Assembly: GCA_910579465.1 (NCBI GenBank)
Contig: CAJTUB010000007.1
Location: 15,714 to 79,713 of the forward strand
Direction of reading: 5' to 3'
Length of the DNA stretch: 64,000 nt
DNA from: an uncultured Lachnospiraceae bacterium
GTDB lineage: Bacteria > Bacillota > Clostridia > Lachnospirales > Lachnospiraceae
Below the pieces are notes generated by a model. That model saw only the letters and a list, made by a program, of their open reading frames with translations. It made no database searches and had not been told where the DNA came from. The position numbers and the translations under genes were made by a program. Positions 1-64,000 of this stretch are shown here, piece after piece (within the stretch, counting starts at the first letter, position 1; every line of letters starts with the position of its first letter).

Positions 1-800
1 AGCGCTCCAGAAGGCCGGAGGATATCCTTGCCGAGATAACAAAGCTGGCAGGGGAGGGCATTGTCGAGGTCATGCTGTTGGGGCAGAATGTGAACTCCTA
101 CGGAAAGACGCTTGATGACCCGGTTAGCTTTGCGGAGCTGCTGAAAAGGGTAGAAGAGGTGGAGGGAATCCGCAGAATCCGTTTTATGACGTCCCATCCG
201 AAGGATTTGTCGGACGAATTGATTGAGGTGATGCGGCAGTCCCGGAAGGTCTGCAGGCATCTGCATCTTCCGATGCAGTCCGGCAGTACGGAAATCCTTT
301 CCCGGATGAACCGGAGATATGGCAAGGAAGACTATCTGGCGTTAGTGGACCGGATAAGGACCGCCATGCCGGATATTTCACTGACGACGGACATTATCGT
401 GGGGTTTCCGGGCGAAACCGAGGAGGATTTCCTTGATACGCTTGATGTAGTAAGACGTGCGGGCTTTGATTCTGCCTATACGTTTTTATATTCCAGACGG
501 ACCGGGACGCCTGCGGCGGCAATGGAGGACCAGGTGCCGGAGGCTGTGGCAAAGGAGCGGTTCAACCGGCTTCTGGCGCTTCTGTCGGAGCAGTCGGCAG
601 GACAGGCCGGGAAGCACACCGGAACGACGGCAGAGGTGTTGGTGGAGGAGCAGAACGAGCAGGAGCCGTCGCTTCTGACCGGGCGCCTCGGAAATAACCT
701 TCTCGTGCATTTTCCGGGCGACGCTTCCCTGGTCGGGCAGTTCGTGCAGGTAAAGCTCTGTGAGTGCAAGGGCTTTTATTATATCGGAAAACAGGTATAG
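1..800 (+). CDS. miaB: tRNA-i6A37 methylthiotransferase MiaB, C-terminal part (5' end outside window)
   Basis: The frame is open from base 3 (RSRRPEDILAEITKLAGEG...), upstream of the tracked ORF. It has LLGQNVNSYGK, RFMTSHPKD and FPGETEEDF core motifs and a C-terminal TRAM-like domain. Confidence 0.85.
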   Translation, partial: RSRRPEDILAEITKLAGEGIVEVMLLGQNVNSYGKTLDDPVSFAELLKRVEEVEGIRRIRFMTSHPKDLSDELIEVMRQSRKVCRHLHLPMQSGSTEILSRMNRRYGKEDYLALVDRIRTAMPDISLTTDIIVGFPGETEEDFLDTLDVVRRAGFDSAYTFLYSRRTGTPAAAMEDQVPEAVAKERFNRLLALLSEQSAGQAGKHTGTTAEVLVEEQNEQEPSLLTGRLGNNLLVHFPGDASLVGQFVQVKLCECKGFYYIGKQV

Positions 801-867
801 CTGCCGGGACGTTCCGAATCGTTAAAAAATGGCTGAAGTGGAATTAAACTTTTCACTTCAGCCAAAA

Positions 868-885
868 AAAATGCGGAAACTCGGT
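868..885 (+). repeat. 18-nt box copy (AAAATGCGGAAACTCGGT) upstream of the rny promoter
   Basis: It lies 9 nt upstream of TTGACA (895-900), a 17-nt spacer, then TAAAAT. Confidence 0.7.
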
Positions 886-972
886 CGGTTATACTTGACA
901 TAAGTTTTAAAAAAGTATAAAATTATTATGTTGTGTTATGTACAATGAAAATTGAATAAAGGAGGTGTTTCC

Positions 973-2532
973 GTGCAAGTAGATTTGGTTGTGCTTATTA
1001 TTGCAATCGTTCTGACTGCGGTTGTAGTTGGACTTGCCTGCTGGTTTCTCGCGATCGGTTACCGCAAGAAATTCGTGGAATCGAAAATCGGTTCTGCAGA
1101 GAGCATGGCAAGGGACATAAAAAATGAGGCATTAAAAGCGGCAGAAGCCATGAAGAAGGAAGCACTGCTCGAAATCAAGGAAGAGAAGCTGAAAACCCAG
1201 AACGAACTGGAGAAGGAAGCGAAAGAGCAGCGTTCTGATTTGCACCGCTACGAGCAGCGTGTCTTATCAAAGGAAGAAGCCATTGATAAGAAAGCCAGTG
1301 CATTGGAAAAAAGGGAAGGCAGGCTGAATGCAAAGGAAGCTGAGCTGGAGAAACTCAGAAACGAAGTAGAAGAGTTTCATCAGAAGCAGTTGCATGAGCT
1401 TGAGAAAATTTCCGGATTAACCTCCGAACAAGCAAAGGAATATCTTATTAAATCTGTTGAGGACGATGTAAAGCATGAAACTGCCATTCTGATTAAGGAG
1501 ATGGACAACCGTGCAAGGGAGGAAGCGGAGAAAAAGGCAAAAGAGTATGTCGTTACCGCTATTCAGAAATGCGCGGCGGACCATGTGGCAGAGTCTACCA
1601 TTTCGGTTGTTCCGCTGCCGAATGACGAAATGAAGGGACGTATTATCGGACGTGAAGGCCGTAATATCCGTACACTCGAAACCTTGACAGGCGTAGAACT
1701 TATCATTGACGACACGCCGGAAGCCGTAGTGCTTTCCGGATTCGATCCGATCCGGAGAGAGGTTGCAAGAATCGCACTGGAGAAGCTGATTATTGACGGC
1801 CGCATTCATCCGGCACGGATAGAAGAAATGGTAGAGAAAGCGCAAAAGGAAGTGGATACCCTGATCCGCGAGGAAGGCGAATCGGCAGCCCTGGAAGTAG
1901 GCGTGCATGGTATCCATCCGGAGCTGATTAAGCTCCTTGGTCGTATGAAGTTCCGTACAAGCTACGGTCAAAATGCATTAAAGCATTCCATTGAAGTTGC
2001 GATTTTATCCGGGCTTCTTGCCGGAGAAATCGGCGTAGACACAAGGCTTGCAAAGCGTGCGGGCCTGCTGCATGATATCGGAAAGTCCGTGGATCATGAA
2101 ATGGAGGGGACCCATGTACAGATTGGCGTTGATTTGTGCCGTAAGTACAAGGAGTCCGCAAATGTAATCAATGCGGTAGAGGCGCACCACGGTGATGTCG
2201 AGCCGCAGACTCTGGTTGCCTGCATTGTACAGGCTGCCGATACGATTTCCGCTGCCCGTCCGGGCGCAAGACGTGAGACGCTTGACGCGTACACCAACAG
2301 ATTGAAACAGTTAGAAGATATTGCCAACAGCTTTAAGGGGGTAGATAAGTCCTTTGCAATCCAGGCAGGAAGAGAAGTACGAGTTATGGTCGTACCGGAA
2401 CAGGTTTCCGACGACGATCTGGTACTGCTTGCCCGTGACTTATCGAAAAAGATTGAATCTGAGCTGGAGTATCCGGGTCAGATTAAGATTAACGTAGTGC
2501 GTGAAACAAGAGTCACAGACTACGCGAAGTAA
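973..2532 (+). CDS. rny: Ribonuclease Y
   Basis: GTG at 973 lies 7 nt after AAAGGAGG (958-965). The protein has an N-terminal TM helix, a coiled coil, a KH motif ([12 protein letters not shown]) and an HD motif (LLHDIGK). Confidence 0.93.
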
Positions 2533-2540
2533 GAAGGAAA

Positions 2541-2583
2541 AGAAGCCGTTACATAGAAAAGACTGTGTGACGGCTTCTTTTTG
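2541..2583 (+). terminator. Intrinsic terminator after rny
   Basis: AGAAGCCGT, a loop, then ACGGCTTCT followed by TTTTT. Confidence 0.75.
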
Positions 2584-2595
2584 CAGAAAAACAGG
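2578..2595 (+). repeat. Degenerate 18-nt box copy (TTTTTGCAGAAAAACAGG)
   Basis: It lies 10 nt upstream of TTGCAT (2606-2611), a 17-nt spacer, then TACAAT. It matches about 12 of 18 consensus positions. Confidence 0.4.
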
Positions 2596-2706
2596 GAAAA
2601 AAAGCTTGCATTTTTATATATGATATATTACAATAGGAAAGAAATCTCTGTTCGGTTGTATACAATAATACATTATGGACGGTTGAAAGAAGGAGAGGAA
2701 GAAACT

Positions 2707-3915
2707 ATGTCGCTTACGTTATCAAAGAAAGCACAGGCAGTAAAGCCTTCGTCCACGCTTGCCATCACCGCAAAGGCAAACGAGCTGAGGGCAAAAGGAC
2801 TTGATGTAGTCGGTTTTGGCGCAGGAGAGCCGGATTTTAATACGCCGGACAACATTTGCGAAGCAGCCGTCAATGCAATTCATGCCGGCTTTACAAAATA
2901 TACCCCGGCCTCCGGGACAATGGAGTTAAAGCAGGCAATCTGCAAAAAGTTTGAGCAGTTTAACAGACTGCATTACGAGCCGGCGCAGATTGTGGTAAGT
3001 AACGGAGGAAAGCATTCCTTAACCAATGTATTTTCTGCAATCCTGAATCCGGGAGATGAGGTTATTATTCCGTCTCCGTACTGGCTCAGCTATCCGGAAA
3101 TCGTTCGTCTTGCGGACGGCGTGCCGGTGATTGTACGCTGCGGCAAGGAGCAGAGCTATAAGATAACCGCAGAGCAGCTTGCAGCTGCCTGCACGGAAAA
3201 GACGAAAGCATTTGTACTGAATACGCCGAACAATCCGACCGGCATGATTTATACCAGGGAAGAGCTGGAGGCTCTGGCAAAGGTGATTGTGGAAAAGGAT
3301 ATCTACTGTGTTGCGGACGAGATGTATGAGAACCTGATTTATGAAGGAAATGAGGCGGTCAGCATTGCGTCGCTTAACGAGGAGATTTATAAGAGAACGA
3401 TTACCTGCAGCGGCGTGGCAAAGAGCTATGCCATGACCGGCTGGAGAATCGGCTATACGGGCTCTTCTGCTGAGATTGCAAAGCTGATGGGCAGTGTACA
3501 GAGCCATCAGACCTCCAATCCGAATTCCATTGCGCAGAAGGCGACCGTAGAGGCGCTTTTAGGTCCGCAGGATACGGTAGTTGCAATGAACAAGGAGTTT
3601 GACAGACGCCGGGACTATATGTATGAGCGTATCAGCAAGATGGAGCTGGTAGATGCAATAAGGCCGTTGGGGGCATTTTATATCTTTGTCGATGTCAGCA
3701 GTCTTCTTCCGAGGACCTATAAGGGGGAGAAAATCGGAAGTGTTGGCAGGCTGGCGGAGGTTTTAATCGAGGATTATATGACCGCGGTAATCCCGTGTGC
3801 GGACTTCGGCTTTGACGACCATATCCGTCTGTCCTATGCGATTTCCATGGAGCAGATTAAAAAGGGTCTAGACCGCATTGAGCGCTTTATTAAGGATACA
3901 GAGGAAAGCAAATAG
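2707..3915 (+). CDS. Class I PLP-dependent aminotransferase (aspartate aminotransferase-like)
   Basis: ATG at 2707 follows GAAGGAGAGG. Motifs include GAGEPDFNTP, the NPTG motif and SKSYAMTGWRIGY (PLP lysine). The tracked start at 2581 lies inside the promoter region. Confidence 0.88.
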   Translation: MSLTLSKKAQAVKPSSTLAITAKANELRAKGLDVVGFGAGEPDFNTPDNICEAAVNAIHAGFTKYTPASGTMELKQAICKKFEQFNRLHYEPAQIVVSNGGKHSLTNVFSAILNPGDEVIIPSPYWLSYPEIVRLADGVPVIVRCGKEQSYKITAEQLAAACTEKTKAFVLNTPNNPTGMIYTREELEALAKVIVEKDIYCVADEMYENLIYEGNEAVSIASLNEEIYKRTITCSGVAKSYAMTGWRIGYTGSSAEIAKLMGSVQSHQTSNPNSIAQKATVEALLGPQDTVVAMNKEFDRRRDYMYERISKMELVDAIRPLGAFYIFVDVSSLLPRTYKGEKIGSVGRLAEVLIEDYMTAVIPCADFGFDDHIRLSYAISMEQIKKGLDRIERFIKDTEESK

Positions 3916-3940
3916 AAACAAAAAGAAGGAAACCCGGGTT

Positions 3941-3978
3941 CCCGGAGCTTTGTAAAAGAGGCTCCGGGACTTTTTATT
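3941..3978 (+). terminator. Intrinsic terminator after the aminotransferase gene
   Basis: CCCGGAGC, a 12-nt loop, then GCTCCGGG followed by ACTTTTTATTT. Confidence 0.75.
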
Positions 3979-4039
3979 TCATTTTTTGGGGCAGCAGGAA
4001 GAGCGTGAAATTAGTATATAAAAACTTTTGTAAAGATAG

Positions 4040-4087
4040 TTGACAAATGTGTCTACATAATGTAAACTAAAGATAATCTACATGTAG
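4040..4087 (+). promoter_or_regulatory. blaI-blaR1-like operon promoter with two TACA/TGTA operators
   Basis: TTGACA (4040-4045), a 17-nt spacer, then TAAACT (4063-4068). The palindromes are TACATAATGTA (4054-4064) and CTACATGTAG (4078-4087). Confidence 0.6.
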
Positions 4088-4132
4088 TAAACCAACGTAG
4101 GGGAGTAAGGAATAAGAAAAAGGAGTAATGTC

Positions 4133-4501
4133 ATGTCAGAAATCCAATTAGGTACGGTAGAGTCGCAGTTTGCGGATATTATCTGGGAGCATGAGCCGGT
4201 GCATTCGCGCGAAGTCGTAAGGCTTGCGGAGGAAAGGCTGAACTGGAAGAAGTCAACTACCTATACGGTGCTGCGGCGGCTTTGTGAGAAGGGGATTTTT
4301 AAAAATGATAACAGCATTGTTTCCGCTGTGATGTCAAGGGCGGAGTTTTATTCGATGCAGAGCGAGATGTTTGTACAGGAGACCTTTGACGGCTCCCTTC
4401 CGGCATTTCTTGCCGCATTTACCGCGAGGAAGGGAAGATTATCGCCGGAGGAGGTTAAGGAGCTGCGCCGCATGGTGGCAGAGTATGAGGAGGAAGTATG
4501 A
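4133..4501 (+). CDS. BlaI/MecI/CopY-family winged-helix repressor
   Basis: 122 aa. WKKSTTYTVLRRLCEKG is typical of the family. The gene overlaps the downstream M56 gene by 4 nt. Confidence 0.88.
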   Translation: MSEIQLGTVESQFADIIWEHEPVHSREVVRLAEERLNWKKSTTYTVLRRLCEKGIFKNDNSIVSAVMSRAEFYSMQSEMFVQETFDGSLPAFLAAFTARKGRLSPEEVKELRRMVAEYEEEV

Positions 4502-6897
4502 CAGGAGAACTTTTTTTAACGCTTCTCAACAGGAGCATTAACGCAGGCTGGCTTGTCCTGGCGGTCCTGGCGCTGCGCCTGCTGTTCCGCAGGGCGCCGA
4601 AGGCTTTCTTTACCGCACTGTGGCTGTTAGTCGGTATCCGGCTGCTGTGTCCGTTTTCCTTTGAAAGCAGGTTCAGCCTGCTCCGGACCGCGGAGCCGGT
4701 AGCGCCGGAGCTGTTTTCTTCCGGGTTCCCTGCCGGGAAGGAAACGCTGCCCGGGGGCTCCGGCAGCTTTACGGAGCAGCCCCCGGCGTCAGAAGTGCCG
4801 GACGCTTTTGGGAAAACAGACGGGGTGCAGGGGACGCCTGCGCAAAGCGGCGGGAATGCAGCGGGCGCGGACGGGAGTAGTGCCGCAGGGAAGGACGGCA
4901 ATAGGACGCATTCGTTTTCCGTTCTGGAAGCGGTGTCCGTCGTCTGGCTTGCCGGTCTGGCAGGAATGCTGCTTTACGGCGCCCTCAGCTACCGGAGGAT
5001 TGCCCGCAGGGTAAAGGAGTCCGTCCCGCTTACGGGGAATGTCCGGCTTTGTGACGGTATCGGAAGCCCGTTTATCCTCGGCATTTTCCGGCCGCGGATT
5101 TATCTGCCCTCCGATTTAAACGAAGCGGACAGGGTTTATGTACTGGCACATGAGACGGCGCATCTGAAGTGCGGCGACCATATCTGGAAGCCGCTCGGCT
5201 TTCTGCTGCTTTCCGTGTACTGGTTCCATCCGCTTTTGTGGGTTTCCTATTCTCTGCTCTGCCGCGATATCGAGCTCGCCTGCGACGAAAGGGTGATAAA
5301 GGAGCTTGGGACAGAAAGCAGGAAATCCTATTCCACGGCACTGATTAACTGCAGTATCCCGCGCAGGATGCTGGCGGTATGCCCGTTAGCGTTCGGCGAG
5401 GTGAGTGTGAAAAGGAGGATAACATCGGTGTTACATTACAAAAAACCAGCCTTTTGGATTATTATCGCCGCCGCAGTCGTCTTTCTTGGTGTGGGGATTG
5501 GTTTCTTAAGCAATCCAAAGAAGGAAACGTCCGTTCAGGATATCATCGACTGGAAGGATAGCGCGCTGGAGGAGGCAATGCGGCATATAACCGGAATTAC
5601 GGACCGTCCGCTTACCTGGGAAGATGTGAAGCATATTACGGAGCTGGATTTGTCCGGCGCCGGGATTACGGATGTCAGTGCATTGGCAGGGCTTACAGGG
5701 CTTACGACACTGAAGCTTTCCGATAACGGGGCGTCCGTGTTCCGGAAATTGGAGCTTGGTACGTTGGAGGGACTTACCTCCCTTACTACCCTTGATTTAA
5801 GCAACAACGGGCTTACGACTGCCGATCTCGGAGCCCTCCCGCCGCTTGAAAACCTTACATCGTTGAATCTGAGCGGGAATCTGCTTACGGATGTCAAAAG
5901 CCTTGCAGTATCGCATTTTCCGGCGCTTACGACCTTAGATGTAAGTGAAAATGAGCTTACCGGCGCGGGCGGCTTAGGGCAGCTTCTTGGCCTTACTTCA
6001 TTGGATGTCAGCCAGAACCAACTCTTTACCGCAGACGGGGTTTCCAGCCTTAAAAATCTTAAGGAGCTGAAGCTTAGCGGGAACCGGGGGCTTGATTTGA
6101 AAGAGCTGTCCGGTCTTACGGAGCTTACCCTGCTGGATTTGAGCAGGAACAAGGAGCTTAAGCTTTCGGGGCTGCCGGAGCTTACAAAGCTTACGACACT
6201 GGACCTGAGCTTTAACGGGCTGACGGATATCAGCAGCCTTTCAAGGCTTCCGGCGCTTACAAGTCTGGAGCTGAGCTATAATAAGCCGGCGGACCTTTCC
6301 GTGCTGTCCGGTCTTACGAAGCTTAACGAGCTGCATTTAAGCGGGAACGGAATGACCGATACCAATGCGCTTTCCGGTTTTACGAGCCTTACCGTACTGG
6401 ATCTTAATGATAATGCACTGACGGATATCAGCGGCCTTTCAAAGCTTACGAATCTGAAAAGGCTGCTTCTCAGCCATAACGAACAGGCGGATTTCAGCAG
6501 TCTTTCCGGTCTTACGAATCTTACCTGTCTGTATCTGATGGGAAACGGGCTGACCGACATCAGCTTCCTGTCAGGGCTTACCGGGCTTACGGAATTAAGC
6601 TTATGCGATAACGGGCTGACCGACATTGAAAGCCTGTCGGAGCTGAAAAAGCTCCAGGTGCTGCTGTTAGCCGGTAATCAGCTGACGGATATCAGCGTCC
6701 TTTCGGGGCTCACGAGGCTTAACTGGCTGTCCCTGAGCGACAATGAAATTACGGAGGTTGACAGTCTCGCGGGACTTACGGAGCTTACCACGCTGGCATT
6801 GGAGCGGAACCGGATTGAGGATGTCAGTGCCCTTTCCGGGCTTACTCGCACCAGCAAGTGGCTGGACGGGAATGACATTAAGGTATGGCAGAAATAG
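4498..6897 (+). CDS. BlaR1/MecR1-type M56 metalloprotease homolog with a C-terminal leucine-rich-repeat ectodomain
   Basis: N-terminal TM helices, an HEXXH motif (LAHETAHLKCGDH), a further TM helix, then about 19-20 units of about 22 aa of the LxxLxLxxNxLTDISxLSGLT type. Confidence 0.85.
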   Translation: MTGELFLTLLNRSINAGWLVLAVLALRLLFRRAPKAFFTALWLLVGIRLLCPFSFESRFSLLRTAEPVAPELFSSGFPAGKETLPGGSGSFTEQPPASEVPDAFGKTDGVQGTPAQSGGNAAGADGSSAAGKDGNRTHSFSVLEAVSVVWLAGLAGMLLYGALSYRRIARRVKESVPLTGNVRLCDGIGSPFILGIFRPRIYLPSDLNEADRVYVLAHETAHLKCGDHIWKPLGFLLLSVYWFHPLLWVSYSLLCRDIELACDERVIKELGTESRKSYSTALINCSIPRRMLAVCPLAFGEVSVKRRITSVLHYKKPAFWIIIAAAVVFLGVGIGFLSNPKKETSVQDIIDWKDSALEEAMRHITGITDRPLTWEDVKHITELDLSGAGITDVSALAGLTGLTTLKLSDNGASVFRKLELGTLEGLTSLTTLDLSNNGLTTADLGALPPLENLTSLNLSGNLLTDVKSLAVSHFPALTTLDVSENELTGAGGLGQLLGLTSLDVSQNQLFTADGVSSLKNLKELKLSGNRGLDLKELSGLTELTLLDLSRNKELKLSGLPELTKLTTLDLSFNGLTDISSLSRLPALTSLELSYNKPADLSVLSGLTKLNELHLSGNGMTDTNALSGFTSLTVLDLNDNALTDISGLSKLTNLKRLLLSHNEQADFSSLSGLTNLTCLYLMGNGLTDISFLSGLTGLTELSLCDNGLTDIESLSELKKLQVLLLAGNQLTDISVLSGLTRLNWLSLSDNEITEVDSLAGLTELTTLALERNRIEDVSALSGLTRTSKWLDGNDIKVWQK
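5638..6870 (+). repeat. Coding tandem array of about 66-bp LRR units
   Basis: GCTTAC/GGGCTTAC...CTGAGC strings recur periodically, translating to LSGLTxLTxLDLSxN. Confidence 0.75.
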
Positions 6898-7173
6898 TCT
6901 GCCGCGGTAACAGGGAAACGTTGACAAAGGCGCGTCCCAATCTTCATAAATAGATATTCCGGGGGTGCCGCCCGATGGAGAAACGTTCTCTGTCGGAGTG
7001 GCAGCCCTGTTTTTATACGCGCGGTTTTGCATTTTGTATGCCGTATTCCGGGACATTTAAGACCGCTGGAAAAATAGTCTGAAATTATCACTGCGGGGAT
7101 TGACGGCATAAAAACCTCATGTTACGATAAAGGGAGCAGGGGAGAATGCCCTGCTAAAGAGAGAGGAGACACC

Positions 7174-8685
7174 ATGAAATACAACAGGAAAAAGCAGCAG
7201 GATATCATCAAAAGGCGGCAGCTTCGCATAGCTTTGCTGATTATGGCAATGCTTTTTACCGTCATGGCGGCAGGCTGCTCAGAAAAGCCGTCGGAGGAGG
7301 ACGGAGTACCGACCGGTACGGCATTTACCCCGTCCGGCACTGGCGGGTATGTGACCTTTACCGGAAACATAGTAGAAATTTCCGAAGCCGGGGTAGGCGA
7401 TACGGTACGGTTCGGAAGCTATGAGCAGGATAACGATACAAGCAACGGCGCGGAAGCCATCGAGTGGCTCATACTGGATAAGCAGGACGGAAAGCTTTTG
7501 TTGCTCAGTAAGAATGCGCTGGAATGTAAAAAGTACAATGAAGAATCTGTAAAAGTGACCTGGGAGACGTGTACCTTAAGGGACTGGCTGAACAGTACGT
7601 TCTACACGACTGCCTTCAGCACGGTGGAGCAGGAAAGAATCGAGACGACGAAGGTAAGGAACGAGGATAACACGAAATATTGGAGAACCAGAGGTGGAAA
7701 CGATACGGAGGACAAGGTGTTCCTTCTTAGTATCAGGGAAGCAAAGAGTTACTTTGATTCATTCTCTGCGCGCTGTACCAAGGTAACGGCGTATGCCAAG
7801 GCGCAGGGCGCATCTGCCAACAACGAAGGGAACGGGTGGTGGTGGCTCCGGTCGCCTGGTATTTCTGGTCGCAATGCCGCGTTCATCAACATCAACAGCA
7901 GCTACGTCGTGAGTGGTAGCAGAATCGACCGTGAAGGTGGCAGTGTCCGCCCCGCTTTCTGGTTGAATCCGGAATCCGCGTCGCCTGTCTCTACCCCGGA
8001 GCCGACCCCGTCTGGTACGGCATTTACCCCGTCCGGTACCGGCGGGAGCGTGACCTTTACCGGAAACACGGTAGAAATCTCCAAAGCCAACGTCGGCGAT
8101 ACGGTAAGGTTCGGAAGCTATGAGCAGGACAACGATACAAGCAACGGCGCGGAAGCCATCGAGTGGCTCGTACTGGATAAGCAGGACGGGAAGCTCCTGC
8201 TGTTAAGTAAATATGTGTTGGATGCAAAGCCTTACAATGAAGAATGGGTAGATGTGACCTGGGAGACGTGTACGCTGCGGAGCTGGCTGAACAGTACGTT
8301 CTGCACGACCGTGTTCAGCAAGGCTGAACAGGGACGTATCGCGACGGCGAAGGTAAAGAACGGGGATAACCCGGAATACGGCACGGAGGGGGAAACTACG
8401 GAGGATAAGGTATTCCTGCTTAGTATCGGGGAAGCAATGCGTTATTTCGACCCAGACCTGGAGATAGATGACCCTGCGCGCCGCGCCAAGGTGACGGCAT
8501 ATGCCGAGGCACAGGACGCATATGTCAACAGTGCCGGGATCGGGTGGTGGTGGCTCCGGTCGCCGGGTCGTGATAACCGTGCCGCGGGCGTCTACGGCGA
8601 CGGCTACCTCCGCATGAGTGGCTACGGTGTCGGCAATGGAGATGGGGGCGTCCGCCCCGCTTTCTGGTTGAATCCGGAATCTTAG
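7174..8685 (+). CDS. Lipoprotein with two tandem copies of a GWWWLRSPG-type (DUF6273-like) domain
   Basis: Lipobox MAAGC. There are two units of about 233 aa, each containing FGSYEQDNDTSNGAEAIEWL, WWWLRSPG and VRPAFWLNPES. Confidence 0.8.
   Translation: MKYNRKKQQDIIKRRQLRIALLIMAMLFTVMAAGCSEKPSEEDGVPTGTAFTPSGTGGYVTFTGNIVEISEAGVGDTVRFGSYEQDNDTSNGAEAIEWLILDKQDGKLLLLSKNALECKKYNEESVKVTWETCTLRDWLNSTFYTTAFSTVEQERIETTKVRNEDNTKYWRTRGGNDTEDKVFLLSIREAKSYFDSFSARCTKVTAYAKAQGASANNEGNGWWWLRSPGISGRNAAFININSSYVVSGSRIDREGGSVRPAFWLNPESASPVSTPEPTPSGTAFTPSGTGGSVTFTGNTVEISKANVGDTVRFGSYEQDNDTSNGAEAIEWLVLDKQDGKLLLLSKYVLDAKPYNEEWVDVTWETCTLRSWLNSTFCTTVFSKAEQGRIATAKVKNGDNPEYGTEGETTEDKVFLLSIGEAMRYFDPDLEIDDPARRAKVTAYAEAQDAYVNSAGIGWWWLRSPGRDNRAAGVYGDGYLRMSGYGVGNGDGGVRPAFWLNPES
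7315..8682 (+). repeat. In-frame tandem duplication, period 699 bp
   Basis: GGTACGGCATTTACCCCGTCCGG at 7315 recurs at 8014. The first ~185 nt of each unit are near-identical and later parts are more diverged. Confidence 0.85.
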
Positions 8686-8803
8686 CTCTTCGCCGTGTTT
8701 CCTGTACTTCAGTTTCCTGTATCCTTGACACGGTTTTATGATACCGATATAATAGGGGTAAGAGAACGCCGCCGGACAGGCGGCAGAGGAAAGGACGAGT
8801 GTG

Positions 8804-9601
8804 ATGAGAATCGGTGTGATTGGCGCAGGTAATATGGGGTATCCGATGTTGTGTGGTGCGGTTAAGGTCTTTGGCGAGGAGAATGTATGCTTTACCTGTA
8901 TGGGTGAGGCAGAGAAGGCGCGTGCCGCCGCCACGGGAGCTGTTTACCAGCCGGGGAACGCGGAGCTTGTAATGGCTTCGGATATGATTGTGCTTGCCAT
9001 AAAGCCGTATGTTTATGATACGGTGCTGGCAGAGATAAAAGGAAAGCTGAAGGACGGCGCGATTGTGATTACGATTGCCGCCGGGATTACAATTTCTTAC
9101 ATAAAAGAGGTGCTTGGCGGGCAGATTAAGGTTATCCGCGTTATGCCGAATACCCCTGCGATGGTAGGGGAGGGGATGTCCGCGGTTACTTTTGATGAGG
9201 AGGCGGGCTTTACGGCAGAGGAAAGGTCTGCTATCGGAGACTTTTTTGATTCCTTCGGAAGCTATGTGGAGCTTCCGGAGTCCTTGCAGGATGCGGCAAT
9301 TCCGGCTTCCGGCAGCTCCTCGGCATTTGTCTATGTGTTTATTGAGGCAATGGCGGACGCTGCGGTCCTTTGCGGAATTCCGCGGGAGACTGCCTATAAA
9401 ATGACTGCACAGACCGTACTTGGTGCGGCAAAGATGGTGCTAGAGACAGGGGAGCATCCGGGAAAGCTAAAGGACAATGTCTGTACGCCGGGCGGGACGA
9501 CGATCGAGGGTATCCGTGCATTAGAGGAGAGCGGCTTCCGCAGTGCGGTAATGGAAGCCTGTATTGCGACGTTTGACAAGGTGAAGTCCATGAAAAAATA
9601 G
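8804..9601 (+). CDS. proC: Pyrroline-5-carboxylate reductase
   Basis: MRIGVIGAGNMG Rossmann start and a MPNTPAMVGEG motif. Confidence 0.9.
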   Translation: MRIGVIGAGNMGYPMLCGAVKVFGEENVCFTCMGEAEKARAAATGAVYQPGNAELVMASDMIVLAIKPYVYDTVLAEIKGKLKDGAIVITIAAGITISYIKEVLGGQIKVIRVMPNTPAMVGEGMSAVTFDEEAGFTAEERSAIGDFFDSFGSYVELPESLQDAAIPASGSSSAFVYVFIEAMADAAVLCGIPRETAYKMTAQTVLGAAKMVLETGEHPGKLKDNVCTPGGTTIEGIRALEESGFRSAVMEACIATFDKVKSMKK

Positions 9602-9680
9602 ATGGAATAGGCGGTCAGGAAAAGAAGGAAGCCGGACGAAGGGAACCGGACGGGTTCAGAAAGGCAGAGAGGAGTATGAG

Positions 9681-10220
9681 ATGGAAAAAATAAAACGACA
9701 GGAGCGGACGCTTATGTGCAAGGGAACCTGGATTTCCCTGTACCGGGACACGATGTCTTTTGCAAACGGCAATACGGCTTACTGGGATTTTATTGCCCAT
9801 AACGGAGCCGCCGCGATGGTAGCGGAAGACGCAGACGGCAGCATTGTGATGATACGGCAGTGGCGTCCCGGCGCAGAGGCGGAGATTTTAGAGCTGCCGG
9901 CAGGCGGCATCAATCCGGGAGAGAAGCCGGAGGCTGCGGCAGTCCGGGAGCTTAAGGAGGAAACCGGCGCGCTTTGCGGGAAAGCAGAGCCTCTTTTGGT
10001 GATTCAGCCGTCTCCTGCGTATAATAACGAGAGGGTCAGTATTTTTTACTGTACGATTACAGGCTATGCCAACATAGAATTGGATGAGAATGAATACATT
10101 ACGATAGAGCGTTTTTCCTTGGAGGAACTGGTCCGTATGGTGATGGAAGGAAAAATCACGGACGGCAAAACGGTTGCCGGGATTTTTGCCTATCAGGAGC
10201 TGAAAAGGAAGCCGCAATAA
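9681..10220 (+). CDS. NUDIX hydrolase (ADP-ribose pyrophosphatase-like)
   Basis: Nudix box GGINPGEKPEAAAVRELKEETG. Confidence 0.85.
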   Translation: MEKIKRQERTLMCKGTWISLYRDTMSFANGNTAYWDFIAHNGAAAMVAEDADGSIVMIRQWRPGAEAEILELPAGGINPGEKPEAAAVRELKEETGALCGKAEPLLVIQPSPAYNNERVSIFYCTITGYANIELDENEYITIERFSLEELVRMVMEGKITDGKTVAGIFAYQELKRKPQ

Positions 10221-10242
10221 AAGAACGAAAGGGGATGCATGT

Positions 10243-11124
10243 ATGGAAACCATAATTGACGAGTTTTGCAATTACCGCAGGGAAAAAAAGCAGGTTTCGG
10301 AAAATACGCTGTTAGCGTACCGTTCGGATTTGCAGCGGCTTGTTTCCTACATGCGTGAAAACGGAATCCCGTCTTTTGCGCAGGTGACGGAAACGCAGTT
10401 AAATTCCTTTATTCTGCAGACAGAACGCAGAGGTTTAAAGGCGGCTTCTGTTGTACGCCTGGTATCGAGCATCCATACCTTTTTTGACTATCTGGCAAAG
10501 CGCGGCTATATTAAGGAAGACCCGGCGGAGCGTCTGAAGGCGCCGAAGGCAGAGCAGGCGGTACAGGAGATTATTTCGGTGGAAGAGCTGGAGCGCCTGT
10601 TTGAGATGCCGGATTTGTCCGGGCCGAAGGGGATGCGTGACCGTGCGATGCTGGAGGTTTTGTATGCAACCGGAATCCGGCTGAATTCTCTTTTAAAGCT
10701 TACGATGTCGCAGCTGCAGCTTCAGTACCGGCTCCTTTGCGTCCGGGAACAGGGGGAGGAGCGGGTGCTTCCTTTAGGGAAGACCGCCTGCGAAAGACTG
10801 GAAGCATATCTGAAGGATGCGAGACCGGTGCTTGCCGTGCCGGACTCCGACCCGGAGCTTGTTTTTTATAACAGGGCGGGAGGAATGATGACCAGACAGG
10901 GATTTTTCAAGCGGATTACCATGTATGCCGAAAAAGCGGGACTCCCGAACATTACGCCCCGCGTTCTGCGCAATTCCATGATTACGCATTTAATGAGCAA
11001 CGGGGCGTCCTATGCGGGAGTCCATCAGTTACTTGGCACGAAGCGCCTGTCTGCGGCAATGAACTACCAGAAGCAGACGCAGAGTATACCGGAGCTGTAC
11101 CGGCAGGCACATCCGAGAGCATGA
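10243..11124 (+). CDS. XerD-like tyrosine recombinase homolog with substituted catalytic residues
   Basis: Collinear with XerD through the C-terminal HPRA. ATGIR (Arg I) and the terminal NY (Tyr) are kept, but REQGEER replaces GKGNKER, TPRVLR replaces PHxLR, and LLGT replaces LLGH. Confidence 0.8.
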   Translation: METIIDEFCNYRREKKQVSENTLLAYRSDLQRLVSYMRENGIPSFAQVTETQLNSFILQTERRGLKAASVVRLVSSIHTFFDYLAKRGYIKEDPAERLKAPKAEQAVQEIISVEELERLFEMPDLSGPKGMRDRAMLEVLYATGIRLNSLLKLTMSQLQLQYRLLCVREQGEERVLPLGKTACERLEAYLKDARPVLAVPDSDPELVFYNRAGGMMTRQGFFKRITMYAEKAGLPNITPRVLRNSMITHLMSNGASYAGVHQLLGTKRLSAAMNYQKQTQSIPELYRQAHPRA

Positions 11125-11134
11125 TGCCTTGCGG

Positions 11135-12166
11135 CTATACCCGTCCGGCAATCTCATAGAGCAGTTGCTCTGTATCGTTCCAGCCGAGACACGGGTCAGT
11201 AATGGATTTGCCGTAAATATGCTCGCCGATTTTCTGGCAGCCCTCTTCAATATAGCTTTCAATCATAACGCCCTTGACAAAGGCGGCAATGTCCGGATTT
11301 ACCTTCCGGCTGTGCAGAATCTCGGAGACAATGCGCGGCTGCTCCGCAAACTGCTTATTGGAATTGTTGTGGTTTGCGTCTACGATAACCGCAGGATTTT
11401 TTAAATGCGGGCGCTCCGCATACATCGAAAGAAGACGGATTAAGTCCTCATAATGATAATTCGGAAGGCTCTGCCCGTGCTTGTTTACGGCGCCGCGTAA
11501 AATCGTGTGCGCGTACGGGTTGCCGGTTGTTTCCACCTCCCACTGGCGGAAGAGGAAGGTATGGGCATGCTGTGCCGCGGTAACGGAGTTCAACATCACC
11601 GAGAAGTCGCCGCTGGTCGGGTTTTTCATTCCTGCCGGGACGTCCATGCCGCTGATGGTAAGACGGTGCTGCTGGTCCTCTACGGAGCGTGCGCCGACGG
11701 CAACGTAGGAGAGAAGGTCGTCCAGATACGGCCAGTTTTCCGGATAGAGCATTTCATCTGCCGGGGTCAGATGGGTCTGCTCGATGGCATGCAGATGCAT
11801 TTTCCGCACCGCAATCAGCCCCTCCTGCATATCCGGCGCCTTTTCCGGATTCGGCTGGTGGGCAATCCCCTTATAGCCCTCGCCGGTGGTACGCGGCTTG
11901 TTGGTATAGATACGCGGTACTAAAAAAAGCTTATCCGCTACCTTTTCCTGAACATTTGCAAGGCGGCTGATATAGTCTAACACCGCAGGTTCGTTATCGG
12001 CGGAGCATGGTCCCACGATAACCATAAATTTATCGGACTCTCCCGCAATAATCCGTTTCATCTCGGCATCGCGGTCAGCCTTTGCTTTTGCCGCCTCTTT
12101 GGAAAGCGGATACAAGTCTTTTAATTCTTCCGGTGAAATCACCTCTCTGATACGTGTAAAGCTCAT
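11135..12166 (-). CDS. 3-deoxy-7-phosphoheptulonate (DAHP) synthase, class I
   Basis: Start MSFTRIRE at 12166 follows GGAAAGGA. Motifs IVGPCS and PRIYTNKPRTTGEGYKG. The longer tracked start runs through the promoter. Confidence 0.88.
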   Translation of the reverse strand: MSFTRIREVISPEELKDLYPLSKEAAKAKADRDAEMKRIIAGESDKFMVIVGPCSADNEPAVLDYISRLANVQEKVADKLFLVPRIYTNKPRTTGEGYKGIAHQPNPEKAPDMQEGLIAVRKMHLHAIEQTHLTPADEMLYPENWPYLDDLLSYVAVGARSVEDQQHRLTISGMDVPAGMKNPTSGDFSVMLNSVTAAQHAHTFLFRQWEVETTGNPYAHTILRGAVNKHGQSLPNYHYEDLIRLLSMYAERPHLKNPAVIVDANHNNSNKQFAEQPRIVSEILHSRKVNPDIAAFVKGVMIESYIEEGCQKIGEHIYGKSITDPCLGWNDTEQLLYEIAGRV

Positions 12167-12218
12167 ATACAATCCTTTCCGGACATCCCAAAGGGATTGT
12201 CCTTTGCATTCAAAGAAC

Positions 12219-12247
12219 ATTATAGAACTTGTGCGGGGGAGTGTCAA
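12219..12247 (-). promoter_or_regulatory. DAHP synthase promoter
   Basis: Minus strand reads TTGACA, a 17-nt spacer, then TATAAT. Confidence 0.6.
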
Positions 12248-12257
12248 TACTCGCTTC

Positions 12258-12509
12258 CTTAAGTTTCCGCATTTTACATAATCTTTTGTGTTCTGCAGGC
12301 TGTGCAGCAGCTTAGTTTTGCATGCGCAACACTGCACTGGACTTCCTCCAAGAGCTGTTAAGCCGCTCGGTAGCGTCCTCGCGCCTAATCAGCTCTATGA
12401 GGTGATTCCGGTTCCGTTAAGGAGGCGGTCCTTCGGACAAATGCAAAAATAAGATACCGTACAATCCATGGAACTTCTTAAAGCGGTTTAAAAAATGCGA
12501 AAACTCAAG
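12258..12509. repeat. Inverted pair of 18-nt boxes enclosing about 216 bp, each facing an outward promoter
   Basis: 12258-12275 reads AAAATGCGGAAACTTAAG on the minus strand. 12492-12509 reads AAAATGCGAAAACTCAAG on the plus strand. Confidence 0.7.
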
Positions 12510-12523
12510 AAGGGAAGTGCAGG

Positions 12524-12552
12524 TTGAAATTTCCGGGGAAATTAAATATAAT
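12524..12552 (+). promoter_or_regulatory. pdp promoter
   Basis: TTGAAA, a 17-nt spacer, then TATAAT. Confidence 0.6.
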
Positions 12553-12627
12553 AAAGACAAGAGAAAGATGGTGCCACTATGAAAGGAAAGGAAGTGAAGA
12601 GCCGGGACAGAGTCTGCCCGGCGGTAA

Positions 12628-13941
12628 ATGATGCGGATGTACGATTTGATTATGAAAAAGAAGCACGGGCTTGCCCTGTCGGATGAGGAAATCCGTTTTT
12701 TGGTCGCAGGCTATACAAACGGCGAGATTCCGGATTATCAGATGTCTGCGTTTTTAATGGCGGTCTGCTTTTGCGGAATGGACGAAAAGGAGACGCTTTC
12801 GCTTACGATGGCGATGGCAGAGAGCGGGGAGATGCTGGATTTGTCGGCAATCCACGGAAAGACTGCCGACAAGCACAGTACCGGCGGCGTGGGGGACAAG
12901 ACCTCGCTGGTTCTCGGACCGATGGTGGCGTCCCTCGGCGTCCCGGTGGCAAAGATGTCCGGCAGGGGACTCGGTCATACCGGAGGCACGATTGACAAGC
13001 TGGAGAGCTTTCCGGGCTTTTCCGTTTCCATATCGAATGAGCAGTTTATTTCCAACGTGAACCGGATGAAGCTTGCTATTATCGGGCAGACGGCGGAGCT
13101 CGCCCCGGCGGATAAGAAGCTTTATGCGCTACGCGACGTGACCGCGACGGTTGACGAGCTTTCCCTGATTGCTGCAAGCATTATGAGCAAGAAGCTGGCG
13201 GCAGGCTCGGATGTCATTGTGCTGGACGTAAAGGCAGGGAGCGGCGCGTTTATGAAGACCTATGAGGATGCAAGGCGGCTGGCGGAACGGATGGTGGACA
13301 TCGGGAACGGCGCCGGGCGGAAGACCTATGCCGTGATTTCCGATATGAACCAGCCGCTCGGGCTTGCGGTCGGCAATATTCTCGAGGTTAAGGAGGCAAT
13401 CGCGGCGTTAAACGGCAGGGCGCCAGAGGATGTAAACGAAGCCTGCATGACGCTTGCCTCCTATATGCTGCTTGGCACAGGGCGTGTTAAGGAGCTTCCG
13501 GAGGCGGAGGAGCTTTTGCGTAAGAGTATCGAAACCGGAGCGGCACTAAATAAGTTTGCAGAGTTTATCAAGGCGCAGGGAGGCGACGAGCGCTATGTAT
13601 ACGAGCCGGACCGCTTCCCGGAGGCGGCGTATTCCTGTGAGCTCACGGCGGAGACGGACGGCTATGTGTCGGAGATGCTTACCGAGGAAATCGGTCTTGC
13701 CTCGTTTATGCTCGGCGGCGGACGGGAGACGAAGGAGAGTGAAATCGACCTGACCGCCGGTATCGTATTCCGGAAGAAAACCGGGGCAAGGGTTTCTTCC
13801 GGGGACACGCTTGCCGTGCTGTATTCGGGCGATGCCGGAAAGCTTAAGGCAGGAGCCGCGCGGCTAAAAGGCGCAGTCCGTATCAGTACGGAAGCCTGCG
13901 CGCCGTTGCCGCATATTTTAGGTGTGGTAGATAAGTCATAG
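12628..13941 (+). CDS. pdp: Pyrimidine-nucleoside (thymidine) phosphorylase
   Basis: MRMYDLIMKKK..., HSTGGVGDKTSLVL and SGRGLGHTGGTIDKLE. The exact start is uncertain among ATGs at 12628, 12631 and 12637. Confidence 0.9.
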   Translation: MMRMYDLIMKKKHGLALSDEEIRFLVAGYTNGEIPDYQMSAFLMAVCFCGMDEKETLSLTMAMAESGEMLDLSAIHGKTADKHSTGGVGDKTSLVLGPMVASLGVPVAKMSGRGLGHTGGTIDKLESFPGFSVSISNEQFISNVNRMKLAIIGQTAELAPADKKLYALRDVTATVDELSLIAASIMSKKLAAGSDVIVLDVKAGSGAFMKTYEDARRLAERMVDIGNGAGRKTYAVISDMNQPLGLAVGNILEVKEAIAALNGRAPEDVNEACMTLASYMLLGTGRVKELPEAEELLRKSIETGAALNKFAEFIKAQGGDERYVYEPDRFPEAAYSCELTAETDGYVSEMLTEEIGLASFMLGGGRETKESEIDLTAGIVFRKKTGARVSSGDTLAVLYSGDAGKLKAGAARLKGAVRISTEACAPLPHILGVVDKS

Positions 13942-13994
13942 TTTTAAAACAGGTGAATATGCTGTTATAAAACATGCTATTCCGGAGAAACCAT

Positions 13995-15368
13995 ATGAAA
14001 GAGCGATTCTTCGCAAAACGAAAGAAAACGGGAAGAGGGATACCGGTATACCGTGCGGCGGCCGGGGCGCTTGCCGTTTTCCTTTTTGCAGAGGCAGTCC
14101 TGCTTTCTGCATTCCGTCCGTATACCGCACTTGCAGAGGAGATTTCCGTAAGCTCGGAGTCCGTTATCTTAATGGAAATCGAGAGCGGCGCAGTCATTGC
14201 AGAAAAAAACGCAGATATGTCACGTCCGATTGCCAGCGTAACGAAAATTATGACGCTGCTTTTAATTTTTGAAGCGTTAGATTCCGGGAAAATCAAGCTG
14301 ACCGATTCCGTGACCGTGAGCGAGCATGCGGCGTCGATGGGAGGCTCCCAGGTATATCTGGAGCCTTACGAAACACAGGACGTGGATACCATGATAAAGT
14401 GTATCAGCATTGCCAGTGCAAATGACGCCAGTGTTGCGATGGCAGAGCATCTTGCAGGCTCAGAGACTGCGTTTGTGGAGATGATGAACAAGCGTGCCGC
14501 GGAGCTCGGCATGAAAAACACGACTTTTTTAAACTGCTGCGGTCTGGATGTGGACGGCCATGTCTCCAGTGCAAGGGATGTTGCGCTGATGTCCCGCGAG
14601 CTGATGAAGCACCATCCTTCGGTAACAAAGTATACGACGACCTGGATGGATACGATTATACATACAACCAAGCGCGGTTCGAGTGAGTTCGGGCTTTCCA
14701 ACACGAATAAGCTGATTAAACAGTACAGCGGGATTACCGGGCTGAAGACAGGCTCGACGGACGCTGCCAAATACTGCCTGTCCGCGACGGCAGAGCGGAA
14801 CGGGATTAAGCTTGTCGCGGTTGTGCTTGCTGCGCCGGATACCAAGACCAGATTCCGTGAGGCGGCAGCGCTGTTGGATTACGGCTTTGCAAAATGCACG
14901 GTATACCATGACGACGGGGCAGACTTTTCGCCGACGGAGATTAAGGTAGCACAGGGACAGAAAGAAACGGTGCCGGTGCGCTTACAGGAGCCGTTTTATC
15001 ATGTCTTTACCGGCGGGGAGGACCTGAGTGCCGTGGAACGGAGCGCCGAGTTTATCAAGGGTATCAAGGCGCCGTTAAAGGCGGGAGACGTCGTAGGGGA
15101 ATACTGCTACCGCTTAAACGGGAAAAAGCTTGGCAGTGTGCCGATTGTCTGTACGGAGGATGTAGAAAAGGTTACGTTTTTCTCAAGCCTCCTGCGCTGT
15201 AAGGACCTGTTCTTCCGTGATGACGGAAACGGCTTCCGGACGCCGGAGACGGAGGAGAAGGGCGGACAGGAGCAGGGAAAGGAGCCGGAACAGCAGAAGG
15301 AGCCGGACGGGAAAAAAGCAGATGAAAAAAAGGCGGACGGGACAGAATCAAAGCAGAACGGGGATTGA
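13995..15368 (+). CDS. D-alanyl-D-alanine carboxypeptidase (PBP5 class) with a Lys/Glu-rich tail
   Basis: Motifs SVTK, SAND and KTGST. It has an N-terminal signal/anchor and a low-complexity C-terminus. Confidence 0.88.
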   Translation: MKERFFAKRKKTGRGIPVYRAAAGALAVFLFAEAVLLSAFRPYTALAEEISVSSESVILMEIESGAVIAEKNADMSRPIASVTKIMTLLLIFEALDSGKIKLTDSVTVSEHAASMGGSQVYLEPYETQDVDTMIKCISIASANDASVAMAEHLAGSETAFVEMMNKRAAELGMKNTTFLNCCGLDVDGHVSSARDVALMSRELMKHHPSVTKYTTTWMDTIIHTTKRGSSEFGLSNTNKLIKQYSGITGLKTGSTDAAKYCLSATAERNGIKLVAVVLAAPDTKTRFREAAALLDYGFAKCTVYHDDGADFSPTEIKVAQGQKETVPVRLQEPFYHVFTGGEDLSAVERSAEFIKGIKAPLKAGDVVGEYCYRLNGKKLGSVPIVCTEDVEKVTFFSSLLRCKDLFFRDDGNGFRTPETEEKGGQEQGKEPEQQKEPDGKKADEKKADGTESKQNGD

Positions 15369-15438
15369 CAGCAGAACGAAAACAAAGTATGATGATAAAG
15401 GTAATGACAGAAAAAGTACGGCAAAAGAGGTGATGCGG

Positions 15439-16293
15439 ATGAAGATAAGCAGTAAGGTAGTGTCAGGGCTGGCGGCTTCTGCCTGTTTGGCGGCGGTATA
15501 TGAATGCTTCGAGCACGGTGTACCGGTGCGGCGGGACTACGAGGTCACGGTGCCGGAGGAGCTTTCGGGACTGCGGTTCCTGCTTCTTTCTGATTTGCAC
15601 TGCAATCCGTTCATCTGCAGCAATGAGAGGGTATTCCGGAGGCTTGCGGGAGAACGCCCGGACGTGATTCTGCTGGCGGGAGATATGATAAGCAAGTACG
15701 GGAAAAGGGGCAACGACCGTGTACCGGCTTTTTTAAAGCGGCTGCGGAGTATCGCGCCGGTCGTATATTCGCTCGGGAATCACGAGGAGATATTGCGTGC
15801 AGGATTTCCGGAGCAGTATAATGCTTATGCGGAAGAAATCAGGGAAGCCGGGATTCTGTTTCCCGATAACGAGGTCGTTTCCCTTGTTCTACAGGGGAAG
15901 AATGTCGATTTTGCAGGTCTGACATTGAAGCCGGAGTATCTGTGCAAAAGGGTACGGCGGAGGCTGCCCGGGGAAGCGTTCCGGGAGCTCGGGCTCAGAA
16001 GACCGGAGCAGACCGTGCTTCTGGCGCATATCCCGGACTTCTTTCCGGACTATGCAGGGCATGCCGCCCTTACGGTATCCGGGCACAATCACGGCGGGAT
16101 TATCCGGCTGCCCTTTGTCGGGGGGATTATTTCACCGCAGCTTTATTTTCCGGACTACACGAGGGGTTGTTATCAGATTAATAATTCGACACTTGTCGTA
16201 AGTGCGGGAATCGGCTCGCATTTTCTGCCGGCACGCCTGTTTAACCGGATTGAATACTGTGTGATTACTACGAAATCGAGGAACCCGCTATGA
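15439..16293 (+). CDS. Membrane-anchored calcineurin-like metallophosphoesterase
   Basis: ATG at 15439 lies 8 nt after AGAGG. Motifs LSDLHCN, GDMIS, GNHE and SGHNHGG. The tracked 5' extension overlaps the upstream PBP tail. Confidence 0.85.
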   Translation: MKISSKVVSGLAASACLAAVYECFEHGVPVRRDYEVTVPEELSGLRFLLLSDLHCNPFICSNERVFRRLAGERPDVILLAGDMISKYGKRGNDRVPAFLKRLRSIAPVVYSLGNHEEILRAGFPEQYNAYAEEIREAGILFPDNEVVSLVLQGKNVDFAGLTLKPEYLCKRVRRRLPGEAFRELGLRRPEQTVLLAHIPDFFPDYAGHAALTVSGHNHGGIIRLPFVGGIISPQLYFPDYTRGCYQINNSTLVVSAGIGSHFLPARLFNRIEYCVITTKSRNPL

Positions 16294-17069
16294 GTCTGTC
16301 CGTTACGTTAGAAAAGTTCGAGGGGCCGCTGGATTTGCTGTTGCACCTTATTGAGAAAAATAAAATTAACATCTATGATATTCCGATTGCGGAGATTACG
16401 GAGCAGTATATGGACTATATCCGCCAGATGAAAGAGCAGGACATGGAGGTTATGAGCGAGTTTCTGGTGATGGCGGCAACCCTGCTTAACATCAAGTCAA
16501 AGATGCTTCTGCCGCAGGAGGAGCCAGAGACGGAGGAGGCGGCGGCAGACCCGCGGTTAGAGTTAGTCGAACGGCTGTTAGAGTATAAGATGTATAAATA
16601 CGCCTCCTTGGAGCTTTCCGACCGTCAGCTTGACGCGGGAAGGGTGCTTTTTAAGGCAGGCACGCTGCCGCCGGAGATTGCGGAGTATAAGGAGCCGGTC
16701 GATACGAAGGAGCTGTTGTCCGACCTGACGCTCCAGAAGCTCCATTCGATTTTTGAGTCGGTGATGAAAAAGCAGGAGGATAAAATCGACCCGGTGCGGA
16801 GCCGGTTTGGCAGGATTGAGCGGGAAGAGGTCAGTATGTCCGGGAAAATGCATGAGATTCAGGAATACGCGCTGCGCGAGCGCCGTTTTCCGTTCCGGGC
16901 GCTTTTACTGAAGCAGCATGACAAGATGGATGTTGTCGTAACTTTTTTATGTATACTTGAGCTGATGAAGCTCGGAAGAATGCATGTAGTACAGGAAGAA
17001 ATTTTTGACGATATTGAAATCGAGTATCTTGCAGACGATATTATCGATTTTGAGGATTCGGATTTTTAA
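16290..17069 (+). CDS. scpA: Segregation and condensation protein A
   Basis: FEGPLDLLLHLIEKNKINIYDIPIAEIT N-terminus, with scpB immediately downstream. Confidence 0.92.
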   Translation: MSLSVTLEKFEGPLDLLLHLIEKNKINIYDIPIAEITEQYMDYIRQMKEQDMEVMSEFLVMAATLLNIKSKMLLPQEEPETEEAAADPRLELVERLLEYKMYKYASLELSDRQLDAGRVLFKAGTLPPEIAEYKEPVDTKELLSDLTLQKLHSIFESVMKKQEDKIDPVRSRFGRIEREEVSMSGKMHEIQEYALRERRFPFRALLLKQHDKMDVVVTFLCILELMKLGRMHVVQEEIFDDIEIEYLADDIIDFEDSDF

Positions 17070-17084
17070 GCCGGAGGAGAAGCA

Positions 17085-17654
17085 ATGGAGCTACAGGAGT
17101 TAGAAGCACAGCTGGAGGCAATTTTATTTACGCTTGGCGAGGCAGTCGAGGCAGACCGCCTTGCGGCGGCATTGGAGCATGATGTGGATACGGTGCGTAG
17201 GGTGCTCCGGAATATGATGGACCGTTACGAGGCGGACGACCGCGGAATCCAGATTATCGAGCTGGACGGTTCGTTCCAGATGTGTACAAAGGCGTCTATG
17301 TACGAGTCCATTATTAAGATTGCGCATGTCCCGAAGAAGCATGTTCTGACGGAGGTATTGTTAGAGACACTTTCGATTGTCGCCTATAAGCAGCCGATTA
17401 CGAGGCAGGAAATTGAGGCAATCCGCGGTGTTTCCTGCGACCATGCGGTCAATAAGCTGGTAGAGTATAATTTGATTCAGGAGGTGGGGCGTATGGAGGC
17501 GCCGGGACGCCCGATTCTGTTCGGGACGACGGAGGAGTTTCTGCGGAGCTTCGGTCTGGTTTCTCTGGATGACCTGCCGGTCATCAATCCGGAAAAGGTA
17601 GAGGATTTTAAGCTGGAGGCAGAGGAGGAAATGCAGCTCTCCCTTCAAATTTAG
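17085..17654 (+). CDS. scpB: Segregation and condensation protein B
   Basis: LEAILFTLGEAV, YKQPITRQEIEAIRGV and GRPILFGTT motifs. Confidence 0.92.
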   Translation: MELQELEAQLEAILFTLGEAVEADRLAAALEHDVDTVRRVLRNMMDRYEADDRGIQIIELDGSFQMCTKASMYESIIKIAHVPKKHVLTEVLLETLSIVAYKQPITRQEIEAIRGVSCDHAVNKLVEYNLIQEVGRMEAPGRPILFGTTEEFLRSFGLVSLDDLPVINPEKVEDFKLEAEEEMQLSLQI

Positions 17655-17720
17655 TCCTTTTAGTCCTATTTGCCGCGGGCACGGCATATTCTTTCTTGAG
17701 AATGCTTTGCGGTGGCGGCC

Positions 17721-19052
17721 ATGAAAGACGTTATCATAACCCTGAAAACAAAAGGAACGCATCTTCTGATGTGTTTCTTTTTTCTGCTTTCCTGTCTGTA
17801 TCCCTGTCAGGGAGCGGCGGCAGAGGAAATCTCCATAGAAAGCCTGACAGAGACGGAGGCGGCAGCAGAAGAGGAAAATGAAGATGAGGTAGTATTGACC
17901 GTAGGGGACGGCAGTCTCCCAGAGCCCTATGAGCTGCATGCCTATTCGGCGCTGCTTTATGACGCGGAAGCCGGCAGGGTTCTTTATGAAAAGAACGGCT
18001 ACGAGGTGCTTCCGATGGCAAGCACGACAAAAATCATGACGCTGCTTGTCATACTGGAAAACAGCGAGCCGGACGAAATCGTTACCGTGTCTAAGAATGC
18101 GGCGATGCAGCCGGATGTGCAGCTGAATATGAACACAGGTGAACAGTATTATGTAAAGGATTTGTGCTATTCCCTGATGTTAGAGTCCCATAACGATACG
18201 GCAGTGGCGCTCGCGGAGCATGTCGGCGGAAGCGTGGAGGGGTTCGCTGCCATGATGAACGCAAAGGCAAAGGCGCTCGGCGCGTATTCCGCGAACTTTG
18301 TGACGCCGAACGGACTGGATGCTGACGGACACGGCACTAACGCGGCAGATCTGGCGAAAATTGCCGCCTATGCGGTAAAGCAGGAGGAGTTTATCGAGAT
18401 TACTAATACGGCGTCCTATTCCTTTACGGAGCTGACGAAGGGGCGTGGGTTTACCGTTTCCAATAAGAACCGGTTCCTGACGATGATGGACGGGGCAATC
18501 GGCGTAAAGACCGGCTTTACCGGAAAGGCAGGGTATTGCTTTGTCGGTGCGGTAAAAAGGGACGACCGGCTGTTAGTCAGCGTCGTGCTGGCGTGCGGCT
18601 GGCCCCCGAACAAAAATTATAAATGGAGCGATACGGGAAAGCTGATGGAATACGGCATCAAGGGCTTTGAGAAAAAGCCGCTGCTTACGGAGAAAAGTCG
18701 TCTGCCGGAGCTTCCGGAGCTTCCGGTCATAGAGGGACAGAAGGAGAGCGTGGCGCTCTGCTACGGGGAAGAGGAGCTTGCGGAGCTTCTCGAAACCAGA
18801 CTGTTACTGTCCGGGGAGGAGCAGATTTCCTTTGTCCCGGAGCTTACCAAATCGTCCCTTCCGGCGCCGGTCGAACAGGGAACCGAGGTCGGGAGGCTTC
18901 TGGTAAAGGTCGGAAAGGACTGCATCAAAACAATACCGGTACGGACAGCAGAAGCGGTCGTACCGGTAGACTATAAATTCTATTTTTCCCGCGCGCTCCG
19001 GGACTTCTTCTCGGGAGCCGCGGTAAAGCGGCTGCTTTTTCCGCAGGAATAA
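17721..19052 (+). CDS. D-alanyl-D-alanine carboxypeptidase (DacB-like)
   Basis: Motifs STTK, SHND and KTGFT, with a signal peptide. It lies downstream of scpAB, as in Bacillus. Confidence 0.88.
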   Translation: MKDVIITLKTKGTHLLMCFFFLLSCLYPCQGAAAEEISIESLTETEAAAEEENEDEVVLTVGDGSLPEPYELHAYSALLYDAEAGRVLYEKNGYEVLPMASTTKIMTLLVILENSEPDEIVTVSKNAAMQPDVQLNMNTGEQYYVKDLCYSLMLESHNDTAVALAEHVGGSVEGFAAMMNAKAKALGAYSANFVTPNGLDADGHGTNAADLAKIAAYAVKQEEFIEITNTASYSFTELTKGRGFTVSNKNRFLTMMDGAIGVKTGFTGKAGYCFVGAVKRDDRLLVSVVLACGWPPNKNYKWSDTGKLMEYGIKGFEKKPLLTEKSRLPELPELPVIEGQKESVALCYGEEELAELLETRLLLSGEEQISFVPELTKSSLPAPVEQGTEVGRLLVKVGKDCIKTIPVRTAEAVVPVDYKFYFSRALRDFFSGAAVKRLLFPQE

Positions 19053-19087
19053 ATCAGAATTGTTGTAAGAAGGGGACGCGCTTCATA

Positions 19088-20740
19088 TTAGTCAGCGTTT
19101 CCCAGTTGTCTGGCGCGCTCTAAGGCGGCGTCAATGTTTTCGCAGAAGTTTTCTTTCCCCACCATGTCAAGAAAGCCGTTTTTCTCCATCAGGGAGCGCG
19201 GCTGTGAAAGGACGTGGGAGAAAATAACCGAGATATCCGAGTTCATCAGGTCCTTCGTGACGTCGCGCAGCGTGTTCATGGCGGTCGCATCGATAGCGGG
19301 AACGCTCCGCATCCGGATTACCACGACGCGTGTCTCGGCTTTCATTGCCCGGTGCTTTAAACGGAGAAGCTTATCGACGGCACCGAAGAACATCGGGCCG
19401 CTTACCTCAAAGACCTCCGTGCCTTCCGGCACAACCTTCAGAGCGAGGCGCTCCGGGTCGTTTTCCTCCTCCGGAAGAGCGTCCTGTAAGTATCTCCAGC
19501 TGGAAACATTTGTAACGTCGGACATACGCTTCATAAACAGAACGCAGGAAAGCACGATGCCTGCCTCGATGGCAAGCACCAGGTCAAAGGCAAAGGTCAG
19601 GACGCAGGAGGTAATCAGGACGGCTGCGTCGGACTTCGGCGCCTTGCGGTAGGCAAGGAATGCCTTTACATTAAACATGTTGTAGGATACCGTTAAAAGA
19701 ATCGCCGCAAGGACACAGCGCGGCACCAGACGGATGAGCGGCATTCCGAACAGCAGCATGGCGAGCAGCGTCGCGCTGTGGAACAGGAGCGCGACCGGGG
19801 TCCTGCCGCCGTTTTTGGCATTGGCAATGGAACGTGCCACGCCGCCGGTTGCCGGAATACAGCCGAACAGTCCGAGTACAAAATTGGCGGTTCCCTGGGC
19901 AACCAGCTCCGCGTTCGGATTGTGCTTGCTATGTATGATATCGTCGGTCACGACCGCGGACAGCAGCGCCTGCATCGCAACCAGAACTGCAATCGTAAAT
20001 GCCGGGGACATCAGCGAGAAAATCATATCAAAGGAAAGACCTTCAATTTTGGCAAGCGAAAGCGTCTTCGGGATATCACCAAGTAATGCTACGTCAAGCT
20101 TCAGGAAATAGGCTGCCGCGGTGCCTGCCACCAGTACCACAAAGGAGCCCGGGATGGTCTTACTGAGCTTCGGCCAGACAATCAGCACCGCGATGCTGCA
20201 AAGACCGAGGACAAGCGCCGTCGGATTGAGCTCGCCGATGTGCTGGAAGTAGGTCTGCCATTTCCCCAGAAAGGAGGTCGGCATGGACGCAATCTGGAAC
20301 CCGAAAAAGTCCTTGATTTCAAGGGTGGCAATCGTGATTGCAATACCGCCCGTAAAGCCGATGGTAATCGGGGACGGGATAAATTTAATCAGCCTTCCGA
20401 GCCGGAAGATGCCCATAAGAACCAGGAGAATCCCTGCCATCATGGTAGAAACAATCAGTCCCTGGGTGCCATAGCCGGCAATCACCGACTGCGTGATTAC
20501 GATAAATGCTCCGGTCGGTCCGGTAATCTGGACGCGGCTGCCGCCGAGCAGCGCTACGAAAAGTCCGGAGATTACGGCGGAGTAGATTCCCTTTTCCGCG
20601 GAAACCCCGCAGCCGAGCGCAAAGGCAATCGAGAGCGGAAGCGCAATGACCGCGACGATAATGCCTGCCTTCATGTCCAGGAAAAACTGTTTTCCGGAGT
20701 AATTCTTTAATGCACTAAATATCTTTGGTTTAAGATTCAT
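19088..20740 (-). CDS. SulP-family anion transporter with a C-terminal STAS domain
   Basis: Start MNLKPKIF at 20740 follows GGAGGC. It is a polytopic membrane protein with a STAS tail (VVVIRMRSVPAIDATA). Confidence 0.88.
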   Translation of the reverse strand: MNLKPKIFSALKNYSGKQFFLDMKAGIIVAVIALPLSIAFALGCGVSAEKGIYSAVISGLFVALLGGSRVQITGPTGAFIVITQSVIAGYGTQGLIVSTMMAGILLVLMGIFRLGRLIKFIPSPITIGFTGGIAITIATLEIKDFFGFQIASMPTSFLGKWQTYFQHIGELNPTALVLGLCSIAVLIVWPKLSKTIPGSFVVLVAGTAAAYFLKLDVALLGDIPKTLSLAKIEGLSFDMIFSLMSPAFTIAVLVAMQALLSAVVTDDIIHSKHNPNAELVAQGTANFVLGLFGCIPATGGVARSIANAKNGGRTPVALLFHSATLLAMLLFGMPLIRLVPRCVLAAILLTVSYNMFNVKAFLAYRKAPKSDAAVLITSCVLTFAFDLVLAIEAGIVLSCVLFMKRMSDVTNVSSWRYLQDALPEEENDPERLALKVVPEGTEVFEVSGPMFFGAVDKLLRLKHRAMKAETRVVVIRMRSVPAIDATAMNTLRDVTKDLMNSDISVIFSHVLSQPRSLMEKNGFLDMVGKENFCENIDAALERARQLGNAD

Positions 20741-20761
20741 ATGTTCTGCCTCCTTATATGC

Positions 20762-20838
20762 CTTGAATTTCCGCATTTTGTATGTATCTCTATGTCCCGG
20801 CGGCTGTACGGCCGGGACGTTCAATGTGGAAACTCAAG
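20762..20838. repeat. 77-bp inverted pair of 18-nt boxes around a GC hairpin, inside the sulP 5' UTR
   Basis: 20762-20779 reads AAAATGCGGAAATTCAAG on the minus strand. 20821-20838 reads TCAATGTGGAAACTCAAG on the plus strand. The central hairpin is GTCCCGGC...GCCGGGAC (20794-20818). Confidence 0.7.
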
Positions 20839-20851
20839 TACATGCCGCTTT

Positions 20852-20880
20852 ATTCTAATACGATTTCAGGGAAAATTCAA
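20852..20880 (-). promoter_or_regulatory. sulP promoter
   Basis: Minus strand reads TTGAAT, a 17-nt spacer, then TAGAAT. It lies upstream of the inverted-repeat element. Confidence 0.5.
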
Positions 20881-20970
20881 GAGGTTTTTGTTTTTTTGCC
20901 TGTGCCGTGATATAATAAAAAAAGGCAGCGCAGGTGTATCATGTGCTAAGACATATTTGGAGGTGATGGA

Positions 20971-21201
20971 ATGGAACGTAAAGCTAAGAGGAAACGGATT
21001 CTGCTTCTTGTTATTCTTGTAATGCTCGTGGTTTCCTGTATTCCTGTTAAGTTCGTATATAAGGATGGCGGCACGGTTGCATATAGGGCGGTTCTGTATT
21101 CCTATACAAAATACCACAGGCTCACGGAGGACGGGAGCGGGAATGCCAGCTATTACGAAGCCGATGTATTCCGTTTTTTCCCATTCAATTACTTTGATTA
21201 G
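20971..21201 (+). CDS. Small membrane-anchored hypothetical protein
   Basis: RBS GGAGGTGA. 76 aa with one TM helix. No family recognised. Confidence 0.5.
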   Translation: MERKAKRKRILLLVILVMLVVSCIPVKFVYKDGGTVAYRAVLYSYTKYHRLTEDGSGNASYYEADVFRFFPFNYFD

Positions 21202-21253
21202 GCGGGGCTGACAGGATGAAGTCAGCTTATAATTATCATTTCCACGGCATCTG

Positions 21254-21408
21254 CCTTTGGTTTCCGTTAAATTGTTCCTCTTTTTATCCAAACAGACCAT
21301 TCTGATGATGTGACAATAAGCTCTGCAAATGTCAGACAGGATGCGTCTGTTTTGGCATAAATGGGAGGGACTTTTAAGATTGATTAAAAATGCCGAAACT
21401 TTTTTAGG
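21254..21408. repeat. Degenerate inverted pair of box-like sequences upstream of the ECF sigma gene
   Basis: CCTTTGGTTTCCGTTAAATT (21254-21273) and AAAAATGCCGAAACTTTTTTAGG (21386-21408). Confidence 0.4.
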
Positions 21409-21476
21409 ATTTTTTGCAACCGGAGGGGTTGCTTTGCGAGTAGATGGGTGAACGACAAATTTACGGAGGGATAACG

Positions 21477-22031
21477 ATGGAGGATGAACAAATCGTGGCG
21501 CTGTACTGGGAGCGTTCCGAGACGGCAATCAGGGAAACTGCGGCAAAGTATGAAAATTACTGCTATTCGATTGCATTCGGGATTTTAAAGAACCGCGAGG
21601 ACGCAAATGAAAGCGTGAACGATACCTGGCTCGATGCCTGGAACAGCATGCCGCCGCACAGGCCCTTTGCCCTCTCTACATTTCTGGGGAAGCTTACAAG
21701 GCGGGTATCCATTGACCGGTGGCGGCGCTATACGGCAAAAAAGCGGGGCGGCGGCGAAATGGCATATCTGCTTTCGGAGCTTACGGAATGCGTTCCGGCG
21801 GAGCGTACCGTGGAGCGGGACTGGGAGCTTTCCGAGCTTGCCCGCACGGTAAATGACTTTCTTCTGTCGCTGCCGGAAGAAAAGCAGAGGGTATTTTTAT
21901 GCCGCTACTGGTATGCCGATTCCGTTTCTTCGATTGCAAAACGGACAGGCTTCAGCCAAAGCAAGGTAAAATCCATGCTGTATCATAGCAGGAAGGCGTT
22001 GCGGGAGCATCTGGACAAGGAGGGATTTTAA
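21477..22031 (+). CDS. ECF-type sigma-70 family RNA polymerase sigma factor
   Basis: ATG at 21477 follows GGAGGG. It has region 2 (ESVNDTWLDAW) and a region 4 HTH (SIAKRTGFSQSKVKSMLYHSRKAL). Confidence 0.85.
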   Translation: MEDEQIVALYWERSETAIRETAAKYENYCYSIAFGILKNREDANESVNDTWLDAWNSMPPHRPFALSTFLGKLTRRVSIDRWRRYTAKKRGGGEMAYLLSELTECVPAERTVERDWELSELARTVNDFLLSLPEEKQRVFLCRYWYADSVSSIAKRTGFSQSKVKSMLYHSRKALREHLDKEGF

Positions 22032-23452
22032 TGAAACGGGTAAAGCCGGAGGATATTTTAGATGCGGTGGGGATGGTGGACGACAAACTGATAGGCCGGG
22101 CAAGGGAAGGGAAAAAGAAGCCGTTTTTCAAAAGGAGGGCGTTCCTTCCGGCAGTGGCTGCCGTGCTGGTGCTTTCTCTCGGCATCGGTCTGTTCTTTGG
22201 GAGAGGGCGGCTTTTGTTACATGCGTATGCAATCGCGGAGGCGGAGTATCCGACGATGTGTCCGTATCCGGAGAGCCAGTCTTATTCTAAGGAGTTGGAG
22301 GATTGGCTGGACAGCAGGGAGGCACAGCTGTCCGGGTACGATGAAGGCATGGCGCCGGATGGATTTTTTGCGGAGAGTATCCGGGAGTTTCTTTCGGAAA
22401 GACCGGGAGAGAACTGCGCCTATTCCCCGGTTAATGTCTATATGGCGCTCAGTATGCTGGCAGAGCTTACGGATGGAACAAGCCGTGCGCAGATACTGGG
22501 GCTGCTTGGCATACCCGATATCGAAACGCTGCGCGAAAACGCATCGGCGGTCTGGAATGCGTGCTACTGCGACGACGGGTGGATGACCAGCGTGCTTGCC
22601 AATTCCCTGTGGCTGAACCGGGACATCCGCTTTCATAAGGAAACACTGGAGACACTGGCAGAGACTTATTATGCGTCCTCTTATTGCGGCAGAATGGGCT
22701 CCGAAAGCATTGACAAGGCGTTAAGGGAATGGATGAACCAGCAGACCGGCGGACTGCTCCGTGACAGTATTGACGGGCTGCATCTGGACCAGCCAACCTT
22801 GCTTTCCCTGGTTTCCACGGTCTTTTTTCAGGCGGAATGGTGGAGCGGTTTCCCGAAAGAGAAAACGGAGCAGGGAACCTTTTATGCGCCTGCCGGAGAG
22901 GTTACCTGTGATTTTATGGGCCAGAAGGAAGATGATACCTATTACTGGGGAGATACCTTTTCTGCGGTACAGAAGGGGTTACGGGGCGGCTGCAAAATGT
23001 GGTTTATCCTGCCGGATGAGGGTATGACGCCGGAGGAGCTGCTTTCGGAGCCGGAGGCAATGGAGTTTTTGCTTTCCGACGGCGTATGGGAGAACCAGAA
23101 ACGACTTTCGGTTCGGTTTGTCGTGCCGAAGTTTGATATCAGTTCGGAAACGGATCTGATCGAAGGTCTGAAAAAGCTCGGCGTAACGGAAATCTTTGAT
23201 GGCAGGGCGGCAGATTTTTCCCCTCTTATAAGAGATACAGGGGAAGAACGGATTTCCGGTGCGCAGCATGCGGTAAGGGTGCAAATCGATGAGAAGGGCT
23301 GCTCGGCGGCGGCTTATACAAAGCTGGATCTGACGAAGGACGGTATGCCGTTAACAGATAATATTGACTTTATCGTAAACCGGCCGTTTTTGTTTGTCAT
23401 TACTTCGGAGGTGGGACTGCCGTTATTTACCGGCATCGTAAATACGCCGTAG
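22031..23452 (+). CDS. Membrane-anchored serpin (N-terminal anti-sigma-like segment, TM helix and serpin domain)
   Basis: The start overlaps the sigma stop (TAATG). TM helix FLPAVAAVLVLSLGIGLFFG. Serpin motifs are YSPVNVYMALSMLAELT, hinge EKGCSAAAYT and NRPFLFVI. Confidence 0.85.
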   Translation: MKRVKPEDILDAVGMVDDKLIGRAREGKKKPFFKRRAFLPAVAAVLVLSLGIGLFFGRGRLLLHAYAIAEAEYPTMCPYPESQSYSKELEDWLDSREAQLSGYDEGMAPDGFFAESIREFLSERPGENCAYSPVNVYMALSMLAELTDGTSRAQILGLLGIPDIETLRENASAVWNACYCDDGWMTSVLANSLWLNRDIRFHKETLETLAETYYASSYCGRMGSESIDKALREWMNQQTGGLLRDSIDGLHLDQPTLLSLVSTVFFQAEWWSGFPKEKTEQGTFYAPAGEVTCDFMGQKEDDTYYWGDTFSAVQKGLRGGCKMWFILPDEGMTPEELLSEPEAMEFLLSDGVWENQKRLSVRFVVPKFDISSETDLIEGLKKLGVTEIFDGRAADFSPLIRDTGEERISGAQHAVRVQIDEKGCSAAAYTKLDLTKDGMPLTDNIDFIVNRPFLFVITSEVGLPLFTGIVNTP

Positions 23453-23515
23453 CAGGCGCAGCGGTCCTTCAGACTTCCAGAATGTCAGATGCACAAAATG
23501 CGGAGCTCAAGGAGA
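23378..23515 (+). repeat. Left direct repeat (functional 3' end of the serpin gene plus downstream DNA)
   Basis: 23378-23474 aligns without gaps to 32614-32710, with 8 mismatches in 97 nt by hand count. Similarity resumes at the 17-nt box. Confidence 0.85.
23495..23511 (+). repeat. 17-nt box variant (AAAATGCGGAGCTCAAG) at the end of the left direct repeat
   Basis: It is one nt shorter than the consensus, the same variant as at 32763-32779. Confidence 0.6.
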
Positions 23516-23534
23516 TATTATTGGTAGAAATAAA

Positions 23535-23567
23535 GGGGACTGTCACTCAAAGTGTGGTCCCTTTTTA
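23535..23567 (+). terminator. Intrinsic terminator downstream of the serpin gene
   Basis: GGGGACTGTCAC-loop-GTGTGGTCCC followed by TTTTT. Confidence 0.6.
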
Positions 23568-23655
23568 CAAGTGGAGGATTGGTAAATAGAATTGTGTGGT
23601 CAGAGATATTCCATGAATATGAGTAGATATGTTTAAAAATGTAGAAATTTAGGAC

Positions 23656-23684
23656 TTGACATTATTTTACATTTATGTAATAAT
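23656..23684 (+). promoter_or_regulatory. Candidate sigma-A promoter of the island operon
   Basis: TTGACA, a 17-nt spacer, then AATAAT with TG at the extended -10 position. It lies about 85 nt upstream of the rSAM start. Confidence 0.5.
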
Positions 23685-23770
23685 AAGGCAATAAACATTA
23701 TATGCATTTTTGGGAAAGAGTGAGATAGCGCATTTGTATATTGAAACTTGATGTAAAAGGGAGGAGTAAA

Positions 23771-25099
23771 ATGAATTATAAGTATTCAATGTTTAACTAC
23801 TTTTTTACAGTAAATGACCGAAGGTATATATATAATACTATGCAAGGCACGAGAAGCATTTGTGAGATTACAAAAGAACACAACGTAATTTTTGATATAC
23901 TTCAAAGTGAGGATGTTTCAGGGATTAATCCTGAATTTCGTGAAATATTGATTGATAAAGGAATTCTTGTACAAGACGAAATTGATGAAATAAGCAAAAG
24001 AAATGTTTTATGTGCTAAAACAGTAAATGATGGGGTTCTACGTTTGGTAATTCATACGACAAAGCGATGTAACTTTAGGTGTAAATATTGTTGTTTAGAC
24101 TTTGAAGATGAAGACTTATCTATTGAAATGCAAGACAACATCTTTAGGTTTATTAAACATAATATTATAAATTATCAGGTTGTAGATGTTAATTGGTTTG
24201 GTGGAGAACCATTAATGAATGTAGATGCAATTATTAATTTATCATCTAAAATAAAGGATATTTGTAAAAACGTTGGTAAGATATATAAAAGCTCAATAAC
24301 AACTAATGGATACCTTTTATCAGAAAAAGTGGTAAACAGGCTGGTTAATGTCGGAGTTACTATTTTTTTTGTTACTTTGGATGGTTTGCCTGAATATCAT
24401 GATAAATTAAGGGTGTTGACAAATGGGGAGGGTACATATAACAAAATATATCAAAATCTTCTCAATATAAAAAAATTTCATTCCGCTAAGATAAAGGTTA
24501 ATATAAGAACTAATTTCACACGTGATATGATGGGAAATTATCAGAAAATATATAGAAACTTATCGAATGCCTTTGGAGATGACAGGAGATTTGCCTTATA
24601 CTTCAGAAGCGTTGTAGATTCAGGTGGAGAGCGAATTAATCAGATGAAAAACCAGATTTTAAATGGAAGACAAATTAATGAACTTGAAAATAATCTTGCC
24701 AGTATTAATGATGGGACAATAAATTATGATACAAATTATTATTCACTTGAACCAGGCGGATTTATTTGTCCTGCTATGAAATGTGGTAAATATACAATAG
24801 ATACTTGTGGAAAAGTATATAAATGTGATGTATTATCTGAAGAAACGGAACTTGGTTATTTGAATAGTTATGGGAAGATTGTTTATTGCAATTCTTGTGA
24901 AGAAAACTGGGTTGGAATAGCATTTAAATTTTTTGAAAGATGTGAGAATTGTCCGGTTAGTCCACTTTGCTTTAAAGGGGTATGTCCTATGCAAGAATTG
25001 ATAAATGGAGAAAAATTGTGTATTTTAGATTCCAGAGATAATAAATTAGATGGATTACTTGCTATGTTTGTTGCATCAAATAAGATTGAGGTGATTTAA
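23771..25099 (+). CDS. Radical SAM/SPASM-domain peptide-modifying enzyme (candidate RiPP maturase)
   Basis: ATG at 23771 follows AAGGGAGGAG. Motifs are CNFRCKYC (CX3CX2C) and WFGGEPL, plus C-terminal Cys clusters CPAMKC, CGKVYKC and CENCPVSPLCFKGVC. An N-terminal extension of about 90 aa precedes the core. Confidence 0.88.
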   Translation: MNYKYSMFNYFFTVNDRRYIYNTMQGTRSICEITKEHNVIFDILQSEDVSGINPEFREILIDKGILVQDEIDEISKRNVLCAKTVNDGVLRLVIHTTKRCNFRCKYCCLDFEDEDLSIEMQDNIFRFIKHNIINYQVVDVNWFGGEPLMNVDAIINLSSKIKDICKNVGKIYKSSITTNGYLLSEKVVNRLVNVGVTIFFVTLDGLPEYHDKLRVLTNGEGTYNKIYQNLLNIKKFHSAKIKVNIRTNFTRDMMGNYQKIYRNLSNAFGDDRRFALYFRSVVDSGGERINQMKNQILNGRQINELENNLASINDGTINYDTNYYSLEPGGFICPAMKCGKYTIDTCGKVYKCDVLSEETELGYLNSYGKIVYCNSCEENWVGIAFKFFERCENCPVSPLCFKGVCPMQELINGEKLCILDSRDNKLDGLLAMFVASNKIEVI

Positions 25100-25102
25100 T
25101 AA

Positions 25103-25330
25103 GTGGATATAAAACAGATTGTAATTGAGTGCTTAAAGGAATATGGAATTATTATTCAAGATGAAATTGATGAAAATACACCTTTTACTGATTATGGAAT
25201 GGATTCATTGATTTATATGATGCTTATATGTGATTTGGAAGAAAATCTTTCGAAGGAGTTTCTGGATTATTCATTATTAAGTCTGGAGAATATGTCAGTT
25301 AGTAAATTAGTATCTCTTATTGAAAACTGA
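25103..25330 (+). CDS. Acyl/peptidyl carrier protein-like small acidic protein
   Basis: GTG at 25103 follows GAGGTGA, 4 nt after the rSAM stop. 75 aa with FTDYGMDSLIYMMLICDLEE, matching ACP helix II (GxDSL). Confidence 0.75.
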   Translation: MDIKQIVIECLKEYGIIIQDEIDENTPFTDYGMDSLIYMMLICDLEENLSKEFLDYSLLSLENMSVSKLVSLIEN

Positions 25331-25399
25331 ATGGACTGTATTGATATCCTGTAATTGTGGGATATTTTTATGGTTAATTTATATGAGGAGGTGAATATT

Positions 25400-25513
25400 A
25401 TGAGGAAGATTAGTATTAAGAAGAACCAGAAGACAAAAGTTAATAAGGTTGTTTTTGCTGGTCCGAGACCATGTAATGGTTACAAAGATGAATGCACGCC
25501 ATCATCAAAATAA
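25400..25513 (+). CDS. Candidate precursor peptide, 37 aa (MRKISIKKNQKTKVNKVVFAGPRPCNGYKDECTPSSK)
   Basis: This ORF is below the track's size cutoff. GAGGAGGTGA lies 6 nt upstream of the ATG. The peptide is Lys-rich at the N-terminus with two Cys at the C-terminus, and a perfect hairpin follows. Confidence 0.65.
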   Translation: MRKISIKKNQKTKVNKVVFAGPRPCNGYKDECTPSSK

Positions 25514-25562
25514 TTTGTATTGCAGAATCCTTAGAGAATACTTATGTTTTAGGTATGGTGTG

Positions 25563-25602
25563 CAATTCTGCCCTTTGGACTTTCATCCAAAGGGCAGAAT
25601 TG
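25563..25602 (+). terminator. Perfect 17-bp stem-loop after the peptide gene (attenuator or RNA stabiliser; no U tract)
   Basis: CAATTCTGCCCTTTGGA, loop cttcca-sized (cttt ca, 6 nt), then TCCAAAGGGCAGAATTG. It is followed by TCAACAAAT rather than a T run. Confidence 0.55.
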
Positions 25603-25673
25603 TCAACAAATAAAATAAGTCAATTCCGTAATTAATAGTGAAATAGATATGTTGCAGGATTTAGGAGATAGTA

Positions 25674-27392
25674 ATGGGAAATATAGTTCATCTTTTTCAC
25701 CGGGTATGCAGAATCAATCGGTTTTATTTCATTCCATTTTTTGTGACGGAGATAGTTTCTTTGGGAATTAAAGTAATTCAGATTCTTTTTCCTAAAAGGT
25801 TATTTGTCGGATTAAATGAAGGTGCTACCCACGTATTGATTCTGAATATTGTTCTTTATCTCGGGGTTCTCGGAATCTTGAATTGTGCCCGAATTATATC
25901 AGAGCATTATAAAGAAAAGAATAGCTTATTAGTAAAAACTTGCTTAAGTGCAGATTTATATGAAGCAAACTGTGTTTCTAAATTTGCTGATTTTGAGAAG
26001 TACGAGGCACGTAAGAAATTTGAGCTTGCGAAAGAAGGCTTGCAAAAGGGAAACATTGCTATGATGATTGATAATGTAGTAATGTGTTTCTCTAATATTG
26101 TTTTTATCATTTCTGTTTCCTATGTATTCCACTATCTGAGCTGGTGGATTTCAATAGTAATGCTTATTTCGGTGCTGATTAATACGGCATGCGAGTATTT
26201 TCGTGTGAAATATGATTATGATTGCTATGAAAAATACAAAGAAGTAAATATGAAGATGGTGTATTCCAGGGATAAACTGACATGGAAGCAATTTGGAAAA
26301 GAAATTCGTTTATTTGGATTGTACGACTATGTATCGAATATAGCGGAAAAATATATAAATGAACTGTCGGCGATACAGAAAAATAAAAGCAAAAGAATAT
26401 TTTTAGTTTACTTTTTACTCGGATTATATGATATGTTACAACGCTTTTTGCTGATTGCTTATATTGTATGGTTGTGTTCGGTCGGCAGGGTTTCCATAGA
26501 AGATTTTACATCGTTGATTGTTGCTGTAATTGCATGTTTTTCTGCCGTAAACGATAACGCAAAGCTTATTGTAAAACTTGGTGAATCCGTAAAATATGTA
26601 AATTGCTATTTTGAGCTGATGAATGCTTCAATATGCAATAAGTTTGAGATGAAAGAACAGATTACCCGTTTTCAGAAGATAAAAATCAGTAATATGAAAT
26701 TTACATATCCAAACTCGCAGAGTGAAACCTTGAGGGGGATTTCTGTGACATTTGATGCAGGGAAAAAATATGGTATTGTTGGAAAAAATGGTAGCGGAAA
26801 AACCACATTTATTAAGCTTCTTTTAGGTTTATATGAGGTTCCTGAAGGAGTAATAACCTTGGATTGCCGTGATAAAACAGAATATCATTGTGATGAATGG
26901 TATTCAATGTTTTCAGCGGTATTGCAGGACTTCAATGTGTATGCATATACACTGGGAGATAATATTTCCATGTTATCAGAAATGAATAAGGACATTTCTT
27001 TTGATGGATTAGAGATAGATGGCGTTTCTTTGGATGATTATTTATCTGCAGAATACGGAGAGGGACATGACGTTTCTGGCGGGGAAGCGCAAAAAATAGC
27101 AATTATGCGTGTGCTCTTTCATAAGGCACCGGTTGTTATACTTGACGAACCTACGGCTGCATTATCTCCAGACGGGGAAATCAGGTTTTATGAAGAAGTA
27201 AAAACGAGATTTTGTGACAGGACGCTTTTTTTGGTGTCTCACAGGCTGGCAAGTTGTAAACTGTGTGATAATATACTTGTTTTTGACAAAGGACAAATCG
27301 TCGAAAATGGAACCCATGATGATTTGATGAAAAAGAAAGGTTTGTATTATGAGATGTATTCTTCCCAAAAAGATTTGTATGCGTGTAAATGA
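25674..27392 (+). CDS. ABC exporter half-transporter (TMD-NBD)
   Basis: Six predicted N-terminal helices. Walker A GKNGSGKTT, signature VSGGEAQK, Walker B VVILDEPT. No C39 peptidase domain. Confidence 0.88.
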   Translation: MGNIVHLFHRVCRINRFYFIPFFVTEIVSLGIKVIQILFPKRLFVGLNEGATHVLILNIVLYLGVLGILNCARIISEHYKEKNSLLVKTCLSADLYEANCVSKFADFEKYEARKKFELAKEGLQKGNIAMMIDNVVMCFSNIVFIISVSYVFHYLSWWISIVMLISVLINTACEYFRVKYDYDCYEKYKEVNMKMVYSRDKLTWKQFGKEIRLFGLYDYVSNIAEKYINELSAIQKNKSKRIFLVYFLLGLYDMLQRFLLIAYIVWLCSVGRVSIEDFTSLIVAVIACFSAVNDNAKLIVKLGESVKYVNCYFELMNASICNKFEMKEQITRFQKIKISNMKFTYPNSQSETLRGISVTFDAGKKYGIVGKNGSGKTTFIKLLLGLYEVPEGVITLDCRDKTEYHCDEWYSMFSAVLQDFNVYAYTLGDNISMLSEMNKDISFDGLEIDGVSLDDYLSAEYGEGHDVSGGEAQKIAIMRVLFHKAPVVILDEPTAALSPDGEIRFYEEVKTRFCDRTLFLVSHRLASCKLCDNILVFDKGQIVENGTHDDLMKKKGLYYEMYSSQKDLYACK

Positions 27393-27465
27393 TAATTTAA
27401 AGCTTTTAAAAGGTAGTGTATAAACTTTTTGATGTATGGTTATACACTTAATAAGGAGGAAAGGA

Positions 27466-29241
27466 ATGAAAAGGAGAAGATTACTTAGTAGTCTGCTGAA
27501 AGAAAGCATAAGGGTAGCTCCGGGTAATTTTATTGCTATTTCTGTTTCTACTGTTTTATCCGGACTTGCAACTGTGCTTTCTACCTTTTTTCCTGCGTTG
27601 CTCATTGATTGTCTGGTGTCGGCGAAGGGAAATAGGATAATTTTGTTTTATATTCTTGCCTATTCTGTTATCTTATGTCTTGTGGAAATCAGTCATAAGG
27701 CAGCCTCTTTGTATAGTACGGCAACCGGATATAGGGCAAATAACATTGCAACATTGAGAATACAACAAAAGGCTATGCGTATCTCATATGATAGCTGGGA
27801 TTCGCCTGAACATTTTCAAAAAATCAAACAGGCTGTAAATTCTTCCTGGGTATTTCAGACAATAACAGATGCTGTTTGCGGAAGTCTGCTTTCTGCAGTT
27901 ATAATATTGCTGCCAGCAATCTATATTGTTAGTAGAATTCACATATTGCTTTTTGTTTTTTTGTTGCTTCTTATTTTGATAGAAATGCGTATTGAAGAGA
28001 AATTTGATGAAAAGAAGTATGCGATTGAGGATCAGGTTATAGCACTTCAGAAGAAATCTGACTATGACGAGAAAGTGTTAACTGAAATGAAATACGGAAA
28101 AGAAGTCCGGCTTTTTAAGATGAAAGATGGTCTGATTCATCGTTATCTGGCAGACAGGAAAAAAGAAAATAACAGGAGGATAGATCAAGGCAGGGTATCG
28201 GTTCAATTTACTCTTATTTCATTACTTTTTTCTACTATTGAAGCAATCATTGTTTATCTCTTTGCAATTATCAAATACAATTGCGGGGAGGTCAATATTG
28301 CAGACTTTTTTGCATATGTAGGTGCAGTCATGCTTTTGGTTGAAGCTGTCAAGCAAATCGGATGGGCAAAAAACTGGATAAAAGATATATTGAATTACTA
28401 TGTATTTTATTATGAGTTTATGCAGACAAAAGAGGAAGAGAAAGAAAAAAGACTGAAAGAGAAGATTCAGGAAGGAGAAGACTCAGGAGAGGAAGAGCCA
28501 TTACTTCAAATGAATCATGTAAGCTATCAATATGAAAATGCTGTCGGATATGCGCTGGATGATATCTGCTTGAAAATAAACAAGGGAGAAAAGGTTGCCA
28601 TTGTCGGTGAAAATGGAGCCGGAAAATCGACTTTGGTAAAAACAATGCTTCATTTGTATGATAATTATTCGGGAGATATCTGTTATAAGGGAAAGAATAT
28701 CAGAGATATACCTGTAAAAGATTACTACACGAGATTATCGTCGGTATTTCAGGATTATTTTCTTCATGCCTTTTCTATAAGGGAGAATATAACTTTTGAT
28801 AAAGAGACTGACAAGGAAAGACTGCATAAATTATTCTTACAATATGATCTGGTTCATGTTTTAGAACCTTTGGAAAAAGGAATTGATACATGGTATTCCA
28901 AAGAATTGTGTGAAGATGGAATAGAACTGTCAGGAGGAGAGTGCCAAAAACTAGCTACCGTGCGTGGCTTATATAAAGATGCGGATATTCTCGTATTAGA
29001 TGAATCAACTGCGGCTCTTGATCCGATAGCAGAAAAGAAGTATTACGATACTCTTTTTGAAAATGTTGAACAAACAACTATTTTTATTACACATCGAATG
29101 GCAAGTACTAGGAAAGCTAATAAAATTATAGTAATTGACAAAGGAAAGATTGCTGAAACCGGTACATTTGATGAGTTATATTCGAGGCATGAATTGTTTT
29201 ATTCTTTTTTTTCTAAGCAGGCAGAGTTATACGAGGAGTAA
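27466..29241 (+). CDS. ABC exporter half-transporter (TMD-NBD), probable heterodimer partner
   Basis: ATG at 27466 follows AAGGAGGA. Walker A GENGAGKST, signature LSGGECQK, Walker B ILVLDEST. Confidence 0.88.
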   Translation: MKRRRLLSSLLKESIRVAPGNFIAISVSTVLSGLATVLSTFFPALLIDCLVSAKGNRIILFYILAYSVILCLVEISHKAASLYSTATGYRANNIATLRIQQKAMRISYDSWDSPEHFQKIKQAVNSSWVFQTITDAVCGSLLSAVIILLPAIYIVSRIHILLFVFLLLLILIEMRIEEKFDEKKYAIEDQVIALQKKSDYDEKVLTEMKYGKEVRLFKMKDGLIHRYLADRKKENNRRIDQGRVSVQFTLISLLFSTIEAIIVYLFAIIKYNCGEVNIADFFAYVGAVMLLVEAVKQIGWAKNWIKDILNYYVFYYEFMQTKEEEKEKRLKEKIQEGEDSGEEEPLLQMNHVSYQYENAVGYALDDICLKINKGEKVAIVGENGAGKSTLVKTMLHLYDNYSGDICYKGKNIRDIPVKDYYTRLSSVFQDYFLHAFSIRENITFDKETDKERLHKLFLQYDLVHVLEPLEKGIDTWYSKELCEDGIELSGGECQKLATVRGLYKDADILVLDESTAALDPIAEKKYYDTLFENVEQTTIFITHRMASTRKANKIIVIDKGKIAETGTFDELYSRHELFYSFFSKQAELYEE

Positions 29242-29247
29242 AAAATA

Positions 29248-31035
29248 ATGTATTTAGTTGATGTTGTGGTCGTAGATACCGGATTTACCAATCAAACAAA
29301 CAGTAATATTTGCTACAAAATTGAAGGATTGGGTATTGTAAGAAGGGGAAAATCATATTCCATAGTTTCGGATTATTTCGATGAAAAGAATCATGGTACA
29401 GGGGTAGTAGGCATTATATTTCAGCATGTTCCTAATGTGTCGTGTCTGGTTATAAAACTTGCAAATCCAGATGTTATTATTGAAGATATACTGTTTGCGC
29501 TTCAGTATATAATTGATAATGTGTCTTGTAAGTTTGTTAATCTTAGTTTTGGGATTTCTTTAGTTGATGATTATAGAAAAATTGACCAACTTGATGAATT
29601 ATGTAAAAAAATTGATGAAAAAGGAACTGTTATTGTTTCAGCATATAGCAATAATGGTGGAATTACTTATCCTGCTGCGTTTGAATCGGTAATAGGAGTT
29701 ACAACAGGAGAAGAATGTCATCGCATTGATGATATTCGGTATGTGTCACATAATGTAGTTAATTTTTGTGCGAAAGGAAATAATCAGCCAGTATTATCAG
29801 CAGAAGGTAATGGAAGAATTGTCAGAAGTGGCGATAGTTATGCTTGTGCACATGTGACAGGTATATTTTTAACAAAATATCAGCCATTAAAAAAACGGCA
29901 GGATTATTTAAATGATTTTGGGGATAAAAAGGGTTGTAAAGAAAAAGTTATTGATCAAGAGTATTTGATGATGGAAGAATGGAAAAATAAGTTGACAGGG
30001 AAGAAGTGTGCACTTCTATTTTGGGGAAAAGAAATGCATTCAATTGTACGTTTTTCCGAAGAGGCGATAGTTAATTTGATTGCGGTATATGATATGCGGC
30101 AACAGGGCAATATAGGCAGGGATGTATTTGAACTGATCAGAAATGAGAAGCGAGGTATTGTGATTGAAGATTATTTGAAAATGGATTTTTCCAAATTCGA
30201 AGTTCTTGTGATTGGTCATATTATTTCAGAATATTTGAGTGTCAATGTACTTAATTCATTAAAGAAAATTTACGCTCAATGTGTAGAAAATAATATTATA
30301 ATTTATTCTTTTGAGGAGATAGATAAATATATTGATGTTGATAAAAATACTTATTTTTGTCCAACAAGAATTAGAATATTGAGCCCTTATGAGAATTATG
30401 GTAAATTATTCCCTATTTCAACGCCAATTGTAGGAGTATTTGGTACAAGTTCGTCACAAGGTAAATTTTTTATTCAATTATCAATGAGACGCTTATTACG
30501 TAAAAAAGGATATGATGTTGGGTTTTTAGGAACAGAGCCAACATCACTTTTGTTTGGTGCAGATGATTTGTTCTCGTTTGGTTTTCATTCGAATTTGGGA
30601 GAAGATGGGTATTCCACAATTGTTACCTTAAATGAGATGCTTCATAGAATTGATGTGAAGAACAAAGATATAATAATTGTAGGATGCCAATCTGTAATTT
30701 TGCAAAATGTATATGAAAATATAAAAAACTACACAATAAAGCAAATAAATTTTTTGTTGGGAACGTTGCCTGATGTGTTTGTATTATGTGTAAACTATTA
30801 TGATACTACAGAATATGTAAAGAGGACAATAATGTTTTTAGAGTCGATGACAAATAATAAAGTTAAGAGTATTGTAATTTCTCCAGTAAATCGATCTGCG
30901 AAGGATTGCCCGTTAAGTCAAGGTAAGAAAGGGAAATATATATATCAAGTTACAAAGATATGTAATATTCCAGTAATTGATTCGCTAAAGGATAACTGGT
31001 GCAAAAATTTATTATTACAAATTGGTGTAGTTTGA
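29248..31035 (+). CDS. Subtilisin-like S8 peptidase domain fused to a C-terminal domain of about 370 aa and unknown family
   Basis: The catalytic triad motifs are VVVDTGF (Asp), NHGTGVVG (His) and GDSYACAHVTG (Ser). There is no signal peptide or prodomain. The C-terminal part contains VGVFGTSSSQGKFF (P-loop-like). Confidence 0.8.
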   Translation: MYLVDVVVVDTGFTNQTNSNICYKIEGLGIVRRGKSYSIVSDYFDEKNHGTGVVGIIFQHVPNVSCLVIKLANPDVIIEDILFALQYIIDNVSCKFVNLSFGISLVDDYRKIDQLDELCKKIDEKGTVIVSAYSNNGGITYPAAFESVIGVTTGEECHRIDDIRYVSHNVVNFCAKGNNQPVLSAEGNGRIVRSGDSYACAHVTGIFLTKYQPLKKRQDYLNDFGDKKGCKEKVIDQEYLMMEEWKNKLTGKKCALLFWGKEMHSIVRFSEEAIVNLIAVYDMRQQGNIGRDVFELIRNEKRGIVIEDYLKMDFSKFEVLVIGHIISEYLSVNVLNSLKKIYAQCVENNIIIYSFEEIDKYIDVDKNTYFCPTRIRILSPYENYGKLFPISTPIVGVFGTSSSQGKFFIQLSMRRLLRKKGYDVGFLGTEPTSLLFGADDLFSFGFHSNLGEDGYSTIVTLNEMLHRIDVKNKDIIIVGCQSVILQNVYENIKNYTIKQINFLLGTLPDVFVLCVNYYDTTEYVKRTIMFLESMTNNKVKSIVISPVNRSAKDCPLSQGKKGKYIYQVTKICNIPVIDSLKDNWCKNLLLQIGVV

Positions 31036-31108
31036 TAGGAATTTGTTGTATATGAAAGATAAACAGTAGTATTTGAATTTGAAATTGTTCTTAAGGAGGA
31101 GAATCATT

Positions 31109-32614
31109 TTGAGAAAAGAAGAAATGATGGAATTGCCGTTATCATCAAAACCAAGTATTATAACGTGCATTCATCAAGCATATCCGTGTGCAATTATTGA
31201 AAGCAAAGAATTGGCGTCGATTATAATTATAGACAAAAATAAAGACAAATGGTGTCAAACTACCCAAAATACAATAGTAGAAGAAAAAAATAATAGAATA
31301 CTAATTTCTCAAAAGGAGGAGATGGATGATTCTGCCACAGTTTTATGGAAGTCTTGTAAGTGTGAAGAAGAAATTGAGATTTACATTGAATATTTTAAAG
31401 AAATGGATAATAATCGATACATGGACATTTTTTTGTTTGATGATTTGCAAGAAGAATGTTTGTTGCAAGATAAAAACTTCGGGATTCGTTGGAATCAATA
31501 TGGATTGTTTGTGAAAAAAGAGATGTATGGATATAATACTAAAATTTTTAGATATATTAAATTTTATCGTAAAAATAATAGTATAAGTTGCTTTGTTTCG
31601 ATGGACGGAAAAGAATGGATTAATTTTACAAATAGAAAGATACCAAAAGAATGGGAAGATTTTGATTTAAAAATAGGGATTCATTTTGATTTTGGGTTTA
31701 ATACATTTTATATTTGGAAAAAAATGAATTTGATTCAATTAGCATATAATACAAGTGATCCATGCAAGGGAATTTTGTTAGATTATTTTGTGATTCCAAG
31801 GAAAAATTATGACAATAGCTACAATTGGTTTTCTAATTATCTTGAAACTATTTATGATACAATATATGAAATATCTGATCTTTTTACTAATATTCATGAG
31901 TATATACAGTGGAATATAAGTCATGGTTATTATGTTAATATTGCATTAGATGAGTTTTTCGTTCCTGAAAGATCAAGTTATAAAAAAGAACATTATCAAC
32001 ACTATAATTTATTTTTTGGATATGATAATTATGCCAAAAAGTATAAAATTATGGGATATGGAAAGCAAAGCAAACCGTTTATAAGCGAATTGTCTTATGA
32101 AGAACTGTCAGAAGAAATAGTTACAAGTGATAAAATAGTTCGTTATAAGTATGTAATTAATAATAATGTTAATATGAAATTTTGTATCTCTATAATAATT
32201 TCCGGGTTAAGAGAGTTTATTATGGGAGAAAATACAAGTTACAAATATGCGAATCTGCTCACTGAAAAGCCGATGATATATGGTATTTCAATTTTTCCAT
32301 ATTTGATTGAGAATGAACAAGGAAGGAAAGAAATTCGTATTGATACTAGAATTTCTTTTTGTATCTTGGAGCATAGTAAGTTAATGAAAGAACGAATTGA
32401 CTATTTATTTAAGAAAAAGTACATTTCTCAGGAACAATATCCAAGATTTGATTTTTTAATAATGGAAATCAATAAATTAGCAGAAGGTTTATTGAAAATA
32501 ATTATAAAAAATAAAGTGAAACCAATATATGATGATAGGATAGATGAAATGTTGAAAAAGTTATATAATGAGTATAATACTTTTTGTAAGGAATTAATAT
32601 CGACGTTATCCTGA
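31109..32614 (+). CDS. Hypothetical protein of about 500 aa, family not recognised
   Basis: AAGGAGGA (31093-31100) precedes an in-frame TTG at 31109 and an ATG at 31124. The ORF is long and AT-rich. It has no catalytic motif I can name. Confidence 0.7.
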   Translation: MRKEEMMELPLSSKPSIITCIHQAYPCAIIESKELASIIIIDKNKDKWCQTTQNTIVEEKNNRILISQKEEMDDSATVLWKSCKCEEEIEIYIEYFKEMDNNRYMDIFLFDDLQEECLLQDKNFGIRWNQYGLFVKKEMYGYNTKIFRYIKFYRKNNSISCFVSMDGKEWINFTNRKIPKEWEDFDLKIGIHFDFGFNTFYIWKKMNLIQLAYNTSDPCKGILLDYFVIPRKNYDNSYNWFSNYLETIYDTIYEISDLFTNIHEYIQWNISHGYYVNIALDEFFVPERSSYKKEHYQHYNLFFGYDNYAKKYKIMGYGKQSKPFISELSYEELSEEIVTSDKIVRYKYVINNNVNMKFCISIIISGLREFIMGENTSYKYANLLTEKPMIYGISIFPYLIENEQGRKEIRIDTRISFCILEHSKLMKERIDYLFKKKYISQEQYPRFDFLIMEINKLAEGLLKIIIKNKVKPIYDDRIDEMLKKLYNEYNTFCKELISTLS

Positions 32615-32688
32615 ACCGGCCGTTTTTGTTTGTCATTACTTCGGAGGTGGGACTGCCGTTATTTATCGGCATTGTAAATACACCGTAG
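32614..32688 (+). pseudogene. Orphan 3' fragment of the serpin gene (last 24 codons plus stop)
   Basis: It translates as NRPFLFVITSEVGLPLFIGIVNTP*. It has 3 nt differences from 23378-23452, one of them non-synonymous (T to I). Confidence 0.85.
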
Positions 32689-32762
32689 CAGGCACAGCAC
32701 TCCTTTGGACAAATGCAAAATAAGATGCGATACCGCCGGCGGAACTTTTTTCGGGTGACTCA

Positions 32763-32779
32763 AAAATGCAGAGCTCAGG
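32763..32779 (+). repeat. 17-nt box variant (AAAATGCAGAGCTCAGG) at the end of the right direct repeat
   Basis: It lies 11 nt upstream of the -35 of the SNF2 promoter. Confidence 0.6.
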
Positions 32780-32790
32780 GAGAAATCCAG

Positions 32791-32819
32791 TAGAAAAAAT
32801 CCCGGAAATATGGTATACT
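32791..32819 (+). promoter_or_regulatory. Candidate promoter of the SNF2 helicase gene
   Basis: TAGAAA, a 17-nt spacer, then TATACT with TG at the extended -10 position. The 17-nt box lies 11 nt upstream. Confidence 0.5.
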
Positions 32820-32909
32820 TTGGGGGAAGGCGTTTGACTTTGCCGGAAGGCAGAGTCATCTGCCTTCCTGGATACTACATGGTTACTGTGTTTTTGAGAG
32901 GGGCTGCCG

Positions 32910-35900
32910 ATGATACGATTAAGCAGAAGAAAAATTCAGATTCTTGCCGCCGACGAAGCGGTGTTTCAGCGCGGGCTTGCCTATTTCAAGGAAAAACGCG
33001 TGCTTCATGCCGCCTGCTCCAAAGACCGGAAGATTTACAGCTTTACCGTCCAGGGAAAGCAGAAGTACCATGTTACGATAGAAGAAACGAAGGAACACGA
33101 TATTGAATTTTCCTGCAACTGTCCTGTGCTGTATATGCAGAAGGGCGCCTGTAAGCATACGGTAGCGGCGCTGCTGCATTTGCTGCAGTATCAGGAGCAG
33201 GAAGAACAGGGGATTCATCTTGTGATGCCGAAGGACATGCGCGTCCACAAGATAGTCCGGTATTTTATCAACGCCCAGGAACAGCAGTATAAGAAGGAAA
33301 TATACCGCGTGGAGCCCTGCATCGAGGTTCCGGCGCTTTTGCGGGAAGAAAACGACCCGGTGTATCTGTCGCTTCGTGTCGGAAGCACGAAACTATACCG
33401 TGTACAAAGATTAAAGCGTTTTCTTACGGAATATAAGAAAAACGAAACGATTGCGCTTGGAAAGGAGTTTTGCTATGTTCCGGAGGAAAGTGAGTTTGAC
33501 CATGCCTCCGTGCAGCTTCTGCAGGAGCTGGTTTCTTATGCCGAGGTTCTGGAGCTTGTCGACGGAAAAAATAGTATGAAGCTGTTCCAGAAGTCTAAAA
33601 TTGTTTTAAACCGGAATCTTCTGACCAGGGTTCTGAAGCTGTGCCGGAATCTCCCGTTTATCCTGAAGCTGTCGGAAACGGAACTGGACAATGTACGTTT
33701 TGTGCAGGGAAATCCACCGATTGAGTATGATATTTTTATGCAGGAAGGCTCTGTCAGCATGAATTATAAGGAGCAGGAGCATGTCATCCCGATTGCGGCA
33801 GACGGTTCTCTTTTACTGCGGGATAATGTGCTGTATCTGCCGGAAGAGCGCTTTATGAAAACATATCTGCCGTTTTATTCTACTCTGGGCGATGACAAGG
33901 CGCCGCTTGTCTTTGAAGACGACTATGAGAATGCCTTTCTGGAGTATGTGCTTCCGGTGATACATGAAACGCTTCAGGTAGAAGTGCCGGAGGAGGTACA
34001 TGCAAGATATGTCACCCTTCCGTTTTCTGCAAAGGTGTATTTTGATTTGTTTCATTCCGCAGTGCGGGCGACGGTGTATTATGTCTATGGTGAATATGAG
34101 TTCAATTCCTTTGAGACCCCGGCGCTTGGCGGAACGATTCTGGTGCGCGAAAAGGAGCAGGAAGCACAGTTGGATGCTCTTTTGGAACGCTATGGGTTTG
34201 AGCCGCACAACGGCTTTTATCTTATGAAAAATGAGGAAGACATTTATGCACTGATTACCGAAGGAATTTCGCTTCTGGCGGAGCATGCCGTGCTTTATTC
34301 CTCTGACGACTTTACGAGAATGCGGACAAAGAGGCATACGAACGTGCAGCTCGGGATAGAAATTCCCTCCGGAGAGGATTTACTTAAGATTGAATTTCAA
34401 TATGATAGCGTTTCTAAGGAAGAGCTGCGCGCGGTTTTTTATTCCTACCGCCAGAAAAAGAAGTACCACCGTTTATCGGACGGCAGTTTTCTTGACCTGA
34501 CGGACGAGTCCTTTATGAAAACCGCTGATTTACTGGAAAGCATGAATCTTTCCTATCGTGATTTTGACAAAAACGGAGATTTGAAGGTGCCGAAAAACTT
34601 TGCGGCTTATCTGGATTTTCTGCCGCAGGAGATGGGGTTTGAGGTTAAAAAGGACAAAAATTTCCAGGCACTTACCAGGCGTCTGCTTTCTCCCGGAAAG
34701 CAGGAGTATGCGGTGCCGGATACGATACATGCCGAACTGAGGGAGTATCAGAAAACCGGATTTTCCTGGCTCAGAATGCTGTCGGATAACGGGTTCGGCG
34801 GAGTGCTTGCGGACGATATGGGACTTGGAAAGACGCTGCAGGCAATTACCTATATGGCTTCCGTATTGAAGGAGGAAAGCTTTTCCGAGGTGCCGTTCCT
34901 GGTGGTCTGCCCGACCTCTCTGCTTTATAACTGGCTTGACGAGGTGGAAACCTATGCGCCGCAGTTCCGTGTCAGGGTAGTCCAGGGAGCGCCGGAAGAG
35001 CGCAGGGAGCTTCTCCGGCATTCGGCGGAATGGGATCTTTGTATTACCTCGTATCCGCTGCTCCGCAGGGATTTGGAGATATACAGAAGAAAACGGTTTC
35101 ATACGGTTTTTATTGACGAGGCGCAGTATATTAAGAATGCCATGACAGGAAATGCCCGTTCGGTAAAGGAGCTTTTCGCTAAGACACGGTTTGCCATGAC
35201 CGGTACGCCGATTGAAAATTCCTTATCCGAGCTCTGGTCGATTTTTGATTTTATTATGCCGGGCTATCTGTTCAGCTATGCGCGCTTTGCCAAACGCTAT
35301 GAACGTCCGGCAATGATGGGGCATACGGAACAGCTGCAGCAGCTGAACCGCCGGATTAAGCCGTTTTTGCTGCGGCGCATGAAAGAGGATGTGCTGTCCG
35401 AGCTTTCGGAAAAAATTGAAACCAAGCTGGTCACCGACCTGACGGAAGAGCAGAGGCTTTTGTATCTTTCTTATGTAAGACAGGCGAGACAGGATATTGC
35501 CGAGGATATCCTGCGTCTTGGCACAGAAAAGAGCCGGATGCAGATTCTTGCGGCTTTGACGAGGCTCCGTCAGATTTGTTGCCATCCGGGGATGTTTTTG
35601 GAAAATTACGGAGGCGGCAGCGGAAAGGCGTCGCTTTTCTTACAGATTATGGATGAGCTTAAAAAAAACGGCCACCGTGTCCTTGTATTTTCCCAGTTTA
35701 CCTCGATGCTGGAAATATTAAAGGACTCTCTGACGGAAGCAGAGTTTTCTTACTTTTATTTGAACGGTGCGACAAAGCCTGCCGACCGGCAGGAGTATGT
35801 AAAGCGGTTTAATGCGGGAGAAGGGGATTTGTTCCTGATTTCCTTAAAAGCAGGCGGCACCGGACTGAACCTGACCGGCGCCGATACGGTGATTCATTTT

Positions 35901-36134
35901 GACCCGTGGTGGAATCCTGCCGTGGAGGAGCAGGCGTCGGACCGCGCGCACCGCATCGGGCAGGAAAAGACAGTCCACATTATAAGACTTCTGACGAAGG
36001 GAACGATTGAGGAAAAAATATTCCGTCTGCAGAAAAAGAAGCAGGATTTGTTCCATGCAGTTATCGAGGAAGGAGAAACCTTCCTCAATAAGCTGTCACC
36101 GGATGAAATCAAAGAGCTGTTCGAGGATATCTGA
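32910..36134 (+). CDS. SNF2-family helicase with an N-terminal SWIM zinc finger
   Basis: SWIM finger CNCPVLYMQKGACKHTVAAL. Helicase motifs LADDMGLGKTLQ, DEAQYIKN and QASDRAHRIGQ. Confidence 0.9.
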   Translation: MIRLSRRKIQILAADEAVFQRGLAYFKEKRVLHAACSKDRKIYSFTVQGKQKYHVTIEETKEHDIEFSCNCPVLYMQKGACKHTVAALLHLLQYQEQEEQGIHLVMPKDMRVHKIVRYFINAQEQQYKKEIYRVEPCIEVPALLREENDPVYLSLRVGSTKLYRVQRLKRFLTEYKKNETIALGKEFCYVPEESEFDHASVQLLQELVSYAEVLELVDGKNSMKLFQKSKIVLNRNLLTRVLKLCRNLPFILKLSETELDNVRFVQGNPPIEYDIFMQEGSVSMNYKEQEHVIPIAADGSLLLRDNVLYLPEERFMKTYLPFYSTLGDDKAPLVFEDDYENAFLEYVLPVIHETLQVEVPEEVHARYVTLPFSAKVYFDLFHSAVRATVYYVYGEYEFNSFETPALGGTILVREKEQEAQLDALLERYGFEPHNGFYLMKNEEDIYALITEGISLLAEHAVLYSSDDFTRMRTKRHTNVQLGIEIPSGEDLLKIEFQYDSVSKEELRAVFYSYRQKKKYHRLSDGSFLDLTDESFMKTADLLESMNLSYRDFDKNGDLKVPKNFAAYLDFLPQEMGFEVKKDKNFQALTRRLLSPGKQEYAVPDTIHAELREYQKTGFSWLRMLSDNGFGGVLADDMGLGKTLQAITYMASVLKEESFSEVPFLVVCPTSLLYNWLDEVETYAPQFRVRVVQGAPEERRELLRHSAEWDLCITSYPLLRRDLEIYRRKRFHTVFIDEAQYIKNAMTGNARSVKELFAKTRFAMTGTPIENSLSELWSIFDFIMPGYLFSYARFAKRYERPAMMGHTEQLQQLNRRIKPFLLRRMKEDVLSELSEKIETKLVTDLTEEQRLLYLSYVRQARQDIAEDILRLGTEKSRMQILAALTRLRQICCHPGMFLENYGGGSGKASLFLQIMDELKKNGHRVLVFSQFTSMLEILKDSLTEAEFSYFYLNGATKPADRQEYVKRFNAGEGDLFLISLKAGGTGLNLTGADTVIHFDPWWNPAVEEQASDRAHRIGQEKTVHIIRLLTKGTIEEKIFRLQKKKQDLFHAVIEEGETFLNKLSPDEIKELFEDI

Positions 36135-36157
36135 GGCTTTCTGGGAGGGCAAAAGCA

Positions 36158-36185
36158 ACGCACTTTGACGTTAATCAAAGTGCGT
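36158..36185. terminator. Hairpin between convergent genes
   Basis: ACGCACTTT, a 10-nt loop, then AAAGTGCGT. A T-rich stretch is present only on the minus-strand side, and the hairpin overlaps the last codons of the minus-strand gene. Confidence 0.4.
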
Positions 36186-37061
36186 GCTGTAAAAGTCTTC
36201 AATCAGCTGTTCGGCAAACGAAGAGTTCAGGTCCGGAAATTCCGCAAGCATCGTCTCACGGATACGGTCGAGGCGGTTTAAATAGAGCAGCTCTTCGCTT
36301 TTGCCATCGGTACCCGTTTTGGTATCGTAGGTGTGCAGGGTATCCTCGGAGATGTTTTCCTCAAGCCACTTCTTTACCTCTGTGGTGAGCGCCTTTTCCT
36401 TTACTGCGTCTTCTTTCAGCTTGCCTGCCTTTGCAAAAGAGAAGATGCCCATGACAAGGAATGCCGTAAACATGACAAAAATAACTGCGGCAGAGAATAC
36501 ATTAAACAGAGGCACGATATCAAGCAGGTTCAGCAAGGCAAAGCCCGTACCCAAAATACCAAAGCTGATAAAGGTAAAGCCCGAGGAACGGTAGTCATCG
36601 TAGCGGGAGACTGCGCTGACATAGCTTTTTTCATGGCGGAATACGTCCTTTTCCTCTGGAAGCTCTTCGGTATCTTCTCCTGCATCCGCCTCTTCTTCCT
36701 CTGCAAAGAGCTCCTGCTCCGGTGTTTCCTCACCGGAAAGGAACGCGTTCTCTGCCTCTACAGAATAGAATGCCTGAAAATGACGCTTTGCGTCCCGGTA
36801 AGCTTCCGGTGTAGTATATACGGCAATCAGACCTTCCTCATCCGGCTCCGCAACGTTTACCGGAACACCGGAATATTCCAGAAAGTCGGCCAGCTTTTTT
36901 GCAAACTCCGGCTGACTGCCGTCAATCTTAGCCAGTAAAGCGGTCGCCTCACTGCTGTCTACCTTTACGGCACTTAAATCAGCAACCAGCTCCGCCTTAC
37001 AATCCGCACAATGCGTAATTCCTTCCCGATATTCCGTTTTACAATTCGGACACCACGGCAT
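36171..37061 (-). CDS. Zinc-ribbon membrane protein, hypothetical
   Basis: Start MPWCPNCK at 37061 follows AAAGGAGGAAAGG. It has a CxxC...CxxC ribbon, an acidic linker and two TM helices. Confidence 0.7.
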   Translation of the reverse strand: MPWCPNCKTEYREGITHCADCKAELVADLSAVKVDSSEATALLAKIDGSQPEFAKKLADFLEYSGVPVNVAEPDEEGLIAVYTTPEAYRDAKRHFQAFYSVEAENAFLSGEETPEQELFAEEEEADAGEDTEELPEEKDVFRHEKSYVSAVSRYDDYRSSGFTFISFGILGTGFALLNLLDIVPLFNVFSAAVIFVMFTAFLVMGIFSFAKAGKLKEDAVKEKALTTEVKKWLEENISEDTLHTYDTKTGTDGKSEELLYLNRLDRIRETMLAEFPDLNSSFAEQLIEDFYSTHFD

Positions 37062-37117
37062 ATCCTTTCCTCCTTTTGGTTCAAGATAGAATAACACTGT
37101 CATAATACTATGGTTCC

Positions 37118-37146
37118 AGTATAGCCCAAGCGGCAGATAATTTCAA
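37118..37146 (-). promoter_or_regulatory. Candidate promoter of the zinc-ribbon gene
   Basis: Minus strand reads TTGAAA, a 17-nt spacer, then TATACT. Confidence 0.5.
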
Positions 37147-37193
37147 CTATAATGTTTGACTGCCTGCACTTACTTGAGAGACAATTCAGATTA

Positions 37194-37222
37194 TTGTATA
37201 TTTTCATTGTATGTGATATAAT
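37194..37222 (+). promoter_or_regulatory. Candidate promoter of a small-RNA or leader transcript
   Basis: TTGTAT, a 17-nt spacer, then TATAAT with TG at the extended -10 position. Confidence 0.5.
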
Positions 37223-37228
37223 AGATCC

Positions 37229-37416
37229 AAGTGATACAATATATGAGAACGGAAAGCCAGTCGCCTCTATGAATACAGGAGCTGGTGTTTGTAGGAATCA
37301 GAGCAGCCAGGCGGGATACAGTAACTAAAAGACGATTCGTCAAGCTTGCAGACCGCATATCAAGGTGTCGGGTGCGCCCGGTTATTACGTTAAGGTAGTA
37401 GCCGGGCTGTTTTTTT
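37229..37416 (+). ncRNA. Candidate small RNA or structured leader of about 185 nt, class unknown
   Basis: The span has no ORF or RBS. It has its own promoter and ends in GCCCGG, 20 nt, CCGGGC, then TGTTTTTTT. An alternative CGGG-tgcg-CCCG hairpin shares the 5' arm of the terminator. Confidence 0.4.
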
Positions 37417-37440
37417 GTTTCAGGAGGTTTTTATGGATTC

Positions 37441-37469
37441 TTTACGGAACCGGTAAAATATGTTATACT
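37441..37469 (+). promoter_or_regulatory. Candidate promoter of the rSAM-DUF2344-rng operon
   Basis: TTTACG, a 17-nt spacer, then TATACT with an upstream TG. Confidence 0.45.
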
Positions 37470-37507
37470 GGTAAGCGTTTAGTAAGCTGTTTTTAAGGAG
37501 GCTGTTT

Positions 37508-39442
37508 ATGTCAGGGAAACAGACGTTTGTGCGTAAGCTGGCGCTTTCCGATGAAATCCTGCTTTCGGTGGACAAGCCGGCGCGGTATATCGGCGGGGAA
37601 GTGAATATGGTGATGAAAAATCCGAGGGAGGTCGATATCCGCTTTTGTATGTGTTTTCCGGATGTGTACGAGGTCGGGATGTCGCACCTCGGAATCCAGA
37701 TATTATATGATATGTTTAACCGGAGGGAGGATACGTATTGTGAACGGGTGTATTCCCCGTGGCCGGATTTGGACAAGATTCTGCGGGAAAAGAAGATTCC
37801 GCTGTTTGCCTTGGAGAGCCAGGAGCCATTAAAGGAGTTTGATTTCCTCGGGATTACCTTGCAGTATGAAATGTGCTATACGAACGTACTGCAGATTCTT
37901 GACCTTGCCGGGATTCCGCTTCACGCCGCAGAGCGCGGGGAGGAGGACCCGATTGTCGTCGGCGGGGGGCCCTGCGCCTACAATCCGGAGCCGCTTGCGG
38001 AGTTTTTTGACTTTTTCTATCTGGGCGAGGGCGAGACCGTCTATTATGAAATTCTGGACAAATACAAGGAGCATAAAAGGCGCGGCGGCAGCCGGAAGGA
38101 GTTTTTAGAGGAGATTGCAGGGATAGAGGGGATGTATGTGCCGCAGTTCTATGAGGTTTCCTACCATGAGGATGGGACGCTTGCTTCCTTTGAGCCGGTC
38201 AATCCCCATGCAAAGCGTATCATCCGTAAGCAGGTCGAGATGTCGCTTTCCGATACCTTTTATCAGGAAAAGCCGCTTGTGCCGTACCTGCGTGTGATTC
38301 AGGACCGCGTTGTCCTTGAAATCCAGCGTGGCTGTATCCGGGGCTGCCGGTTCTGTCAGGCGGGGATGCTCTACCGTCCGATCAGGGAGCGTGATGTGGA
38401 GTATCTGAAGCGTCTTGCAGTAACGATGCTCCGTTCGACCGGACAGGAGGAGATTTCGCTTTCCTCGCTGAGCTCGAGCGACTATTCCTGCCTGAAGGAG
38501 CTGGTCTATTTCCTGATTGATACGTTCCAGAAGGAGGGCGTGAACATTTCCCTGCCTTCCCTGCGGATTGATGCGTTTGCGCTGGATGTGATGAGTAAGG
38601 TACAGGATATTACAAAGTCCAGCCTTACCTTTGCGCCGGAGGCAGGAAGCCAGCGGATGCGCAACGTCATCAATAAGGGGCTGACAAAGGAGGATATTTT
38701 AAGCGGGGCAGCGGAGGCGTTCCGGGGCGGCTGGAACAAGGTAAAGCTGTATTTCATGCTCGGGCTTCCGACGGAGGGAGAGGAAGATATCCGCCAGATA
38801 GCAGAGCTTTCCAACGAGATTGCAAAGGTATACTATGATACCATACCAAAGTCCGAACGCCACGGAAAGGTACAGATTACGACGAGTACGTCATTTTTTG
38901 TGCCGAAGCCGTTTACGCCGTTCCAGTGGGTCCGCATGGATACCGCAGAAGAGTTTACGGCAAAGCGGAAGCTTTTGTCCGCAGCAATGAAGGAGCAGTT
39001 AAATGCAAAGAGCATGAAATATAACTGGCACGATACGGATGTGACTATGTTAGAGGGTGTATTTGCCAGAGGAGACAGGCGCTGTGCCGCGCTGCTCGAG
39101 GGAGCCTACCGGGACGGCTGTATGTTCGATTCGTGGTCGGAGTTTTTCCGCGGGGATATCTGGCAGAAGCAGTTTGAAAAGACCGGGCTTTCCCTGGAGT
39201 TTTATACCTCCAGGGAGCGTGCAAAGGACGAGCTGTTTCCGTGGGATTTTATCGATGCCGGAATTACAAAGAATTTTCTATACCGTGAGTACGAAAAGAG
39301 CAGGCGGGAGGAGATTACGCCGAACTGCAGGAAGGGCTGTGCCGGCTGTGGGGCAAAGCAGTTCCACGGCGGCGTATGCTATGAACCGCGCAACGAATCA
39401 GGGGAAGTGGCGTCAAAGGAGTGTCTGCTTGCCGACTGTTAA
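37508..39442 (+). CDS. B12-binding-domain radical SAM protein (TIGR03960-like)
   Basis: KPARYIGGEVN N-terminus and CIRGCRFC (CX3CX2C). It is followed by its usual DUF2344 partner. Confidence 0.85.
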   Translation: MSGKQTFVRKLALSDEILLSVDKPARYIGGEVNMVMKNPREVDIRFCMCFPDVYEVGMSHLGIQILYDMFNRREDTYCERVYSPWPDLDKILREKKIPLFALESQEPLKEFDFLGITLQYEMCYTNVLQILDLAGIPLHAAERGEEDPIVVGGGPCAYNPEPLAEFFDFFYLGEGETVYYEILDKYKEHKRRGGSRKEFLEEIAGIEGMYVPQFYEVSYHEDGTLASFEPVNPHAKRIIRKQVEMSLSDTFYQEKPLVPYLRVIQDRVVLEIQRGCIRGCRFCQAGMLYRPIRERDVEYLKRLAVTMLRSTGQEEISLSSLSSSDYSCLKELVYFLIDTFQKEGVNISLPSLRIDAFALDVMSKVQDITKSSLTFAPEAGSQRMRNVINKGLTKEDILSGAAEAFRGGWNKVKLYFMLGLPTEGEEDIRQIAELSNEIAKVYYDTIPKSERHGKVQITTSTSFFVPKPFTPFQWVRMDTAEEFTAKRKLLSAAMKEQLNAKSMKYNWHDTDVTMLEGVFARGDRRCAALLEGAYRDGCMFDSWSEFFRGDIWQKQFEKTGLSLEFYTSRERAKDELFPWDFIDAGITKNFLYREYEKSRREEITPNCRKGCAGCGAKQFHGGVCYEPRNESGEVASKECLLADC

Positions 39443-39457
39443 GGAGGAAATAAAACG

Positions 39458-40258
39458 ATGAATGTCAGGGTACGCTTTGCAAAATACGGAGCGGTCAAGT
39501 TTGTAGGGCATCTGGATGTGCTGCGGTATTTCCAGAAGGCGGTTCGCCGTGCGGAGTTGGATATCGTATATTCGAAAGGGTATCATCCGCACCAGATTAT
39601 GTCGTTTGCGCTGCCGCTTGGCGTCGGGCTTACAAGCGATTCCGAATATATGGATATGGAGCTGTATGGAGCCTTTACACCAAAGGAGGTTACAGAACGT
39701 CTGGACGCGGCAATGACGGAGGGCTTTTCCGTAACGGGCTGCCGGGTGCTTCCGGAACCGGAAAACGGCAGGAAGCGGGAAGCCGCAATGTCCCTGATTG
39801 CAGCAGCCGACTATCTTGTTTCACTGAAGGACGGTTATGCGTTTCCGCTTGACGGGGAGGCGTTTTACAGGGAATTTCAGGCTTTCTGCGGGCAGGAGCG
39901 CATTCCGGTGTTAAAAAAGATGAAAAAGTCCGGAGAGGAGCAGGAGATGGACGTGAAACAGTTCCTTTACGGCATCGGCCGGGACAGGGAGGAGCTTCTT
40001 TCCAATACAGGGGCAGTGCGTCCGCCGGATGTGGTGACAGAGAGCTATCAGACGGAGGTGCGTTCCCGTGCGGAGCGGTATGAAAACGGAAGGACGCTTG
40101 CCATGCGGCTTTCCGCCGGCAGTGCCAATAATATCCGGCCGGAGCTTCTGACAGAGGCGTTCTGCCACGCCTGCGACACGGAATATAACCCGTATGCATG
40201 GCAGATTCACCGCTTTGACCTGTATGGGGGGACGGCGCCGGATTTTGAGAGGCTGTAG
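39458..40258 (+). CDS. Radical SAM-associated DUF2344 (TIGR03936-like) protein
   Basis: RFAKYGAVKFVGHLDVLRYFQKAVRRA N-terminus and the conserved partnership with the upstream gene. Confidence 0.8.
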   Translation: MNVRVRFAKYGAVKFVGHLDVLRYFQKAVRRAELDIVYSKGYHPHQIMSFALPLGVGLTSDSEYMDMELYGAFTPKEVTERLDAAMTEGFSVTGCRVLPEPENGRKREAAMSLIAAADYLVSLKDGYAFPLDGEAFYREFQAFCGQERIPVLKKMKKSGEEQEMDVKQFLYGIGRDREELLSNTGAVRPPDVVTESYQTEVRSRAERYENGRTLAMRLSAGSANNIRPELLTEAFCHACDTEYNPYAWQIHRFDLYGGTAPDFERL

Positions 40259-40285
40259 CCAGAAACAGGGGAGGAATGAAGAAAG

Positions 40286-41470
40286 ATGTACAGGTTAGTG
40301 ATTACGAAGCGGGATTCGTTTGTGTTTTCGGTCGTGTTTAACGGGGAGGGCAAGCCGGTGGAGCTGTATGCCGAGCCGGAGGGTACGCCGTCCCGGCTCG
40401 GCAATATTTATCTCGGTCATGTAATGAATGTGGTGCCAAATATCGAGGCGGCATTTATTGAAATTGAAGGCGGCTGTATGTGCTATTGCTCGCTAAGGGA
40501 GAAGACCTCCTATTTGTTCGGGCCGCATGCAAACCAGAACAGGCTCTGTCAGGGAGATTATGTTCTGGTACAGGTACAGCGTGAGGGAATTAAGACAAAA
40601 CAGCCCTCCGTCAGCGGAAAGCTGCAGTTTACAGGGAAATATCTGGTGCTGCTGCATGATACCAGAGGTGTGAAGATTTCACATAAAATTACGAAGCCGG
40701 AGGATGTCAGTCGGCTGAAAACACTGTTTTCTAATTGTGAAAATGAGAATTACGGACTAATCGTGCGCACAAACGCTCTACAAGTGTCGGATTTTCAGTT
40801 AAAAGCAGAGGAAGAGCGGCTGGTATCGTTTTACCGGACCGTCTGTGAAACCGGCATTCATAAGCAGAGAGGGAGCCTGGTGTACCAAAGCTTTCCGTGG
40901 TATATCGATTTGCTGCGGGACCTTCCGGAGCAGGAGCTTTCCGAGGTAGTGACCGACGACGCGGAGGTGTTTGCAAGGCTTGCCGAATATACAGAGCTGT
41001 TCCAGCCGGAGGATGTGAAAAAGCTCAGACTGTATACAGATGAAACGCTGTCCCTCGGGGCGCTGTATTCCCTGCAGAAGATAAAGGAGGAGGCGCTTTC
41101 GAAAACCGTCTGGCTGAAGTCCGGTGCTTCGATTGTCATCGAACCGACCGAAACGCTTACGGTAATTGATGTCAATACCGGTAAGGCGATTAACGGTAAA
41201 AAAACAGGCGATGAGATGTTTTACAAAATTAATGAGGAGGCGGCAAGAGCATGTATGCAGCAAATCCGCCTCCGGAATCTGTCAGGAATGATTCTGATTG
41301 ACTTTATCAATATGGAAAAGGAAGCTTATAACGAGCGGCTGTTACAGCTTCTGCGGGAGCTTGCCACAGAGGACCGGGTGCCGGTAACGGTCGTTGACAT
41401 GACTGGTTTAAAGCTTGTGGAGCTGACGAGAAAAAAGGTAAAAAAGCCACTGCATGAAATATTTTCCTGA
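40286..41470 (+). CDS. rng: Ribonuclease E/G family protein
   Basis: S1-like GNIYLGHVMNVVPNIEAAFIEI, and the catalytic region TVIDVNTGK. Confidence 0.85.
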   Translation: MYRLVITKRDSFVFSVVFNGEGKPVELYAEPEGTPSRLGNIYLGHVMNVVPNIEAAFIEIEGGCMCYCSLREKTSYLFGPHANQNRLCQGDYVLVQVQREGIKTKQPSVSGKLQFTGKYLVLLHDTRGVKISHKITKPEDVSRLKTLFSNCENENYGLIVRTNALQVSDFQLKAEEERLVSFYRTVCETGIHKQRGSLVYQSFPWYIDLLRDLPEQELSEVVTDDAEVFARLAEYTELFQPEDVKKLRLYTDETLSLGALYSLQKIKEEALSKTVWLKSGASIVIEPTETLTVIDVNTGKAINGKKTGDEMFYKINEEAARACMQQIRLRNLSGMILIDFINMEKEAYNERLLQLLRELATEDRVPVTVVDMTGLKLVELTRKKVKKPLHEIFS

Positions 41471-41478
41471 TTCAAGGA

Positions 41479-42684
41479 CTACTTTGGTATGGCTTTGAAA
41501 AATTCCTTGTCCCAGGAATATCCGCCGCAGGCGTCCAGTTCTTCTTCCGTCAGCATGAAGTGTCTGTTCATGCCGCCGCGGTCTGCCGTTGCGTCACAGT
41601 AATAGCCGGTTCCGTCCAGCACCAGATAGTTCCACATATGATGCTCTCCGTTGTATGTACCGGAAACCGTATAGTTTTCGATACCGGACATCGTTAAAAG
41701 CATTTCAAAGGCATGGCTGTATCCGCCGCAGATGGCGGTACCGTTTTGCAGCGCGCCCAGAGCTACCGTGGATTCATATGGCATGCTGCTGCGGTCGGTA
41801 TAATAGCGGAAGTCATAGGATACATTTTTGGTAATATAGGAATAGAGGGCTTCTACTTTTTCCCGCGTCGTCATCGTGCTTTTAGTCAGCTCCGGAAGCA
41901 GACTGCTGCACAATGCAAAGCTTTCATTGATGGCGTCCGTGCATTCGGACAGGGTTTTTCCGAGGGCTGGCGAAGCGATGAGTTCCGTTCCGTCCGCATT
42001 GAGCGTAAAGACAATCCAGCCATAGCCTGCCTGCAGCAATGCCCTGCTGACATCGTTAATATTTAATGCCGACTCTGTAATTGCAACCGGAAGTCGTTCA
42101 ATCCCGTTTATCATACTTTGTGCCATAACCTTTGCATCATACAGGGAGGCGATGGTATGGCTCCCGGCAGGAGTACCGGACGCATAGGCGCCTGTTTTGT
42201 ACGGCATATAGGAAAACCGGCACACAGCCGTAGTGTCTTCCACTGATACCGCAACGTCATAGGTATATTTTAGCTCCGGATATTTCGCTAAAACCGCATG
42301 ATAAATGTTTTTCAGGTCAATTTCGATTCCCCAGGTCCAGGTCATCCCGTCGACGTTAAGAACCACCTCCGGCTCCAGGCCGGTCATTGCTTCAAGGAAA
42401 CGGTTCTGAATATCTTCTGTTGTAAGGACTTCCGGAAGGTCCGGCAGCTTTGTGGGAGCTTCGGCAGAAGGCTCCGGAAGCTCCGGGATGGGTGTTGCGG
42501 ACGGCAGGGGCGTAACCTCATCCGGCGTTTCCGACGGCAGAGGGGGAACGCTTCCCGGCATCCCGGACGGCGTTATAGCATCGTTTGCAGGCAGCGTGGT
42601 ATCTTTGCCTGAGCAGGCGGCAAAAAGAAGTATTCCGGTGAATACCAGAAGGGAGCAGTGACGCAGTATCGTTTTTTTGTTCAT
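41479..42684 (-). CDS. Lipoprotein with a transglutaminase-like cysteine protease core
   Basis: Lipobox LFAAC, a Pro/Thr-rich linker, and CGGYSHAFEML...HMWN...D (Cys-His-Asp). Confidence 0.8.
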   Translation of the reverse strand: MNKKTILRHCSLLVFTGILLFAACSGKDTTLPANDAITPSGMPGSVPPLPSETPDEVTPLPSATPIPELPEPSAEAPTKLPDLPEVLTTEDIQNRFLEAMTGLEPEVVLNVDGMTWTWGIEIDLKNIYHAVLAKYPELKYTYDVAVSVEDTTAVCRFSYMPYKTGAYASGTPAGSHTIASLYDAKVMAQSMINGIERLPVAITESALNINDVSRALLQAGYGWIVFTLNADGTELIASPALGKTLSECTDAINESFALCSSLLPELTKSTMTTREKVEALYSYITKNVSYDFRYYTDRSSMPYESTVALGALQNGTAICGGYSHAFEMLLTMSGIENYTVSGTYNGEHHMWNYLVLDGTGYYCDATADRGGMNRHFMLTEEELDACGGYSWDKEFFKAIPK

Positions 42685-42745
42685 GGCAGATATCCTTTCT
42701 TTATGTAATAGAATACAGTTTTACAGACCGTCATAATGCGGCTCC

Positions 42746-43369
42746 TTATGGCTTTTCCAATACGCCGTGCAGAAGGATTTCCAGCTGGCGGCGGCACATT
42801 TCTTCATGCCTGCAAAGAAGCTCTTTGGTCGGTTTTTCTCCCCCGGACATAACGGGAAAACGTGTATTAAAAAAGTCCATGTAAAGCTTAAAATCCTCTA
42901 CAATCACGGCAACCGTCAGCCCTTTGCGCAGCTTCTGTCCGCTTAACAGTCCGGTCAGGATAGAGAGATTTAGCGCATCGAAGTCGTTGCGGCAGGCTGC
43001 AATTTCATTGCGGAGGGAGGACGGAGGCGTAAGGGCGGCATCCGTGAAAATCCCCTGATAAAGCGGATTTTCCGCAAAGAACAGAAGCCTTGCGTCAAAA
43101 TAGCGCTTCAGCTGCTGCTCCGGTGTCCCGGAGATGGGCTCTGAGGCATCTTTTAAACAGGAGGCTAATGCGTCGAAGCATTCCTTGACACATAGGAGGT
43201 AAAGCTCCTTCTTATCCTTGAAATAGTGATAAAGCATCCCTTTTGAAATGGAATGCTTTGCGCAAACCACATTGAGTGACGCATTTTCATAGCCGTTTTC
43301 TGAAAACTCCTCCATAGCTGCGGTAAGAATCCGCTGTCGTGCCAGCCTGTTTTTTTCTTCCTGTTTCAT
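42746..43369 (-). CDS. TetR/AcrR-family transcriptional regulator
   Basis: Start MKQEEKNR at 43369 follows GGAGGT. N-terminal HTH RILTAAMEEFSENGYENASLNVVCAKHSISKGMLYHYF. Confidence 0.88.
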   Translation of the reverse strand: MKQEEKNRLARQRILTAAMEEFSENGYENASLNVVCAKHSISKGMLYHYFKDKKELYLLCVKECFDALASCLKDASEPISGTPEQQLKRYFDARLLFFAENPLYQGIFTDAALTPPSSLRNEIAACRNDFDALNLSILTGLLSGQKLRKGLTVAVIVEDFKLYMDFFNTRFPVMSGGEKPTKELLCRHEEMCRRQLEILLHGVLEKP

Positions 43370-43391
43370 TGGTGTACCTCCAAACAAAAAC

Positions 43392-43405
43392 AGACCACAT
43401 GGTCT
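43392..43405. promoter_or_regulatory. Candidate TetR operator
   Basis: Inverted repeat AGACCA-CA-TGGTCT, just downstream of the tetR -10 element. Confidence 0.5.
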
Positions 43406-43413
43406 ATAATTGG

Positions 43414-43442
43414 ATTATAGCACGGGCGGCGGAGCATGTCAA
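43414..43442 (-). promoter_or_regulatory. tetR promoter
   Basis: Minus strand reads TTGACA, a 17-nt spacer, then TATAAT. The 18-nt box lies 11 nt upstream. Confidence 0.6.
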
Positions 43443-43453
43443 CCGGCTAAGAA

Positions 43454-43602
43454 CCTGAGTTTCCGTATTTTATTGTTACTATTCACAGCACCCCACCCCA
43501 TGCGCACTCGTCGCCCTTACGGGCTCCAGTCCCGCTCCTTGCGGAGCTAAGACTGCTTATGTGGGTGGGTAACATTTTATTCACAAAATGCAGAAACTCA
43601 GG
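43454..43602. repeat. 149-bp MITE-like element: inverted 18-nt boxes enclosing a structured core
   Basis: CCTGAGTTTCCGTATTTT (43454-43471) matches the reverse complement of AAAATGCAGAAACTCAGG (43585-43602) at 16 of 18 positions. Inner pairings are ACCCCACCCCA/TGTGGGTGGGT, GCCC-ttac-GGGC and GCTCC-ttgc-GGAGC. Confidence 0.7.
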
Positions 43603-43611
43603 CAAAAAGGA

Positions 43612-43640
43612 TTGACAATCATTTTTCGCAGGAATATAAT
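43612..43640 (+). promoter_or_regulatory. ddh promoter
   Basis: TTGACA, a 17-nt spacer, then TATAAT. The 18-nt box lies 9 nt upstream. Confidence 0.6.
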
Positions 43641-43671
43641 TAGTTCATCTTTTTTTCGGAGGAATACAGAC

Positions 43672-44655
43672 ATGAGTATCAGAATAGCAATTGCAGGCTA
43701 CGGCAATCTTGGCCGCGGAGTGGAAAACGCAGTAAGTGCAGCAGGGGACTGTGAGCTGACGGCTCTTTTTACGAGACGCAATCCGGCAGATGTAAAGACG
43801 CGTACCGGGGTTCCGGTGTACGCCATGGAGGATGCGGTAAAAATGAAGGAGCAGATTGACGTTATGATTCTGTGCGGCGGAAGCGCAAACGACCTGCCGG
43901 TACAGACGCCGGAGCTTGCCAGACATTTTAATGTCATTGACAGCTTTGATACGCATGCCCGCATTCCGGAGCATTTTGCCGCAGTCGATGCGGCAAGCAG
44001 GGAGGCAAAGAAGGTCAGCATGATTTCGGTCGGCTGGGACCCTGGAATGTTTTCGTTAAACCGCTGCTACGGACAGGCAATTCTTCCGAACGGCAAGGAT
44101 TACACCTTCTGGGGCAAGGGTGTGAGCCAGGGGCATTCCGACGCAGTCAGGAGGATTCCGGGCGTAAAGGACGCAAAGCAGTACACGATTCCGGTGGAGA
44201 GCGCCCTTGCGAGTGTCCGCGCCGGGGAGAATCCGGAGCTTTCCACGAGGGAAAAGCATCTGCGGGAATGCTTTGTCGTAGCCGAAGAGGGGGCAGACCT
44301 TGCAGCCATTGAACAGGCAATTGTGACAATGCCGAATTATTTCGCAGATTACGATACAACGGTGCATTTTATTACAGAGGAAGAGTTAAAGCGCGACCAC
44401 AGCGGCATTCCGCACGGCGGCATGGTATTCCGCTGCGGGACGACCGGGAAGGATGGGGAAAACCGTCATGTCATCGAGTACCGGCTGCAGCTGGATTCCA
44501 ATCCGGAATTTACCGCAAGCGTACTGACCGCTTATGCAAGGGCGGTATACCGTCTGGCAAAGGAAGGGCAGTATGGCTGCAAGACCGTATTGGATATTGC
44601 GCCTGCTTATCTGCACCCGCAGAGTCCGGAGGAGCTCCGGAGGACGCTCCTGTAA
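43672..44655 (+). CDS. ddh: meso-Diaminopimelate D-dehydrogenase
   Basis: Start MSIRIAIAGYGNLGRG at 43672, plus VGWDPGMFS and FWGKGVSQGHSDA motifs. Confidence 0.88.
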   Translation: MSIRIAIAGYGNLGRGVENAVSAAGDCELTALFTRRNPADVKTRTGVPVYAMEDAVKMKEQIDVMILCGGSANDLPVQTPELARHFNVIDSFDTHARIPEHFAAVDAASREAKKVSMISVGWDPGMFSLNRCYGQAILPNGKDYTFWGKGVSQGHSDAVRRIPGVKDAKQYTIPVESALASVRAGENPELSTREKHLRECFVVAEEGADLAAIEQAIVTMPNYFADYDTTVHFITEEELKRDHSGIPHGGMVFRCGTTGKDGENRHVIEYRLQLDSNPEFTASVLTAYARAVYRLAKEGQYGCKTVLDIAPAYLHPQSPEELRRTLL

Positions 44656-44779
44656 GAGAGCATCCGGGTCTGCAAAAACGCCGTAAATTACAGGATTACA
44701 GGAACAACGGGGTTGCGCTTTCTGCGTCAGCCCCGCTGGCTTTCTTATCTATAGGTTGTTTCTGGTTTCAGGGAACAGG

Positions 44780-45232
44780 CTAATTTGCCGGAAGATTCTT
44801 GTAGATATCGGCAATCCGCACAGCCTTTTCCGGGAAATTAGCCTGCAGATACATCAGATATTGCAGCGCGCTTCCCTCATAAGGATGTAAATCTCCGAAT
44901 AAACCGACCTCATAGCAGTTACGGATTATGTTGATGATACAGTTTTCTGTATGGTCTTCCTTGCAGTCCTTACATTCCTTCAGAATGTGTGCGATAGCAA
45001 TTTCCAGCTCTTCTTCTTCAAAAACTTTGAAATCGGAAATCGGAATATGCTCCATACCGTCCGGAACTTCTTTTTTGGGCTCTTTCCGGTAGTTTTCAAT
45101 ACATTGTTTCGCAAAGCCTATGGTACAGGCTTCTCCCTGACATTGACCACAGAGCGCCTCGCTTCTGCAGCAGTTCCCCAAATCCTCCCAGACCAAATCG
45201 GCATTCAACCCTTTCTTATGTACGTCTGCCAT
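44780..45232 (-). CDS. Cys-rich hypothetical protein
   Basis: 150 aa with GNCCRSEALCGQCQGEAC and ECKDCKEDHTENC clusters. RBS ACGGAGGTG. Confidence 0.65.
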   Translation of the reverse strand: MADVHKKGLNADLVWEDLGNCCRSEALCGQCQGEACTIGFAKQCIENYRKEPKKEVPDGMEHIPISDFKVFEEEELEIAIAHILKECKDCKEDHTENCIINIIRNCYEVGLFGDLHPYEGSALQYLMYLQANFPEKAVRIADIYKNLPAN

Positions 45233-45355
45233 AAGACACCTCCGTTTTTAATTTTTGGTTTAGAAAAATATGTTGTGATATAGTATAACATAAGGGAGCC
45301 ACCATTTGCAATATGGGATATGACCTCGTAAAATGAAAATTTTGTAAGAAACGGC

Positions 45356-45384
45356 TTGACATCCTATAAAAACCATGCTAAACT
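45356..45384 (+). promoter_or_regulatory. rplU operon promoter
   Basis: TTGACA, a 17-nt spacer, then TAAACT. Confidence 0.55.
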
Positions 45385-45390
45385 ATTTTA

Positions 45391-45476
45391 GTGTGCCGCA
45401 CAGCGAGGTTCAAGCTCTGCCCGTTTTCCGGAAGCAGACACCAAAGCTGGCGAGTATTGTAAACAGGAGGTGCCAT
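45391..45476 (+). promoter_or_regulatory. Candidate ribosomal protein L21 leader
   Basis: A 5' UTR of about 90 nt with CUGC/GCAG and CCG/CGG stems precedes rplU. Firmicute rplU operons commonly carry such a leader. This one was not matched to a covariance model. Confidence 0.4.
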
Positions 45477-45785
45477 ATGTACGCAATCATTGCAACAGGT
45501 GGTAAACAGTACAAAGTTGCCGAGGGCGACGTGATTAAGGTTGAGAAACTCGGTGTTGAGGCTGGCAATGCAGTAACGTTTGACCGTGTGCTTGCCGTAA
45601 ATAACGGTTCTTTGTCGGTAGGAAATCCTACCGTTGCCGGAGCTACCGTTTCCGCTACCGTAGTAGAGGAAGGAAAGGCAAAGAAGGTTATTGTTTACCG
45701 GTATAAGAGAAAGTCCGGATACCATAAGAAGAACGGTCACAGACAGCCTTATACCAAGGTTAAGATTGAAAAAATCAACGCTTAG
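45477..45785 (+). CDS. rplU: 50S ribosomal protein L21
   Basis: [18 protein letters not shown] follows AGGAGGTG. Confidence 0.95.
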
Positions 45786-45797
45786 TTTTTATATCGT

Positions 45798-46145
45798 ATG
45801 ATTACCGTTACATTTTATACGAAAGAAACCGGGCCAAAGGCCAGTGAAGCGTCCATTACCGGTTTTCGTTCCGAGGGACATGCAGGCTATGCAAAGCATG
45901 GCAGGGATATTATCTGTGCCGCAGTATCGGCTCTGGTGATTAACACTATGAATTCGGTGCATGCGCTTACCACGGATGTATTTGCTTATGATACGGACGA
46001 GAAAAAGGGAATGGTCGAATTTAAGATTACTTCCGCAGTCAGTCCTGAAGCGTCGCTTTTGCTTCGCTCCCTTTTCTTAGGGCTTAAGAATATTCAGGAG
46101 GAGTACGGAGAGAAGTATTTATGTATTGTAGTTCAGAATTCATAA
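45798..46145 (+). CDS. prp: Ribosomal-processing cysteine protease Prp
   Basis: GHAGYAKHGRDIICAAVSAL motif. It lies between rplU and rpmA. Confidence 0.9.
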   Translation: MITVTFYTKETGPKASEASITGFRSEGHAGYAKHGRDIICAAVSALVINTMNSVHALTTDVFAYDTDEKKGMVEFKITSAVSPEASLLLRSLFLGLKNIQEEYGEKYLCIVVQNS

Positions 46146-46158
46146 GGAGGTATAGGTC

Positions 46159-46446
46159 ATGTTTAAGATGAACCTTCAGTTTTTCGCTCATAAAAAGGGT
46201 GTAGGTTCCACGAAGAACGGCAGAGATTCCGAATCGAAGCGTCTTGGCGCAAAGCGTGCGGATGGTCAGTTTGTTCTTGCCGGTAATATTCTTTACAGAC
46301 AGCGTGGCACCAAGATTCATCCGGGCATTAATGTCGGCCGCGGCGGCGATGACACATTATATGCACTGGTGGACGGTGTTTTAAGATTTGAGAGAAAGGG
46401 ACGCGACAAGAAGCAGGCTTCCGTATATCCGGTTGATGCAAAGTAG
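46159..46446 (+). CDS. rpmA: 50S ribosomal protein L27 with a cleavable N-terminal extension
   Basis: [24 protein letters not shown]. Confidence 0.95.
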
Positions 46447-46472
46447 GTTCCGATTTATTTGAATGAAACACG

Positions 46473-46516
46473 ATAAACCCTGAATTCTTTTTGTAATGAA
46501 TTTAGGGTTTATTTTG
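46473..46516 (+). terminator. Intrinsic terminator after rpmA
   Basis: ATAAACCCTGAATT, a loop, then AATTTAGGGTTTAT followed by TTTG. Confidence 0.7.
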
Positions 46517-46534
46517 TCATAGGAGGTGAAAACG

Positions 46535-47815
46535 ATGTTTGCAGACAGAGCAGAAATTTATATCCGTTCCGGAAAAGGCGGAGATGGAAGCGTATCCTTC
46601 CGGCGTGAGCTTTTTGTTGCGGCAGGCGGTCCGAACGGCGGCGACGGCGGAAAGGGCGGCGATATTATTTTTGAAGTGGACGACGGGTTAAATACGTTGT
46701 CGGATTACCGCTTTATCCGGAAGCATTGTGCGGAAGACGGTCAGAACGGAGGCACGAACCACTGTACCGGACGCAACGGGGCGGACAAGATATTAAAGGT
46801 GCCGGAGGGTACCGTAATCCGGGAAAAGGAATCCGGGAAGGTGATTACCGATATGTCGCACGGAAACCGCCGCGAGGTGATTTTAAAGGGCGGCAGGGGT
46901 GGCAAAGGAAACCAGCATTACGCCACTGCGACCATGCAGGTGCCGAAGTACGCGCAGCCGGGGCAGGATGCGCAGGAGCTGAACGTCATTCTGGAGCTGA
47001 AGGTCATTGCGGATGTCGGTCTGATTGGCTTCCCGAATGTCGGGAAATCGACCTTTTTGTCCCGTGTAACCAATGCAAAGCCGAAGATTGCAAACTATCA
47101 TTTCACTACGTTGAATCCGAATCTTGGCGTTGTGGATATGGTGGATGGAAACGGCTTCGTAATTGCAGATATTCCGGGACTGATTGAGGGCGCCTCGGAA
47201 GGAATCGGACTCGGCCACGAGTTTTTACGCCATGTGGAGCGTACCCGTGTGATGATTCATATTGTCGATGCAGCTTCCACCGAAGGGCGGGATCCGGTAG
47301 AGGATATCCGGACCATCAACGCGGAGCTTGCTGCCTACAATGAGGCACTTGCAAAGAAGCCGCAGATTATTGCGGCAAATAAAACCGATGTCATGCTTCC
47401 GGAGGAAGCAGAAGATGTAGTTTCGCGTCTGCGTGAGGCGTTTGATATTCCGGTTTATTCCATTTCAGCCGTCAGCGGCAAGGGCGTGAAGGAGCTTTTG
47501 TACGCGGTTTCCGGGCTACTGCAGGAGACGAAAGAGGAGCCGGTTGTATTTGAACGGGAGTTTTCACTGGATACGCTGACCCTTCCGGACGAGCCGTTTA
47601 CCGTGGAATATTCCGAAGAGGAAAAGCTTTATATTGTAGAGGGCCCGCGGATTGAAAAGATGCTTGGCTATACGAATATCGATTCCGAAAAAGGGTTTGA
47701 GTTTTTCCAGAACTTTTTAAAAAACAACGGCATTCTGGACGAGCTGGAAGCACTTGGCATACAGGACGGCGATACGGTGCGTATGTACGGACTGCAATTT
47801 GATTATTATAAGTAA
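46535..47815 (+). CDS. obg: GTPase Obg
   Basis: ATG at 46535 follows AGGAGG. MFADRAEIYIRSGKGGDG, G1 motif GFPNVGKST, and a C-terminal OCT domain. Confidence 0.95.
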   Translation: MFADRAEIYIRSGKGGDGSVSFRRELFVAAGGPNGGDGGKGGDIIFEVDDGLNTLSDYRFIRKHCAEDGQNGGTNHCTGRNGADKILKVPEGTVIREKESGKVITDMSHGNRREVILKGGRGGKGNQHYATATMQVPKYAQPGQDAQELNVILELKVIADVGLIGFPNVGKSTFLSRVTNAKPKIANYHFTTLNPNLGVVDMVDGNGFVIADIPGLIEGASEGIGLGHEFLRHVERTRVMIHIVDAASTEGRDPVEDIRTINAELAAYNEALAKKPQIIAANKTDVMLPEEAEDVVSRLREAFDIPVYSISAVSGKGVKELLYAVSGLLQETKEEPVVFEREFSLDTLTLPDEPFTVEYSEEEKLYIVEGPRIEKMLGYTNIDSEKGFEFFQNFLKNNGILDELEALGIQDGDTVRMYGLQFDYYK

Positions 47816-47826
47816 GTGAGGATACT

Positions 47827-48120
47827 ATGACGACAAAACAAAGAGCATATTTAAAGGGACTTGCCATGAACCTTGACCCGGTGTTCCAGATCGGGAAGGG
47901 CGGACTGACCACGGAGTATTTTGAAAGCGTGGAGGAGGCCTTAGAGGCAAGGGAACTGATTAAGATTTCCGTGTTAAAAAACTGTATGGAGGACCCGAAG
48001 GAGCTTGCTTTTACGATTGCCGGACATACCGATGCGGAGGTCGTGCAGGTAATCGGAAAGAAGCTTGTGCTTTACCGTGAGGCAAGACAGCCGGAAAAGA
48101 GAAAAATAGTTCTTCCATAG
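47827..48120 (+). CDS. yhbY: YhbY-family (CRM domain) RNA-binding protein
   Basis: KQRAYLKGLAMNLDPVFQIGKGGLT. Confidence 0.88.
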   Translation: MTTKQRAYLKGLAMNLDPVFQIGKGGLTTEYFESVEEALEARELIKISVLKNCMEDPKELAFTIAGHTDAEVVQVIGKKLVLYREARQPEKRKIVLP

Positions 48121-48221
48121 TCAGATACCCCGCAGCGAAAGCTACGGGGCCATGACTTAGCCTTCGCGCGAATAAATCTTGCAGGATGCATGCCGCCTCT
48201 GACGGCAGAACGGAGTATGAA

Positions 48222-49415
48222 ATGAAGAAAATCGGCATTCTCGGCGGGACGTTTAACCCGGTCCATAACGGGCATCTGGCGCTTGGCGAGGCAGCAATGG
48301 AGCAGTACGGGCTTACGGAGGTATGGCTGATGCCATCAAAGCTCCCGCCTCATAAGCCGCATTTTGCCATCCTTCCGGAGAAGCACCGTCTTGCCATGGT
48401 AAAGCTTGCGGCAAAAACAAACGAAAGGTTTGTCGTTTCCGATTTTGAGCTTCTGCGGGAGGGACTTACCTATACGGCAGATACACTGGAGCTTCTGACA
48501 AAGGAGTATCCGGACTGCCGGTTTTACTTTATCGTCGGCGGCGATTCCCTGGTGAATTTTTTGAACTGGAGGCAGCCGGAGCGGATTCTTGAGCTGGCGG
48601 CGCTTTTGGGTGCAGGGCGTGCAGGAATCGGGAAAGAAACGATAAACCAGGCGGCAGAGGCGCTGCGGAAGGCGGTTCCGGGAGCCGAGGTCGGTATCGT
48701 ACAGCTTTCTGATTATCCGGTTTCCTCAAAGGAAATCCGCAAGGCGTTTTTTACCGGAAAGGCAGAGCGCATAAGATCCTTTTTGCCGGAAGAGGTCTAC
48801 CGGTATCTGATGGAGAACCAGCTGTTTTCAAAAGTTACTTACGATGAGCTTGATGCAGAGATGCAGCGGATTCTTCCGAGAAAGAGGTATCTTCATACTG
48901 TCGCGGTAGCACACCTTGCGGCAGCCTATGCCGCCGCGCGCGGTCTTGCTCCGGAGAAGGCGCTTCTTGCGGGGATTCTGCATGACTGTGCCAAGGCCTA
49001 TACCGATGAGGCGCTGCTTGCCGAATGTGAACGGTGTTCTCTTCTGGTAACGGAGGTCGAACGAAGAAACGGCTTTTTGCTGCATGCAAAGCTGGGAGCA
49101 TATTATGCAAAGGAACGCTATTTTATTACTGACGGAGAAATACTTTCCGCTATCCGTTACCATACGACAGGCCGTCCGGGCATGACAGACTATGAAAAGA
49201 TAGTGTTTCTTGCGGATTATCTGGAACCGTTCCGGACCCAGCCGACGACGCCGGTTCTGGACGAAATACGGAAAATTGCCTTTTCCGACCTTGACAGGGC
49301 AGTGTTTCTTGCCTTGGAAAACACGGTAAGCTATTTGTCTGCAAAGGGGCAGGAAATCGATTTTACTACGGTAGAGACCTATGAAGAATATAAGAAAAAA
49401 ATGAGGAGGCAGTAA
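48222..49415 (+). CDS. nadD: Fusion of nicotinate-nucleotide adenylyltransferase (NadD) and a YqeK-type HD hydrolase
   Basis: N-terminal half has GGTFNPVHNGH and VSSKEIR. C-terminal half has RYLHTVAVAH, ILHDCAK and RYHTTGRPGM. It is one uninterrupted frame. Confidence 0.88.
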   Translation: MKKIGILGGTFNPVHNGHLALGEAAMEQYGLTEVWLMPSKLPPHKPHFAILPEKHRLAMVKLAAKTNERFVVSDFELLREGLTYTADTLELLTKEYPDCRFYFIVGGDSLVNFLNWRQPERILELAALLGAGRAGIGKETINQAAEALRKAVPGAEVGIVQLSDYPVSSKEIRKAFFTGKAERIRSFLPEEVYRYLMENQLFSKVTYDELDAEMQRILPRKRYLHTVAVAHLAAAYAAARGLAPEKALLAGILHDCAKAYTDEALLAECERCSLLVTEVERRNGFLLHAKLGAYYAKERYFITDGEILSAIRYHTTGRPGMTDYEKIVFLADYLEPFRTQPTTPVLDEIRKIAFSDLDRAVFLALENTVSYLSAKGQEIDFTTVETYEEYKKKMRRQ

Positions 49416-49417
49416 AG

Positions 49418-49771
49418 ATGGCAAAACGGGCAGATGAGATTGTAAAAATTGCTTATAAGGCACTGGACGATAAGAAGGCAGAGGATATCAAAATCATTGA
49501 TATCGGGGATATTTCCGTAATTGCAGACTATTTCGTAATTGCAAACGGCACCAATTCCTCACAGGTGGAGGCGATGGTAGACCAGGTGACGGACGAACTT
49601 GCAAAGCAGGACATTCATCCTGCGCGGGTGGAGGGAATCCGCTCCTCGGGCTGGATTCTGATGGACTTCAACGATGTCGTGATACACATTTTCTCCAAGG
49701 AGGACCGTCTGTTTTATGATTTAGAGCGTATCTGGAGAGACGGAAAAATTGTGGAGCCGGAGAGCCTGTAA
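49418..49771 (+). CDS. rsfS: Ribosome silencing factor RsfS
   Basis: DIKIIDIGDISVIADYFVIANGTNSSQVEAM. Confidence 0.92.
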   Translation: MAKRADEIVKIAYKALDDKKAEDIKIIDIGDISVIADYFVIANGTNSSQVEAMVDQVTDELAKQDIHPARVEGIRSSGWILMDFNDVVIHIFSKEDRLFYDLERIWRDGKIVEPESL

Positions 49772-49857
49772 GGGATATGGAATAACGAATAAGCGCTGTC
49801 TGTGTTTACTTGGAGCAGGCGGCGCTTTGGTTTTATAAAAAGGAAGGGGAGGTTCCT

Positions 49858-50586
49858 ATGAAAAATGCTTTTTTCGTTTCTGCTCTGTTTCTTATCGCAA
49901 TGTTATGCGGCTGCAAAGGCTATGAACCGGCAATGACAGGCGAAGCCGCAATCGAAGCCGTATTGGCGGAAGGACAGCAGTATTTCGCGGAGGGGTTTGA
50001 TGAATGGCAGTCCTGGAGTGTCCGTAGGGCGGAGTTTCAGACGATTGAGCTGGAAACGCTATTGGACAAGAAATACAACGGAACAAAGTACATATGGCAT
50101 GTAGTTTTTCAGAATGATGACGGGACGCGCTCGGTGCAGTTTGTTGTAAAGGATGATAATCAGAAGGTATTACGCGGCTGGGACAGTATGGATGCGGTCG
50201 TGGATTATAAGGAGAAGCCGGAAGCGGAGTACGGATATACGGCAGAGGATGTGATTATCCGGGCAGTTTTATATGAGGAATTGCAGATAGAACGACAGCG
50301 CTATAGCCGTGACTTTGAGAATAAACATGTTTATGTATATTTAGATCATTATGGTGCGTATAACGAGGAAAGGCTCAGGGATCTGGACGGGAAAAGAAAC
50401 GGGGAATTTGTGATTCCTGTTTTGGAATGGACAATGTTTTTGGGAAAGAAAAACATTCCTTTAGGAAAACAGGCGTGGAGAGTAACCTTTTGTAATCAGG
50501 AGGAACATGAAGACTGGTGTGTAGACCGCAGGGTAATTATCGGGTATGACCTGAAGGCGTACGGATATGAGGATACCAGCTGGTAA
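49858..50586 (+). CDS. Hypothetical lipoprotein
   Basis: ATG at 49858 follows GGGGAGG. Lipobox MLCGC. Confidence 0.65.
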   Translation: MKNAFFVSALFLIAMLCGCKGYEPAMTGEAAIEAVLAEGQQYFAEGFDEWQSWSVRRAEFQTIELETLLDKKYNGTKYIWHVVFQNDDGTRSVQFVVKDDNQKVLRGWDSMDAVVDYKEKPEAEYGYTAEDVIIRAVLYEELQIERQRYSRDFENKHVYVYLDHYGAYNEERLRDLDGKRNGEFVIPVLEWTMFLGKKNIPLGKQAWRVTFCNQEEHEDWCVDRRVIIGYDLKAYGYEDTSW

Positions 50587-50684
50587 TGCAGGAAAATAGT
50601 ACGGAATCAACGGGGCTGTGCTTTTTGCAACAGCCCTGTCGTGTATTATCCGGAAAAGGCTCCTGGCTCTTTTCGTTTTTCAAA

Positions 50685-51299
50685 TCAGAATATCCGGAAC
50701 AGTCCGATTACCTTCCCGAGAATCTCGACTTCGTTTACGATAATCGGGTTCATCGTGTCATTTTCCGGCTGCAGGCGGTAGTAGCCGTCCTCTTTATAAA
50801 AGGTCTTTACCGTAACGGAATCCTCAATCAGAGCAACGACAAAATCCCCGTTTTTGGCATAATTCTGCTTCTTGACAAGAATCTGGTCGCCGTCAAAAAT
50901 GCCGGCATTTACCATACTTTCTCCTTTTACATGCAGCATAAAGGTCTCAGCATTCGGAAGATAGTCTACCGGGATAGGGAAGTAGGACTCTATATTTTCT
51001 ACTGCAAGAATCGGCTGTCCTGCGGTAACGGTGCCGATGACCGGGATGTAGGACATCTCGCGGCGCGTAATATTAAAATTATCGTCTACAATCTCGATGG
51101 CACGCGGCTTTGCAGGGTCGCGGCGGATGTATCCGTTCTTTTCCAGACTTTCCAGATGGGCATGAACGGAAGAGGTAGACTTCAGCTTTACTGCCTCACA
51201 AATTTCCCGTACTGCCGGGGGATATCCCTTATTTAAAATCTGTTCCTTCATAAAATCTAATATTTCCTGCTGCTTTCCTGTGATTTTCCCGTAGCTCAT
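50685..51299 (-). CDS. lexA: LexA repressor
   Basis: An N-terminal wHTH (GYPPAVREICEAV) and an S24 domain (GESMVNAGI...VKK). Confidence 0.95.
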   Translation of the reverse strand: MSYGKITGKQQEILDFMKEQILNKGYPPAVREICEAVKLKSTSSVHAHLESLEKNGYIRRDPAKPRAIEIVDDNFNITRREMSYIPVIGTVTAGQPILAVENIESYFPIPVDYLPNAETFMLHVKGESMVNAGIFDGDQILVKKQNYAKNGDFVVALIEDSVTVKTFYKEDGYYRLQPENDTMNPIIVNEVEILGKVIGLFRIF

Positions 51300-51339
51300 A
51301 AAATACCTCCTCAGAGTGTAATATCATATTTTCAGATTC

Positions 51340-51369
51340 AGTATAGCATACAGAACGCCCGTTTGTCAA
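51340..51369 (-). promoter_or_regulatory. lexA promoter with an embedded LexA (Cheo-type) box
   Basis: Minus strand reads TTGACA, an 18-nt spacer, then TATACT. The box GAACGCCCGTTT (51353-51364) has one mismatch to GAAC-N4-GTTC. Confidence 0.6.
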
Positions 51370-51399
51370 ACTTTTGTTCGAAAAAACTTGTTTTATCTA

Positions 51400-51455
51400 T
51401 TGACAAACGAATGTTCGCATGGTATATTGTAAACAGATGTTCGGAATGTATGTTC
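51400..51455 (+). promoter_or_regulatory. Promoter of the yneA-like gene with two LexA-type boxes
   Basis: TTGACA, a 17-nt spacer, then TATATT. AACGAATGTTCG (51406-51417) lies in the spacer and GAATGTATGTTC (51444-51455) lies downstream. Each box has one mismatch. Confidence 0.6.
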
Positions 51456-51483
51456 TGTTTTTTGAAATCAGGAGGTAGATGTT

Positions 51484-51876
51484 ATGGAAAGAGAGTACGA
51501 AAGAAAGTATGATATGGAGTACCGTTCGTTCAGGGAAATTTCTGCCGCAAGACGTAAGAGAAGAAACAGGCTTCGTTTACAGCGCCTGTTTGCAGTCATA
51601 CTGTTTGCATCATTAGTGTCGCCATGTCTTTATCTGGTTGTGCCTTCGGTAAAAGCAAAGGCAGAGAGCGGCATTTCCTACGAGCGGCGGATAGTTTCCG
51701 TCCGTGTAGCGGAGAATGATTCGCTTTGGAAAATTGCGGAACGCTTTTACTGCAAAGAAAAAGAAAGTATTCCTGACTTTATAGACGACATCCGGCGGAT
51801 TAACCACCTGGAAAGCGATACGATTTATCCGGATACTTATCTTATTATTCAATATTACGTAAAGAAAGCGCCGTAG
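51484..51876 (+). CDS. LysM-domain membrane protein, YneA-like SOS cell-division inhibitor candidate
   Basis: It is divergent from lexA, as yneA is in B. subtilis. It has a TM helix and a LysM domain (VAENDSLWKIAERF...IYPDTYLII). Confidence 0.75.
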   Translation: MEREYERKYDMEYRSFREISAARRKRRNRLRLQRLFAVILFASLVSPCLYLVVPSVKAKAESGISYERRIVSVRVAENDSLWKIAERFYCKEKESIPDFIDDIRRINHLESDTIYPDTYLIIQYYVKKAP

Positions 51877-52612
51877 CCTGTTTGGAACTCCCGTCCGCTT
51901 TCCGCCATGCCGGGAGAGTCCCGTCGGTTATGGCATGGAACAGCCGTTCTTTTGCTCCTTTGTTTTCTTTGTTCAGACGTGTTACCAGTTCTTTTGCATA
52001 GGCACGTCTGGTATAGCCGTCAGCCGGACATGGGTTCTTCTGGACCGGCAGGTCGTATTTCTTCTGGAATCCGACGATATCTGCTTCCTCCACATAGATC
52101 AGCGGACGTATCAGTGTAATATCCGAACGGTCCAGATAGGTGACAGGAGAGAAGCAGCTATAACGGCCTTCGTAGAGTAGGGACAGAAGCATGGTTTCCA
52201 CTACGTCGTCCTTATGGTGGGCATAGGCGGATTTGTTGCAGCCTAACTCCTTTGCCTTATCGTTAAATGCCCCTTTTCTCAGCTTTGCACAAAGAGAGCA
52301 GGGATTGCTTTCTTTCCGGATGTTGAAAATCACATCTCCGATTTCAGTCTTCTGTATATAATATGGAACCTCCAGTTCCGCACAAAGTTTCTCAATTCCG
52401 CTTAAGTCAAATGTACCAAAGCCAAGGTCCACCGTAATTGCATAAAGTGTAAAAGGCTTCGGATAAAAGCGGCGGAGACCAGCAAGCGCATAAAGCAGTG
52501 CAAGGGAGTCTTTTCCCCCGGAAATACCGACTGCAATTTTATCTCCCGGCTGTATCATCTGGTAATCATCCACGGCTTTCCGTGTGTAGCTTAATAATTG
52601 CTGTAGTTTCAT
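51845..52612 (-). CDS. PP-loop ATPase, tRNA 2-thiocytidine synthase TtcA-like
   Basis: SGGKDS PP-loop and a CSLCAKLRKG motif. Its 3' end overlaps the convergent LysM gene by 32 nt. Confidence 0.82.
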   Translation of the reverse strand: MKLQQLLSYTRKAVDDYQMIQPGDKIAVGISGGKDSLALLYALAGLRRFYPKPFTLYAITVDLGFGTFDLSGIEKLCAELEVPYYIQKTEIGDVIFNIRKESNPCSLCAKLRKGAFNDKAKELGCNKSAYAHHKDDVVETMLLSLLYEGRYSCFSPVTYLDRSDITLIRPLIYVEEADIVGFQKKYDLPVQKNPCPADGYTRRAYAKELVTRLNKENKGAKERLFHAITDGTLPAWRKADGSSKQATALSLRNIE

Positions 52613-52780
52613 GTCTGCAGTCCTTTCCAGTGTTTTCCGTATATACGGGAGTATAGGGCAAAATGCATACTAACTATACCATATCCTGCGTTTTTTGACA
52701 AGTTTTTTACCCTTTTTCCCATTTGACACACTTATAACACTTTTCTTTTTTACAATAAAGTCCGTACGAATGAACTGTCA

Positions 52781-55198
52781 ATGGTTTTTTTGGGAAAGGT
52801 GGTCGTTTTTTTGACACGGAAAACAAAAGAGTTGCATAGAAACAGGGTCTTTCGCAGGACGGTTTTCGGGGCGGCAATATCGTTCTGCTTCTTTATGGGT
52901 GCTTCCCTTTTCAGGGAATTGTCTGCCGCAGAGGCTGCCGCATTGCGGGTACATAATTATGTAACAAAGGATACTTATGATTATACCGGTACACAGGTAA
53001 TCTATTATGTAGACGGGAAGAAGGTACCGATGTCTTATCCGGGTCTGGTATTAAGTGACGGTTCTGCGCTTGGTCCCTGCAAGGAAATATTTGAAGAGGG
53101 GCTTGGCGTTTCGTCCGATTATACCGATGGAGCAACGGAGTTTTCCCTTCGGTATGGTCCTTATACAATTCGTATGACATTAGGAGATAAAAAGGCGTAT
53201 GTAAACGGGGTACAGAAGCTCCTGCCAAATGCACCGGTACTGTATTCGTTTCAGGGCGGTACGGAGAAGTACCTGTATGTTCCGACACGTTTTGTTGCGG
53301 AGTCGTTCGGGTTTTCCTACACATGGGATAGCGTTGCCTGTACTTCTTCTATCCAGCGTCCGAATGTAATTTACGATGGGAACCGTCAGGTAAACTATCA
53401 GGGGCTCACACCTTCCTTTTCATTAAATGGCCGTATTGTAACCAGCAGTGAGGCGCCCGGGTATGTATTTGACGGATGTGCGCTGTTTGCGGCAGAGGAT
53501 TTCTTTGAAGAAACCGGTCTGGCTTCTTATTCCTACAGCGAAGGAAGCGGATTGATTTTGTTAAAAAGAGGAGATACGCTTCTTCGTTTTGTGCTGGAAA
53601 GTCCTGTAGCCTATATTAATGAAACGCCGTATCTGCTCAGTACGGTTCCACGTCTGATTACACCGCAGGGTTCGTCAAAGGCAAAGGTATATCTGCCGGC
53701 GCAGTTTGCCGCAGACGCGCTTGGTTTTGAGACTTCTTATGACGGACAGACGGGCGTGCTGCAGATAAGCGGTACAGGGAATGGCAGTGTAGAGAATGTT
53801 CCGGGAGGAACCGGAGTGTCCGGTACAGTGATTCCGGATACTGCATCTTATGGGGAAGAGCTGTTTTCGTATCAGACCTATCCGCAGGTAATCGAGCATT
53901 TTACAGCCCTCGGGTATAAGGTTCCGGAGTCGGTGGTTGCTTATTCCTGCCTGCATTCTGATGCACTTTATCTGCGTGGCATTGACCTGCGCGATGTCAG
54001 AATAACAGATAAGTATGACGTGATTGAAATTGAAATTCCGAAATGCAGGAACCCTTTCGGAGAAAAAGCTTATTATAATACGGAAAATGCCTATTTGAAC
54101 TATTGCTACCTGTTTGGTGAAAATAATTTCAAAATAACCATTTTCAAAACGACGGATTTACAGTATTATTCTTATGATGCACCGGACGGCTGTGTGATTC
54201 ATTTTACGGATACGCTCGGGATGTATGAGGATTATATAAAGTTTAACAATGTGATACCAGCACCGGACTGGACTGATATCATGGCAGGAGAAAATACGTC
54301 GGCGGCATTGTTGCCTGCAGCAGTATTTTCAAGGGAGCATTTTGTAATCCGTCTGCCGGAGGGGGTTACGGAGCAGGAGCTGACCGACAATGATGAGTAT
54401 ACTAACCGGCGCTTTACCATCCGTATTCCAGGGAACCATACCGCGTTCTTAAAGGAGCAGCAGGTATACAATCCGGTATCTGCATTAAAGAATTATACCG
54501 TTTCTTACCGGGCGTCGGACGACAGTACCATCCTTACCTTTTACACGACAAAGATACAGGGGTATTCCTACGTTGTCTGTGGCGGCTACCTTGCGGTAAA
54601 GATTGCAGACCCGCCGGAAATTTACGATAAAATCATCGTACTCGATGCAGGGCACGGAGGAATCGACCCGGGGACGCTGCGGGGAAGTGTGTACGAGAAA
54701 AATGTTAATTTTAATGTGGTAAACGTATATGCGCCGGAATATTTTAAAAATTCCGACATAAAGGTATATTATACCCGTACGACGGATACCAAGATTTCAC
54801 TGGAGAACCGTGCAGCATTTGCAAAGTCGGTCGGAGCGGATTTCTTTATCAGCTTTCATGTAAACGCGCATTCCAATGCGTCGGTGGCAGGGACAAGCGT
54901 GTATTATTCTACCTCGAACAACCAGCCGAATTCTGCCGGGCTGAAAAGCTCCATACTGGCGAATACCGTGCTGAAGCAGCTGGTTTCGGAATGGGGGACC
55001 AGAAACCGTGGTCTTGCGACGGCAAAGTTCGTCGTGATACATGAAAATACGGTTCCTGCCGTGTTGATTGAGTGTGGCTTTATCACCAATGACAGTGATT
55101 TTCAGAAAATCAGGGATACCGCATACCAGAAGAAGGCGGCAAAGGCTATTTTCGATGCGGTGAATGAGATTTTCAGGCAGTATCCGACCAGACGATAA
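52781..55198 (+). CDS. N-acetylmuramoyl-L-alanine amidase (Amidase_3) with N-terminal copper-amine-oxidase-like stalk repeats
   Basis: Repeated YVPTRFVAESFGF and YLPAQFAADALGF motifs. The C-terminus has LDAGHGGIDPG and ISFHVNAH. The start is uncertain. Confidence 0.82.
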   Translation: MVFLGKVVVFLTRKTKELHRNRVFRRTVFGAAISFCFFMGASLFRELSAAEAAALRVHNYVTKDTYDYTGTQVIYYVDGKKVPMSYPGLVLSDGSALGPCKEIFEEGLGVSSDYTDGATEFSLRYGPYTIRMTLGDKKAYVNGVQKLLPNAPVLYSFQGGTEKYLYVPTRFVAESFGFSYTWDSVACTSSIQRPNVIYDGNRQVNYQGLTPSFSLNGRIVTSSEAPGYVFDGCALFAAEDFFEETGLASYSYSEGSGLILLKRGDTLLRFVLESPVAYINETPYLLSTVPRLITPQGSSKAKVYLPAQFAADALGFETSYDGQTGVLQISGTGNGSVENVPGGTGVSGTVIPDTASYGEELFSYQTYPQVIEHFTALGYKVPESVVAYSCLHSDALYLRGIDLRDVRITDKYDVIEIEIPKCRNPFGEKAYYNTENAYLNYCYLFGENNFKITIFKTTDLQYYSYDAPDGCVIHFTDTLGMYEDYIKFNNVIPAPDWTDIMAGENTSAALLPAAVFSREHFVIRLPEGVTEQELTDNDEYTNRRFTIRIPGNHTAFLKEQQVYNPVSALKNYTVSYRASDDSTILTFYTTKIQGYSYVVCGGYLAVKIADPPEIYDKIIVLDAGHGGIDPGTLRGSVYEKNVNFNVVNVYAPEYFKNSDIKVYYTRTTDTKISLENRAAFAKSVGADFFISFHVNAHSNASVAGTSVYYSTSNNQPNSAGLKSSILANTVLKQLVSEWGTRNRGLATAKFVVIHENTVPAVLIECGFITNDSDFQKIRDTAYQKKAAKAIFDAVNEIFRQYPTRR

Positions 55199-55252
55199 AG
55201 AATTTGAATGTGGTCTATTCAGAAAAATGTTAAGATGATAGGAGAATGTTTT

Positions 55253-57022
55253 ATGAAGAAAAATCAAATAAAAAGAATGCTTTCCTTTTGTGCATTCATG
55301 TTTTTCGCCGGACTGTTCTTTTTCGGAAACAGGGCAGAGCAGGCAAATGCAGCCTCTCTCCATATCAAGGCAGAGTATGACGCGGAAACGCAGGTTTCCT
55401 CCATGCCTGTTACGCTGTCCGTGACAAGCTCTTCGGAGATAACCGTGTTAAAGTATACGTATGCAAGAGTAGCAAAGAGCTCTTACTTCACAAAATACGA
55501 AGAAAATACGTTTGATGCCAAAAAGAATGCCGACGGAACCTATTCGTTTTCGGTCGTACAAAACGGTTATGTTTCCGTTCTGGCTGTCAACGAGGACGGA
55601 GAGGAAGCGCTTCTTGTTTTCAAGGTAGCCAATGTTGATACAGAGGCTCCGGTGATTACAGTGACCTCAAAGAAGGTAAATGATTCGTATCAGGTATTCG
55701 TTCAGGCAAAGGATGACCAGTGTGACAGCATCAGCCTCCGCTATGTGGAGGGGGCATATGCATCGCCTTCCGACCCGGTCTGGAAGAAAGCACAGGCCTT
55801 TACGAACCAGAAGGAGCTTCTCCTTTCAGAAGGAAAATATACCTTTATGGCAACAGATGCCGCAGGAAATAATCATGTGATTATCCGGCGCTTCGGCGAG
55901 GTAAAGGAAACAGAAGAGTTCCGTGCAGTCTGGATTGCATATCTGGATTTTAAGACGACAGGCTACACGAAAAAGGAGTTTCAGGCACAGGTAGAAACGA
56001 TGTTTAATGAAGCCAGTGCTATGAATATGAATGCAGTAGTCGTTCATGTACGCCCGTTTGGCGATGCAATGTACGAGTCCGCTTATTTTCCGTGGTCGCG
56101 TTACATTTCCGGTACGCAGGGAAAGGACCCGGGATTTGACCCGTTGGAAATCATGGTAGAAGAGGCGCATGTGCGTGGTCTTGAGTTCCATGCATGGCTG
56201 AATCCTTACCGGATTACTTCTTCATCTACGAATGTTAATGATTTAAGTAAGGATAATCCGGCAAGAATTTACCGGACCGACAGCGACAAGAGCAATGACC
56301 GCAATGTGCTGACGTATGACGGGAAGCTGTATTATAATCCGTCGTCCAAGGAGGTACAGACGCTTTTGGTCAACGGTATCCGGGAAATTGTGAAAAACTA
56401 TGATGTTGACGGTATTCACTTTGACGATTATTTCTATCCGGCGCTTGGTAAAAATTTCACAAAGAATTTTGATGCACCGGAATATGAAGCATATAAAAAG
56501 GCTCAGATTGCAAAAAAGGAAACCTACCTTTCCATTGCTGACTGGAGACGCGAGAATGTCAACTGCCTGGTACGCGATGTTTATGCCGCAGTAAAGCAAA
56601 TCAATCCTGACGTCGTATTCGGCATCAGTCCTGGTGGCTTTATGGACGCTTTAAAGGCGGACGACAAATATTACGTGGACTTTGAAACCTGGCTTGGCTA
56701 TGATGGTTATATCGATTATCTGTGTCCGCAGCTTTATTGGAGCAATGACCATACTGTGTATCCTTATAATGATATTTTAAATCGTTTTATTAAAGCGGCC
56801 GTGAATCCGGATGTAAAACTGTATGTAGGCATCGGCGCTTATAAGGCAGGAATCAAGACCGAAGGCGACGCATGGTATAAAGACGCTAATGTGTTACGCA
56901 ATATGATTCAGTATGCAAGAAAAACAGATCAGGTAGACGGTTTTATTATTTACAGTTACAAGTATCTGATATCAAAGCGTGATTACGCGGCAATTAAGAA
57001 TATGTTGAAGGAATTTAAGTAA
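55253..57022 (+). CDS. Secreted glycoside-hydrolase-like family 10 (GHL10/YngK-like) protein
   Basis: ATG at 55253 follows TAGGAGA. It has a signal peptide and FRAVWIAYLDF...NAVVVHVRPFGDAMY...WLNPYR. Confidence 0.8.
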   Translation: MKKNQIKRMLSFCAFMFFAGLFFFGNRAEQANAASLHIKAEYDAETQVSSMPVTLSVTSSSEITVLKYTYARVAKSSYFTKYEENTFDAKKNADGTYSFSVVQNGYVSVLAVNEDGEEALLVFKVANVDTEAPVITVTSKKVNDSYQVFVQAKDDQCDSISLRYVEGAYASPSDPVWKKAQAFTNQKELLLSEGKYTFMATDAAGNNHVIIRRFGEVKETEEFRAVWIAYLDFKTTGYTKKEFQAQVETMFNEASAMNMNAVVVHVRPFGDAMYESAYFPWSRYISGTQGKDPGFDPLEIMVEEAHVRGLEFHAWLNPYRITSSSTNVNDLSKDNPARIYRTDSDKSNDRNVLTYDGKLYYNPSSKEVQTLLVNGIREIVKNYDVDGIHFDDYFYPALGKNFTKNFDAPEYEAYKKAQIAKKETYLSIADWRRENVNCLVRDVYAAVKQINPDVVFGISPGGFMDALKADDKYYVDFETWLGYDGYIDYLCPQLYWSNDHTVYPYNDILNRFIKAAVNPDVKLYVGIGAYKAGIKTEGDAWYKDANVLRNMIQYARKTDQVDGFIIYSYKYLISKRDYAAIKNMLKEFK

Positions 57023-57048
57023 TCCGCAGTTTTTCTGATAATCCATTA

Positions 57049-57086
57049 CGCAAATTGCGTTAAACTATGGTTTAGCGCAATTTGCG
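57049..57086. repeat. 17-bp inverted repeat with a 4-nt loop
   Basis: CGCAAATTGCGTTAAAC, loop tatg, then GTTTAGCGCAATTTGCG (16 of 17 pairs). It lies between the GHL10 stop and the recombinase start. No U tract. Confidence 0.8.
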
Positions 57087-57122
57087 ATATCGGCTAATCT
57101 ACTATCCCGGAGGTGTTTCCCT

Positions 57123-58181
57123 ATGGAACAACGTACCTATCACGAGCAAATGAATATCCAGAATACAAAGCGTCTTCGGGAACTGATTTCCGATTTGCCG
57201 CCATATGTAGCAACCTTTTTCCGCGGCATCGAGCAGGTGACCGCATCGCGTACACGAATTGCGTATGCGTTTGACCTGCATGTGTTTTTTGAGTATATTT
57301 CTGCGACAAATCCGATGTATCAGGGAAAACCGTTAAAGGAAATTGAGTTTGACTTATTGACAAAGCTGCAGCCGATGGATATTGAAGAATATCTGGAGTA
57401 TCTGAAGCTTTACATCAACAAAGAGGGAAAAGAAATTACGAACAATGAGCGCGGAATCAAACGAAAGCTGGCGTCTCTGCGGACGTTTTACCGGTACTTT
57501 CATTCCAACCGTATGATTGCGGAAAATCCGACCTTGCAGGTAACGATGCCGAAAATCCATGAGAAAAATATTATCCGCTTTGAGCCGAACGAGGCCGCCG
57601 ACTTTTTGGATGTCGTGGAAAGCGGCGCACGTCTTACCAAGCAGCAGCAGGTACGCCATGAGGCAAGCAAAGTACGGGATCTGGCAATTACCACTCTCTT
57701 ACTGGGCACAGGAATCCGTGTTTCAGAGTGTGTCGGTATTGATATCAAGGATATCGATTTTTCCAGCGACCGTATCAATATTGTCCGCAAAGGCGGCTAT
57801 GAATCGTTCGTTTATTTCGGGGATGAGGTACGGGAGGCACTGCTTTCCTATTCTGAGGAACGGAAAAACCTGATTCCGAAGGAAGGCCATGAAAATGCCT
57901 TTTTCCTTTCCAACCGGATGCAGCGGATTAGTGTAAGAAATGTGGAAGTTTTAGTGAAGAAATACGCAAAGACTGTTACAACAGCAAAAAAAATTACTCC
58001 CCACAAGTTGCGAAGTACTTACGGTACAGAACTTTACAAAGAAACCGGTGACATATATTTAGTAGCCGATGTCCTCGGTCACAAGGATGTAAATACTACC
58101 CGTAAGCACTACGCAGATATTGAGGAAGAAAGACGACGCAGTGCAAAAAATGCAGTTACACTGCGTGAAAAAGGTAATTAG
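57123..58181 (+). CDS. Tyrosine recombinase (XerC/integrase family), catalytic residues intact
   Basis: GTGIRVSE (Arg), HKLRSTYGT (HxxR) and LGHKDVNTTRKHY (His and Tyr). Confidence 0.85.
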   Translation: MEQRTYHEQMNIQNTKRLRELISDLPPYVATFFRGIEQVTASRTRIAYAFDLHVFFEYISATNPMYQGKPLKEIEFDLLTKLQPMDIEEYLEYLKLYINKEGKEITNNERGIKRKLASLRTFYRYFHSNRMIAENPTLQVTMPKIHEKNIIRFEPNEAADFLDVVESGARLTKQQQVRHEASKVRDLAITTLLLGTGIRVSECVGIDIKDIDFSSDRINIVRKGGYESFVYFGDEVREALLSYSEERKNLIPKEGHENAFFLSNRMQRISVRNVEVLVKKYAKTVTTAKKITPHKLRSTYGTELYKETGDIYLVADVLGHKDVNTTRKHYADIEEERRRSAKNAVTLREKGN

Positions 58182-58215
58182 CATAATTCATAAAAGTAAC
58201 AGAATCAGTCACATC

Positions 58216-58581
58216 TTATATCTTATAATCACTTACGATGCGCTCCAATTCCATGACATCGGACGGTGACAGCAGCTGATTTTTCAAATATTCCACCAGG
58301 AAATTGTTTAAGGAGCCGTTGTATACCTTATCCAGCAATGCTTTGGTTTCAATATTTTGTACGGTTCGTTTGGAAATCAGTGCCCGGCAGATAAAGCCCG
58401 GGTCTTCTCTGCGTACCGCCCCCTTCTCAATCAGACGGTTAATCACAGTATATGTAGTATTTTTTTCCCAACCGACGTATTCTTTAATTATTTTTGAAAT
58501 ATCCTTGGCGGCTAACACCTTATTGGACCAAAGCAGTTCCATGATGTTTAATTCGCCTTCATGTAATCGAATATCACTCAT
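58216..58581 (-). CDS. BlaI/MecI/CopY-family repressor (no adjacent M56 sensor)
   Basis: WEKNTTYTVINRLIEKGAV. TACACTTGTA (58606-58615) and two TCTACAC repeats lie just upstream. Confidence 0.85.
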   Translation of the reverse strand: MSDIRLHEGELNIMELLWSNKVLAAKDISKIIKEYVGWEKNTTYTVINRLIEKGAVRREDPGFICRALISKRTVQNIETKALLDKVYNGSLNNFLVEYLKNQLLSPSDVMELERIVSDYKI

Positions 58582-58733
58582 GAATTCAACCCCTCTACAC
58601 CTTTCTACACTTGTAAGGGATGTCGGATTCTCTCACAAGGTCCGTACAATCTGTTCTAGGATTGCGGTGTAAGTTAATTCTACCATATTAGAATTGAAAA
58701 TGCAAGCATTAATTTCATTATTTGACAAAAAAA

Positions 58734-59960
58734 TTATTTTATACAAAAAACTGCGTAATATGGAAGCTGCTTTATGACAGACGTAGAATGAAAGTTTTCA
58801 AAGCCGAATCGGTAATAGCTATCCTCCTCTTTACAGTGATGTGAGGTACGGTAGGAAGCAATGCTCTTCCCTCTCCCACCCTTGGAAATTCTAAGCTCTA
58901 CAGGAGTCTCATAGCCTTCTCCTTTCAGAATAAAATCCACTTTTGCCTGTGCCTCCGATTCCCAGAAGCTGAGCTGAAACGTCCCGCTGACGGATAAGGT
59001 CTGCATAACATAGTTTTCCAACAGTGCTTTCCGGATTTCTTCCGTGTCCTCTCCGGCAAATGCCGAGGAAAGCATCCCGACATCGGGCAGATATAGCTTA
59101 AAGTGTGTTTCATGGTTCTGCTCGTTCAGACGCAGTACCATACCGCCCTGCTCCAGATCGAAAAGGCTGTCACGGTAAAGGGAATAGGTAACGCCCTTCC
59201 GAATCGAATTAAAGCGGAATTTCTTGTTTTCCCGTTTTAACTGCTCCGGCACTACATCGATGACCTGGGCTGCCTTTCCTGCCTCCTTTTCGTCATAAGT
59301 CGTCTCGATTACCGAGCGCATCCGGTTTTTTATCATACAATGTACCTCGCCGACATTATAAATGGATTTGGAGGAAATGTATTCGTTGACCGCTGCAGGC
59401 ATCCCGCCGACGACCAGATATTCTTCAAAAAGAGCGAGCAGCTCCTGATGTACGATATCCGGAACCGGTTCAAAGGTCAGAAAATGCCCTTGAATCATGT
59501 CGACATACCAGTCGTTTCCGACCGCATCCAGGAATTCGTCAAAACGCAACGGAAACAGCCGGCATACATGAAAATGCTCCTGCATTTCCTGTGCCGGCAA
59601 AAGTCCGGAAATTGCTATGACCGGAAGAAAGCTGCAGTGTGTCAGGGATTTGAAAAGAGGCGGACAAAAAGAAATCTCGTCTAAAATAACAACGAGACCG
59701 GAAAGAAATACCTCCTCGAGCTGGAAATAATCTGAAATCGTTTCTGTAGCAGAACGCCCGGAAAGAATTTTATCACAAAAAAACTGCGCCGCTGCAGTAT
59801 TCAGTTCAAAGTTTACATACAGGTACTGCGGATAATATGCCGTCGCAAACTCAATGGCAAGATAGGTTTTCCCGGTCCCTTTTGTACCCGTAATCAAAAA
59901 CGGAAGCGGACAATTCTGCTCCCTCCATTGCATCAGCTCCATTACTGCGTTTCGTTTCAT
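58734..59960 (-). CDS. AAA-type ATPase (DUF4143-like)
   Basis: Walker A GTKGTGKT and Walker B VVILDE. Confidence 0.75.
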   Translation of the reverse strand: MKRNAVMELMQWREQNCPLPFLITGTKGTGKTYLAIEFATAYYPQYLYVNFELNTAAAQFFCDKILSGRSATETISDYFQLEEVFLSGLVVILDEISFCPPLFKSLTHCSFLPVIAISGLLPAQEMQEHFHVCRLFPLRFDEFLDAVGNDWYVDMIQGHFLTFEPVPDIVHQELLALFEEYLVVGGMPAAVNEYISSKSIYNVGEVHCMIKNRMRSVIETTYDEKEAGKAAQVIDVVPEQLKRENKKFRFNSIRKGVTYSLYRDSLFDLEQGGMVLRLNEQNHETHFKLYLPDVGMLSSAFAGEDTEEIRKALLENYVMQTLSVSGTFQLSFWESEAQAKVDFILKGEGYETPVELRISKGGRGKSIASYRTSHHCKEEDSYYRFGFENFHSTSVIKQLPYYAVFCIK

Positions 59961-60037
59961 GCCGTACTACCACTCCCTTTTCTGATTCCGGAACGGAGCT
60001 CCGGTTTTGTTTCCATGCTCCTGTGTTATCTGGTTTT

Positions 60038-60964
60038 CTAGCCGCAGGTTGCCCGGAGCTTCCTGATTAACTCAGTAAAATACTCCGGCAGCTCCGAAGA
60101 AAACTCCATATACTCGCCCTTCGTCGGATGAATAAAGCCAAGCACTCCGGCATGCAGGGTCTGACCGGTTAAATGGAACGGGTCCTTTTTCGGTCCGTAC
60201 ATGGTATCTCCTAACAGCGGATGTCCGATACTGGACATATGCACACGAATCTGGTGTGTCCTTCCTGTTTCGAGCCTGCATGCAATATGCGAGTATTTCG
60301 TCCCGAACTGTTCGAGTACCCGGTAATTCGTTGCCGCAAACTTCCCTTTCACCGGATTGACTGCCATTTTCATCCGTTCCTCAGGATGTCGGCTGATCAG
60401 TGTTTCAATCCTGCCCTCCGGCTCCTCAAACGTACCGTAAACAAGCGCATTGTACTGTCTTGTAATGGAATGCTCCTTAAACTGCTCTGCAAGGCTCCGG
60501 TGCGCGATATCATTTTTACAGGCAACGATAATTCCCGTCGTATTCTTGTCAATCCGGTGTACAATCCCGGGTCTTAAAATCCCGTTGATTCCGGAAAGTG
60601 AGCCGTTGCAGTGATAAAGCAGACCGTTGACAAGGGTTCCCGCATCATGGCCTGCTGCCGGATGGATCACAAGTCCCTTTGGCTTGTCCACGACAATAAT
60701 ATCCTCATCCTCATAAACAATGTTTAACGGAATGTCTTCTGCATCTACCGCAAGTCCCTCAGGTGACGGAATCAGGACCTCAATTAAGTCCCCCTCCTTT
60801 ACCATATCCTTACAGCGGCCGGTATTGTGGTTCAGCCATGCCCCGCCGCTTTCAATAATCTTCTGCACATAAGAGCGCGATACTTTTGGGTAATTCACAG
60901 CGATTGCTTTATCAAGGCGAAGTCCGGCATCCTGTTCCTGTGCTATGAATTTGATTTCTTCCAT
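60038..60964 (-). CDS. rluD: RluA/RluD-family 23S rRNA pseudouridine synthase
   Basis: An S4 domain at the N-terminus and the HRIDKNTTGIIV catalytic motif. Confidence 0.9.
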   Translation of the reverse strand: MEEIKFIAQEQDAGLRLDKAIAVNYPKVSRSYVQKIIESGGAWLNHNTGRCKDMVKEGDLIEVLIPSPEGLAVDAEDIPLNIVYEDEDIIVVDKPKGLVIHPAAGHDAGTLVNGLLYHCNGSLSGINGILRPGIVHRIDKNTTGIIVACKNDIAHRSLAEQFKEHSITRQYNALVYGTFEEPEGRIETLISRHPEERMKMAVNPVKGKFAATNYRVLEQFGTKYSHIACRLETGRTHQIRVHMSSIGHPLLGDTMYGPKKDPFHLTGQTLHAGVLGFIHPTKGEYMEFSSELPEYFTELIRKLRATCG

Positions 60965-61452
60965 TTGCTAAAATCCTCGTCCTTATAATAAAAAATCAGT
61001 AGAAAGCAGGCAAAAATACAGCCGCAGACGACACAGATATCTGCCACATTAAAGACAGGAAACTGAATCAGGTCAAACGAAAACAAATCCGTAACCCTGC
61101 CGGCTACAATGCGGTCAATCATATTCCCGAAAGCTCCTGCCGTGATAAGAAGAATACAAATACGCAACAGGCGCATCCGCGGCACACGCGGCAGCTTAAG
61201 ATACGCCAGGATGACAACGGCAAGAATAACAAAGGAAAGGATTGTCAAAAGAATTGTATGCTTTCCAAGTAAGCCCCACGGGCCGCCTGTATTGTAGACA
61301 AGCCGGAAGGAAAACACGTTTTTCCATAAAATCAACGGGGCGTCCTTGAGTGCGGTTCTTGCCCATAGCTTTGTCAGCTGGTCTGCCACAAGCAGGACTA
61401 CCAGTAATGCAAGATGCAGCAGACTGTTTCGTAAAAATATCTTTCGCTCCAT
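60943..61452 (-). CDS. lspA: Lipoprotein signal peptidase II
   Basis: Start MERKIFLR at 61452 follows GGGGAG. Motifs NTGGPWG and FNVADICV. Confidence 0.9.
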   Translation of the reverse strand: MERKIFLRNSLLHLALLVVLLVADQLTKLWARTALKDAPLILWKNVFSFRLVYNTGGPWGLLGKHTILLTILSFVILAVVILAYLKLPRVPRMRLLRICILLITAGAFGNMIDRIVAGRVTDLFSFDLIQFPVFNVADICVVCGCIFACFLLIFYYKDEDFSKWKKSNS

Positions 61453-61471
61453 AGTAAAAAGCTCCCCTGTC

Positions 61472-62557
61472 TTATAGAATTGCCTGAACGGCTGCCCAGA
61501 TCTCTTCGTCGGACACCCCGGAGTCAATTAGTGCATTGCCGATTGCGTCCAGAAGGACAAACTTAATTCTGGAACCGTCCGCTTTCTTGTCCCGGTGGCA
61601 TACGGAAAGAAACTCTTCTTTTTCCGGCACAGGAACCTTTGTCTGCATTCCGTAAGCAGTCAATAACTCCCGTACCTTACGGGAATCCTCTGCAGAAAGT
61701 GTCCCGCGCAGCACGGAAACCTCTGCTGCGGCAATCATACCCGCAGAAACACACTCTCCATGCAGCAGGGAAAAGTCAGACAGCTTCTCCACCGCATGAC
61801 CGACGGTATGGCCGAAGTTCAACAGGGCACGCTCTCCCTTCTCCTTCGGGTCACGCTCTACGACTGCCTTTTTAATGCAGAGGCTTTGATAAATCATCGA
61901 ACAAAGCAGCTCTGCATTTTTTCCAAGGATTGCTTCCCTGTGTTCTTTTAAAAACGTATAATAGCCTGCGTCCCGGATAAACGCATGCTTTACCACTTCT
62001 CCCATTCCGGCAAGGAACTCACGCGGCGGAAGTGTTTTTAATGCGTTTACATTGATATAGACCGCAGACGGCTGATAAAATGCACCGACCATATTCTTAT
62101 AGGCTTTAAAATCGACACCGGTCTTTCCTCCGATGGAGGAATCTACCATGGAAAGAAGCGAGGTAGGGATGCCGACAAAACGGATGCCGCGTAAATAGGT
62201 GGCGGCTGCAAACCCGGTCAGGTCCCCGGTCACGCCTCCGCCAAGTGCCAATAAAACATCATTCCGGTCAAACGAATGTGTAATCAGAAAATCGTAAAGC
62301 TGTTCCACTGTGGTAAGGTTCTTGGAGGCTTCCCCTGCAGGAAAGGCAAAGGAAACAACGGAAAAGCCCGCGTTCTTCAAAAGATTACTTACTTCATTTC
62401 CATAAAGCTCTCCTACGGTGGAATCACTGACAAGGCAGAGCTTTCTTCCTGAAACGTCCAGTGAATGTAAAAGCGGCACAAGACCGTCAAACGTCTCTTC
62501 CAATAAAATCCGGTAAAGCGGTGCATTCCCCGCATCATGTACAATGAGTTCCTTCAT
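61472..62557 (-). CDS. aroB: 3-Dehydroquinate synthase
   Basis: GGGVTGDLTGFAAATYLRGI and NFGHTVGHAVE motifs. Confidence 0.92.
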   Translation of the reverse strand: MKELIVHDAGNAPLYRILLEETFDGLVPLLHSLDVSGRKLCLVSDSTVGELYGNEVSNLLKNAGFSVVSFAFPAGEASKNLTTVEQLYDFLITHSFDRNDVLLALGGGVTGDLTGFAAATYLRGIRFVGIPTSLLSMVDSSIGGKTGVDFKAYKNMVGAFYQPSAVYINVNALKTLPPREFLAGMGEVVKHAFIRDAGYYTFLKEHREAILGKNAELLCSMIYQSLCIKKAVVERDPKEKGERALLNFGHTVGHAVEKLSDFSLLHGECVSAGMIAAAEVSVLRGTLSAEDSRKVRELLTAYGMQTKVPVPEKEEFLSVCHRDKKADGSRIKFVLLDAIGNALIDSGVSDEEIWAAVQAIL

Positions 62558-62571
62558 ATGAAATCCTCTGG

Positions 62572-63171
62572 TTACTCCTCTAAATTTATAATTTCAATCT
62601 CTTCATCCTCTAACGCGTTCAGCGGGTTCTCCTTCAGCTTCTCCTCGCTGGCATCGTGATAGACGCCTGCCGGTATCTCAACGGAGTCCGTGGAGGCCTC
62701 GAACATGGAAAGCTCCTCTAACCGGATAGAAAAGCTCTGGCTGTCTAACAGCTCGGTCTGTGCCGCCGCAAGGCTTTTAAACTTTGCTTTATACATATCG
62801 TACTGGCGGACCAGCTCGGTTGCCTGCCTGCGGATCTGCTCCAGCTCCCTTCTGGCATCCTGTAAAATGACATTTGCCTTGGAAACTGCCTCCTGCTCAA
62901 TAATCTGGGCATTCTTTACGGCATTCCCTTTCGTCTCCTCCGCGGTACGCTCTGCCAGTACCAGTGCCTTCTGCAATGTCTTTTCAATTGTTTTATAATA
63001 CTGCAGTCCCTCATTTAACACGTTGATGCGGTCCTTCATCTCCATTTTCTCACGGTAGAGCTCTTCATAGTTCTCAAGAATCTGCTGCATGAAATTGTCA
63101 ACGTCCCTTTTGTCATAGCCAAGACCGCCTGACTTAAATACTTTATTTTGAATTTCAACCGGTGTAATCAT
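62572..63171 (-). CDS. divIVA: DivIVA-domain cell-division protein
   Basis: MITPVEIQNKVFKSGGLGYDKRDVDNFM, then a coiled coil. Confidence 0.9.
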   Translation of the reverse strand: MITPVEIQNKVFKSGGLGYDKRDVDNFMQQILENYEELYREKMEMKDRINVLNEGLQYYKTIEKTLQKALVLAERTAEETKGNAVKNAQIIEQEAVSKANVILQDARRELEQIRRQATELVRQYDMYKAKFKSLAAAQTELLDSQSFSIRLEELSMFEASTDSVEIPAGVYHDASEEKLKENPLNALEDEEIEIINLEE

Positions 63172-63185
63172 AGTTATTCCTTTCT

Positions 63186-63938
63186 CTATTGGTACCGTTC
63201 CAACGCAACCTGGATGCGTCCCTTTTTTGTCAGTCCGCCGATTTCCTTCAACCGTGCCTTGCCAAGTCCGCGGAATGAAATCACATCGCCCTCTTTTACT
63301 GCTGTGGAAGGCGACGTTGTCTCACGTCCGTTAATGAACACCCTGCCACTGGAAACGGCTGAGGCACTGCTGCTTCTTGAGATGCCGAACGCTGCTGCTG
63401 CAACCGCATCAATCCGGTTTGCCGCAACTGTTTTTGTCACAAGCCGGAAATCATGCCCGAACTCCTCTGCCTCTGCTGTGGAAATCCGGCAGATAACACC
63501 GGTATGACGGATCTGCACCAGATGTTCGGACAAAAAGGGGGCAATCCGTTCTGCACAGAGCAGATATGCTTCCTTCTCCTTCAGATAGATGTCCCCGATG
63601 ACGGAGCGCTCCAGACCGAGCCCGAGTACACTCCCCAGCACATCACGATGAGTCAGCTCCTCGGCAAACCGGATACTTTTGGGCGTAATCCGCATCCCGC
63701 AGACCGGAAACAGCTCCGGCGTAATTTCCATGGTGTCCGGCGCAATGCACAGCATCTGACGTTCTGCACCGGCAAAACCGCCATAAAACAGGTGGTTTGT
63801 ACCGCTTAATACGGACTTTGCAGTCTCTGCCTCACTCAGCGTCAGAAAATCCGTAAACTCGGCAGTATACGTAAATTCAGCCCGCTTTTTCAGCTCGGCA
63901 ATTCTCTTTTTTAACAGAAGCTCATCCATGCCTGCCAC
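63186..63938 (-). CDS. ylmH: YlmH-like S4-domain RNA-binding protein
   Basis: A C-terminal S4 motif (RIDAVAAAAFGISRSSSASAVSSGRVFINGRE). It lies upstream of divIVA, as in Bacillus. Confidence 0.85.
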   Translation of the reverse strand: MAGMDELLLKKRIAELKKRAEFTYTAEFTDFLTLSEAETAKSVLSGTNHLFYGGFAGAERQMLCIAPDTMEITPELFPVCGMRITPKSIRFAEELTHRDVLGSVLGLGLERSVIGDIYLKEKEAYLLCAERIAPFLSEHLVQIRHTGVICRISTAEAEEFGHDFRLVTKTVAANRIDAVAAAAFGISRSSSASAVSSGRVFINGRETTSPSTAVKEGDVISFRGLGKARLKEIGGLTKKGRIQVALERYQ

Positions 63939-63940
63939 AC

Positions 63941-64000
63941 TTACTGGTTTAACGTAGGTACTTCAAAACCGTTCTGTTCCACATAAGAGAGATAATCTCC
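63941..64000 (-). CDS. 3' end of an unidentified gene (rest outside window)
   Basis: The minus-strand frame is open to the window edge and ends ...GDYLSYVEQNGFEVPTLNQ*. Confidence 0.4.
   Translation of the reverse strand, partial: GDYLSYVEQNGFEVPTLNQ

Follow-up and report, generated by a model that had tools for sequence, protein, structure and literature searches.

The 18-nt box AAAATGCGGAAACTCARG, which recurs upstream of promoters in the 64,000-nt stretch of DNA analysed here (the window), is the terminal inverted repeat of a non-autonomous, hairpin-forming MITE of 65-260 bp. The motif is probably a mark of targeted transposition rather than the binding site of a regulator. The explanation we favour, with confidence somewhat better than even, is a MITE family that inserts preferentially at a fixed position upstream of pre-existing sigma-A promoters. 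In what follows, G000 is the source genome and G006 its sister species at 90% nucleotide identity; the final G of the box is the outermost base of the element, and promoters are consensus predictions backed by cross-species conservation.

Box copies in the window

A scan allowing up to 3 mismatches finds 7 box matches in the window, against 0.14 expected (Table 1). An earlier note, made from the sequence alone, had linked at least seven boxes to promoters. Six are real (rny, DAHP synthase, pdp, SNF2, tetR and ddh), and at all six a promoter with a 17-nt spacer is read 9-14 nt from the box, as the note described. The seventh, near an aminotransferase, is doubtful: it matches at only 11 of 18 positions and runs into the T-run of the rny terminator, which makes membership of the family improbable. 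The copy proposed at 23495-23511 is real, having the same 1-nt deletion as the SNF2 box, and no promoter adjoins it. The pair seen in the sulP leader is recovered by the scan; this element shows no promoter phasing. The 85-nt similarity noticed between 12426-12509 and 32697-32779 is real: both stretches carry the same arm of the element together with a box. A pair at 21254-21408, judged by eye only (about 11/18 and 13/18 box matches), may be an old decayed element. Immediately upstream of the rny solo box lie an element-arm remnant (ccgggac...) and a small hairpin.

Table 1. Box copies, elements and predicted promoters in the window
Feature	Position	Strand	Details
Box matches, up to 3 mismatches	868-885, 12492-12509, 20821-20838, 43585-43602	+	scan
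Box matches, up to 3 mismatches	12258-12275, 20762-20779, 43454-43471	-	scan
Solo box (rny)	868..885	+	2 mismatches; scan and sequence reading
rny promoter (predicted)	TTGACA 895-900, TAAAAT 918-923	+	spacer 17; 9 nt from box
Rejected degenerate copy near aminotransferase	2578..2595	+	11/18 positions match
DAHP synthase promoter (predicted)	12219..12247; -35 12242-12247, -10 12219-12224	-	TTGACA-17-TATAAT; 10 nt from element end
Full-length 252-bp element	12258..12509	-	inverted boxes 12258-12275(-) and 12492-12509(+), arms
Structured 127-nt core of 252-bp element	about 12319-12445		sense on minus strand
pdp promoter (predicted)	12524..12552	+	TTGAAA-17-TATAAT; 14 nt from element end
Short 77-bp element	20762..20838		two inverted boxes and hairpin arm; upstream of sulP start
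Truncated copy	23495..23511	+	1-nt-deleted box and short arm; sequence reading
Half element	32697..32779	+	arm (…GGACAAATGCAAAATAAG…) and box with 1-nt deletion (32763-32779)
SNF2 helicase promoter (predicted)	TAGAAA 32791-32796, TATACT 32814-32819		spacer 17; 11 nt from box
tetR promoter (predicted)	43414..43442; -35 43437-43442, -10 43414-43419	-	TTGACA-17-TATAAT; 11 nt from element end
149-bp element	43454..43602		inverted boxes 43454-43471(-) and 43585-43602(+); between divergent tetR and ddh
ddh promoter (predicted)	43612..43640	+	TTGACA-17-TATAAT; 9 nt from element end

The box as the terminus of a MITE family

Genome-wide, the box occurs 24 times exactly and 184 times with up to 3 mismatches, 78% of the latter being intergenic. 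Outward-facing inverted boxes form 41 pairs of 65-321 bp, which lack ORFs and fall into discrete size classes: short (65-122 bp), medium (about 150-180 bp) and full (about 250 bp). Conserved termini are evident when 17 full-length copies are aligned, and similarity between copies ends abruptly at the end of the box. The 8-bp flanks agree at 6 or more of 8 positions in 9 of 40 pairs, compared with 0.9% by chance; 9-bp flanks agreeing at 9/9 and at 7/9 positions also occur. Presence/absence polymorphism at orthologous intergenic sites, to which the earlier note had pointed as a check, is found both as genus-level empty sites and between sister species, where 27 box sites differ between G000 and G006 as a clean insertion against an empty site. 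Duplications at these polymorphic sites include GCTKGTGGA, GAAAGGAAA and TTTCTTCT. Because of the inverted termini, the 8-9 bp target-site duplications and the many presence/absence differences between sister species, we assign the elements to the MITEs.

From genus to genus the internal DNA of the elements changes, but the termini do not. Solo boxes would represent later internal deletions of elements; 87 of 104 face gene starts, against about 61% predicted by random loss of one end. A search of G000, 110 external loci and five other genomes turned up neither an autonomous element with box termini nor a transposase candidate. Candidates of the IS4, IS256, ISL3, IS1595 and Y1 types either lack box termini or belong to a type that is absent, and viral contigs and plasmids gave no match. 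Since no autonomous element or transposase candidate emerged, mobility in trans is what we infer.

Phasing to promoters

A promoter scoring at least 9.5/12 and starting 5-20 nt away adjoins 52 of the 184 box ends but only 0.3% of random positions. Among the 136 ends that face a gene start, 35% have a promoter at this score and 50% at a score of at least 8.5; the figure for random intergenic positions facing a gene start is 2.0%. Distances from element end to -35 are distributed as 4 at 9 nt, 15 at 10, 30 at 11 (the mode), 9 at 12, 4 at 13 and 4 at 14. Anchored on the -10 instead, 88 hexamers lie at offsets of 32-38, mode 34, where 9.2 are expected. This phasing is highly significant. It is repeated in about 40 other assemblies, where 78 of 165 ends are phased at 10-14 nt. 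About half of gene-start-facing ends, and likewise about half of all copies, are not phased to a promoter; several unphased ends lie in 5' leaders by ribosome-binding sites, or by stop codons.

The phased feature is a complete promoter. Of the 44 TTGACA-like hexamers 9-12 nt from an end, 33 are accompanied by a -10 matching at 5/6 or better, compared with 2.9%. TTGA that is correctly placed but lacks a -10 stays at background (2 of 184), whereas with a -10 it is enriched about 55-fold. Phased -10 hexamers with a weak -35 number 30, against 7.9 expected, and 14 of these 30 have the extended -10 TG. The cue would accordingly appear to be the whole promoter, for example as bent DNA or as DNA occupied by RNA polymerase holoenzyme, rather than the sequence TTGACA.

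Age of the promoters

The orthologous site of the 252-bp element is empty in 6 species, and in G003 an 81-bp short element sits at the same left junction. The DAHP synthase promoter is older than the element: each of the 9 genus members compared has kept it, including 6 that lack the element. At the empty site, 8 nt separate the -35 boxes of the divergent DAHP synthase and pdp promoters. On the pdp side, the flank including a leader of roughly 115 nt occurs only in G000 and G006, where it stands in place of the older pdp promoter of other species; it has no second copy in the genome.

The 149-bp element is present in G000 and G006 only. G019 has the same divergent tetR/ddh pair without it, and with the tetR promoter in place; the ddh promoter is kept in all 10 genomes compared, 8 of them element-free. 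Both promoters pre-date the element, as do promoters conserved at the empty state of several polymorphic sites. Because orthologous empty sites already have the promoters, the element neither carries nor creates them.

Alternative explanations

The strongest alternative, which we consider unlikely, is that the box functions in cis from its position at about -46 to -63, as a site for a class-I-type activator, an UP-like element or a host-factor site, spread by the MITE and kept by selection wherever it lies in register. Like the site of a class I activator or global regulator, the box holds a fixed position relative to both -35 and -10 (modes of 11 and 34 nt), and in several genera one and the same 18-mer bounds interiors that are otherwise unrelated. 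A functional box would also explain the excess of solo boxes facing gene starts, but purging of deletions that reach into the promoter would do so as well. Deletions themselves point both ways, one internal deletion having retained the promoter-side box and two polymorphic cases having lost it. Conservation speaks against function. At loci common to G000 and G006 the box is 79-81% identical, below the -35 (97.0%), the -10 (98.5%) and even the promoter spacer (88.7%), and boxes beside promoters are no better conserved than boxes elsewhere. The box shows no detectable purifying selection, its rate of change being similar to that of near-neutral DNA or higher. Moreover, the phased fraction is 44% for young polymorphic ends and 42% for old shared ends, and the same promoters are conserved in box-free sister species, most species of the genus having box-free orthologs. 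The box is neither palindromic, nor repeated in dimer-like fashion, nor A/T-rich. An UP element in particular was rejected: it needs A/T-rich sequence at -40 to -60 conserved with the promoter, and the box, which reads GGAAACTCAAG over about -56 to -46, is about 80% identical between species. Retention of phased copies alone would, in addition, need most other intergenic insertions to be harmful.

The family is patchy, occurring in a few lineages of gut Lachnospiraceae. Of 151 genomes sampled across Lachnospiraceae at one per genus, 2 contain an exact box, which is missing from 149 of the 150 other genera; within its own genus, expansions are seen in only 3 of 20 species, and most species lack the box. 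Because the box is under no detectable purifying selection, equally phased in young and old copies and absent from those 149 genera, the site of a global factor is disfavoured. The earlier note's suggestion of such a site, or of a promoter architecture typical of the organism, is not supported, on these grounds and because about half of the copies do not lie beside a promoter.

Random insertion followed by purifying selection is still less probable. Here the survivors would be squeezed into a short neutral gap that separates one transcription unit from the promoter of the next and would mimic phasing. Some empty sites are indeed tight, such as the DAHP synthase/pdp site above and one with a terminator T-run 5 nt from a -35; for ends facing gene 3' ends the median distance to the stop codon is 18.5 nt, and harm to the promoter below about 9 nt would account for the lower bound. 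However, the 314 box-free promoter regions leave 120 nt free upstream of the -35 at the median, so that uniform insertion predicts 1-4% of ends at 10-11 nt, where about 52% are observed. The distribution also drops steeply beyond 12 nt, the phased fraction does not rise with insertion age, and another intergenic repeat family has a promoter within 20 nt at 0 of 85 ends.

That the element carries or creates outward promoters in the manner of Correia elements, inside its end or moving along with it, is very improbable and contradicted at every locus tested: near-consensus promoters do stand at both ends of several copies, and the promoter-bearing pdp flank is new in G000 and G006, but that flank is single-copy, target duplications directly adjoin the box, copies have neither the intervening spacer, the -35, the promoter spacer nor the -10 in common, and the DAHP synthase, ddh, tetR and several other promoters are unchanged at empty sites, so that of the earlier note's small non-autonomous repeat the MITE-like terminus with its 8-9 bp duplications stands and the outward promoters do not.

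Discussion

If promoters are the target, the phasing would be set by target choice at insertion. The element end would be placed 10-11 bp (range 9-14) from the -35 hexamer, with the duplicated 8-9 bp spanning roughly -45 to -38, and the core promoter and its proximal upstream region would stay intact afterwards. The box would then record where integration was aimed, rather than being a regulatory site that selection maintains. As all copies seen have passed some selection, targeting is only partly distinguished from very fast selection. A tentative proposal is that a putative transposase recognises promoters that sigma-A RNA polymerase occupies or bends, or else a protein bound at them, and cuts at a constant distance of about one helical turn upstream of the -35. 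If so, this would be a bacterial counterpart of integration guided by the initiation complex, as with Ty3 and Tf1, and the element would gain a safe landing site in a compact genome. Ty3 integrates at Pol III start sites and Tf1 at Pol II promoters in eukaryotes. They share with the present family integration at a fixed short distance from a landmark of transcription initiation, sparing coding DNA; the likeness would be functional only, the present family being a bacterial DNA transposon and not a retroelement.

Several known systems resemble the family in part. Terminal repeats of IS10/IS50-type elements of the IS4 family and of their miniatures start with CT, are about 18 nt long and come with 8-9 bp duplications, and the box terminus shares these features. 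Among the IS4-family (DDE_Tnp_1) and IS256-family copies inspected in box-bearing genomes, none ends in the box; DDE_Tnp_1 ORFs occur in several such genomes, each inspected one with different termini, and G003 has none. REPINs rely on a RAYT gene, which encodes a Y1 transposase, and do not duplicate their target. REP/REPIN sequences are, like the present elements, intergenic and high-copy, forming long hairpins of two inverted units whose drifting arms are kept complementary. The clear target duplications here differ from them, and Y1_Tnp, present in only 4 of 10 genomes and missing from the element-rich G003, G041 and G042, is patchy; on both counts identity with REP/REPIN-RAYT was rejected.

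Correia elements (CREE/NEMIS) of Neisseria duplicate TA. They too are bounded by inverted repeats, measure 100-250 bp, usually lie just upstream of genes and can form hairpins in transcripts. Their ends can generate promoter sequences, and IHF binding is described (PMC2649163). The duplication here is of 8-9 bp rather than TA, and the promoters are wholly outside the element and older, so identity with Correia/CREE was also rejected.

The closest likeness is to prokaryotic MITEs (e.g. MITEAba12, PMC6382973; reviewed in PMC10969869), which are similarly small, ORF-less, multi-copy, hairpin-forming and mostly intergenic, with terminal inverted repeats, 8-9 bp duplications and a presence that varies among close relatives. 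The present family differs in that about half of its gene-facing ends are in nucleotide-level register with a pre-existing -35 and -10, and in that the same termini recur across genera around replaced interiors. The 2024 review (PMC10969869) describes no targeting in register with promoters, and our search of the prokaryotic MITE literature found no nucleotide-precise promoter homing.

Should the phasing arise at the insertion step, these elements would be bacterial DNA transposons that home to promoters with nucleotide precision. For motif discovery the family is a warning: what looks like a promoter motif, strongly enriched and locked in position, can turn out to be the scar of a transposon instead of a site for a regulator. 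In uncultured Lachnospiraceae the family could act as a natural label for where promoters lie, and the enzyme, if found, might become a tool for promoter-proximal integration. Homing of this kind would also account for the persistence of selfish repeats in gene-dense gut Firmicutes with no harm to genes.

Box copies and the elements they terminate

With up to three mismatches allowed, the 18-nt box AAAATGCGGAAACTCARG has seven matches in the window against 0.14 expected. The earlier note had linked seven copies to promoters. Reading every listed site leaves six of these standing, as listed in the table; the supposed aminotransferase copy was dropped because only 11 of its 18 positions match and the rny terminator's T-run overlaps it. 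A further copy, at 23495, is real and has no promoter, and the pair described at 20762-20838 is one 77-bp element. The studied assembly, G000 (3.32 Mb, 74 contigs, 49% G+C), contains 24 exact boxes, and 184 when up to three mismatches are allowed; the window is C7:15714-79713 of this assembly. Intergenic enrichment was found, with 144 of the 184 lying between genes by crude ORF calling, while about 12% of the genome is non-coding.

Similarity between copies extends inward from the box and ends abruptly at its last base. Forty-one outward-facing inverted box pairs occur in G000; by length they form three groups, of 65-122 bp, of about 150-180 bp and, with 17 copies, of about 250 bp. Aligned full-length copies consist of the 18-nt terminus, arms of about 50 nt and a conserved core of about 127 nt; arm sequence varies among copies, and the two arms within any single copy are complementary. 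Flanking 8-mers form direct repeats (at least 6 of 8 positions) at 9 of 40 pairs, compared with 0.9% by chance, and one pair shows a perfect 9-bp target duplication. No ORF was found inside the box elements. Inverted termini, duplications and an ORF-less interior are features of MITEs, and, a known parent excepted, the family shows every testable feature of a prokaryotic MITE. The identity of the box as an element terminus is secure. Rfam returned no family match for the window at gathering score and none for the full element at E values up to 10.

Directly upstream of the solo rny box is a small hairpin, GGCTGAAGTG...CACTTCAGCC, with AAAAAATG repeats on its flanks. Its seat resembles a remnant element arm, and the hairpin may be a nested micro-insertion.

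Positions of box copies, elements and associated features
Feature	Position	Description
rny box		9 nt, then TTGACA-17-TAAAAT
DAHP synthase box		10 nt to promoter
pdp box		14 nt to promoter
SNF2 helicase box		1-nt deletion in box; 11 nt to promoter
tetR box		11 nt to promoter
ddh box		9 nt to promoter
Box pairs in window	12258/12509; 43454/43602; 20762/20838	Each pair is one element
Hairpin at rny box	window 830-867	
pdp flank	window 12510-12627	Promoter and leader
Leader insertions	G006 S1:267950-268200 (cases 18/20); G000 C7:110782 (case 26); also cases 1/5, 15	Duplications GAAAGGAAA, AGAAGAAA
Palindrome TTGTATAATTGTATACAATTT	L121, L122, L124, L126, L127	Upstream of ddh in G001, G018, G015, G005, G011
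Putative absorbed end (case 24)	G000 C4:309960-310017	
Core module	window ~12319-12445	Minus strand sense; other copies e.g. C1:577094-577221, C4:42564-42690
Split cores	G000 C1:316611-316863; C11:1932-2218; C5:133305-133503; C4:43235-43455	
GGGGCTGCGCTTCGTGCGACAGCCCC hairpin family	e.g. G000 C3:404555-404618	85 ends
IS4-family element (L196)	A. ethanolgignens C1:153803-155577	1775 bp

Insertion polymorphism between sister species

Presence/absence polymorphism between related genomes, which the earlier note had envisaged, was found in 772 kb compared between G000 and its sister species G006 (90% nucleotide identity): 55 box sites are common to both, 27 occur in one genome opposite a clean gap, and 21 have diverged. 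The gaps include textbook insertions with duplications GCTKGTGGA, GAAAGGAAA and TTTCTTCT. At one compared site (case 4) a full 246-bp element in G006 stands opposite a solo box in G000, showing that solo boxes can stem from internal deletion; two deletions (cases 14 and 23) took out the promoter-side box. In case 24, a box-like sequence in G000, …GCAGAAGCTTAAG, supplies the last codons and stop of the upstream ORF and adjoins another copy of the box; the coding sequence appears to have taken in an old element end.

Element ends are phased to promoters

Promoters were scored at 9.5 or more of 12 against TTGACA-16..18-TATAAT, starting 5-20 nt from the element end. By this measure a promoter follows 52 of the 184 ends, compared with 0.3% of random positions, in agreement with the phasing described from the window. 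The share is 35% for the 136 ends with a co-directional gene start ahead of them, rising to 50% at a score of at least 8.5; the control, random intergenic positions facing a gene start, gives 2.0%. The distance is exactly 10 or 11 nt in 45 of 75 cases among such gene-facing ends. A scan anchored on the -10 hexamer found 88 hexamers at offsets 32-38 where 9 were expected; 32 of these pile up at offset 34. Ends in external genomes are phased alike, at 10-14 nt, in 78 of 165 cases. A second intergenic repeat family of G000, the GGGGCTGCGCTTCGTGCGACAGCCCC hairpin, served as negative control and has a promoter within 20 nt at 0 of 85 ends. The promoter phasing of box ends is real and specific.

About half of the box ends are not beside a promoter, and targeting would therefore be a strong preference rather than absolute. 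Some unphased ends point towards stop codons, which lie a median of 18.5 nt away. Four or five young insertions with purine-rich duplications lie in 5' leaders, immediately before ribosome-binding sites, and may represent a second preferred type of target.

The promoters are older than the element

Between DAHP synthase and pdp, six element-free species have divergent promoters back to back, with 8 nt separating the two -35 hexamers. The genus member G003 carries an 81-bp element and G000/G006 a 252-bp element, both with the same left junction, and the DAHP synthase promoter is kept throughout the species compared. The ddh promoter is conserved in 10 of 10 genomes compared, and in G019, another member of the genus, tetR and ddh are likewise divergent, their -35 boxes are separated by 27 nt, and the element is absent. 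At polymorphic G000/G006 sites the promoter is retained in the empty allele; the case 27 junction coincides precisely with the end of the box, at a distance of 10 nt from the -35 hexamer. Since promoters are present at these empty sites, the element neither carries nor creates them, which contradicts the earlier suggestion of Correia-like outward promoters.

Two of these loci show further differences. On the pdp side, the promoter and leader of about 115 nt in G000/G006 are unrelated to those of seven other genus members; an older promoter of the TTGCGG-17-TAAAAT type has been replaced, and a search of the genome for a paralog of the new flank found none. Directly upstream of the ddh -35 hexamer, element-free species have a conserved palindrome, TTGTATAATTGTATACAATTT, that resembles an operator; in G000/G006 the element occupies this place and the palindrome is absent.

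Three runs labelled TRANSCRIPTOMIC (X1-X3, mouse/rat gut) yielded no information on transcription start sites or expression for window positions 11700-13100. Their contigs have flat depth, reach up to 130-157 kb and break inside the repeat core, like metagenomic DNA, and because of this behaviour they are unusable as such evidence.

Search for a mobilizing enzyme

No autonomous copy was found among widely spaced inverted box pairs, long G000 repeats, or five transposase families in ten genomes, a survey in which the ends of each plausible IS were examined. Where paired boxes lie more than 350 bp apart, the DNA between them contains only ordinary genes (ABC binding protein, RecQ, TetR plus hydrolase, others), and the long repeats are paralogs of S8 peptidase and aldo-keto reductase and an IS30-type fragment. 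ISL3 is absent from all genus members searched and present only in two further genomes, G042 and G043; IS1595 is absent in 10 of 10 genomes. Genes of the DDE_Tnp_1, Y1_Tnp and IS256 types occur patchily, with unrelated termini of their own. An IS4-family element of A. ethanolgignens lies 9 nt from a box; it was rejected as parent, having its own 33-nt inverted termini, GTTACTGTTCACACCCAATGTCATTTACTTAAG, and merely adjoining the box. No hit came from viral contigs or plasmids. The CT-initial terminus and duplications of 8-9 bp would be compatible with an IS4-family origin.

The core module and other repeats

At the apex of full-length box elements sits a 127-nt core module, TGCATTTGTCCGAAGGACC...GGAATCACCTCTTAG...CTTAGAGGAAGTCCGG...TGCA, present in about 50 copies in G000 and in 1-12 copies in most species of the genus. 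It also caps a different long hairpin without the box, and may be an independent module that colonizes hairpin apices. The core has no Rfam match. An RNA function was rejected for lack of any orientation bias relative to neighbouring genes, despite covariation in the central stem (pairs AU 11, UA 10, CG 5; UA 18, CG 10). Four G000 cores are interrupted near core position 52 (in the C4 copy, at position 88-99) by about 70-160 nt of inserted DNA, which suggests nested insertion of other small elements, at a recurrent spot in three copies. The second G000 repeat family, GGGGCTGCGCTTCGTGCGACAGCCCC, is a GC-rich hairpin, REP-like or terminator-like, often with a T-run behind it.

Distribution across taxa

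Only three members of the genus, G000, G003 and G006, carry full elements in abundance. Among 150 other genera of the family, sampled by one genome each, a single genome has an exact box, in one copy. The exact 18-mer occurs in about 40 other assemblies, mostly of Lachnospiraceae and other Clostridia, including Lacrimispora, Clostridium sp. AT4, 'Acetivibrio' ethanolgignens and several mouse and human gut MAGs. In these assemblies the box caps quite different, genome-specific interiors or stands solo. The elements of Lacrimispora and AT4 are almost perfect hairpins of 246-248 bp (-108 to -166 kcal/mol) with a few internal motifs in common with the G000 type. Patchy spread, conserved termini and replaceable interiors are what a transposase-recognized end predicts, and not what a host regulator site predicts.

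Explanations for the phasing

A functional box, retained by selection next to promoters, would better explain one observation above all, that solo boxes face gene starts in 87 of 104 cases against about 61% expected, but that excess can also come from the purging of deletions that reach the promoter. Other evidence disfavors such retention. At loci common to G000 and G006, box identity is 79-81%, a figure inflated by ascertainment, whereas the adjacent -35 hexamers are 97.0%, the -10 hexamers 98.5% and the promoter spacers 88.7% identical. Promoter-adjacent boxes are no better conserved than other boxes, and young polymorphic ends are phased as often as old common ones (44% and 42%). With neither constraint nor taxonomic conservation, the box differs from an UP element or activator site, and the earlier proposal of a global-factor site or an organism-typical promoter architecture is not supported. 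Crowding combined with purifying selection does not suffice: -35 boxes have a median of 120 nt of free DNA upstream, uniform insertion predicts 1-4% of ends at 10-11 nt against about 52% observed, and the GGGGCTGCGCTTCGTGCGACAGCCCC control family is unphased.

Target choice at insertion is the remaining explanation, plausible but unproven. The target site itself has merely a mild A-rich bias. A transposase that reads TTGACA was rejected, since TTGA that has the right offset but lacks a -10 is no commoner than background (2 of 184 vs 1.5%); with a good -10 it is enriched about 55-fold. Promoters with a weak -35 are still phased (30 vs 8 expected), 14 of them with an extended -10 TG. A pseudo-end CTTGAC was rejected as cue because box-free promoters, too, often have C at position -1.

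Literature searches found nothing relevant on the box sequence, no description of this family among Lachnospiraceae MITEs, and no -35-phased MITE insertion, including in a 2024 review of prokaryotic MITEs. The family differs from Correia elements in its duplication and in that its promoters are external and older, and from REPINs in having duplications and no consistent RAYT gene. With target choice at insertion, the cue would follow the promoter as a whole, and might be DNA bent or occupied by holoenzyme, or else the core promoter together with the shape of its A-rich proximal upstream region. In operation, the family resembles eukaryotic retroelements whose integration is guided by initiation complexes.

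Follow-up and report, generated by a model that had tools for sequence, protein, structure and literature searches.

The window analysed here (64,000 nt of contig CAJTUB010000007.1, assembly GCA_910579465.1) comes from a mouse-gut Clostridia (Lachnospiraceae-like) bacterium. It contains a 9.1-kb island (23516-32594) lodged between a serpin gene and the promoter of an SNF2-family helicase gene (Table 1). The serpin start overlaps the preceding ECF sigma gene by 1 nt. Serpin orthologues occupy the same synteny in island-free genomes, and the flanking genes and their order are conserved in strains and species that lack the island (L009-L013, L027-L029). The SNF2 promoter-like site is intact to the right of the island and kept in all empty sites.

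Table 1. Features of the island, its direct repeats and its flanks (window positions)
Feature	Position	Strand	Basis or remark
ECF-type sigma factor gene, left flank	21477..22031	+	Pfam Sigma70_r2/r4
Serpin gene, 473 aa, insertion target	22031..23452	+	PF00079, E 1.4e-59
Left direct repeat	23359..23535	+	Repeat search and gapped alignment
Perfect block, 52 nt	23378..23429 = 32614..32665	+	Longest uninterrupted homology between repeats
Stem-loop and T run, island left edge	23532..23565	+	RNA fold -16.7 kcal/mol, z -2.6; conserved in L019
Promoter-like site, island operon (TTGACA-17-AATAAT, with TG)	23656..23684	+	11/12 consensus matches; consensus match only
Radical SAM/SPASM RiPP maturase, 442 aa	23771..25099	+	PF04055
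Acyl-carrier-protein-like protein, 75 aa	25103..25330	+	PF00550, E 5.5e-7
Candidate precursor peptide MRKISIKKNQKTKVNKVVFAGPRPCNGYKDECTPSSK, 37 aa	25400..25513	+	GAGGAGG ribosome-binding site, hairpin downstream
ABC exporter subunit 1, 572 aa	25674..27392	+	PF00005; MsbA- and bacteriocin-exporter-like
ABC exporter subunit 2, 591 aa (public-assembly call)	27466..29241	+	PF00005
Subtilisin-like S8 protease fused to DUF1611/TIGR04066-like peptide-maturation domain, 595 aa	29248..31035	+	Pfam, NCBIfam
ORF7, 501 aa, conserved RiPP-cluster protein	31109..32614	+	Homologues solely in rSAM/ACP clusters
Right direct repeat	32595..32803	+	Repeat search and alignment
SNF2 promoter-like site (TAGAAA-17-TATACT, with TG)	32791..32819	+	Consensus
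SNF2-family helicase gene, 1074 aa, right flank	32910..36134	+	PF08455, PF00176, PF00271

The GC content of the island is 0.315, against 0.50-0.53 in the surrounding genome, and its GC3 is 0.22-0.33, against 0.57-0.63, as the composition profile proposed in an initial annotation of this DNA reveals. Judged by composition, the island is foreign, a horizontally acquired low-GC RiPP biosynthetic cluster. The best NCBIfam matches of the maturase are TIGR04463, CefB and Clo7bot maturases, each under the family cut-off. A distant cluster (L020) has the maturase and ACP genes in the same order and a 37-aa Cys-rich gene at the position of the putative precursor gene, which differs from its counterpart in a second species (L019; species B below) by only two substitutions, both synonymous. 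We infer that its product is a candidate precursor peptide. ORF7, whose final five or six codons and stop fall within the right repeat, has no match in Pfam, NCBIfam or PHROG. Its AF2 model (pLDDT 81.5) matches AziU3/U2 (E 1e-6) and CcbD (E 5e-4) in Foldseek, and we rejected ORF7 as a recombinase because of this predicted AziU3/CcbD-like fold. The combination of radical SAM maturase, ACP-like protein, predicted AziU3/CcbD-like enzyme and S8-DUF1611 fusion marks the cluster as an uncharacterised type of RiPP.

Six island proteins are annotated as biosynthesis or export. The initial annotation had seen no recombinase between the repeats, and searches of all island ORFs against Pfam, NCBIfam and PHROGs agree, as does the biosynthetic fold predicted for ORF7. 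The non-coding stretches measure 255 and 343 nt and thus leave no room for an integrase remnant. No integrase lies within 10 kb on either side, and all tyrosine recombinases of the window are of XerD-like or XerS-like type. Several classes of mobile element were considered and rejected: a transposon, as there is no transposase, the island ends lack inverted repeats and the duplication is ~180-210 nt; an IMEX, as both the GC-skew turning point and the XerS-like gene are ~25 kb away, which makes a position at dif improbable (the streptococcal difSL pattern, a weak guide since the host's dif sequence may differ, has no match in the window); and an integrase-encoding integrative element (prophage-like GI, ICE or IME), as no tyrosine, serine or DDE recombinase is encoded. 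One trait of integrative elements is present, namely target-derived flanking direct repeats that are single in empty sites. CIMEs likewise have no integration or transfer genes and retain attL and attR; the island has no such genes, and its direct repeats may or may not be integrase substrates. We found no other element at the serpin/SNF2 site through ORF7 searches and close serpin relatives, no copy of the island at other loci or on IMG/VR viral contigs, and no close relative on PLSDB plasmids.

The direct repeats

Segments 23378-23474 and 32614-32710 align without gaps at 89 of 97 positions, the mismatches falling at 23430, 23437, 23446, 23458, 23463, 23464, 23470 and 23471. This reproduces the eight mismatches counted by hand in the initial annotation, and also the three differences reported for the first 75 nt (the last 24 serpin codons plus stop), one of which changes ACC to ATC and Thr to Ile. 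The left copy, as proposed, completes the serpin ORF (473 aa, 22031-23452), whose final 31 codons lie within the repeat; the right copy is indeed an orphan fragment, with stops upstream in the serpin frame. Two statements needed revision. A 17-nt box was said to be the same at 23495-23511 and 32763-32779. It is present at both places, its only two matches within the window, and its distance from the 97-nt block is, as described, 20 nt for the left copy and 52 nt for the right one, but the copies are similar (15/17 identical) rather than the same. The repeat itself is real, but its extent is larger than the 140-170 bp given. A repeat search finds 116 nt at 90% identity (23359-23474 and 32595-32710), and gapped alignment extends this to ~23535 and ~32803, with 157 of 177 aligned positions identical and one 32-nt indel. 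Formal alignment, named in the annotation as a check that might shorten or weaken the repeats, has instead lengthened them.

The two repeats differ in content. The left one holds the host-type serpin 3' end (23359-23452) and a diverged copy of the serpin-SNF2 spacer (23453-~23535). This spacer copy, which we call X-type, is 32 nt shorter, has its box at 23495-23515 and carries the motif TTCCAGRATGTCAGATGC, restricted to island-bearing loci among the loci compared. The right one holds the orphan serpin 3' fragment (32595-32688; NIDVILNRPFLFVITSEVGLPLFIGIVNTP followed by a stop) and a native-type spacer with the box at 32763-32783; from 32673 onward it is identical to an empty allele of the same species (L027), with the sole exception of 32688. 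The duplicated target segment runs from the last 31 serpin codons through the spacer to roughly the -35 element of the SNF2 promoter, so that both neighbouring genes remain complete. The stem-loop at the left edge of the island is likely to be a replacement terminator for the serpin gene.

The 52-nt perfect block is a candidate substrate for crossing-over between the repeats. Logan assemblies break exactly at this block (L022/L023 correspond to window 23400-32643), and the window matches a MAG, as would be expected if the MAG had been mis-joined at a short repeat. However, contigs assembled independently from several samples and by several pipelines (NCBI, ENA, Logan) read across the left junction, the right one or the two together, and the junction-specific sequences are unique. 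The likelihood of an assembly artefact is therefore negligible.

Occupied and empty alleles in two species

Our comparison set comprises 29 loci. The initial annotation had expected an empty site to lead straight from a single serpin 3' end into the SNF2 promoter, and all six island-free relatives, from three species (L010, L027, L028, L029, L011, L009), have this arrangement; none carries both repeat copies. Since these sites hold a single copy, the duplication belongs to the island.

In the window's species (species A), the empty allele L027 equals the left repeat as far as 23430 and, from 23437 on, the right repeat, and the empty sites of L027 and L010 are natural hybrids of both repeats. 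L027 has one mismatch to the window in 23018-23436 and none in 32689-33061, against an overall divergence of ~2.4% on average; L010 has nine in each segment. The low local divergence of L027 indicates that the island was gained or lost at the repeats not long ago, and the event could have gone in either direction. The hybrid empty allele suggests that the island may be lost, and possibly re-inserted as a circle, through crossing-over between the repeats. A circle junction gave no match in one exact-pattern search of JGI metagenome contigs; the 9244-nt contigs result from breaks in assembly and do not represent circles.

The initial annotation had proposed to look for the island in other species, and a second one (species B, L019) does carry it, with the same junctions. 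Between the window and L019, the island has 95-98% nucleotide identity (dS 0.05-0.21), while the flanks have 83-90% (~87%; dS 0.34-0.56), which implies that the island crossed species. Compared with its conspecific empty sites (L028/L029), L019 is 99.4-99.5% identical as far as the stop codon of the serpin gene, and likewise from AAATCCAGTAG on. All that lies between these two breakpoints, one at the serpin stop codon and the other in the SNF2 promoter, is foreign, including a right repeat with a window-type rather than a B-type spacer. The native spacer is gone; a single block, made up of the island together with the diverged left spacer and the entire orphan repeat, has taken its place. This structure shows the event in species B, as read from these alleles, to be a homologous replacement through two independent crossovers and not a reciprocal attP x attB product. 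Acquisition by homologous recombination, one of the explanations offered initially, is thus directly supported.

Another of those explanations, mobilisation in trans by a site-specific integrase, predicts a host-type right half of the right repeat everywhere, and species B lacks it; the reciprocal attP/attB hybrid pattern is present in species A (L027) and absent in species B. A CIME-like element of this kind, with the repeats as functional attL and attR and an integrase elsewhere in the genome acting at a core in the serpin 3' end, seems to us unlikely, though several observations favour it. The target is a gene 3' end that is restored and the element supplies a terminator, typical of ICEs, IMEs and prophages (compare e14 in icd, PMC13626634, and CIMEs, PMC5704250). 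Both species switch from host-type to element-type in the left repeat within the same short stretch, from GTAAATAC to the stop codon, and the run of ORF7 into the right repeat could mark the deletion of an adjacent int module. On the other hand, neither the island nor the adjoining 10 kb contains an integrase or a remnant of one, and the right repeat of species B has foreign spacer throughout, with no hybrid with a host attB. Homology extends ~80 nt upstream and ~90-120 nt downstream of the putative core, unlike an arm-type attP; all copies, from two lineages only, sit at one locus, and the circle junction is absent from the JGI contigs searched. A decayed integrative element, the third of the initial explanations, may nevertheless lie at the origin of the repeat. 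The term "att-like signature" is therefore fair as a description of anatomy, while any att function is putative. The analysed sequences give no sign that the repeats still serve a dedicated integrase.

In species B, each of the two crossovers lies in an identity window of at most 19 nt, immediately next to the heterology. Such windows, in flanks that are ~87% identical, are a poor RecA substrate, which counts against recombination by homology as the present mode of movement. They would require either later erosion of the imported flanks by within-species recombination or a short-homology pathway. A RecA-independent host function acting on short identity segments of long imperfect repeats, a "parasitic" mobility as for the microcin H47 island, would suit these windows, too short for efficient RecA recombination, and the anatomy is nearly that of H47 (PMC3191183, PMC5426353). 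The H47 mechanism is itself unproven, however, its authors not having excluded PCR chimeras (PMC5426353), and the species B product is a replacement rather than a repeat-by-repeat exchange. We think this explanation very improbable.

Origin and present movement of the island

On balance, we lean towards an integrase-free island that is now gained and lost by homology-dependent recombination, its repeat being the relic of one founding insertion. A passive cassette would enter new strains and species by double crossover in conserved flanks, as the species B alleles show, and would be lost through its repeats. The repeat probably has a single origin, which predates the separation of the two island lineages and lies in a host with the window-type spacer; the case for one founding event comes from the junctions common to these two lineages, the only ones known. 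The founding insertion may have been a site-specific integration in the style of e14, followed by deletion of the integrase module, or else a circle that brought its own copy of the target segment may have inserted by a single crossover. A restored gene 3' end together with an own terminator has the designed look of integrase-borne elements, and this counts against the reading that we prefer.

Alternatively, illegitimate or template-switch joining during replication might have duplicated ~200 bp of the target in situ, with neutral decay and local rearrangement afterwards and never a circle or an att site. The unselected parts (the left-copy spacer, the orphan coding fragment and the right spacer of L019) differ alike, by 16-24%, near the island dS. 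In the left spacer the window type persists over the first 22 nt, and beyond them the differences amount mainly to a 12-nt patch and a single 32-nt deletion rather than to evenly spread substitutions. Moreover, no island-free genome compared has an X-type native spacer, although the comparison set of 29 loci is small. Against this, the duplication neatly preserves both neighbour genes and their signals, and we know of no common bacterial mechanism that makes a ~200-bp target duplication. In-situ duplication thus seems to us quite improbable.

It is attractive to go beyond the relic reading and imagine a self-sufficient "homology-addressed" mobile element, whose own copy of the target is a portable homology arm, so that an excised circle could re-insert in any related genome by host recombination only, RecA-dependent or short-homology. 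We regard this as speculative and rather doubtful. If true, it would be a general integrase-free route by which antimicrobial-peptide clusters spread between species of gut Firmicutes.

The locus shows cleanly, in uncultured Clostridia of the mouse gut, how a gene cluster for a peptide natural product has moved between species with no mobility gene, and occupied and empty alleles in two species make the breakpoints readable to ~20 nt. It lends support to the idea that homologous recombination at conserved flanks is what spreads many cassettes for biosynthesis and defence. From the 52-nt identical block, spontaneous loss of the cluster is to be expected. Current concepts are unchanged by these findings.

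Comparison with known systems

CIMEs of streptococci are defined by att sites on which the integrase of a related ICE or IME can act (Guedon et al. 2017, PMC5704250). Like them, the island has no integration or transfer genes and keeps flanking direct repeats at the 3' end of its target gene. However, we see here neither a related ICE or IME nor remnants of one, nor any accretion, and the species B structure is not a site-specific product. In e14 and phage 21, integrated in icd with an icdC pseudogene (Hill et al. 1989, as described in PMC13626634), an element likewise sits inside the 3' end of a protein gene, so that the functional gene and an orphan C-terminal fragment lie on opposite sides of it, and excision gives a chimeric gene end. 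e14 differs in its own integrase and SOS-induced excision; moreover, in e14 the element supplies the functional 3' end and the orphan is the end that the host had originally, while here the functional coding end is of host type in each of the two species. A further precedent is recombination at core genes in the flanks (PMC5635113): there as here, an accessory cassette without mobility genes lies between conserved core genes, its presence varies within a species, breakpoints fall in the flanks, and island divergence is decoupled from that of the flanks (here, dS 0.05-0.21 vs 0.34-0.56). That model neither needs nor predicts a target duplication, and the spot holds one kind of cargo or none, so that no hotspot is shown.

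The closest known system appears to be the microcin H47 island of E. coli, a 13-kb RiPP island with 148/144-bp repeats at 76% identity and no integrase, for which natural strains have hybrid empty sites, recombination occurs at several identity segments, and RecA-independent excision and integration were detected by PCR (PMC3191183, PMC5426353). Both are small chromosomal islands (13 kb in H47, 9.1 kb in the window) that encode a ribosomally synthesised peptide of antibacterial type and its export, with long imperfect direct repeats, no integrase or excisionase, and hybrid natural empty sites. Movement was seen by PCR in H47 and is read here from allele sequences. For H47, there is no report that the repeats restore the end of a gene, whereas here the repeat holds the 3' end of a functional gene, and transfer to a second species by flank replacement is particular to the present island. 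H47 is a siderophore-microcin of Proteobacteria; the present cluster is a radical SAM RiPP of Firmicutes. Integrase-free peptide islands are thus an already known kind, of which ours is an added example, and it gives the little-understood H47 island a Firmicute counterpart.

The duplicated unit and the cassette between its copies

The initial annotation described an ungapped direct repeat of 97 nt, with 8 mismatches, on both sides of the island, the low-GC cluster between a serpin gene and an SNF2-family helicase gene. Our recount agrees, as it does for the serpin's last 24 codons plus stop, which hold 3 of the mismatches, one of them a Thr-to-Ile change. The duplication is real, but its extent had been set too short. 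Automated detection gives 116 nt at 90% identity, and a gapped alignment carries on through a 17-nt box: 157 of the 177 aligned positions match, and there is a single indel, of 32 nt. The duplicated unit comprises the serpin's last 31 codons and the entire serpin-SNF2 spacer, reaching approximately the -35 element of the SNF2 promoter, and within it a block of 52 nt is perfectly identical. The box lies only at the two places first reported, but its copies are 15/17 identical rather than the same; a dispersed motif was rejected, as the window has just these two copies even with up to 3 mismatches allowed. The left repeat carries a diverged spacer (X-type), with the motif TTCCAGRATGTCAGATGC and without the 32-nt segment, while the right repeat holds the native, window-type spacer. 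Island-bearing strains are polymorphic in the left repeat (L022, a Logan contig, has A at 23446 and 23458), which fits continuing exchange or conversion.

Features of the island, its repeats and the surrounding window (paired coordinates are left and right copies)
Feature	Coordinates	Remarks
XerD-like gene	10243-11124	~13 kb left of island
ECF sigma factor gene	from 21477	
Serpin gene	22031-23452	
Repeat, automated detection	23359-23474 / 32595-32710	116 nt
Repeat, ungapped	23378-23474 / 32614-32710	97 nt
Identical block	23378-23429 / 32614-32665	52 nt
Repeat, gapped alignment	to ~23535 / ~32803	through the box
Box	23495 / 32763	17 nt
Island	23516-32594	
Promoter-like site	23656-23684	strong
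Island gene 1		radical SAM/SPASM peptide maturase
Island gene 2	25103-25330	ACP-like protein, 75 aa
Island gene 3	25400-25513	candidate precursor, 37 aa, MRKISIKKNQKTKVNKVVFAGPRPCNGYKDECTPSSK; GAGGAGG ribosome-binding site
Island genes 4-5		two ABC exporter subunits
Island gene 6		S8 protease fused to DUF1611/TIGR04066-like maturation domain
Island gene 7 (ORF7)	31109-32614	501 aa, without family match
SNF2-family helicase gene	32910-36134	
Imperfect palindrome	57049-57087	ACGCAAATTGCGTTAAACTATGGTTTAGCGCAATTTGCG
XerS-like tyrosine recombinase gene	57123-58181	
AAA_14/DUF4143 ATPase gene	58734-59960	- strand

The island has a GC content of 31.5% against 50-53% in the flanks, and GC3 of 0.22-0.33 in its genes, where the serpin gene has 0.62 and SNF2 0.57. 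It forms a single operon-like cluster after the promoter-like site, and at its left edge, just past the left repeat, lies a hairpin ending in a T run (-16.7 kcal/mol, z -2.6). Another hairpin, AATTCTGCCCTTTGG...CCAAAGGGCAGAATT, is found downstream of the candidate precursor; an Rfam search of 21-34 kb gave no family match. The precursor candidate shares a PCN..GY..C core with that of L020 (8176-8289), a distantly related cluster (RPCNGYKDEC versus SPCNCRGYCTC). As first reported, the island contains no recombinase, transposase, relaxase or excisionase, and it is a RiPP cluster without space for a recombinase remnant.

ORF7 was considered as a hidden recombinase, and this is ruled out by fold and genomic context. 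Its AlphaFold model (pLDDT 81.5) has a lectin/SPRY-like beta sandwich at the N-terminus and a domain matching AziU3/U2 (8gs1, 7wuw) and CcbD (7yn2), with no recombinase fold; these are natural-product biosynthetic enzymes of the azinomycin and lincosamide pathways, and the substrate of CcbD is bound to a carrier protein. Homologues of ORF7 (37-49% identical) are confined to the vicinity of small Cys-rich ORFs and of rSAM, PqqD and ACP genes. The modelled fold, taken with the adjacent ACP-like gene and the S8-DUF1611 fusion, suggests uncharacterised RiPP tailoring chemistry.

Tyrosine recombinases are represented in the window only by a XerD-like and a XerS-like gene. The former scores 237 bits against TIGR02225, under the cut-off of 329.6, and resembles a housekeeping gene more than an island integrase. 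At approximately 57-58 kb the cumulative GC skew reaches its peak and gene orientation turns from + to -, and the XerS-like gene has the imperfect palindrome just upstream. These features make a replication terminus and dif-type site probable at 57000-58750; the streptococcal difSL pattern gave no match. The island is not at a dif-type site. A stretch of the left spacer, ACTTCCAGAAT, only loosely resembles the Bacillus dif sequence (arms 7/11 and 4/11 by eye), and the idea of a Xer/dif (IMEX) element was dropped because the island is not at the terminus and this likeness is loose.

Two neighbouring loci deserve mention. The ATPase gene adjoins the XerS-like gene in a lower-GC stretch (~40-44%) just past the skew switch and may be part of a small accessory segment. 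The ECF sigma factor gene overlaps the serpin start codon by 1 nt, and the pair is kept in all related loci. About 60 aa at the N-terminus of the serpin form an extension that has no Pfam domain and includes a transmembrane segment, so that the protein would be a membrane-anchored serpin in the usual anti-sigma position.

Empty sites and the search for other locations

The exact serpin protein is found in 24 contigs from mouse-gut samples, and the island lies downstream in every one shown that reaches beyond the serpin gene. Runs in which the island-bearing strain is present include ERR3199570, ERR3199663, ERR3199621, ERR675656, SRR36323888 and SRR29185113. Among the loci retrieved, the nearest relative with a name is an uncultured Lachnospiraceae MAG. 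Empty sites are present in the window's own species (species A: L010 and L027, both 97-98% identical overall), in species B (~87% identical to the window: L011, L012, L013, L028, L029) and in a third species (L009). Each has one serpin 3' end with the SNF2 promoter immediately after it, as had been anticipated, and in none do two repeat copies occur without the island; the duplication therefore belongs to the insertion.

Some of these sites differ in other respects. In L009 (11426-11460) the serpin-SNF2 spacer is much shorter, CAGGCGCATCTTTTGGAGAAATCC, with ~70-75 nt absent relative to the window-type, the box included. In the island-free L011 (~7100-7680) the last 400-600 nt of the serpin are ~92% identical to conspecific L019, L028 and L029, and the C-terminal residues are of species A or C type. 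This is a recombination tract in its own right at that locus, and the serpin 3' end may therefore be recombination-prone in general.

Of the two species A alleles, L027 matches the left repeat as far as 23430 and the right one from 23437 on, and in L010 the switch falls between 23437 and 23446-23471. Crossing-over between the repeats, at or adjoining the 52-nt block, would be expected to give such hybrids; a recipient site awaiting a single-crossover insertion would look no different, and gain and loss leave the same allele. Over ~400 nt on each side of the junction, L027 has 1 mismatch to the window in 23018-23436 and 0 in 32689-33061, against a mean divergence of ~2.4%; this near-identity points to recent gain or loss at the repeats in species A. 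L010 has 9 mismatches in each of the two intervals.

An exact-match pattern for a circle junction (a right-repeat-specific left part, 85-95 nt, and a left-repeat-specific right part) found none in JGI metagenome contigs, which is weak negative evidence, since the contigs are assembled and only exact matches count. Logan contigs of exactly 9244 nt (L022/L023, several samples) could be taken for excised circles. We rejected them as such: they equal window 23400-32643 and are assembly breaks, the de Bruijn unitig (k=31) between the two 52-nt blocks. A search with ORF7 found no island at other sites in JGI metagenome contigs or IMG/VR, and in PLSDB plasmids merely 28-30% identical partial matches in Bacillus and Paenibacillus. 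Exact and 90%-cluster look-ups return the serpin-SNF2 locus only. Active mobilisation in trans, one of the explanations first offered, is not supported.

Transfer between species and origin of the repeat

A search in other species, proposed in the initial annotation, found the island in L019 (Logan SRR29185113), a species-B genome with the same two junctions. The island copies are 95-98% identical in nucleotide sequence (dS 0.05-0.21 over six genes), and the candidate precursor has just 2 differences, both synonymous. The flanks are far more divergent (dS: sigma factor 0.34, serpin 0.43, SNF2 0.56). By this measure the two island copies are much younger than their two hosts, and there must thus have been at least one cross-species transfer. 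The unselected parts of the repeats (left-copy spacer, orphan coding fragment, right-copy spacer) differ by 16-20% between the lineages by hand count on the alignments, approximately the island's dS, as would be expected if they were carried with the island and drifted neutrally.

How did species B acquire it? The proper comparators for L019 are the conspecific empty sites L028 and L029. Identity to these two is 99.4-99.5% as far as the serpin stop codon, L019 2390 being the last mismatch, and near-identity resumes at L019 11677, AAATCCAGTAG of the SNF2 promoter. Between these points the island has no counterpart in them, and the aligned right-repeat stretch (L019 11497-11676) is dense with mismatches. 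The native B-type spacer CAGCCTGGAATGC...GACAAATCC is missing from L019; an X-type spacer stands there, followed by the island and by an entire right repeat whose spacer half is window-type (CAAATGCAAAAATAAGATGC...). Had the event in a B host been of the Campbell or reciprocal attP x attB type, the right half would be B-type; since it is not, species B gained the island in one block with the orphan repeat, via two independent crossovers, one near the serpin stop codon and one within the SNF2 promoter, both in windows of 18-19 nt. The empty sites of species B cannot be excision scars. The pattern is the signature of homologous replacement (PMC5635113). Acquisition by homologous recombination, also among the initial explanations, is thereby shown in one host, as block replacement in species B, and is likely in the other.

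A wider import, taking in the last 400-600 nt of the serpin (92% identity to L011), was rejected because L011 is the exception, the C-terminus of L019 being that of most species-B serpins; against L028/L029 the foreign tract runs merely from the stop codon to the SNF2 promoter. To account for so narrow a tract we infer that imported flanks were later eroded by within-species recombination, or that a short-homology pathway acted. Farther on, identity of L019 to conspecific strains falls to 87-94% from the SNF2 3' end (14200-21434), and after 16046 different genes follow (MatE, two-component system) with a ~93% match to L009. Several exchanges make up this mosaic neighbourhood.

The two lineages have the same two junctions, the same 32-nt deletion and the same T-to-G change at 23369/32605, so the repeat formed once, before their split, in a host with the window-type spacer. 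Three candidate founding events remain. One is e14-style site-specific integration, in which the element would have brought in a replacement 3' end and terminator and later lost its integrase module; ORF7 extends into the right repeat, whose first bases encode its last 5-6 codons plus stop (TCC TGA in the window, GCG TAA in L019), and this could be the deletion scar. Another is single-crossover insertion of a circle bearing a copy of the target. Both would account for the neat preservation of the two neighbour genes and their signals. The third is illegitimate or template-switch insertion directly duplicating ~200 bp. It is favoured by the left spacer, which is window-type for its first 22 nt, its remaining differences being a 12-nt patch and a single deletion instead of evenly spread changes, and by the X-type being the native spacer in no island-free genome compared. 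A few L009-matching sites had suggested an orthologous spacer from another species, an idea we rejected on this finer comparison, which tells weakly against such an origin.

Comparison with known systems

The initial observation was real and well described, and part of its interpretation holds: this is a cassette that has no integrase and comes with a duplication of its target. Islands of this kind are already known, and the present one involves no new principle, but it serves well as a natural case study and its RiPP cluster is uncharacterised. In e14 within icd, too, a functional gene end is paired with an orphan one, but e14 encodes an integrase itself (PMC13626634). Mobility genes are likewise absent from CIMEs, but these are defined by att sites that a related ICE or IME serves (PMC5704250), and none was seen here. 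Of the known systems, the E. coli microcin H47 island comes nearest; it is a 13 kb RiPP island without an integrase, flanked by imperfect repeats of 148/144 bp (76% identity), for which hybrid empty sites occur in nature and RecA-independent recombination takes place at several identity segments (PMC3191183, PMC5426353).

What the first reader, a model, noticed from the sequence alone, without database searches (positions are those of the whole stretch)
23516..32614. AT-rich 9.1-kb island encoding an rSAM/SPASM, carrier-protein, 37-aa Cys peptide, double ABC exporter, S8 fusion and orphan protein: candidate uncharacterised RiPP-type system
Base composition drops abruptly, by eye from well above 50% GC to roughly one-third GC, exactly between two direct repeats. 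Seven tightly spaced co-directional genes follow one sigma-A-like promoter (23656-23684).

1. A radical SAM enzyme with CNFRCKYC, GGEP, SPASM-type C-terminal Cys clusters (CPAMKC, CGKVYKC, CENCPVSPLCFKGVC) and an N-terminal extension of about 90 aa, in the position where RiPP recognition elements usually sit.
2. A 75-aa ACP-like protein (YGMDSL), translationally coupled to the rSAM gene.
3. An untracked 37-aa ORF with a strong RBS.
4. and 5. Two TMD-NBD exporters lacking a C39 peptidase domain.
6. A subtilase without signal peptide or prodomain, fused to about 370 aa of unknown function.
7. A protein of about 500 aa with no motif I can name.

The island has no LanB/LanC/LanM, YcaO, regulator, immunity gene or recombinase. 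From family knowledge, an rSAM/SPASM enzyme next to a short Cys peptide predicts thioether (sacti- or ranthipeptide-like) or related crosslinks. The carrier protein and the two unknown domains suggest extra chemistry.

I recall TIGRFAMs/NCBIfam entries, defined only by comparative genomics, for a clostridial peptide maturation system that combines an rSAM/SPASM maturase with an acyl carrier-related protein. I know of no characterised product. Whether this island belongs to that family is untested here.
Basis: partly seen in the sequence, partly recalled or inferred. Interest (0 to 1): 0.88.

Follow-up and report, generated by a model that had tools for sequence, protein, structure and literature searches.

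The report
Acquired radical-SAM peptide gene cluster
A 9-kb AT-rich island inserted behind a serpin gene is a horizontally acquired gene cluster for a small cysteine-crosslinked ribosomal peptide, and it carries an uncharacterised carrier-protein module that probably adds an extra chemical group to the peptide.

Summary
An island of about 31% G+C (unique DNA 23519-32594) lies between imperfect direct repeats that duplicate the serpin 3' end. A related genome has the empty site, with serpin directly followed by the SNF2 gene.

The island is a RiPP (ribosomally made, post-translationally modified peptide) operon. The untracked 37-aa ORF is the precursor. Its core motif, RPCNG[YH][KR]DECTP, recurs after the carrier-protein gene in cassettes whose radical SAM enzymes are only 40-45% identical.

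- The maturase has CX3CX2C plus a complete 7-Cys SPASM signature. Its nearest solved relative is the thioether-forming CteB.
- The fusion protein is an active, signal-less S8 leader-type peptidase joined to a DUF1611/DgcN-like domain that aligns with TIGR04066.
- The "orphan" has the fold of carrier-protein-dependent papain-like enzymes (CcbD, AziU2/U3; BtrH_N at sequence level), with a lectin-like insertion. It always sits near a carrier protein, often beside a known carrier loader.
- No curated family cut-off is reached. This is an unnamed sibling of the CcpM/TIGR04066/TIGR04069 system, not a member.
- The same accessory module also accompanies an MNIO maturase on Bacillus mycoides plasmids.

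The chemistry is inferred, not shown. This is a new variant of a known kind; interest 0.62.

The parts
23359..23518 (+). Left direct repeat. It is the functional 3' end of the serpin gene (stop at 23452) plus spacer.
   Evidence: Repeat family D1, 116 nt at 90%. The three-way alignment with the empty site in L022 shows the gapped extension to ~23518.
23656..23684 (+). Sigma-70-type promoter-like site (TTGACA, 17 nt, TG-extended AATAAT), 87 nt upstream of the rSAM start codon.
   Evidence: It is the best site in the scan, 11 of 12 matches. Both hexamers and the spacer are identical in L001, although neighbouring bases differ. Function has not been shown.
23771..25099 (+). Radical SAM/SPASM peptide maturase, 442 aa.
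   Evidence: PF04055 scores 65.6 bits. There are full-length but sub-threshold matches to RiPP maturase models: TIGR04463 184.7, CefB 146, Clo7bot 138, PapB 103. C100/C104/C107 and the seven SPASM cysteines C333, C352, C391, C394, C400, C405 and C417 are invariant in 27 homologues. The best solved relative is CteB (5wgg), E 2e-16.
25103..25330 (+). 75-aa acyl-carrier-type protein. GTG start 4 nt after the rSAM stop codon.
   Evidence: PF00550 scores 30.2 bits against a cut-off of 20.8. The G-x-D-S-[LI] serine is conserved in all eight carrier proteins aligned.
25400..25513 (+). Precursor peptide, 37 aa: MRKISIKKNQKTKVNKVVFAGPRPCNGYKDECTPSSK. Lys-rich leader and a two-Cys core.
   Evidence: RBS GAGGAGGTG 7 nt upstream. 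The same position and core motif occur in L008 and L009. Against L001 it is 100% identical in protein, with 2 synonymous nucleotide changes. Leader and core pattern are shared with 4 more cassettes.
25563..25602 (+). Perfect 17-bp stem with a 6-nt loop between the precursor gene and the ABC genes. Probable transcript attenuator or stabiliser.
   Evidence: Inverted repeat I9, 100% complementary. The fold energy z-score is -5.4 with 0 of 200 shuffles as good, and a stem occurs at the same position in L009 (z -4.7). The Rfam mir-2067 hit here is below threshold and is chance.
25674..27392 (+). ABC exporter half-transporter 1 (TMD-NBD, 572 aa), no C39 peptidase domain.
   Evidence: Near full-length sub-threshold matches to MsbA, CydC and bacteriocin exporter models; PF00005 85 bits.
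27436..29241 (+). ABC exporter half-transporter 2 (601 aa, or 591 aa from ATG 27466), no C39 domain.
   Evidence: The gene call in L001 starts at the position equivalent to 27466.
29248..31035 (+). Fusion protein, 595 aa. Residues 1-~225 are a signal-less, prodomain-less S8 peptidase. Residues ~241-595 are a DUF1611/DgcN-like (TIGR04066-like) domain.
   Evidence: PF00082 35 bits and PF07755 40 bits. QhpE model 86 bits on residues 6-207; TIGR04066 71.8 bits on 262-526. The D10/H49/S197/N135 residues are invariant. AF2 model pLDDT 86.5. Fold hits: 2g0t and 2obn E ~3e-12 (TM 0.73-0.76 of target), DgcN 7xrj E 1e-8, EpiP/NisP/LicP E ~1e-7. There are 316 homologues of ~600 aa.
31109..32614 (+). The 'orphan', 501 aa. 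Papain-like N-domain plus helical C-domain of the CcbD/AziU/BtrH type, with a ~200-aa concanavalin/lectin-like beta-sandwich inserted after the N-terminal helix.
   Evidence: No Pfam or NCBIfam hit for this protein. AF2 pLDDT 83. Foldseek: AziU2-U3 E 5.7e-7, CcbD E 3e-4, lectins for the insertion. BtrH_N weakly hit by 7 of 20 family members. The profile finds 2602 cluster representatives. Short forms without the insertion occur in sister cassettes.
32595..32786 (+). Right direct repeat. It is a non-coding copy of the serpin 3' end plus spacer. The last ~6 codons and the stop codon of the final island gene lie inside it.
   Evidence: Over the serpin-derived stretch, its four differences from the left copy are all G/C to A/T.

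Best explanation
The island is a horizontally acquired, single-operon biosynthetic gene cluster for a small ribosomal peptide.

Shown by comparison:
- The 37-aa product of 25400-25513 is the precursor. It has a Lys-rich leader and a conserved core, RPCNG[YH][KR]DECTP.
- The cassette rSAM, carrier protein, peptide, two ABC genes and the S8-DUF1611 fusion is conserved. A CcbD/BtrH-fold protein is found in every cassette seen.

Inferred from family knowledge:
1. The rSAM/SPASM enzyme binds the leader and uses 5'-deoxyadenosyl radical chemistry to link one or both cysteine sulfurs to carbon atoms of nearby residues. Asp30 and Glu31 are the most likely acceptors, as in QhpD and PapB; Thr33 and Asn26 are alternatives.
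2. The cytoplasmic S8 domain removes the leader.
3. The carrier protein, once phosphopantetheinylated, carries a small acyl-type group. The CcbD/BtrH-fold protein transfers that group to an amine of the peptide, either the new N-terminus or a lysine.
4. The DUF1611/DgcN-like domain fused to the protease is the most likely loader or second acyltransferase in this island.
5. The two ABC half-transporters form a heterodimer that exports the product.

My confidence differs by layer: about 0.9 that this is a RiPP cluster with this precursor, about 0.6 for thioether chemistry, and about 0.4 for carrier-protein-dependent acyl transfer to the peptide.
For: Insertion and acquisition.
- The empty site in L022 has serpin and SNF2 146 bp apart. 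The window carries 9.3 kb extra at exactly that point.
- G+C is ~0.31 in the island against ~0.52 outside.
- Island genes are 94-97% identical to L001, while the flanking serpin and SNF2 genes are only 86-88% identical (pS 0.05-0.18 against 0.32-0.39).

Precursor.
- The core is conserved next to rSAM enzymes that are 40-45% identical.
- 0 non-synonymous and 2 synonymous changes against L001.
- All island genes have dN/dS of 0.12-0.47.

Maturase.
- Complete rSAM and SPASM cysteine sets.
- The top models are all RiPP maturases.
- CteB is the nearest solved structure.

Protease.
- The triad is intact and there is no signal peptide or prodomain.
- It folds like the lanthipeptide leader peptidases EpiP, NisP and LicP.

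Carrier module.
- The DSL serine is conserved.
- The orphan has the fold of CcbD, which has been crystallised with a PCP domain, and of AziU2/U3. BtrH_N is hit weakly by other family members.
- The H-x5-G-x-D motif is conserved in long and short forms.
- A carrier protein lies near an orphan-family gene in 15 distinct loci, counting the window itself: window, L002, L004, L007, L008, L009, L011, L012, L013, L014, L016, L024, L025, L026 and L027.
- In four of these loci a recognised carrier loader is also present. FkbH domain proteins above cut-off lie between the carrier protein and the orphan in L002 and L011. L013 has an adenylation-carrier fusion and an amino acid-[ACP] ligase-like protein. 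L012 has an acyl ligase next to the carrier protein.
- The CtaG paper (PMC12865890) describes this fold class as carrier-protein-dependent ligases.
Against: - There are no chemical data of any kind.
- The cysteine at the start of the N-terminal helix of the orphan (C32 in the 513-aa ORF, C20 from TTG 31109) is present here. It is Tyr or Ser in 4 of the 20 long homologues aligned and is absent in all short forms. A Cys-His-Asp covalent mechanism is therefore not a family-wide feature. The best structural hit, AziU2/U3, is an aziridine-forming enzyme, not a transacylase.
- The island has no canonical carrier loader and no phosphopantetheinyl transferase.
- The loader role of the DUF1611 domain rests only on its fusion, its co-occurrence and its fold similarity to the N-acetyltransferase DgcN.
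- An RRE in the rSAM N-terminus could not be detected by Pfam.
- The spacing of Cys to Asp/Glu differs from the C-X3-D motif of PapB substrates.
- The island has no immunity gene or regulator, so the biological role of the product (antibiotic or signal) is open.
Confidence: 0.7

Rival explanations
1. It is a RiPP cluster, but the rSAM/SPASM enzyme does something other than thioether formation. Candidates are a C-C or C-O crosslink, epimerisation, or another cysteine transformation.
For: No curated thioether-forming family reaches its cut-off (PapB 103 against 340, SCIFF 81.7 against 425, QhpD 75.6 against 453). The best models (TIGR04463, Clo7bot, CefB) have no product established in the sources I could read. 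SPASM enzymes are chemically diverse (PMC9062424).
Against: Cysteine is the only feature common to all seven cores aligned. The nearest solved relative is the thioether synthase CteB. The invariant Asp-Glu next to Cys in the three orthologous cores fits the Cys-Asp and Cys-Glu links made by PapB (PMC9413430 abstract) and, from my own knowledge of the field, by QhpD.
Confidence: 0.25
2. The carrier protein, the DUF1611 domain and the CcbD-fold protein do not decorate the peptide. They act instead as a leader-dependent processing, chaperoning or export scaffold. The carrier protein would be a structural partner and the papain-like protein a second peptidase or a non-catalytic binder that uses its lectin-like domain.
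For: - The putative nucleophile cysteine is not conserved across the family.
- The same module and the same MKK..KKP..K-type leader accompany two unrelated core maturases, rSAM here and an MNIO enzyme on Bacillus mycoides p479. That pattern suits a module that reads the leader.
- The island has no loader.
Against: - The phosphopantetheine-attachment serine is conserved in all eight carrier proteins aligned and in the two inspected later.
- Dedicated loaders sit beside the carrier protein and the orphan in other clusters: FkbH, an adenylation domain, an amino acid-[ACP] ligase-like protein and an acyl ligase. That makes little sense for an unloaded scaffold.
- Separate PqqD proteins are present in L002, L004 and L011, so the carrier protein does not replace the RRE there.
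Confidence: 0.3
3. The rSAM enzyme matures a protein rather than a peptide. It would be an anaerobic sulfatase maturase or a QhpD-type maturase of an enzyme subunit, and the short ORF would be spurious.
For: One database cluster of this rSAM clade is named 'arylsulfatase' by its source (P0088). The S8 domain's best NCBIfam model is QhpE, and there is a weak QhpD hit.
Against: anSME scores 69.8 against 349, QhpD 75.6 against 453 and QhpE 86 against 165. No sulfatase or amine dehydrogenase gene lies in or beside the island. The short ORF is conserved in position and sequence.
Confidence: 0.02
4. The island is an anti-phage defence island, or a decaying and non-functional remnant of a mobile element.
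For: The island is AT-rich and flanked by repeats. PADLOC viperin and ATPase models hit the rSAM core and the ABC nucleotide-binding domains.
Against: Those hits cover only the generic domains. The fusion, the carrier protein and the last gene hit nothing in PADLOC. All seven genes are intact, tightly spaced and under purifying selection (dN/dS 0.12-0.47). The cassette is conserved in distant lineages.
Confidence: 0.03

Closest known systems
CcpM / CLI_3235-type Cys-rich peptide maturation system (NCBIfam TIGR04068 rSAM, TIGR04066, TIGR04069 carrier-related protein). An example is the SacP23 cluster of Paenibacillus polymyxa #23 (PMC10731318).
   Same: The part list matches: an rSAM/SPASM maturase, a small carrier-type protein, a TIGR04066/DUF1611-like protein, a subtilisin-like protease, ABC export and a short Cys-containing precursor. 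The C-terminal domain of the fusion aligns end to end with TIGR04066 in relatives (positions 2-359 of 361).
   Different: - Every model scores far below its cut-off: 89.8 against 500, 71.8 against 200, and no TIGR04069 hit.
- Here the protease and the TIGR04066-like protein are fused.
- A CcbD-fold gene is part of the cassette.
- The precursor family is different.
- The CcpM system itself is only annotated, not characterised, in the papers I could read.
QhpD / QhpE / QhpF maturation of the QhpC subunit of quinohemoprotein amine dehydrogenase
   Same: Both combine an rSAM/SPASM enzyme, a cytoplasmic signal-less subtilisin-like leader protease and ABC export. QhpE is the best NCBIfam model for the S8 domain (86 bits here, 117 bits in the Bacillus homologue). 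The Cys plus Asp/Glu content of the core also fits. The roles of QhpD, QhpE and QhpF are from my own knowledge of the field.
   Different: The scores are below cut-off. There are no dehydrogenase genes. The substrate is a 37-aa free peptide rather than an enzyme subunit. The carrier protein, the DUF1611 domain and the CcbD-fold protein have no counterpart in the Qhp system.
Ranthipeptide and SCIFF maturases (PapB/freyrasin, CteB/thermocellin)
   Same: Both are rSAM/SPASM enzymes acting on short Cys-containing precursors. CteB is the nearest solved structure (E 2e-16). PapB links Cys to Asp or Glu (PMC9413430 abstract).
   Different: PapB scores 103 against 340 and SCIFF 81.7 against 425. The core motif is different and there are only two cysteines. 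The accessory module is absent from those systems.
CtaG / CcbD / BtrH / AsbE papain-like carrier-protein-dependent ligases, and the fold relative AziU2/U3
   Same: - The architecture is bipartite: a papain-like N-domain and a helical C-domain.
- There is a His-x5-Gly-x-Asp strand motif.
- A cysteine sits at the start of the first helix in the window protein. It is residue 20 counted from TTG 31109; the CcbD mutant in PDB entry 9dks is C19S.
- The genes are obligately associated with carrier proteins.
   Different: - Only family members other than the window protein hit BtrH_N, and only weakly (7 of 20, best E 2.4e-4).
- There is no match to the sequence of any solved structure.
- A ~200-aa lectin-like insertion is present.
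- The cysteine is not conserved across the family.
- The presumed acceptor is a ribosomal peptide. No paper I could search reports that for this fold.
DUF1611 proteins (TM0796 2g0t, Ava_3511 2obn) and the N-acetyltransferase DgcN (7xrj)
   Same: The whole C-terminal 355 aa share this fold (E 2.5e-12 to 1e-8, TM up to 0.76 of the target). PF07755 is above its cut-off.
   Different: Here the domain is fused to an S8 peptidase and embedded in a RiPP operon. Its substrate and cofactor are unknown.
Uncharacterised MNIO (DUF692, BufB/HvfB-like) cluster on the Bacillus mycoides and B. albus ~500-kb plasmids (for example NZ_CP036025.1)
   Same: It has the same accessory module in the same order: ABC exporter, carrier protein, Lys-rich-leader precursors, S8-DUF1611 fusion (29% identity over 97-99% of the query) and a short orphan homologue (HMM E 8e-38).
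   Different: The core maturase is an MNIO enzyme with a partner protein instead of rSAM/SPASM. The core peptide is GELGCGTGCTGGVLGRTRGW. RefSeq annotates the parts only generically.

Membership tests
Radical SAM superfamily with SPASM domain | A CX3CX2C cluster motif, plus the 7-Cys SPASM pattern CX9-15GX4C ... CX2CX5CX3-4C ... C | tested here: met
   C100/C104/C107 are invariant in 27 homologues. So are C333-X13-G347-X4-C352, C391-X2-C394-X5-C400-X4-C405 and C417. PF04055 scores 65.6 bits against 29.5. The Pfam SPASM model itself was not hit.
TIGR04463 family rSAM/SPASM RiPP maturase (best-scoring NCBIfam model) | Whole-protein score at or above the curated cut-off of 525 bits | tested here: not met
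   184.7 bits here. Five clade members score 162-188 bits.
CcpM Cys-rich peptide maturation system (TIGR04068 / TIGR04066 / TIGR04069) | All three proteins reach their curated cut-offs of 500, 200 and 70 bits | tested here: not met
   The rSAM enzyme scores 89.8. The fusion C-domain scores 71.8. The window carrier protein has no TIGR04069 hit at E <= 1, and relatives reach only 16.6-18.5 bits.
Anaerobic sulfatase maturase (TIGR03942) | Score at or above 349 bits and a sulfatase substrate gene nearby | tested here: not met
   69.8 bits. There is no sulfatase gene in the island or its flanks.
QhpD/QhpE quinohemoprotein amine dehydrogenase maturation | QhpD at or above 453 bits, QhpE at or above 165 bits, and dehydrogenase subunit genes present | tested here: not met
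   75.6 and 86 bits. No qhp structural genes were seen.
Ranthipeptide or sactipeptide (chemical class) | Thioether between a Cys sulfur and a non-alpha or alpha carbon of another residue | not testable with these tools
   This needs MS/MS and NMR of the product. PapB (103 against 340), SCIFF (81.7 against 425) and RumMC (51.5 against 720) are all below cut-off.
RiPP precursor peptide | A short ORF conserved beside the maturase in divergent cassettes, with a leader and a core, under purifying selection | tested here: met
   Against L001 there are 0 non-synonymous and 2 synonymous changes. The numbers are small.
RRE (PqqD-like leader-recognition element) in the rSAM N-terminus | A winged-helix domain detectable by a PqqD or RRE profile | tested here: inconclusive
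   No PqqD hit in six N-terminal segments at E <= 10. The N-terminus does align with the N-termini of the RiPP maturase models (from residue 4-13). RRE-Finder is not available here.
Peptidase S8 (subtilase) | Asp-His-Ser triad with an oxyanion Asn, and the Pfam gathering score | tested here: met
   D10, H49, S197 and N135 are invariant in 29 sequences. PF00082 scores 35 bits against 21.8. The fold matches EpiP, NisP, LicP and intracellular subtilisin.
DUF1611 (PF07755) / DgcN fold | The Pfam gathering score, and the two-domain Rossmann-like plus P-loop fold | tested here: met
   40.2 bits against 25. A phmmer hit to 2g0t covers residues 241-510. Foldseek gives 2g0t E 2.5e-12 with TM 0.76 of the target, and DgcN 7xrj E 1.2e-8.
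Acyl/peptidyl carrier protein (PP-binding) | The Pfam gathering score and a conserved phosphopantetheine-attachment serine | tested here: met
   PF00550 scores 30.2 against 20.8. The [GI]-x-D-S-[LIF] motif is conserved in eight aligned carrier proteins and in two inspected later. Actual modification is not testable here.
CtaG/CcbD/BtrH-type carrier-protein-dependent papain-like ligases | Bipartite fold: a papain-like N-domain plus a helix-rich C-domain | tested here: met
   Foldseek probability is 1.0 to 8gs1 (E 5.7e-7) and to 7yn2, 7yn1, 9dks and 9dkr (E ~3e-4 to 3e-3). TM is 0.40-0.50 of the target and rmsd is 6-8 A, so the match is at fold level only. BtrH_N is weakly hit by 7 of 20 members.
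CtaG/CcbD/BtrH-type carrier-protein-dependent papain-like ligases | Conserved Cys-His-Asp catalytic triad | tested here: inconclusive
   His310 is invariant and Asp318 is conserved in most members, in an H-x5-G-x-D motif shared with the short forms. Cys32 is present in the window protein and in 16 of 20 long forms, but is Tyr or Ser in the rest and is absent in the short forms. I could not superpose the model on CcbD to check residue equivalence.
CtaG/CcbD/BtrH-type carrier-protein-dependent papain-like ligases | Works with a carrier-protein-bound donor, with genomic association as the proxy | tested here: met
   A carrier protein lies near the gene in 15 distinct loci, the window included. 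Recognised loaders are adjacent in four of them. The sample is small and partly selected through the same proteins.

The most novel reading that the evidence does not exclude
The carrier protein, the DUF1611/DgcN-like domain and the CcbD/BtrH-fold protein together form a portable thiotemplated tailoring module for ribosomal peptides. A small group is loaded on a phosphopantetheine arm and then ligated to the peptide by a protease-fold enzyme. The group would be acetyl or acyl here, glyceryl where FkbH is present, and aminoacyl where adenylation enzymes are present. This ribosomal/thiotemplate hybrid logic plugs into unrelated core maturases (rSAM/SPASM here, MNIO on Bacillus plasmids) and is tied to a shared Lys-rich leader.
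Probability: 0.35. Interest if true: 0.8.

Novelty: new variant of a known kind. Interest (0 to 1): 0.62.

Why it matters
If the model is right, this island gives a compact, seven-gene, single-promoter entry point to a peptide family that has no characterised product. The family is widespread in gut and soil Firmicutes: at least 429 rSAM homologues, at least 316 fusion homologues, and 2602 cluster representatives of the last gene.

It would also link two fields that are usually treated apart: ribosomal peptide maturation, and carrier-protein (thiotemplated) ligation by protease-fold enzymes of the CtaG/CcbD/BtrH type.

It would assign a first function to TIGR04066/DUF1611-type and TIGR04069-type proteins. 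Those have been known only from comparative genomics.

The finding that the same module serves both rSAM and MNIO maturases suggests a reusable tailoring and processing unit of interest for peptide engineering.

The clean empty-site comparison also documents recent horizontal spread of a biosynthetic cluster to the same chromosomal site in two diverged hosts.

Tried and rejected
- NCBIfam, Pfam and PADLOC scans of all island proteins found no curated equivalog and no defence system.
- A sequence search of the last gene's family against solved structures found nothing usable, with either the long-form or the short-form profile. Only fold comparison worked.
- A Pfam search for a PqqD/RRE domain in six rSAM N-termini was negative.
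- An Rfam scan of 21000-34000 gave only a sub-threshold miRNA-model hit on the hairpin, which I reject as chance.
- The terminator scan found no canonical intrinsic terminator after the precursor gene. The hairpin lacks a T-tract.
- A scan of the species-representative genomes with the orphan profile returned only 2 loci. The word-indexed protein search returned only 36 homologues, which under-represents the family; the exhaustive profile search found 2602.
- Literature searches for CcpM, TIGR04066/TIGR04069, ScmC, DUF1611/DgcN, carrier proteins in sacti- and ranthipeptide clusters, and MNIO plus carrier protein found no characterisation of this module. The DgcN search was swamped by unrelated acronyms. 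The library lacks most subscription journals, so absence there is weak evidence.
- I considered that the 510-531-aa proteins next to the orphan in L002 and L011 might be orphan paralogues, forming an AziU2/U3-like heterodimer. I rejected this: they are FkbH-domain proteins.
- I considered a tRNA- or integrase-mediated integration. The island has no recombinase and no tRNA at its ends, so the integration mechanism remains unknown.

Full report
**1. The observation**

In 500-nt windows, G+C is 0.51-0.57 upstream of 23250 and 0.46-0.51 downstream of 32750. It falls to 0.24-0.38 between 23500 and 32600. No other stretch of the 64-kb window behaves this way.

The trough is bounded by a direct repeat: 23359-23474 matches 32595-32710 (116 nt, 90% identity). 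In a gapped alignment the repeat continues to about 23518 and 32786. The left copy is the real 3' end of a serpin gene (22031-23452). The right copy is non-coding. Over the serpin-derived stretch it differs from the left copy only by four G/C-to-A/T changes.

Seven co-directional ORFs fill the interval. I revised three sets of coordinates:
- rSAM gene: 23771-25099.
- Short ORF: 25400-25513.
- Last gene: 31109-32614. The start was chosen from its RBS and from the N-termini of homologues.

**2. It is an insertion, and a recent one**

A related assembly (L022, NCBI GCA_910577175.1) has the same sigma factor, serpin and SNF2-helicase genes, but the serpin stop codon and the SNF2 start codon are 146 bp apart. 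In a BLAST comparison, window 23460 and 32779 map to L022 9862 and 9869, so 9.3 kb is extra in the window.

A second metagenomic contig (L001) carries the same island at the same site. There the island genes are 94-97% identical to the window, with synonymous divergence (pS) of 0.05-0.18. The flanking serpin and SNF2 genes are only 86% and 88% identical, with pS of 0.32-0.39.

The island is therefore younger than the split of its two hosts and has reached, or been exchanged at, the same site in both. The 150-190-nt diverged repeat looks like the product of a single crossover between the serpin 3' end and a copy of that sequence carried by the incoming DNA. The island has no recombinase, so the mechanism is unknown.

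**3. The genes**

*Maturase.* The first protein is a radical SAM enzyme (PF04055). CX3CX2C and seven further cysteines in the SPASM arrangement are invariant across 27 homologues. Its best NCBIfam matches are all full-length RiPP maturase models: TIGR04463 184.7 bits, CefB 146, Clo7bot 138, geopeptide 125, PapB 103, CcpM 89.8. Each is far below its curated cut-off, and the anaerobic sulfatase maturase model scores 69.8 against 349. Five other members of the clade behave the same way, so the whole clade lacks a curated model. The nearest solved structure is CteB, the thioether-forming SCIFF maturase.

*Carrier protein.* The second protein passes the PP-binding threshold. It keeps the attachment serine, as do all eight carrier proteins aligned from related loci.

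*ABC exporters.* The two ABC proteins are TMD-NBD half-transporters without a C39 domain.

*Fusion protein.* It has an S8 domain that starts at residue 1. The domain has no signal peptide and no prodomain, and its Asp/His/Ser/Asn catalytic set is invariant. The remaining 355 residues pass the DUF1611 threshold. They match TM0796 by sequence and fold like the DUF1611 structures 2g0t and 2obn and the N-acetyltransferase DgcN. The S8 part folds like the lanthipeptide leader peptidases EpiP, NisP and LicP. The NCBIfam model TIGR04066, the 'peptide maturation system protein' of the CcpM system, aligns with this C-terminal part at sub-threshold score. The fusion architecture is common: 316 homologues of about 600 aa.

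**4. The 37-aa ORF is the precursor**

The closest cassettes have rSAM enzymes 45% and 40% identical to this one (L008 and L009). In both, a short ORF sits in the same place, between the carrier-protein gene and the first ABC gene. The core is nearly identical in all three:

- Window: MRKISIKKNQKTKVNKVVFAGPRPCNGYKDECTPSSK
- L008: MKAQVFKNLKKPGKADKQMNKLVLSGKRPCNGYRDECTPARN
- L009: MKKKLIKISKKSKMNKVVLSGTRPCNGHKDECTPSQS

Between the window and L001 the ORF has two synonymous and no non-synonymous changes, while its neighbours have accumulated amino-acid changes.

More distant cassettes have different cores but the same plan: a Lys-rich MK(K)..KKP..K leader, a short hydrophobic stretch, and then a Cys-containing core (L016, L024, L025).

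A stable stem-loop follows the precursor gene in the window (17 perfect pairs; fold z-score -5.4) and, with a different sequence, in L009. Such stems are common after RiPP precursor genes; that statement is from my own knowledge.

**5. The 'orphan'**

The protein itself has no Pfam or NCBIfam hit. The word-indexed search found only 36 unnamed homologues, and only two loci turned up among 185,579 species genomes. An exhaustive profile search, however, finds 2602 cluster representatives, 235 of them at E <= 1e-30. It is a sizeable unannotated family.

The AlphaFold model has pLDDT 83 and pTM 0.81. It shows four parts:
- an N-terminal strand and helix;
- a ~200-residue beta-sandwich;
- an alpha/beta region;
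- a C-terminal helical bundle.

Foldseek against the PDB returns the AziU2-U3 complex (E 5.7e-7) and CcbD (E about 3e-4), including CcbD bound to the PCP domain of CcbZ. Legume-lectin, VIP36 and ERGIC-53 folds match the sandwich. Seven of twenty family members also touch Pfam BtrH_N weakly, and two touch Peptidase_C39_2.

The CtaG paper (PMC12865890) groups CtaG, AsbE, BtrH and MllDE as ligases that use carrier-protein-bound donors. They share a papain-like N-domain, a helical C-domain and a Cys-His-Asp triad. That paper lists AziU2/U3 and CcbD as the only solved structures with a comparable fold. [quoted passage not shown]

The family keeps an H-x5-G-x-D motif. The window protein has a cysteine at the start of the first helix, but that cysteine is replaced in 4 of the 20 long forms aligned and in all short forms. 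The triad is therefore not a family-wide feature.

**6. The orphan belongs to the cassette and travels with carrier proteins**

Sister cassettes contain 326-367-aa homologues that match the orphan profile at its N-terminal motif and from about position 200-270 onward. They lack the sandwich (L008, L024, L025, L026; a 194-aa remnant in L009). L016/L017 repeat the window's full seven-gene order with a long form.

Long forms also occur in clusters built around unrelated rSAM enzymes (L002, L004, L011, L014, L027) or without an obvious RiPP core (L012, L013). A carrier protein lies near an orphan-family gene in 15 distinct loci, counting the window.

In four of those loci a recognised carrier loader is present:
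- FkbH-domain proteins above their curated cut-off sit between the carrier protein and the orphan in L002 and L011.
- L013 has an adenylation-carrier fusion and an amino acid-[ACP] ligase-like protein.
- L012 has an acyl ligase next to the carrier protein.

This is the main support for a carrier-protein-dependent transfer function. The window island has no such loader. The DUF1611/DgcN-like domain is the only candidate, and that assignment is an inference.

**7. The module is independent of the core maturase**

tblastn against plasmids found the fusion (29% identity, 97-99% coverage) and a short orphan homologue on ~500-kb plasmids of Bacillus mycoides, B. albus and related Bacillus isolates.

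In NZ_CP036025.1 the gene order is as follows:
- ABC exporter;
- phosphopantetheine-binding protein;
- two 44-aa peptides (MKK[AT]LKKPTKVGKEVEETKVTLYMGELGCGTGCTGGVLGRTRGW);
- S8-DUF1611 fusion;
- a DUF692/MNIO enzyme (BufB model 231 bits, HvfB 208, both below cut-off);
- a 247-aa protein;
- the short orphan homologue.

The same leader style and the same accessory genes thus serve an rSAM/SPASM enzyme in one case and an MNIO enzyme in the other.

**8. Mechanism**

The steps are set out under Best explanation. What the sequence comparisons establish is the RiPP nature of the island, the identity of the precursor, the integrity and conservation of every gene, and the association of the orphan family with carrier proteins.

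Three things are inferred:
- thioether formation, from the enzyme's relatives and the Cys/Asp/Glu content of the core;
- leader removal by the S8 domain;
- acyl-type transfer from the carrier protein to the peptide.

The biological role of the product is open. One sister cassette lies next to agrB and a LytTR two-component pair (L024), which hints at signalling or quorum-sensing control. The window island has no regulator and no immunity gene.

**9. Comparison and novelty**

The system works like a sacti- or ranthipeptide cluster with QhpE-style cytoplasmic leader removal. It is a sibling of the CcpM/TIGR04066/TIGR04069 system, which in the papers available to me is only annotated. It fails every curated membership cut-off.

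I found no paper describing the S8-DUF1611 fusion, the CcbD-fold component or their pairing with a carrier protein in RiPP clusters. The paper library is incomplete, so that is weak evidence of absence.

I rate the finding a new variant of a known kind. It is a good genome-mining lead with a clear experimental path, but it has no chemistry yet, so I score interest at 0.62.

Noticed in passing
window 23771-32614 against L001; flanks 22031-23452 and 32910-36134: The island is 94-97% identical between the window and contig L001, while the flanking serpin and SNF2 genes are only 86-88% identical (pS 0.05-0.18 against 0.32-0.39). The island therefore moved between, or swept through, two diverged hosts at the same site.
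   Followed up: partly
window 32595-32614: The last ~6 codons and the stop codon of the final island gene are encoded by the right copy of the serpin-derived repeat, in a different reading frame from serpin. The recombination junction therefore lies inside the gene's 3' end.
   Followed up: no
window ~37440, against L022 14542-17347: A second strain-level indel lies 4.6 kb downstream of the island. About 2.8 kb present in L022 (a MatE gene and a response-regulator fragment) is absent from the window. L001 has MatE plus a complete two-component pair there.
   Followed up: partly
L026 (Bacillus mycoides plasmid p479, NZ_CP036025.1 452777-459687): This is an uncharacterised MNIO (DUF692) RiPP cluster in a cultured organism. 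It has two tandem 44-aa precursors differing by one leader residue, a carrier protein, an S8-DUF1611 fusion and a short orphan homologue. It would be a tractable system for studying the shared module.
   Followed up: partly
L002 8355-9950; L011 8404-9936: FkbH-domain proteins (204 and 219 bits against a cut-off of 147) are embedded in rSAM/PqqD RiPP-like clusters, between a carrier protein and an orphan homologue. This suggests glyceryl-type units on a carrier protein in a RiPP context. The same clusters carry NTP_transf_5 genes and, respectively, an HprK-related (L002) and a ScmC/HPr-kinase-like (L011) gene.
   Followed up: partly
L024 2693-6134: A sister cassette lies directly downstream of agrB and is flanked by a LytTR response regulator and a histidine kinase. 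This hints at quorum-sensing control, or at a signalling role for the peptide.
   Followed up: no
L012 880-4385: An orphan homologue sits beside apparent defence genes: an HTH protein plus a reverse-transcriptase-like gene, a DncV-like nucleotidyltransferase with an AGS_C domain, and an Sa_NUDIX protein. It is followed by a non-RiPP-looking cluster with two acyl ligases, two rSAM enzymes and a DegT aminotransferase.
   Followed up: no
window 25545-25617: The Rfam mir-2067 model hits the post-precursor hairpin at 28.4 bits against a gathering score of 70, E 0.027. A eukaryotic miRNA model is matching a long perfect stem, so this is chance.
   Followed up: yes
window 20500-21500: A smaller G+C dip (0.43-0.47) lies upstream of the sigma-factor gene, in the stretch between the divergently oriented sulfate-transporter-type gene and the sigma/serpin pair. 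Part of it (21000-21347) does not align with L022.
   Followed up: no
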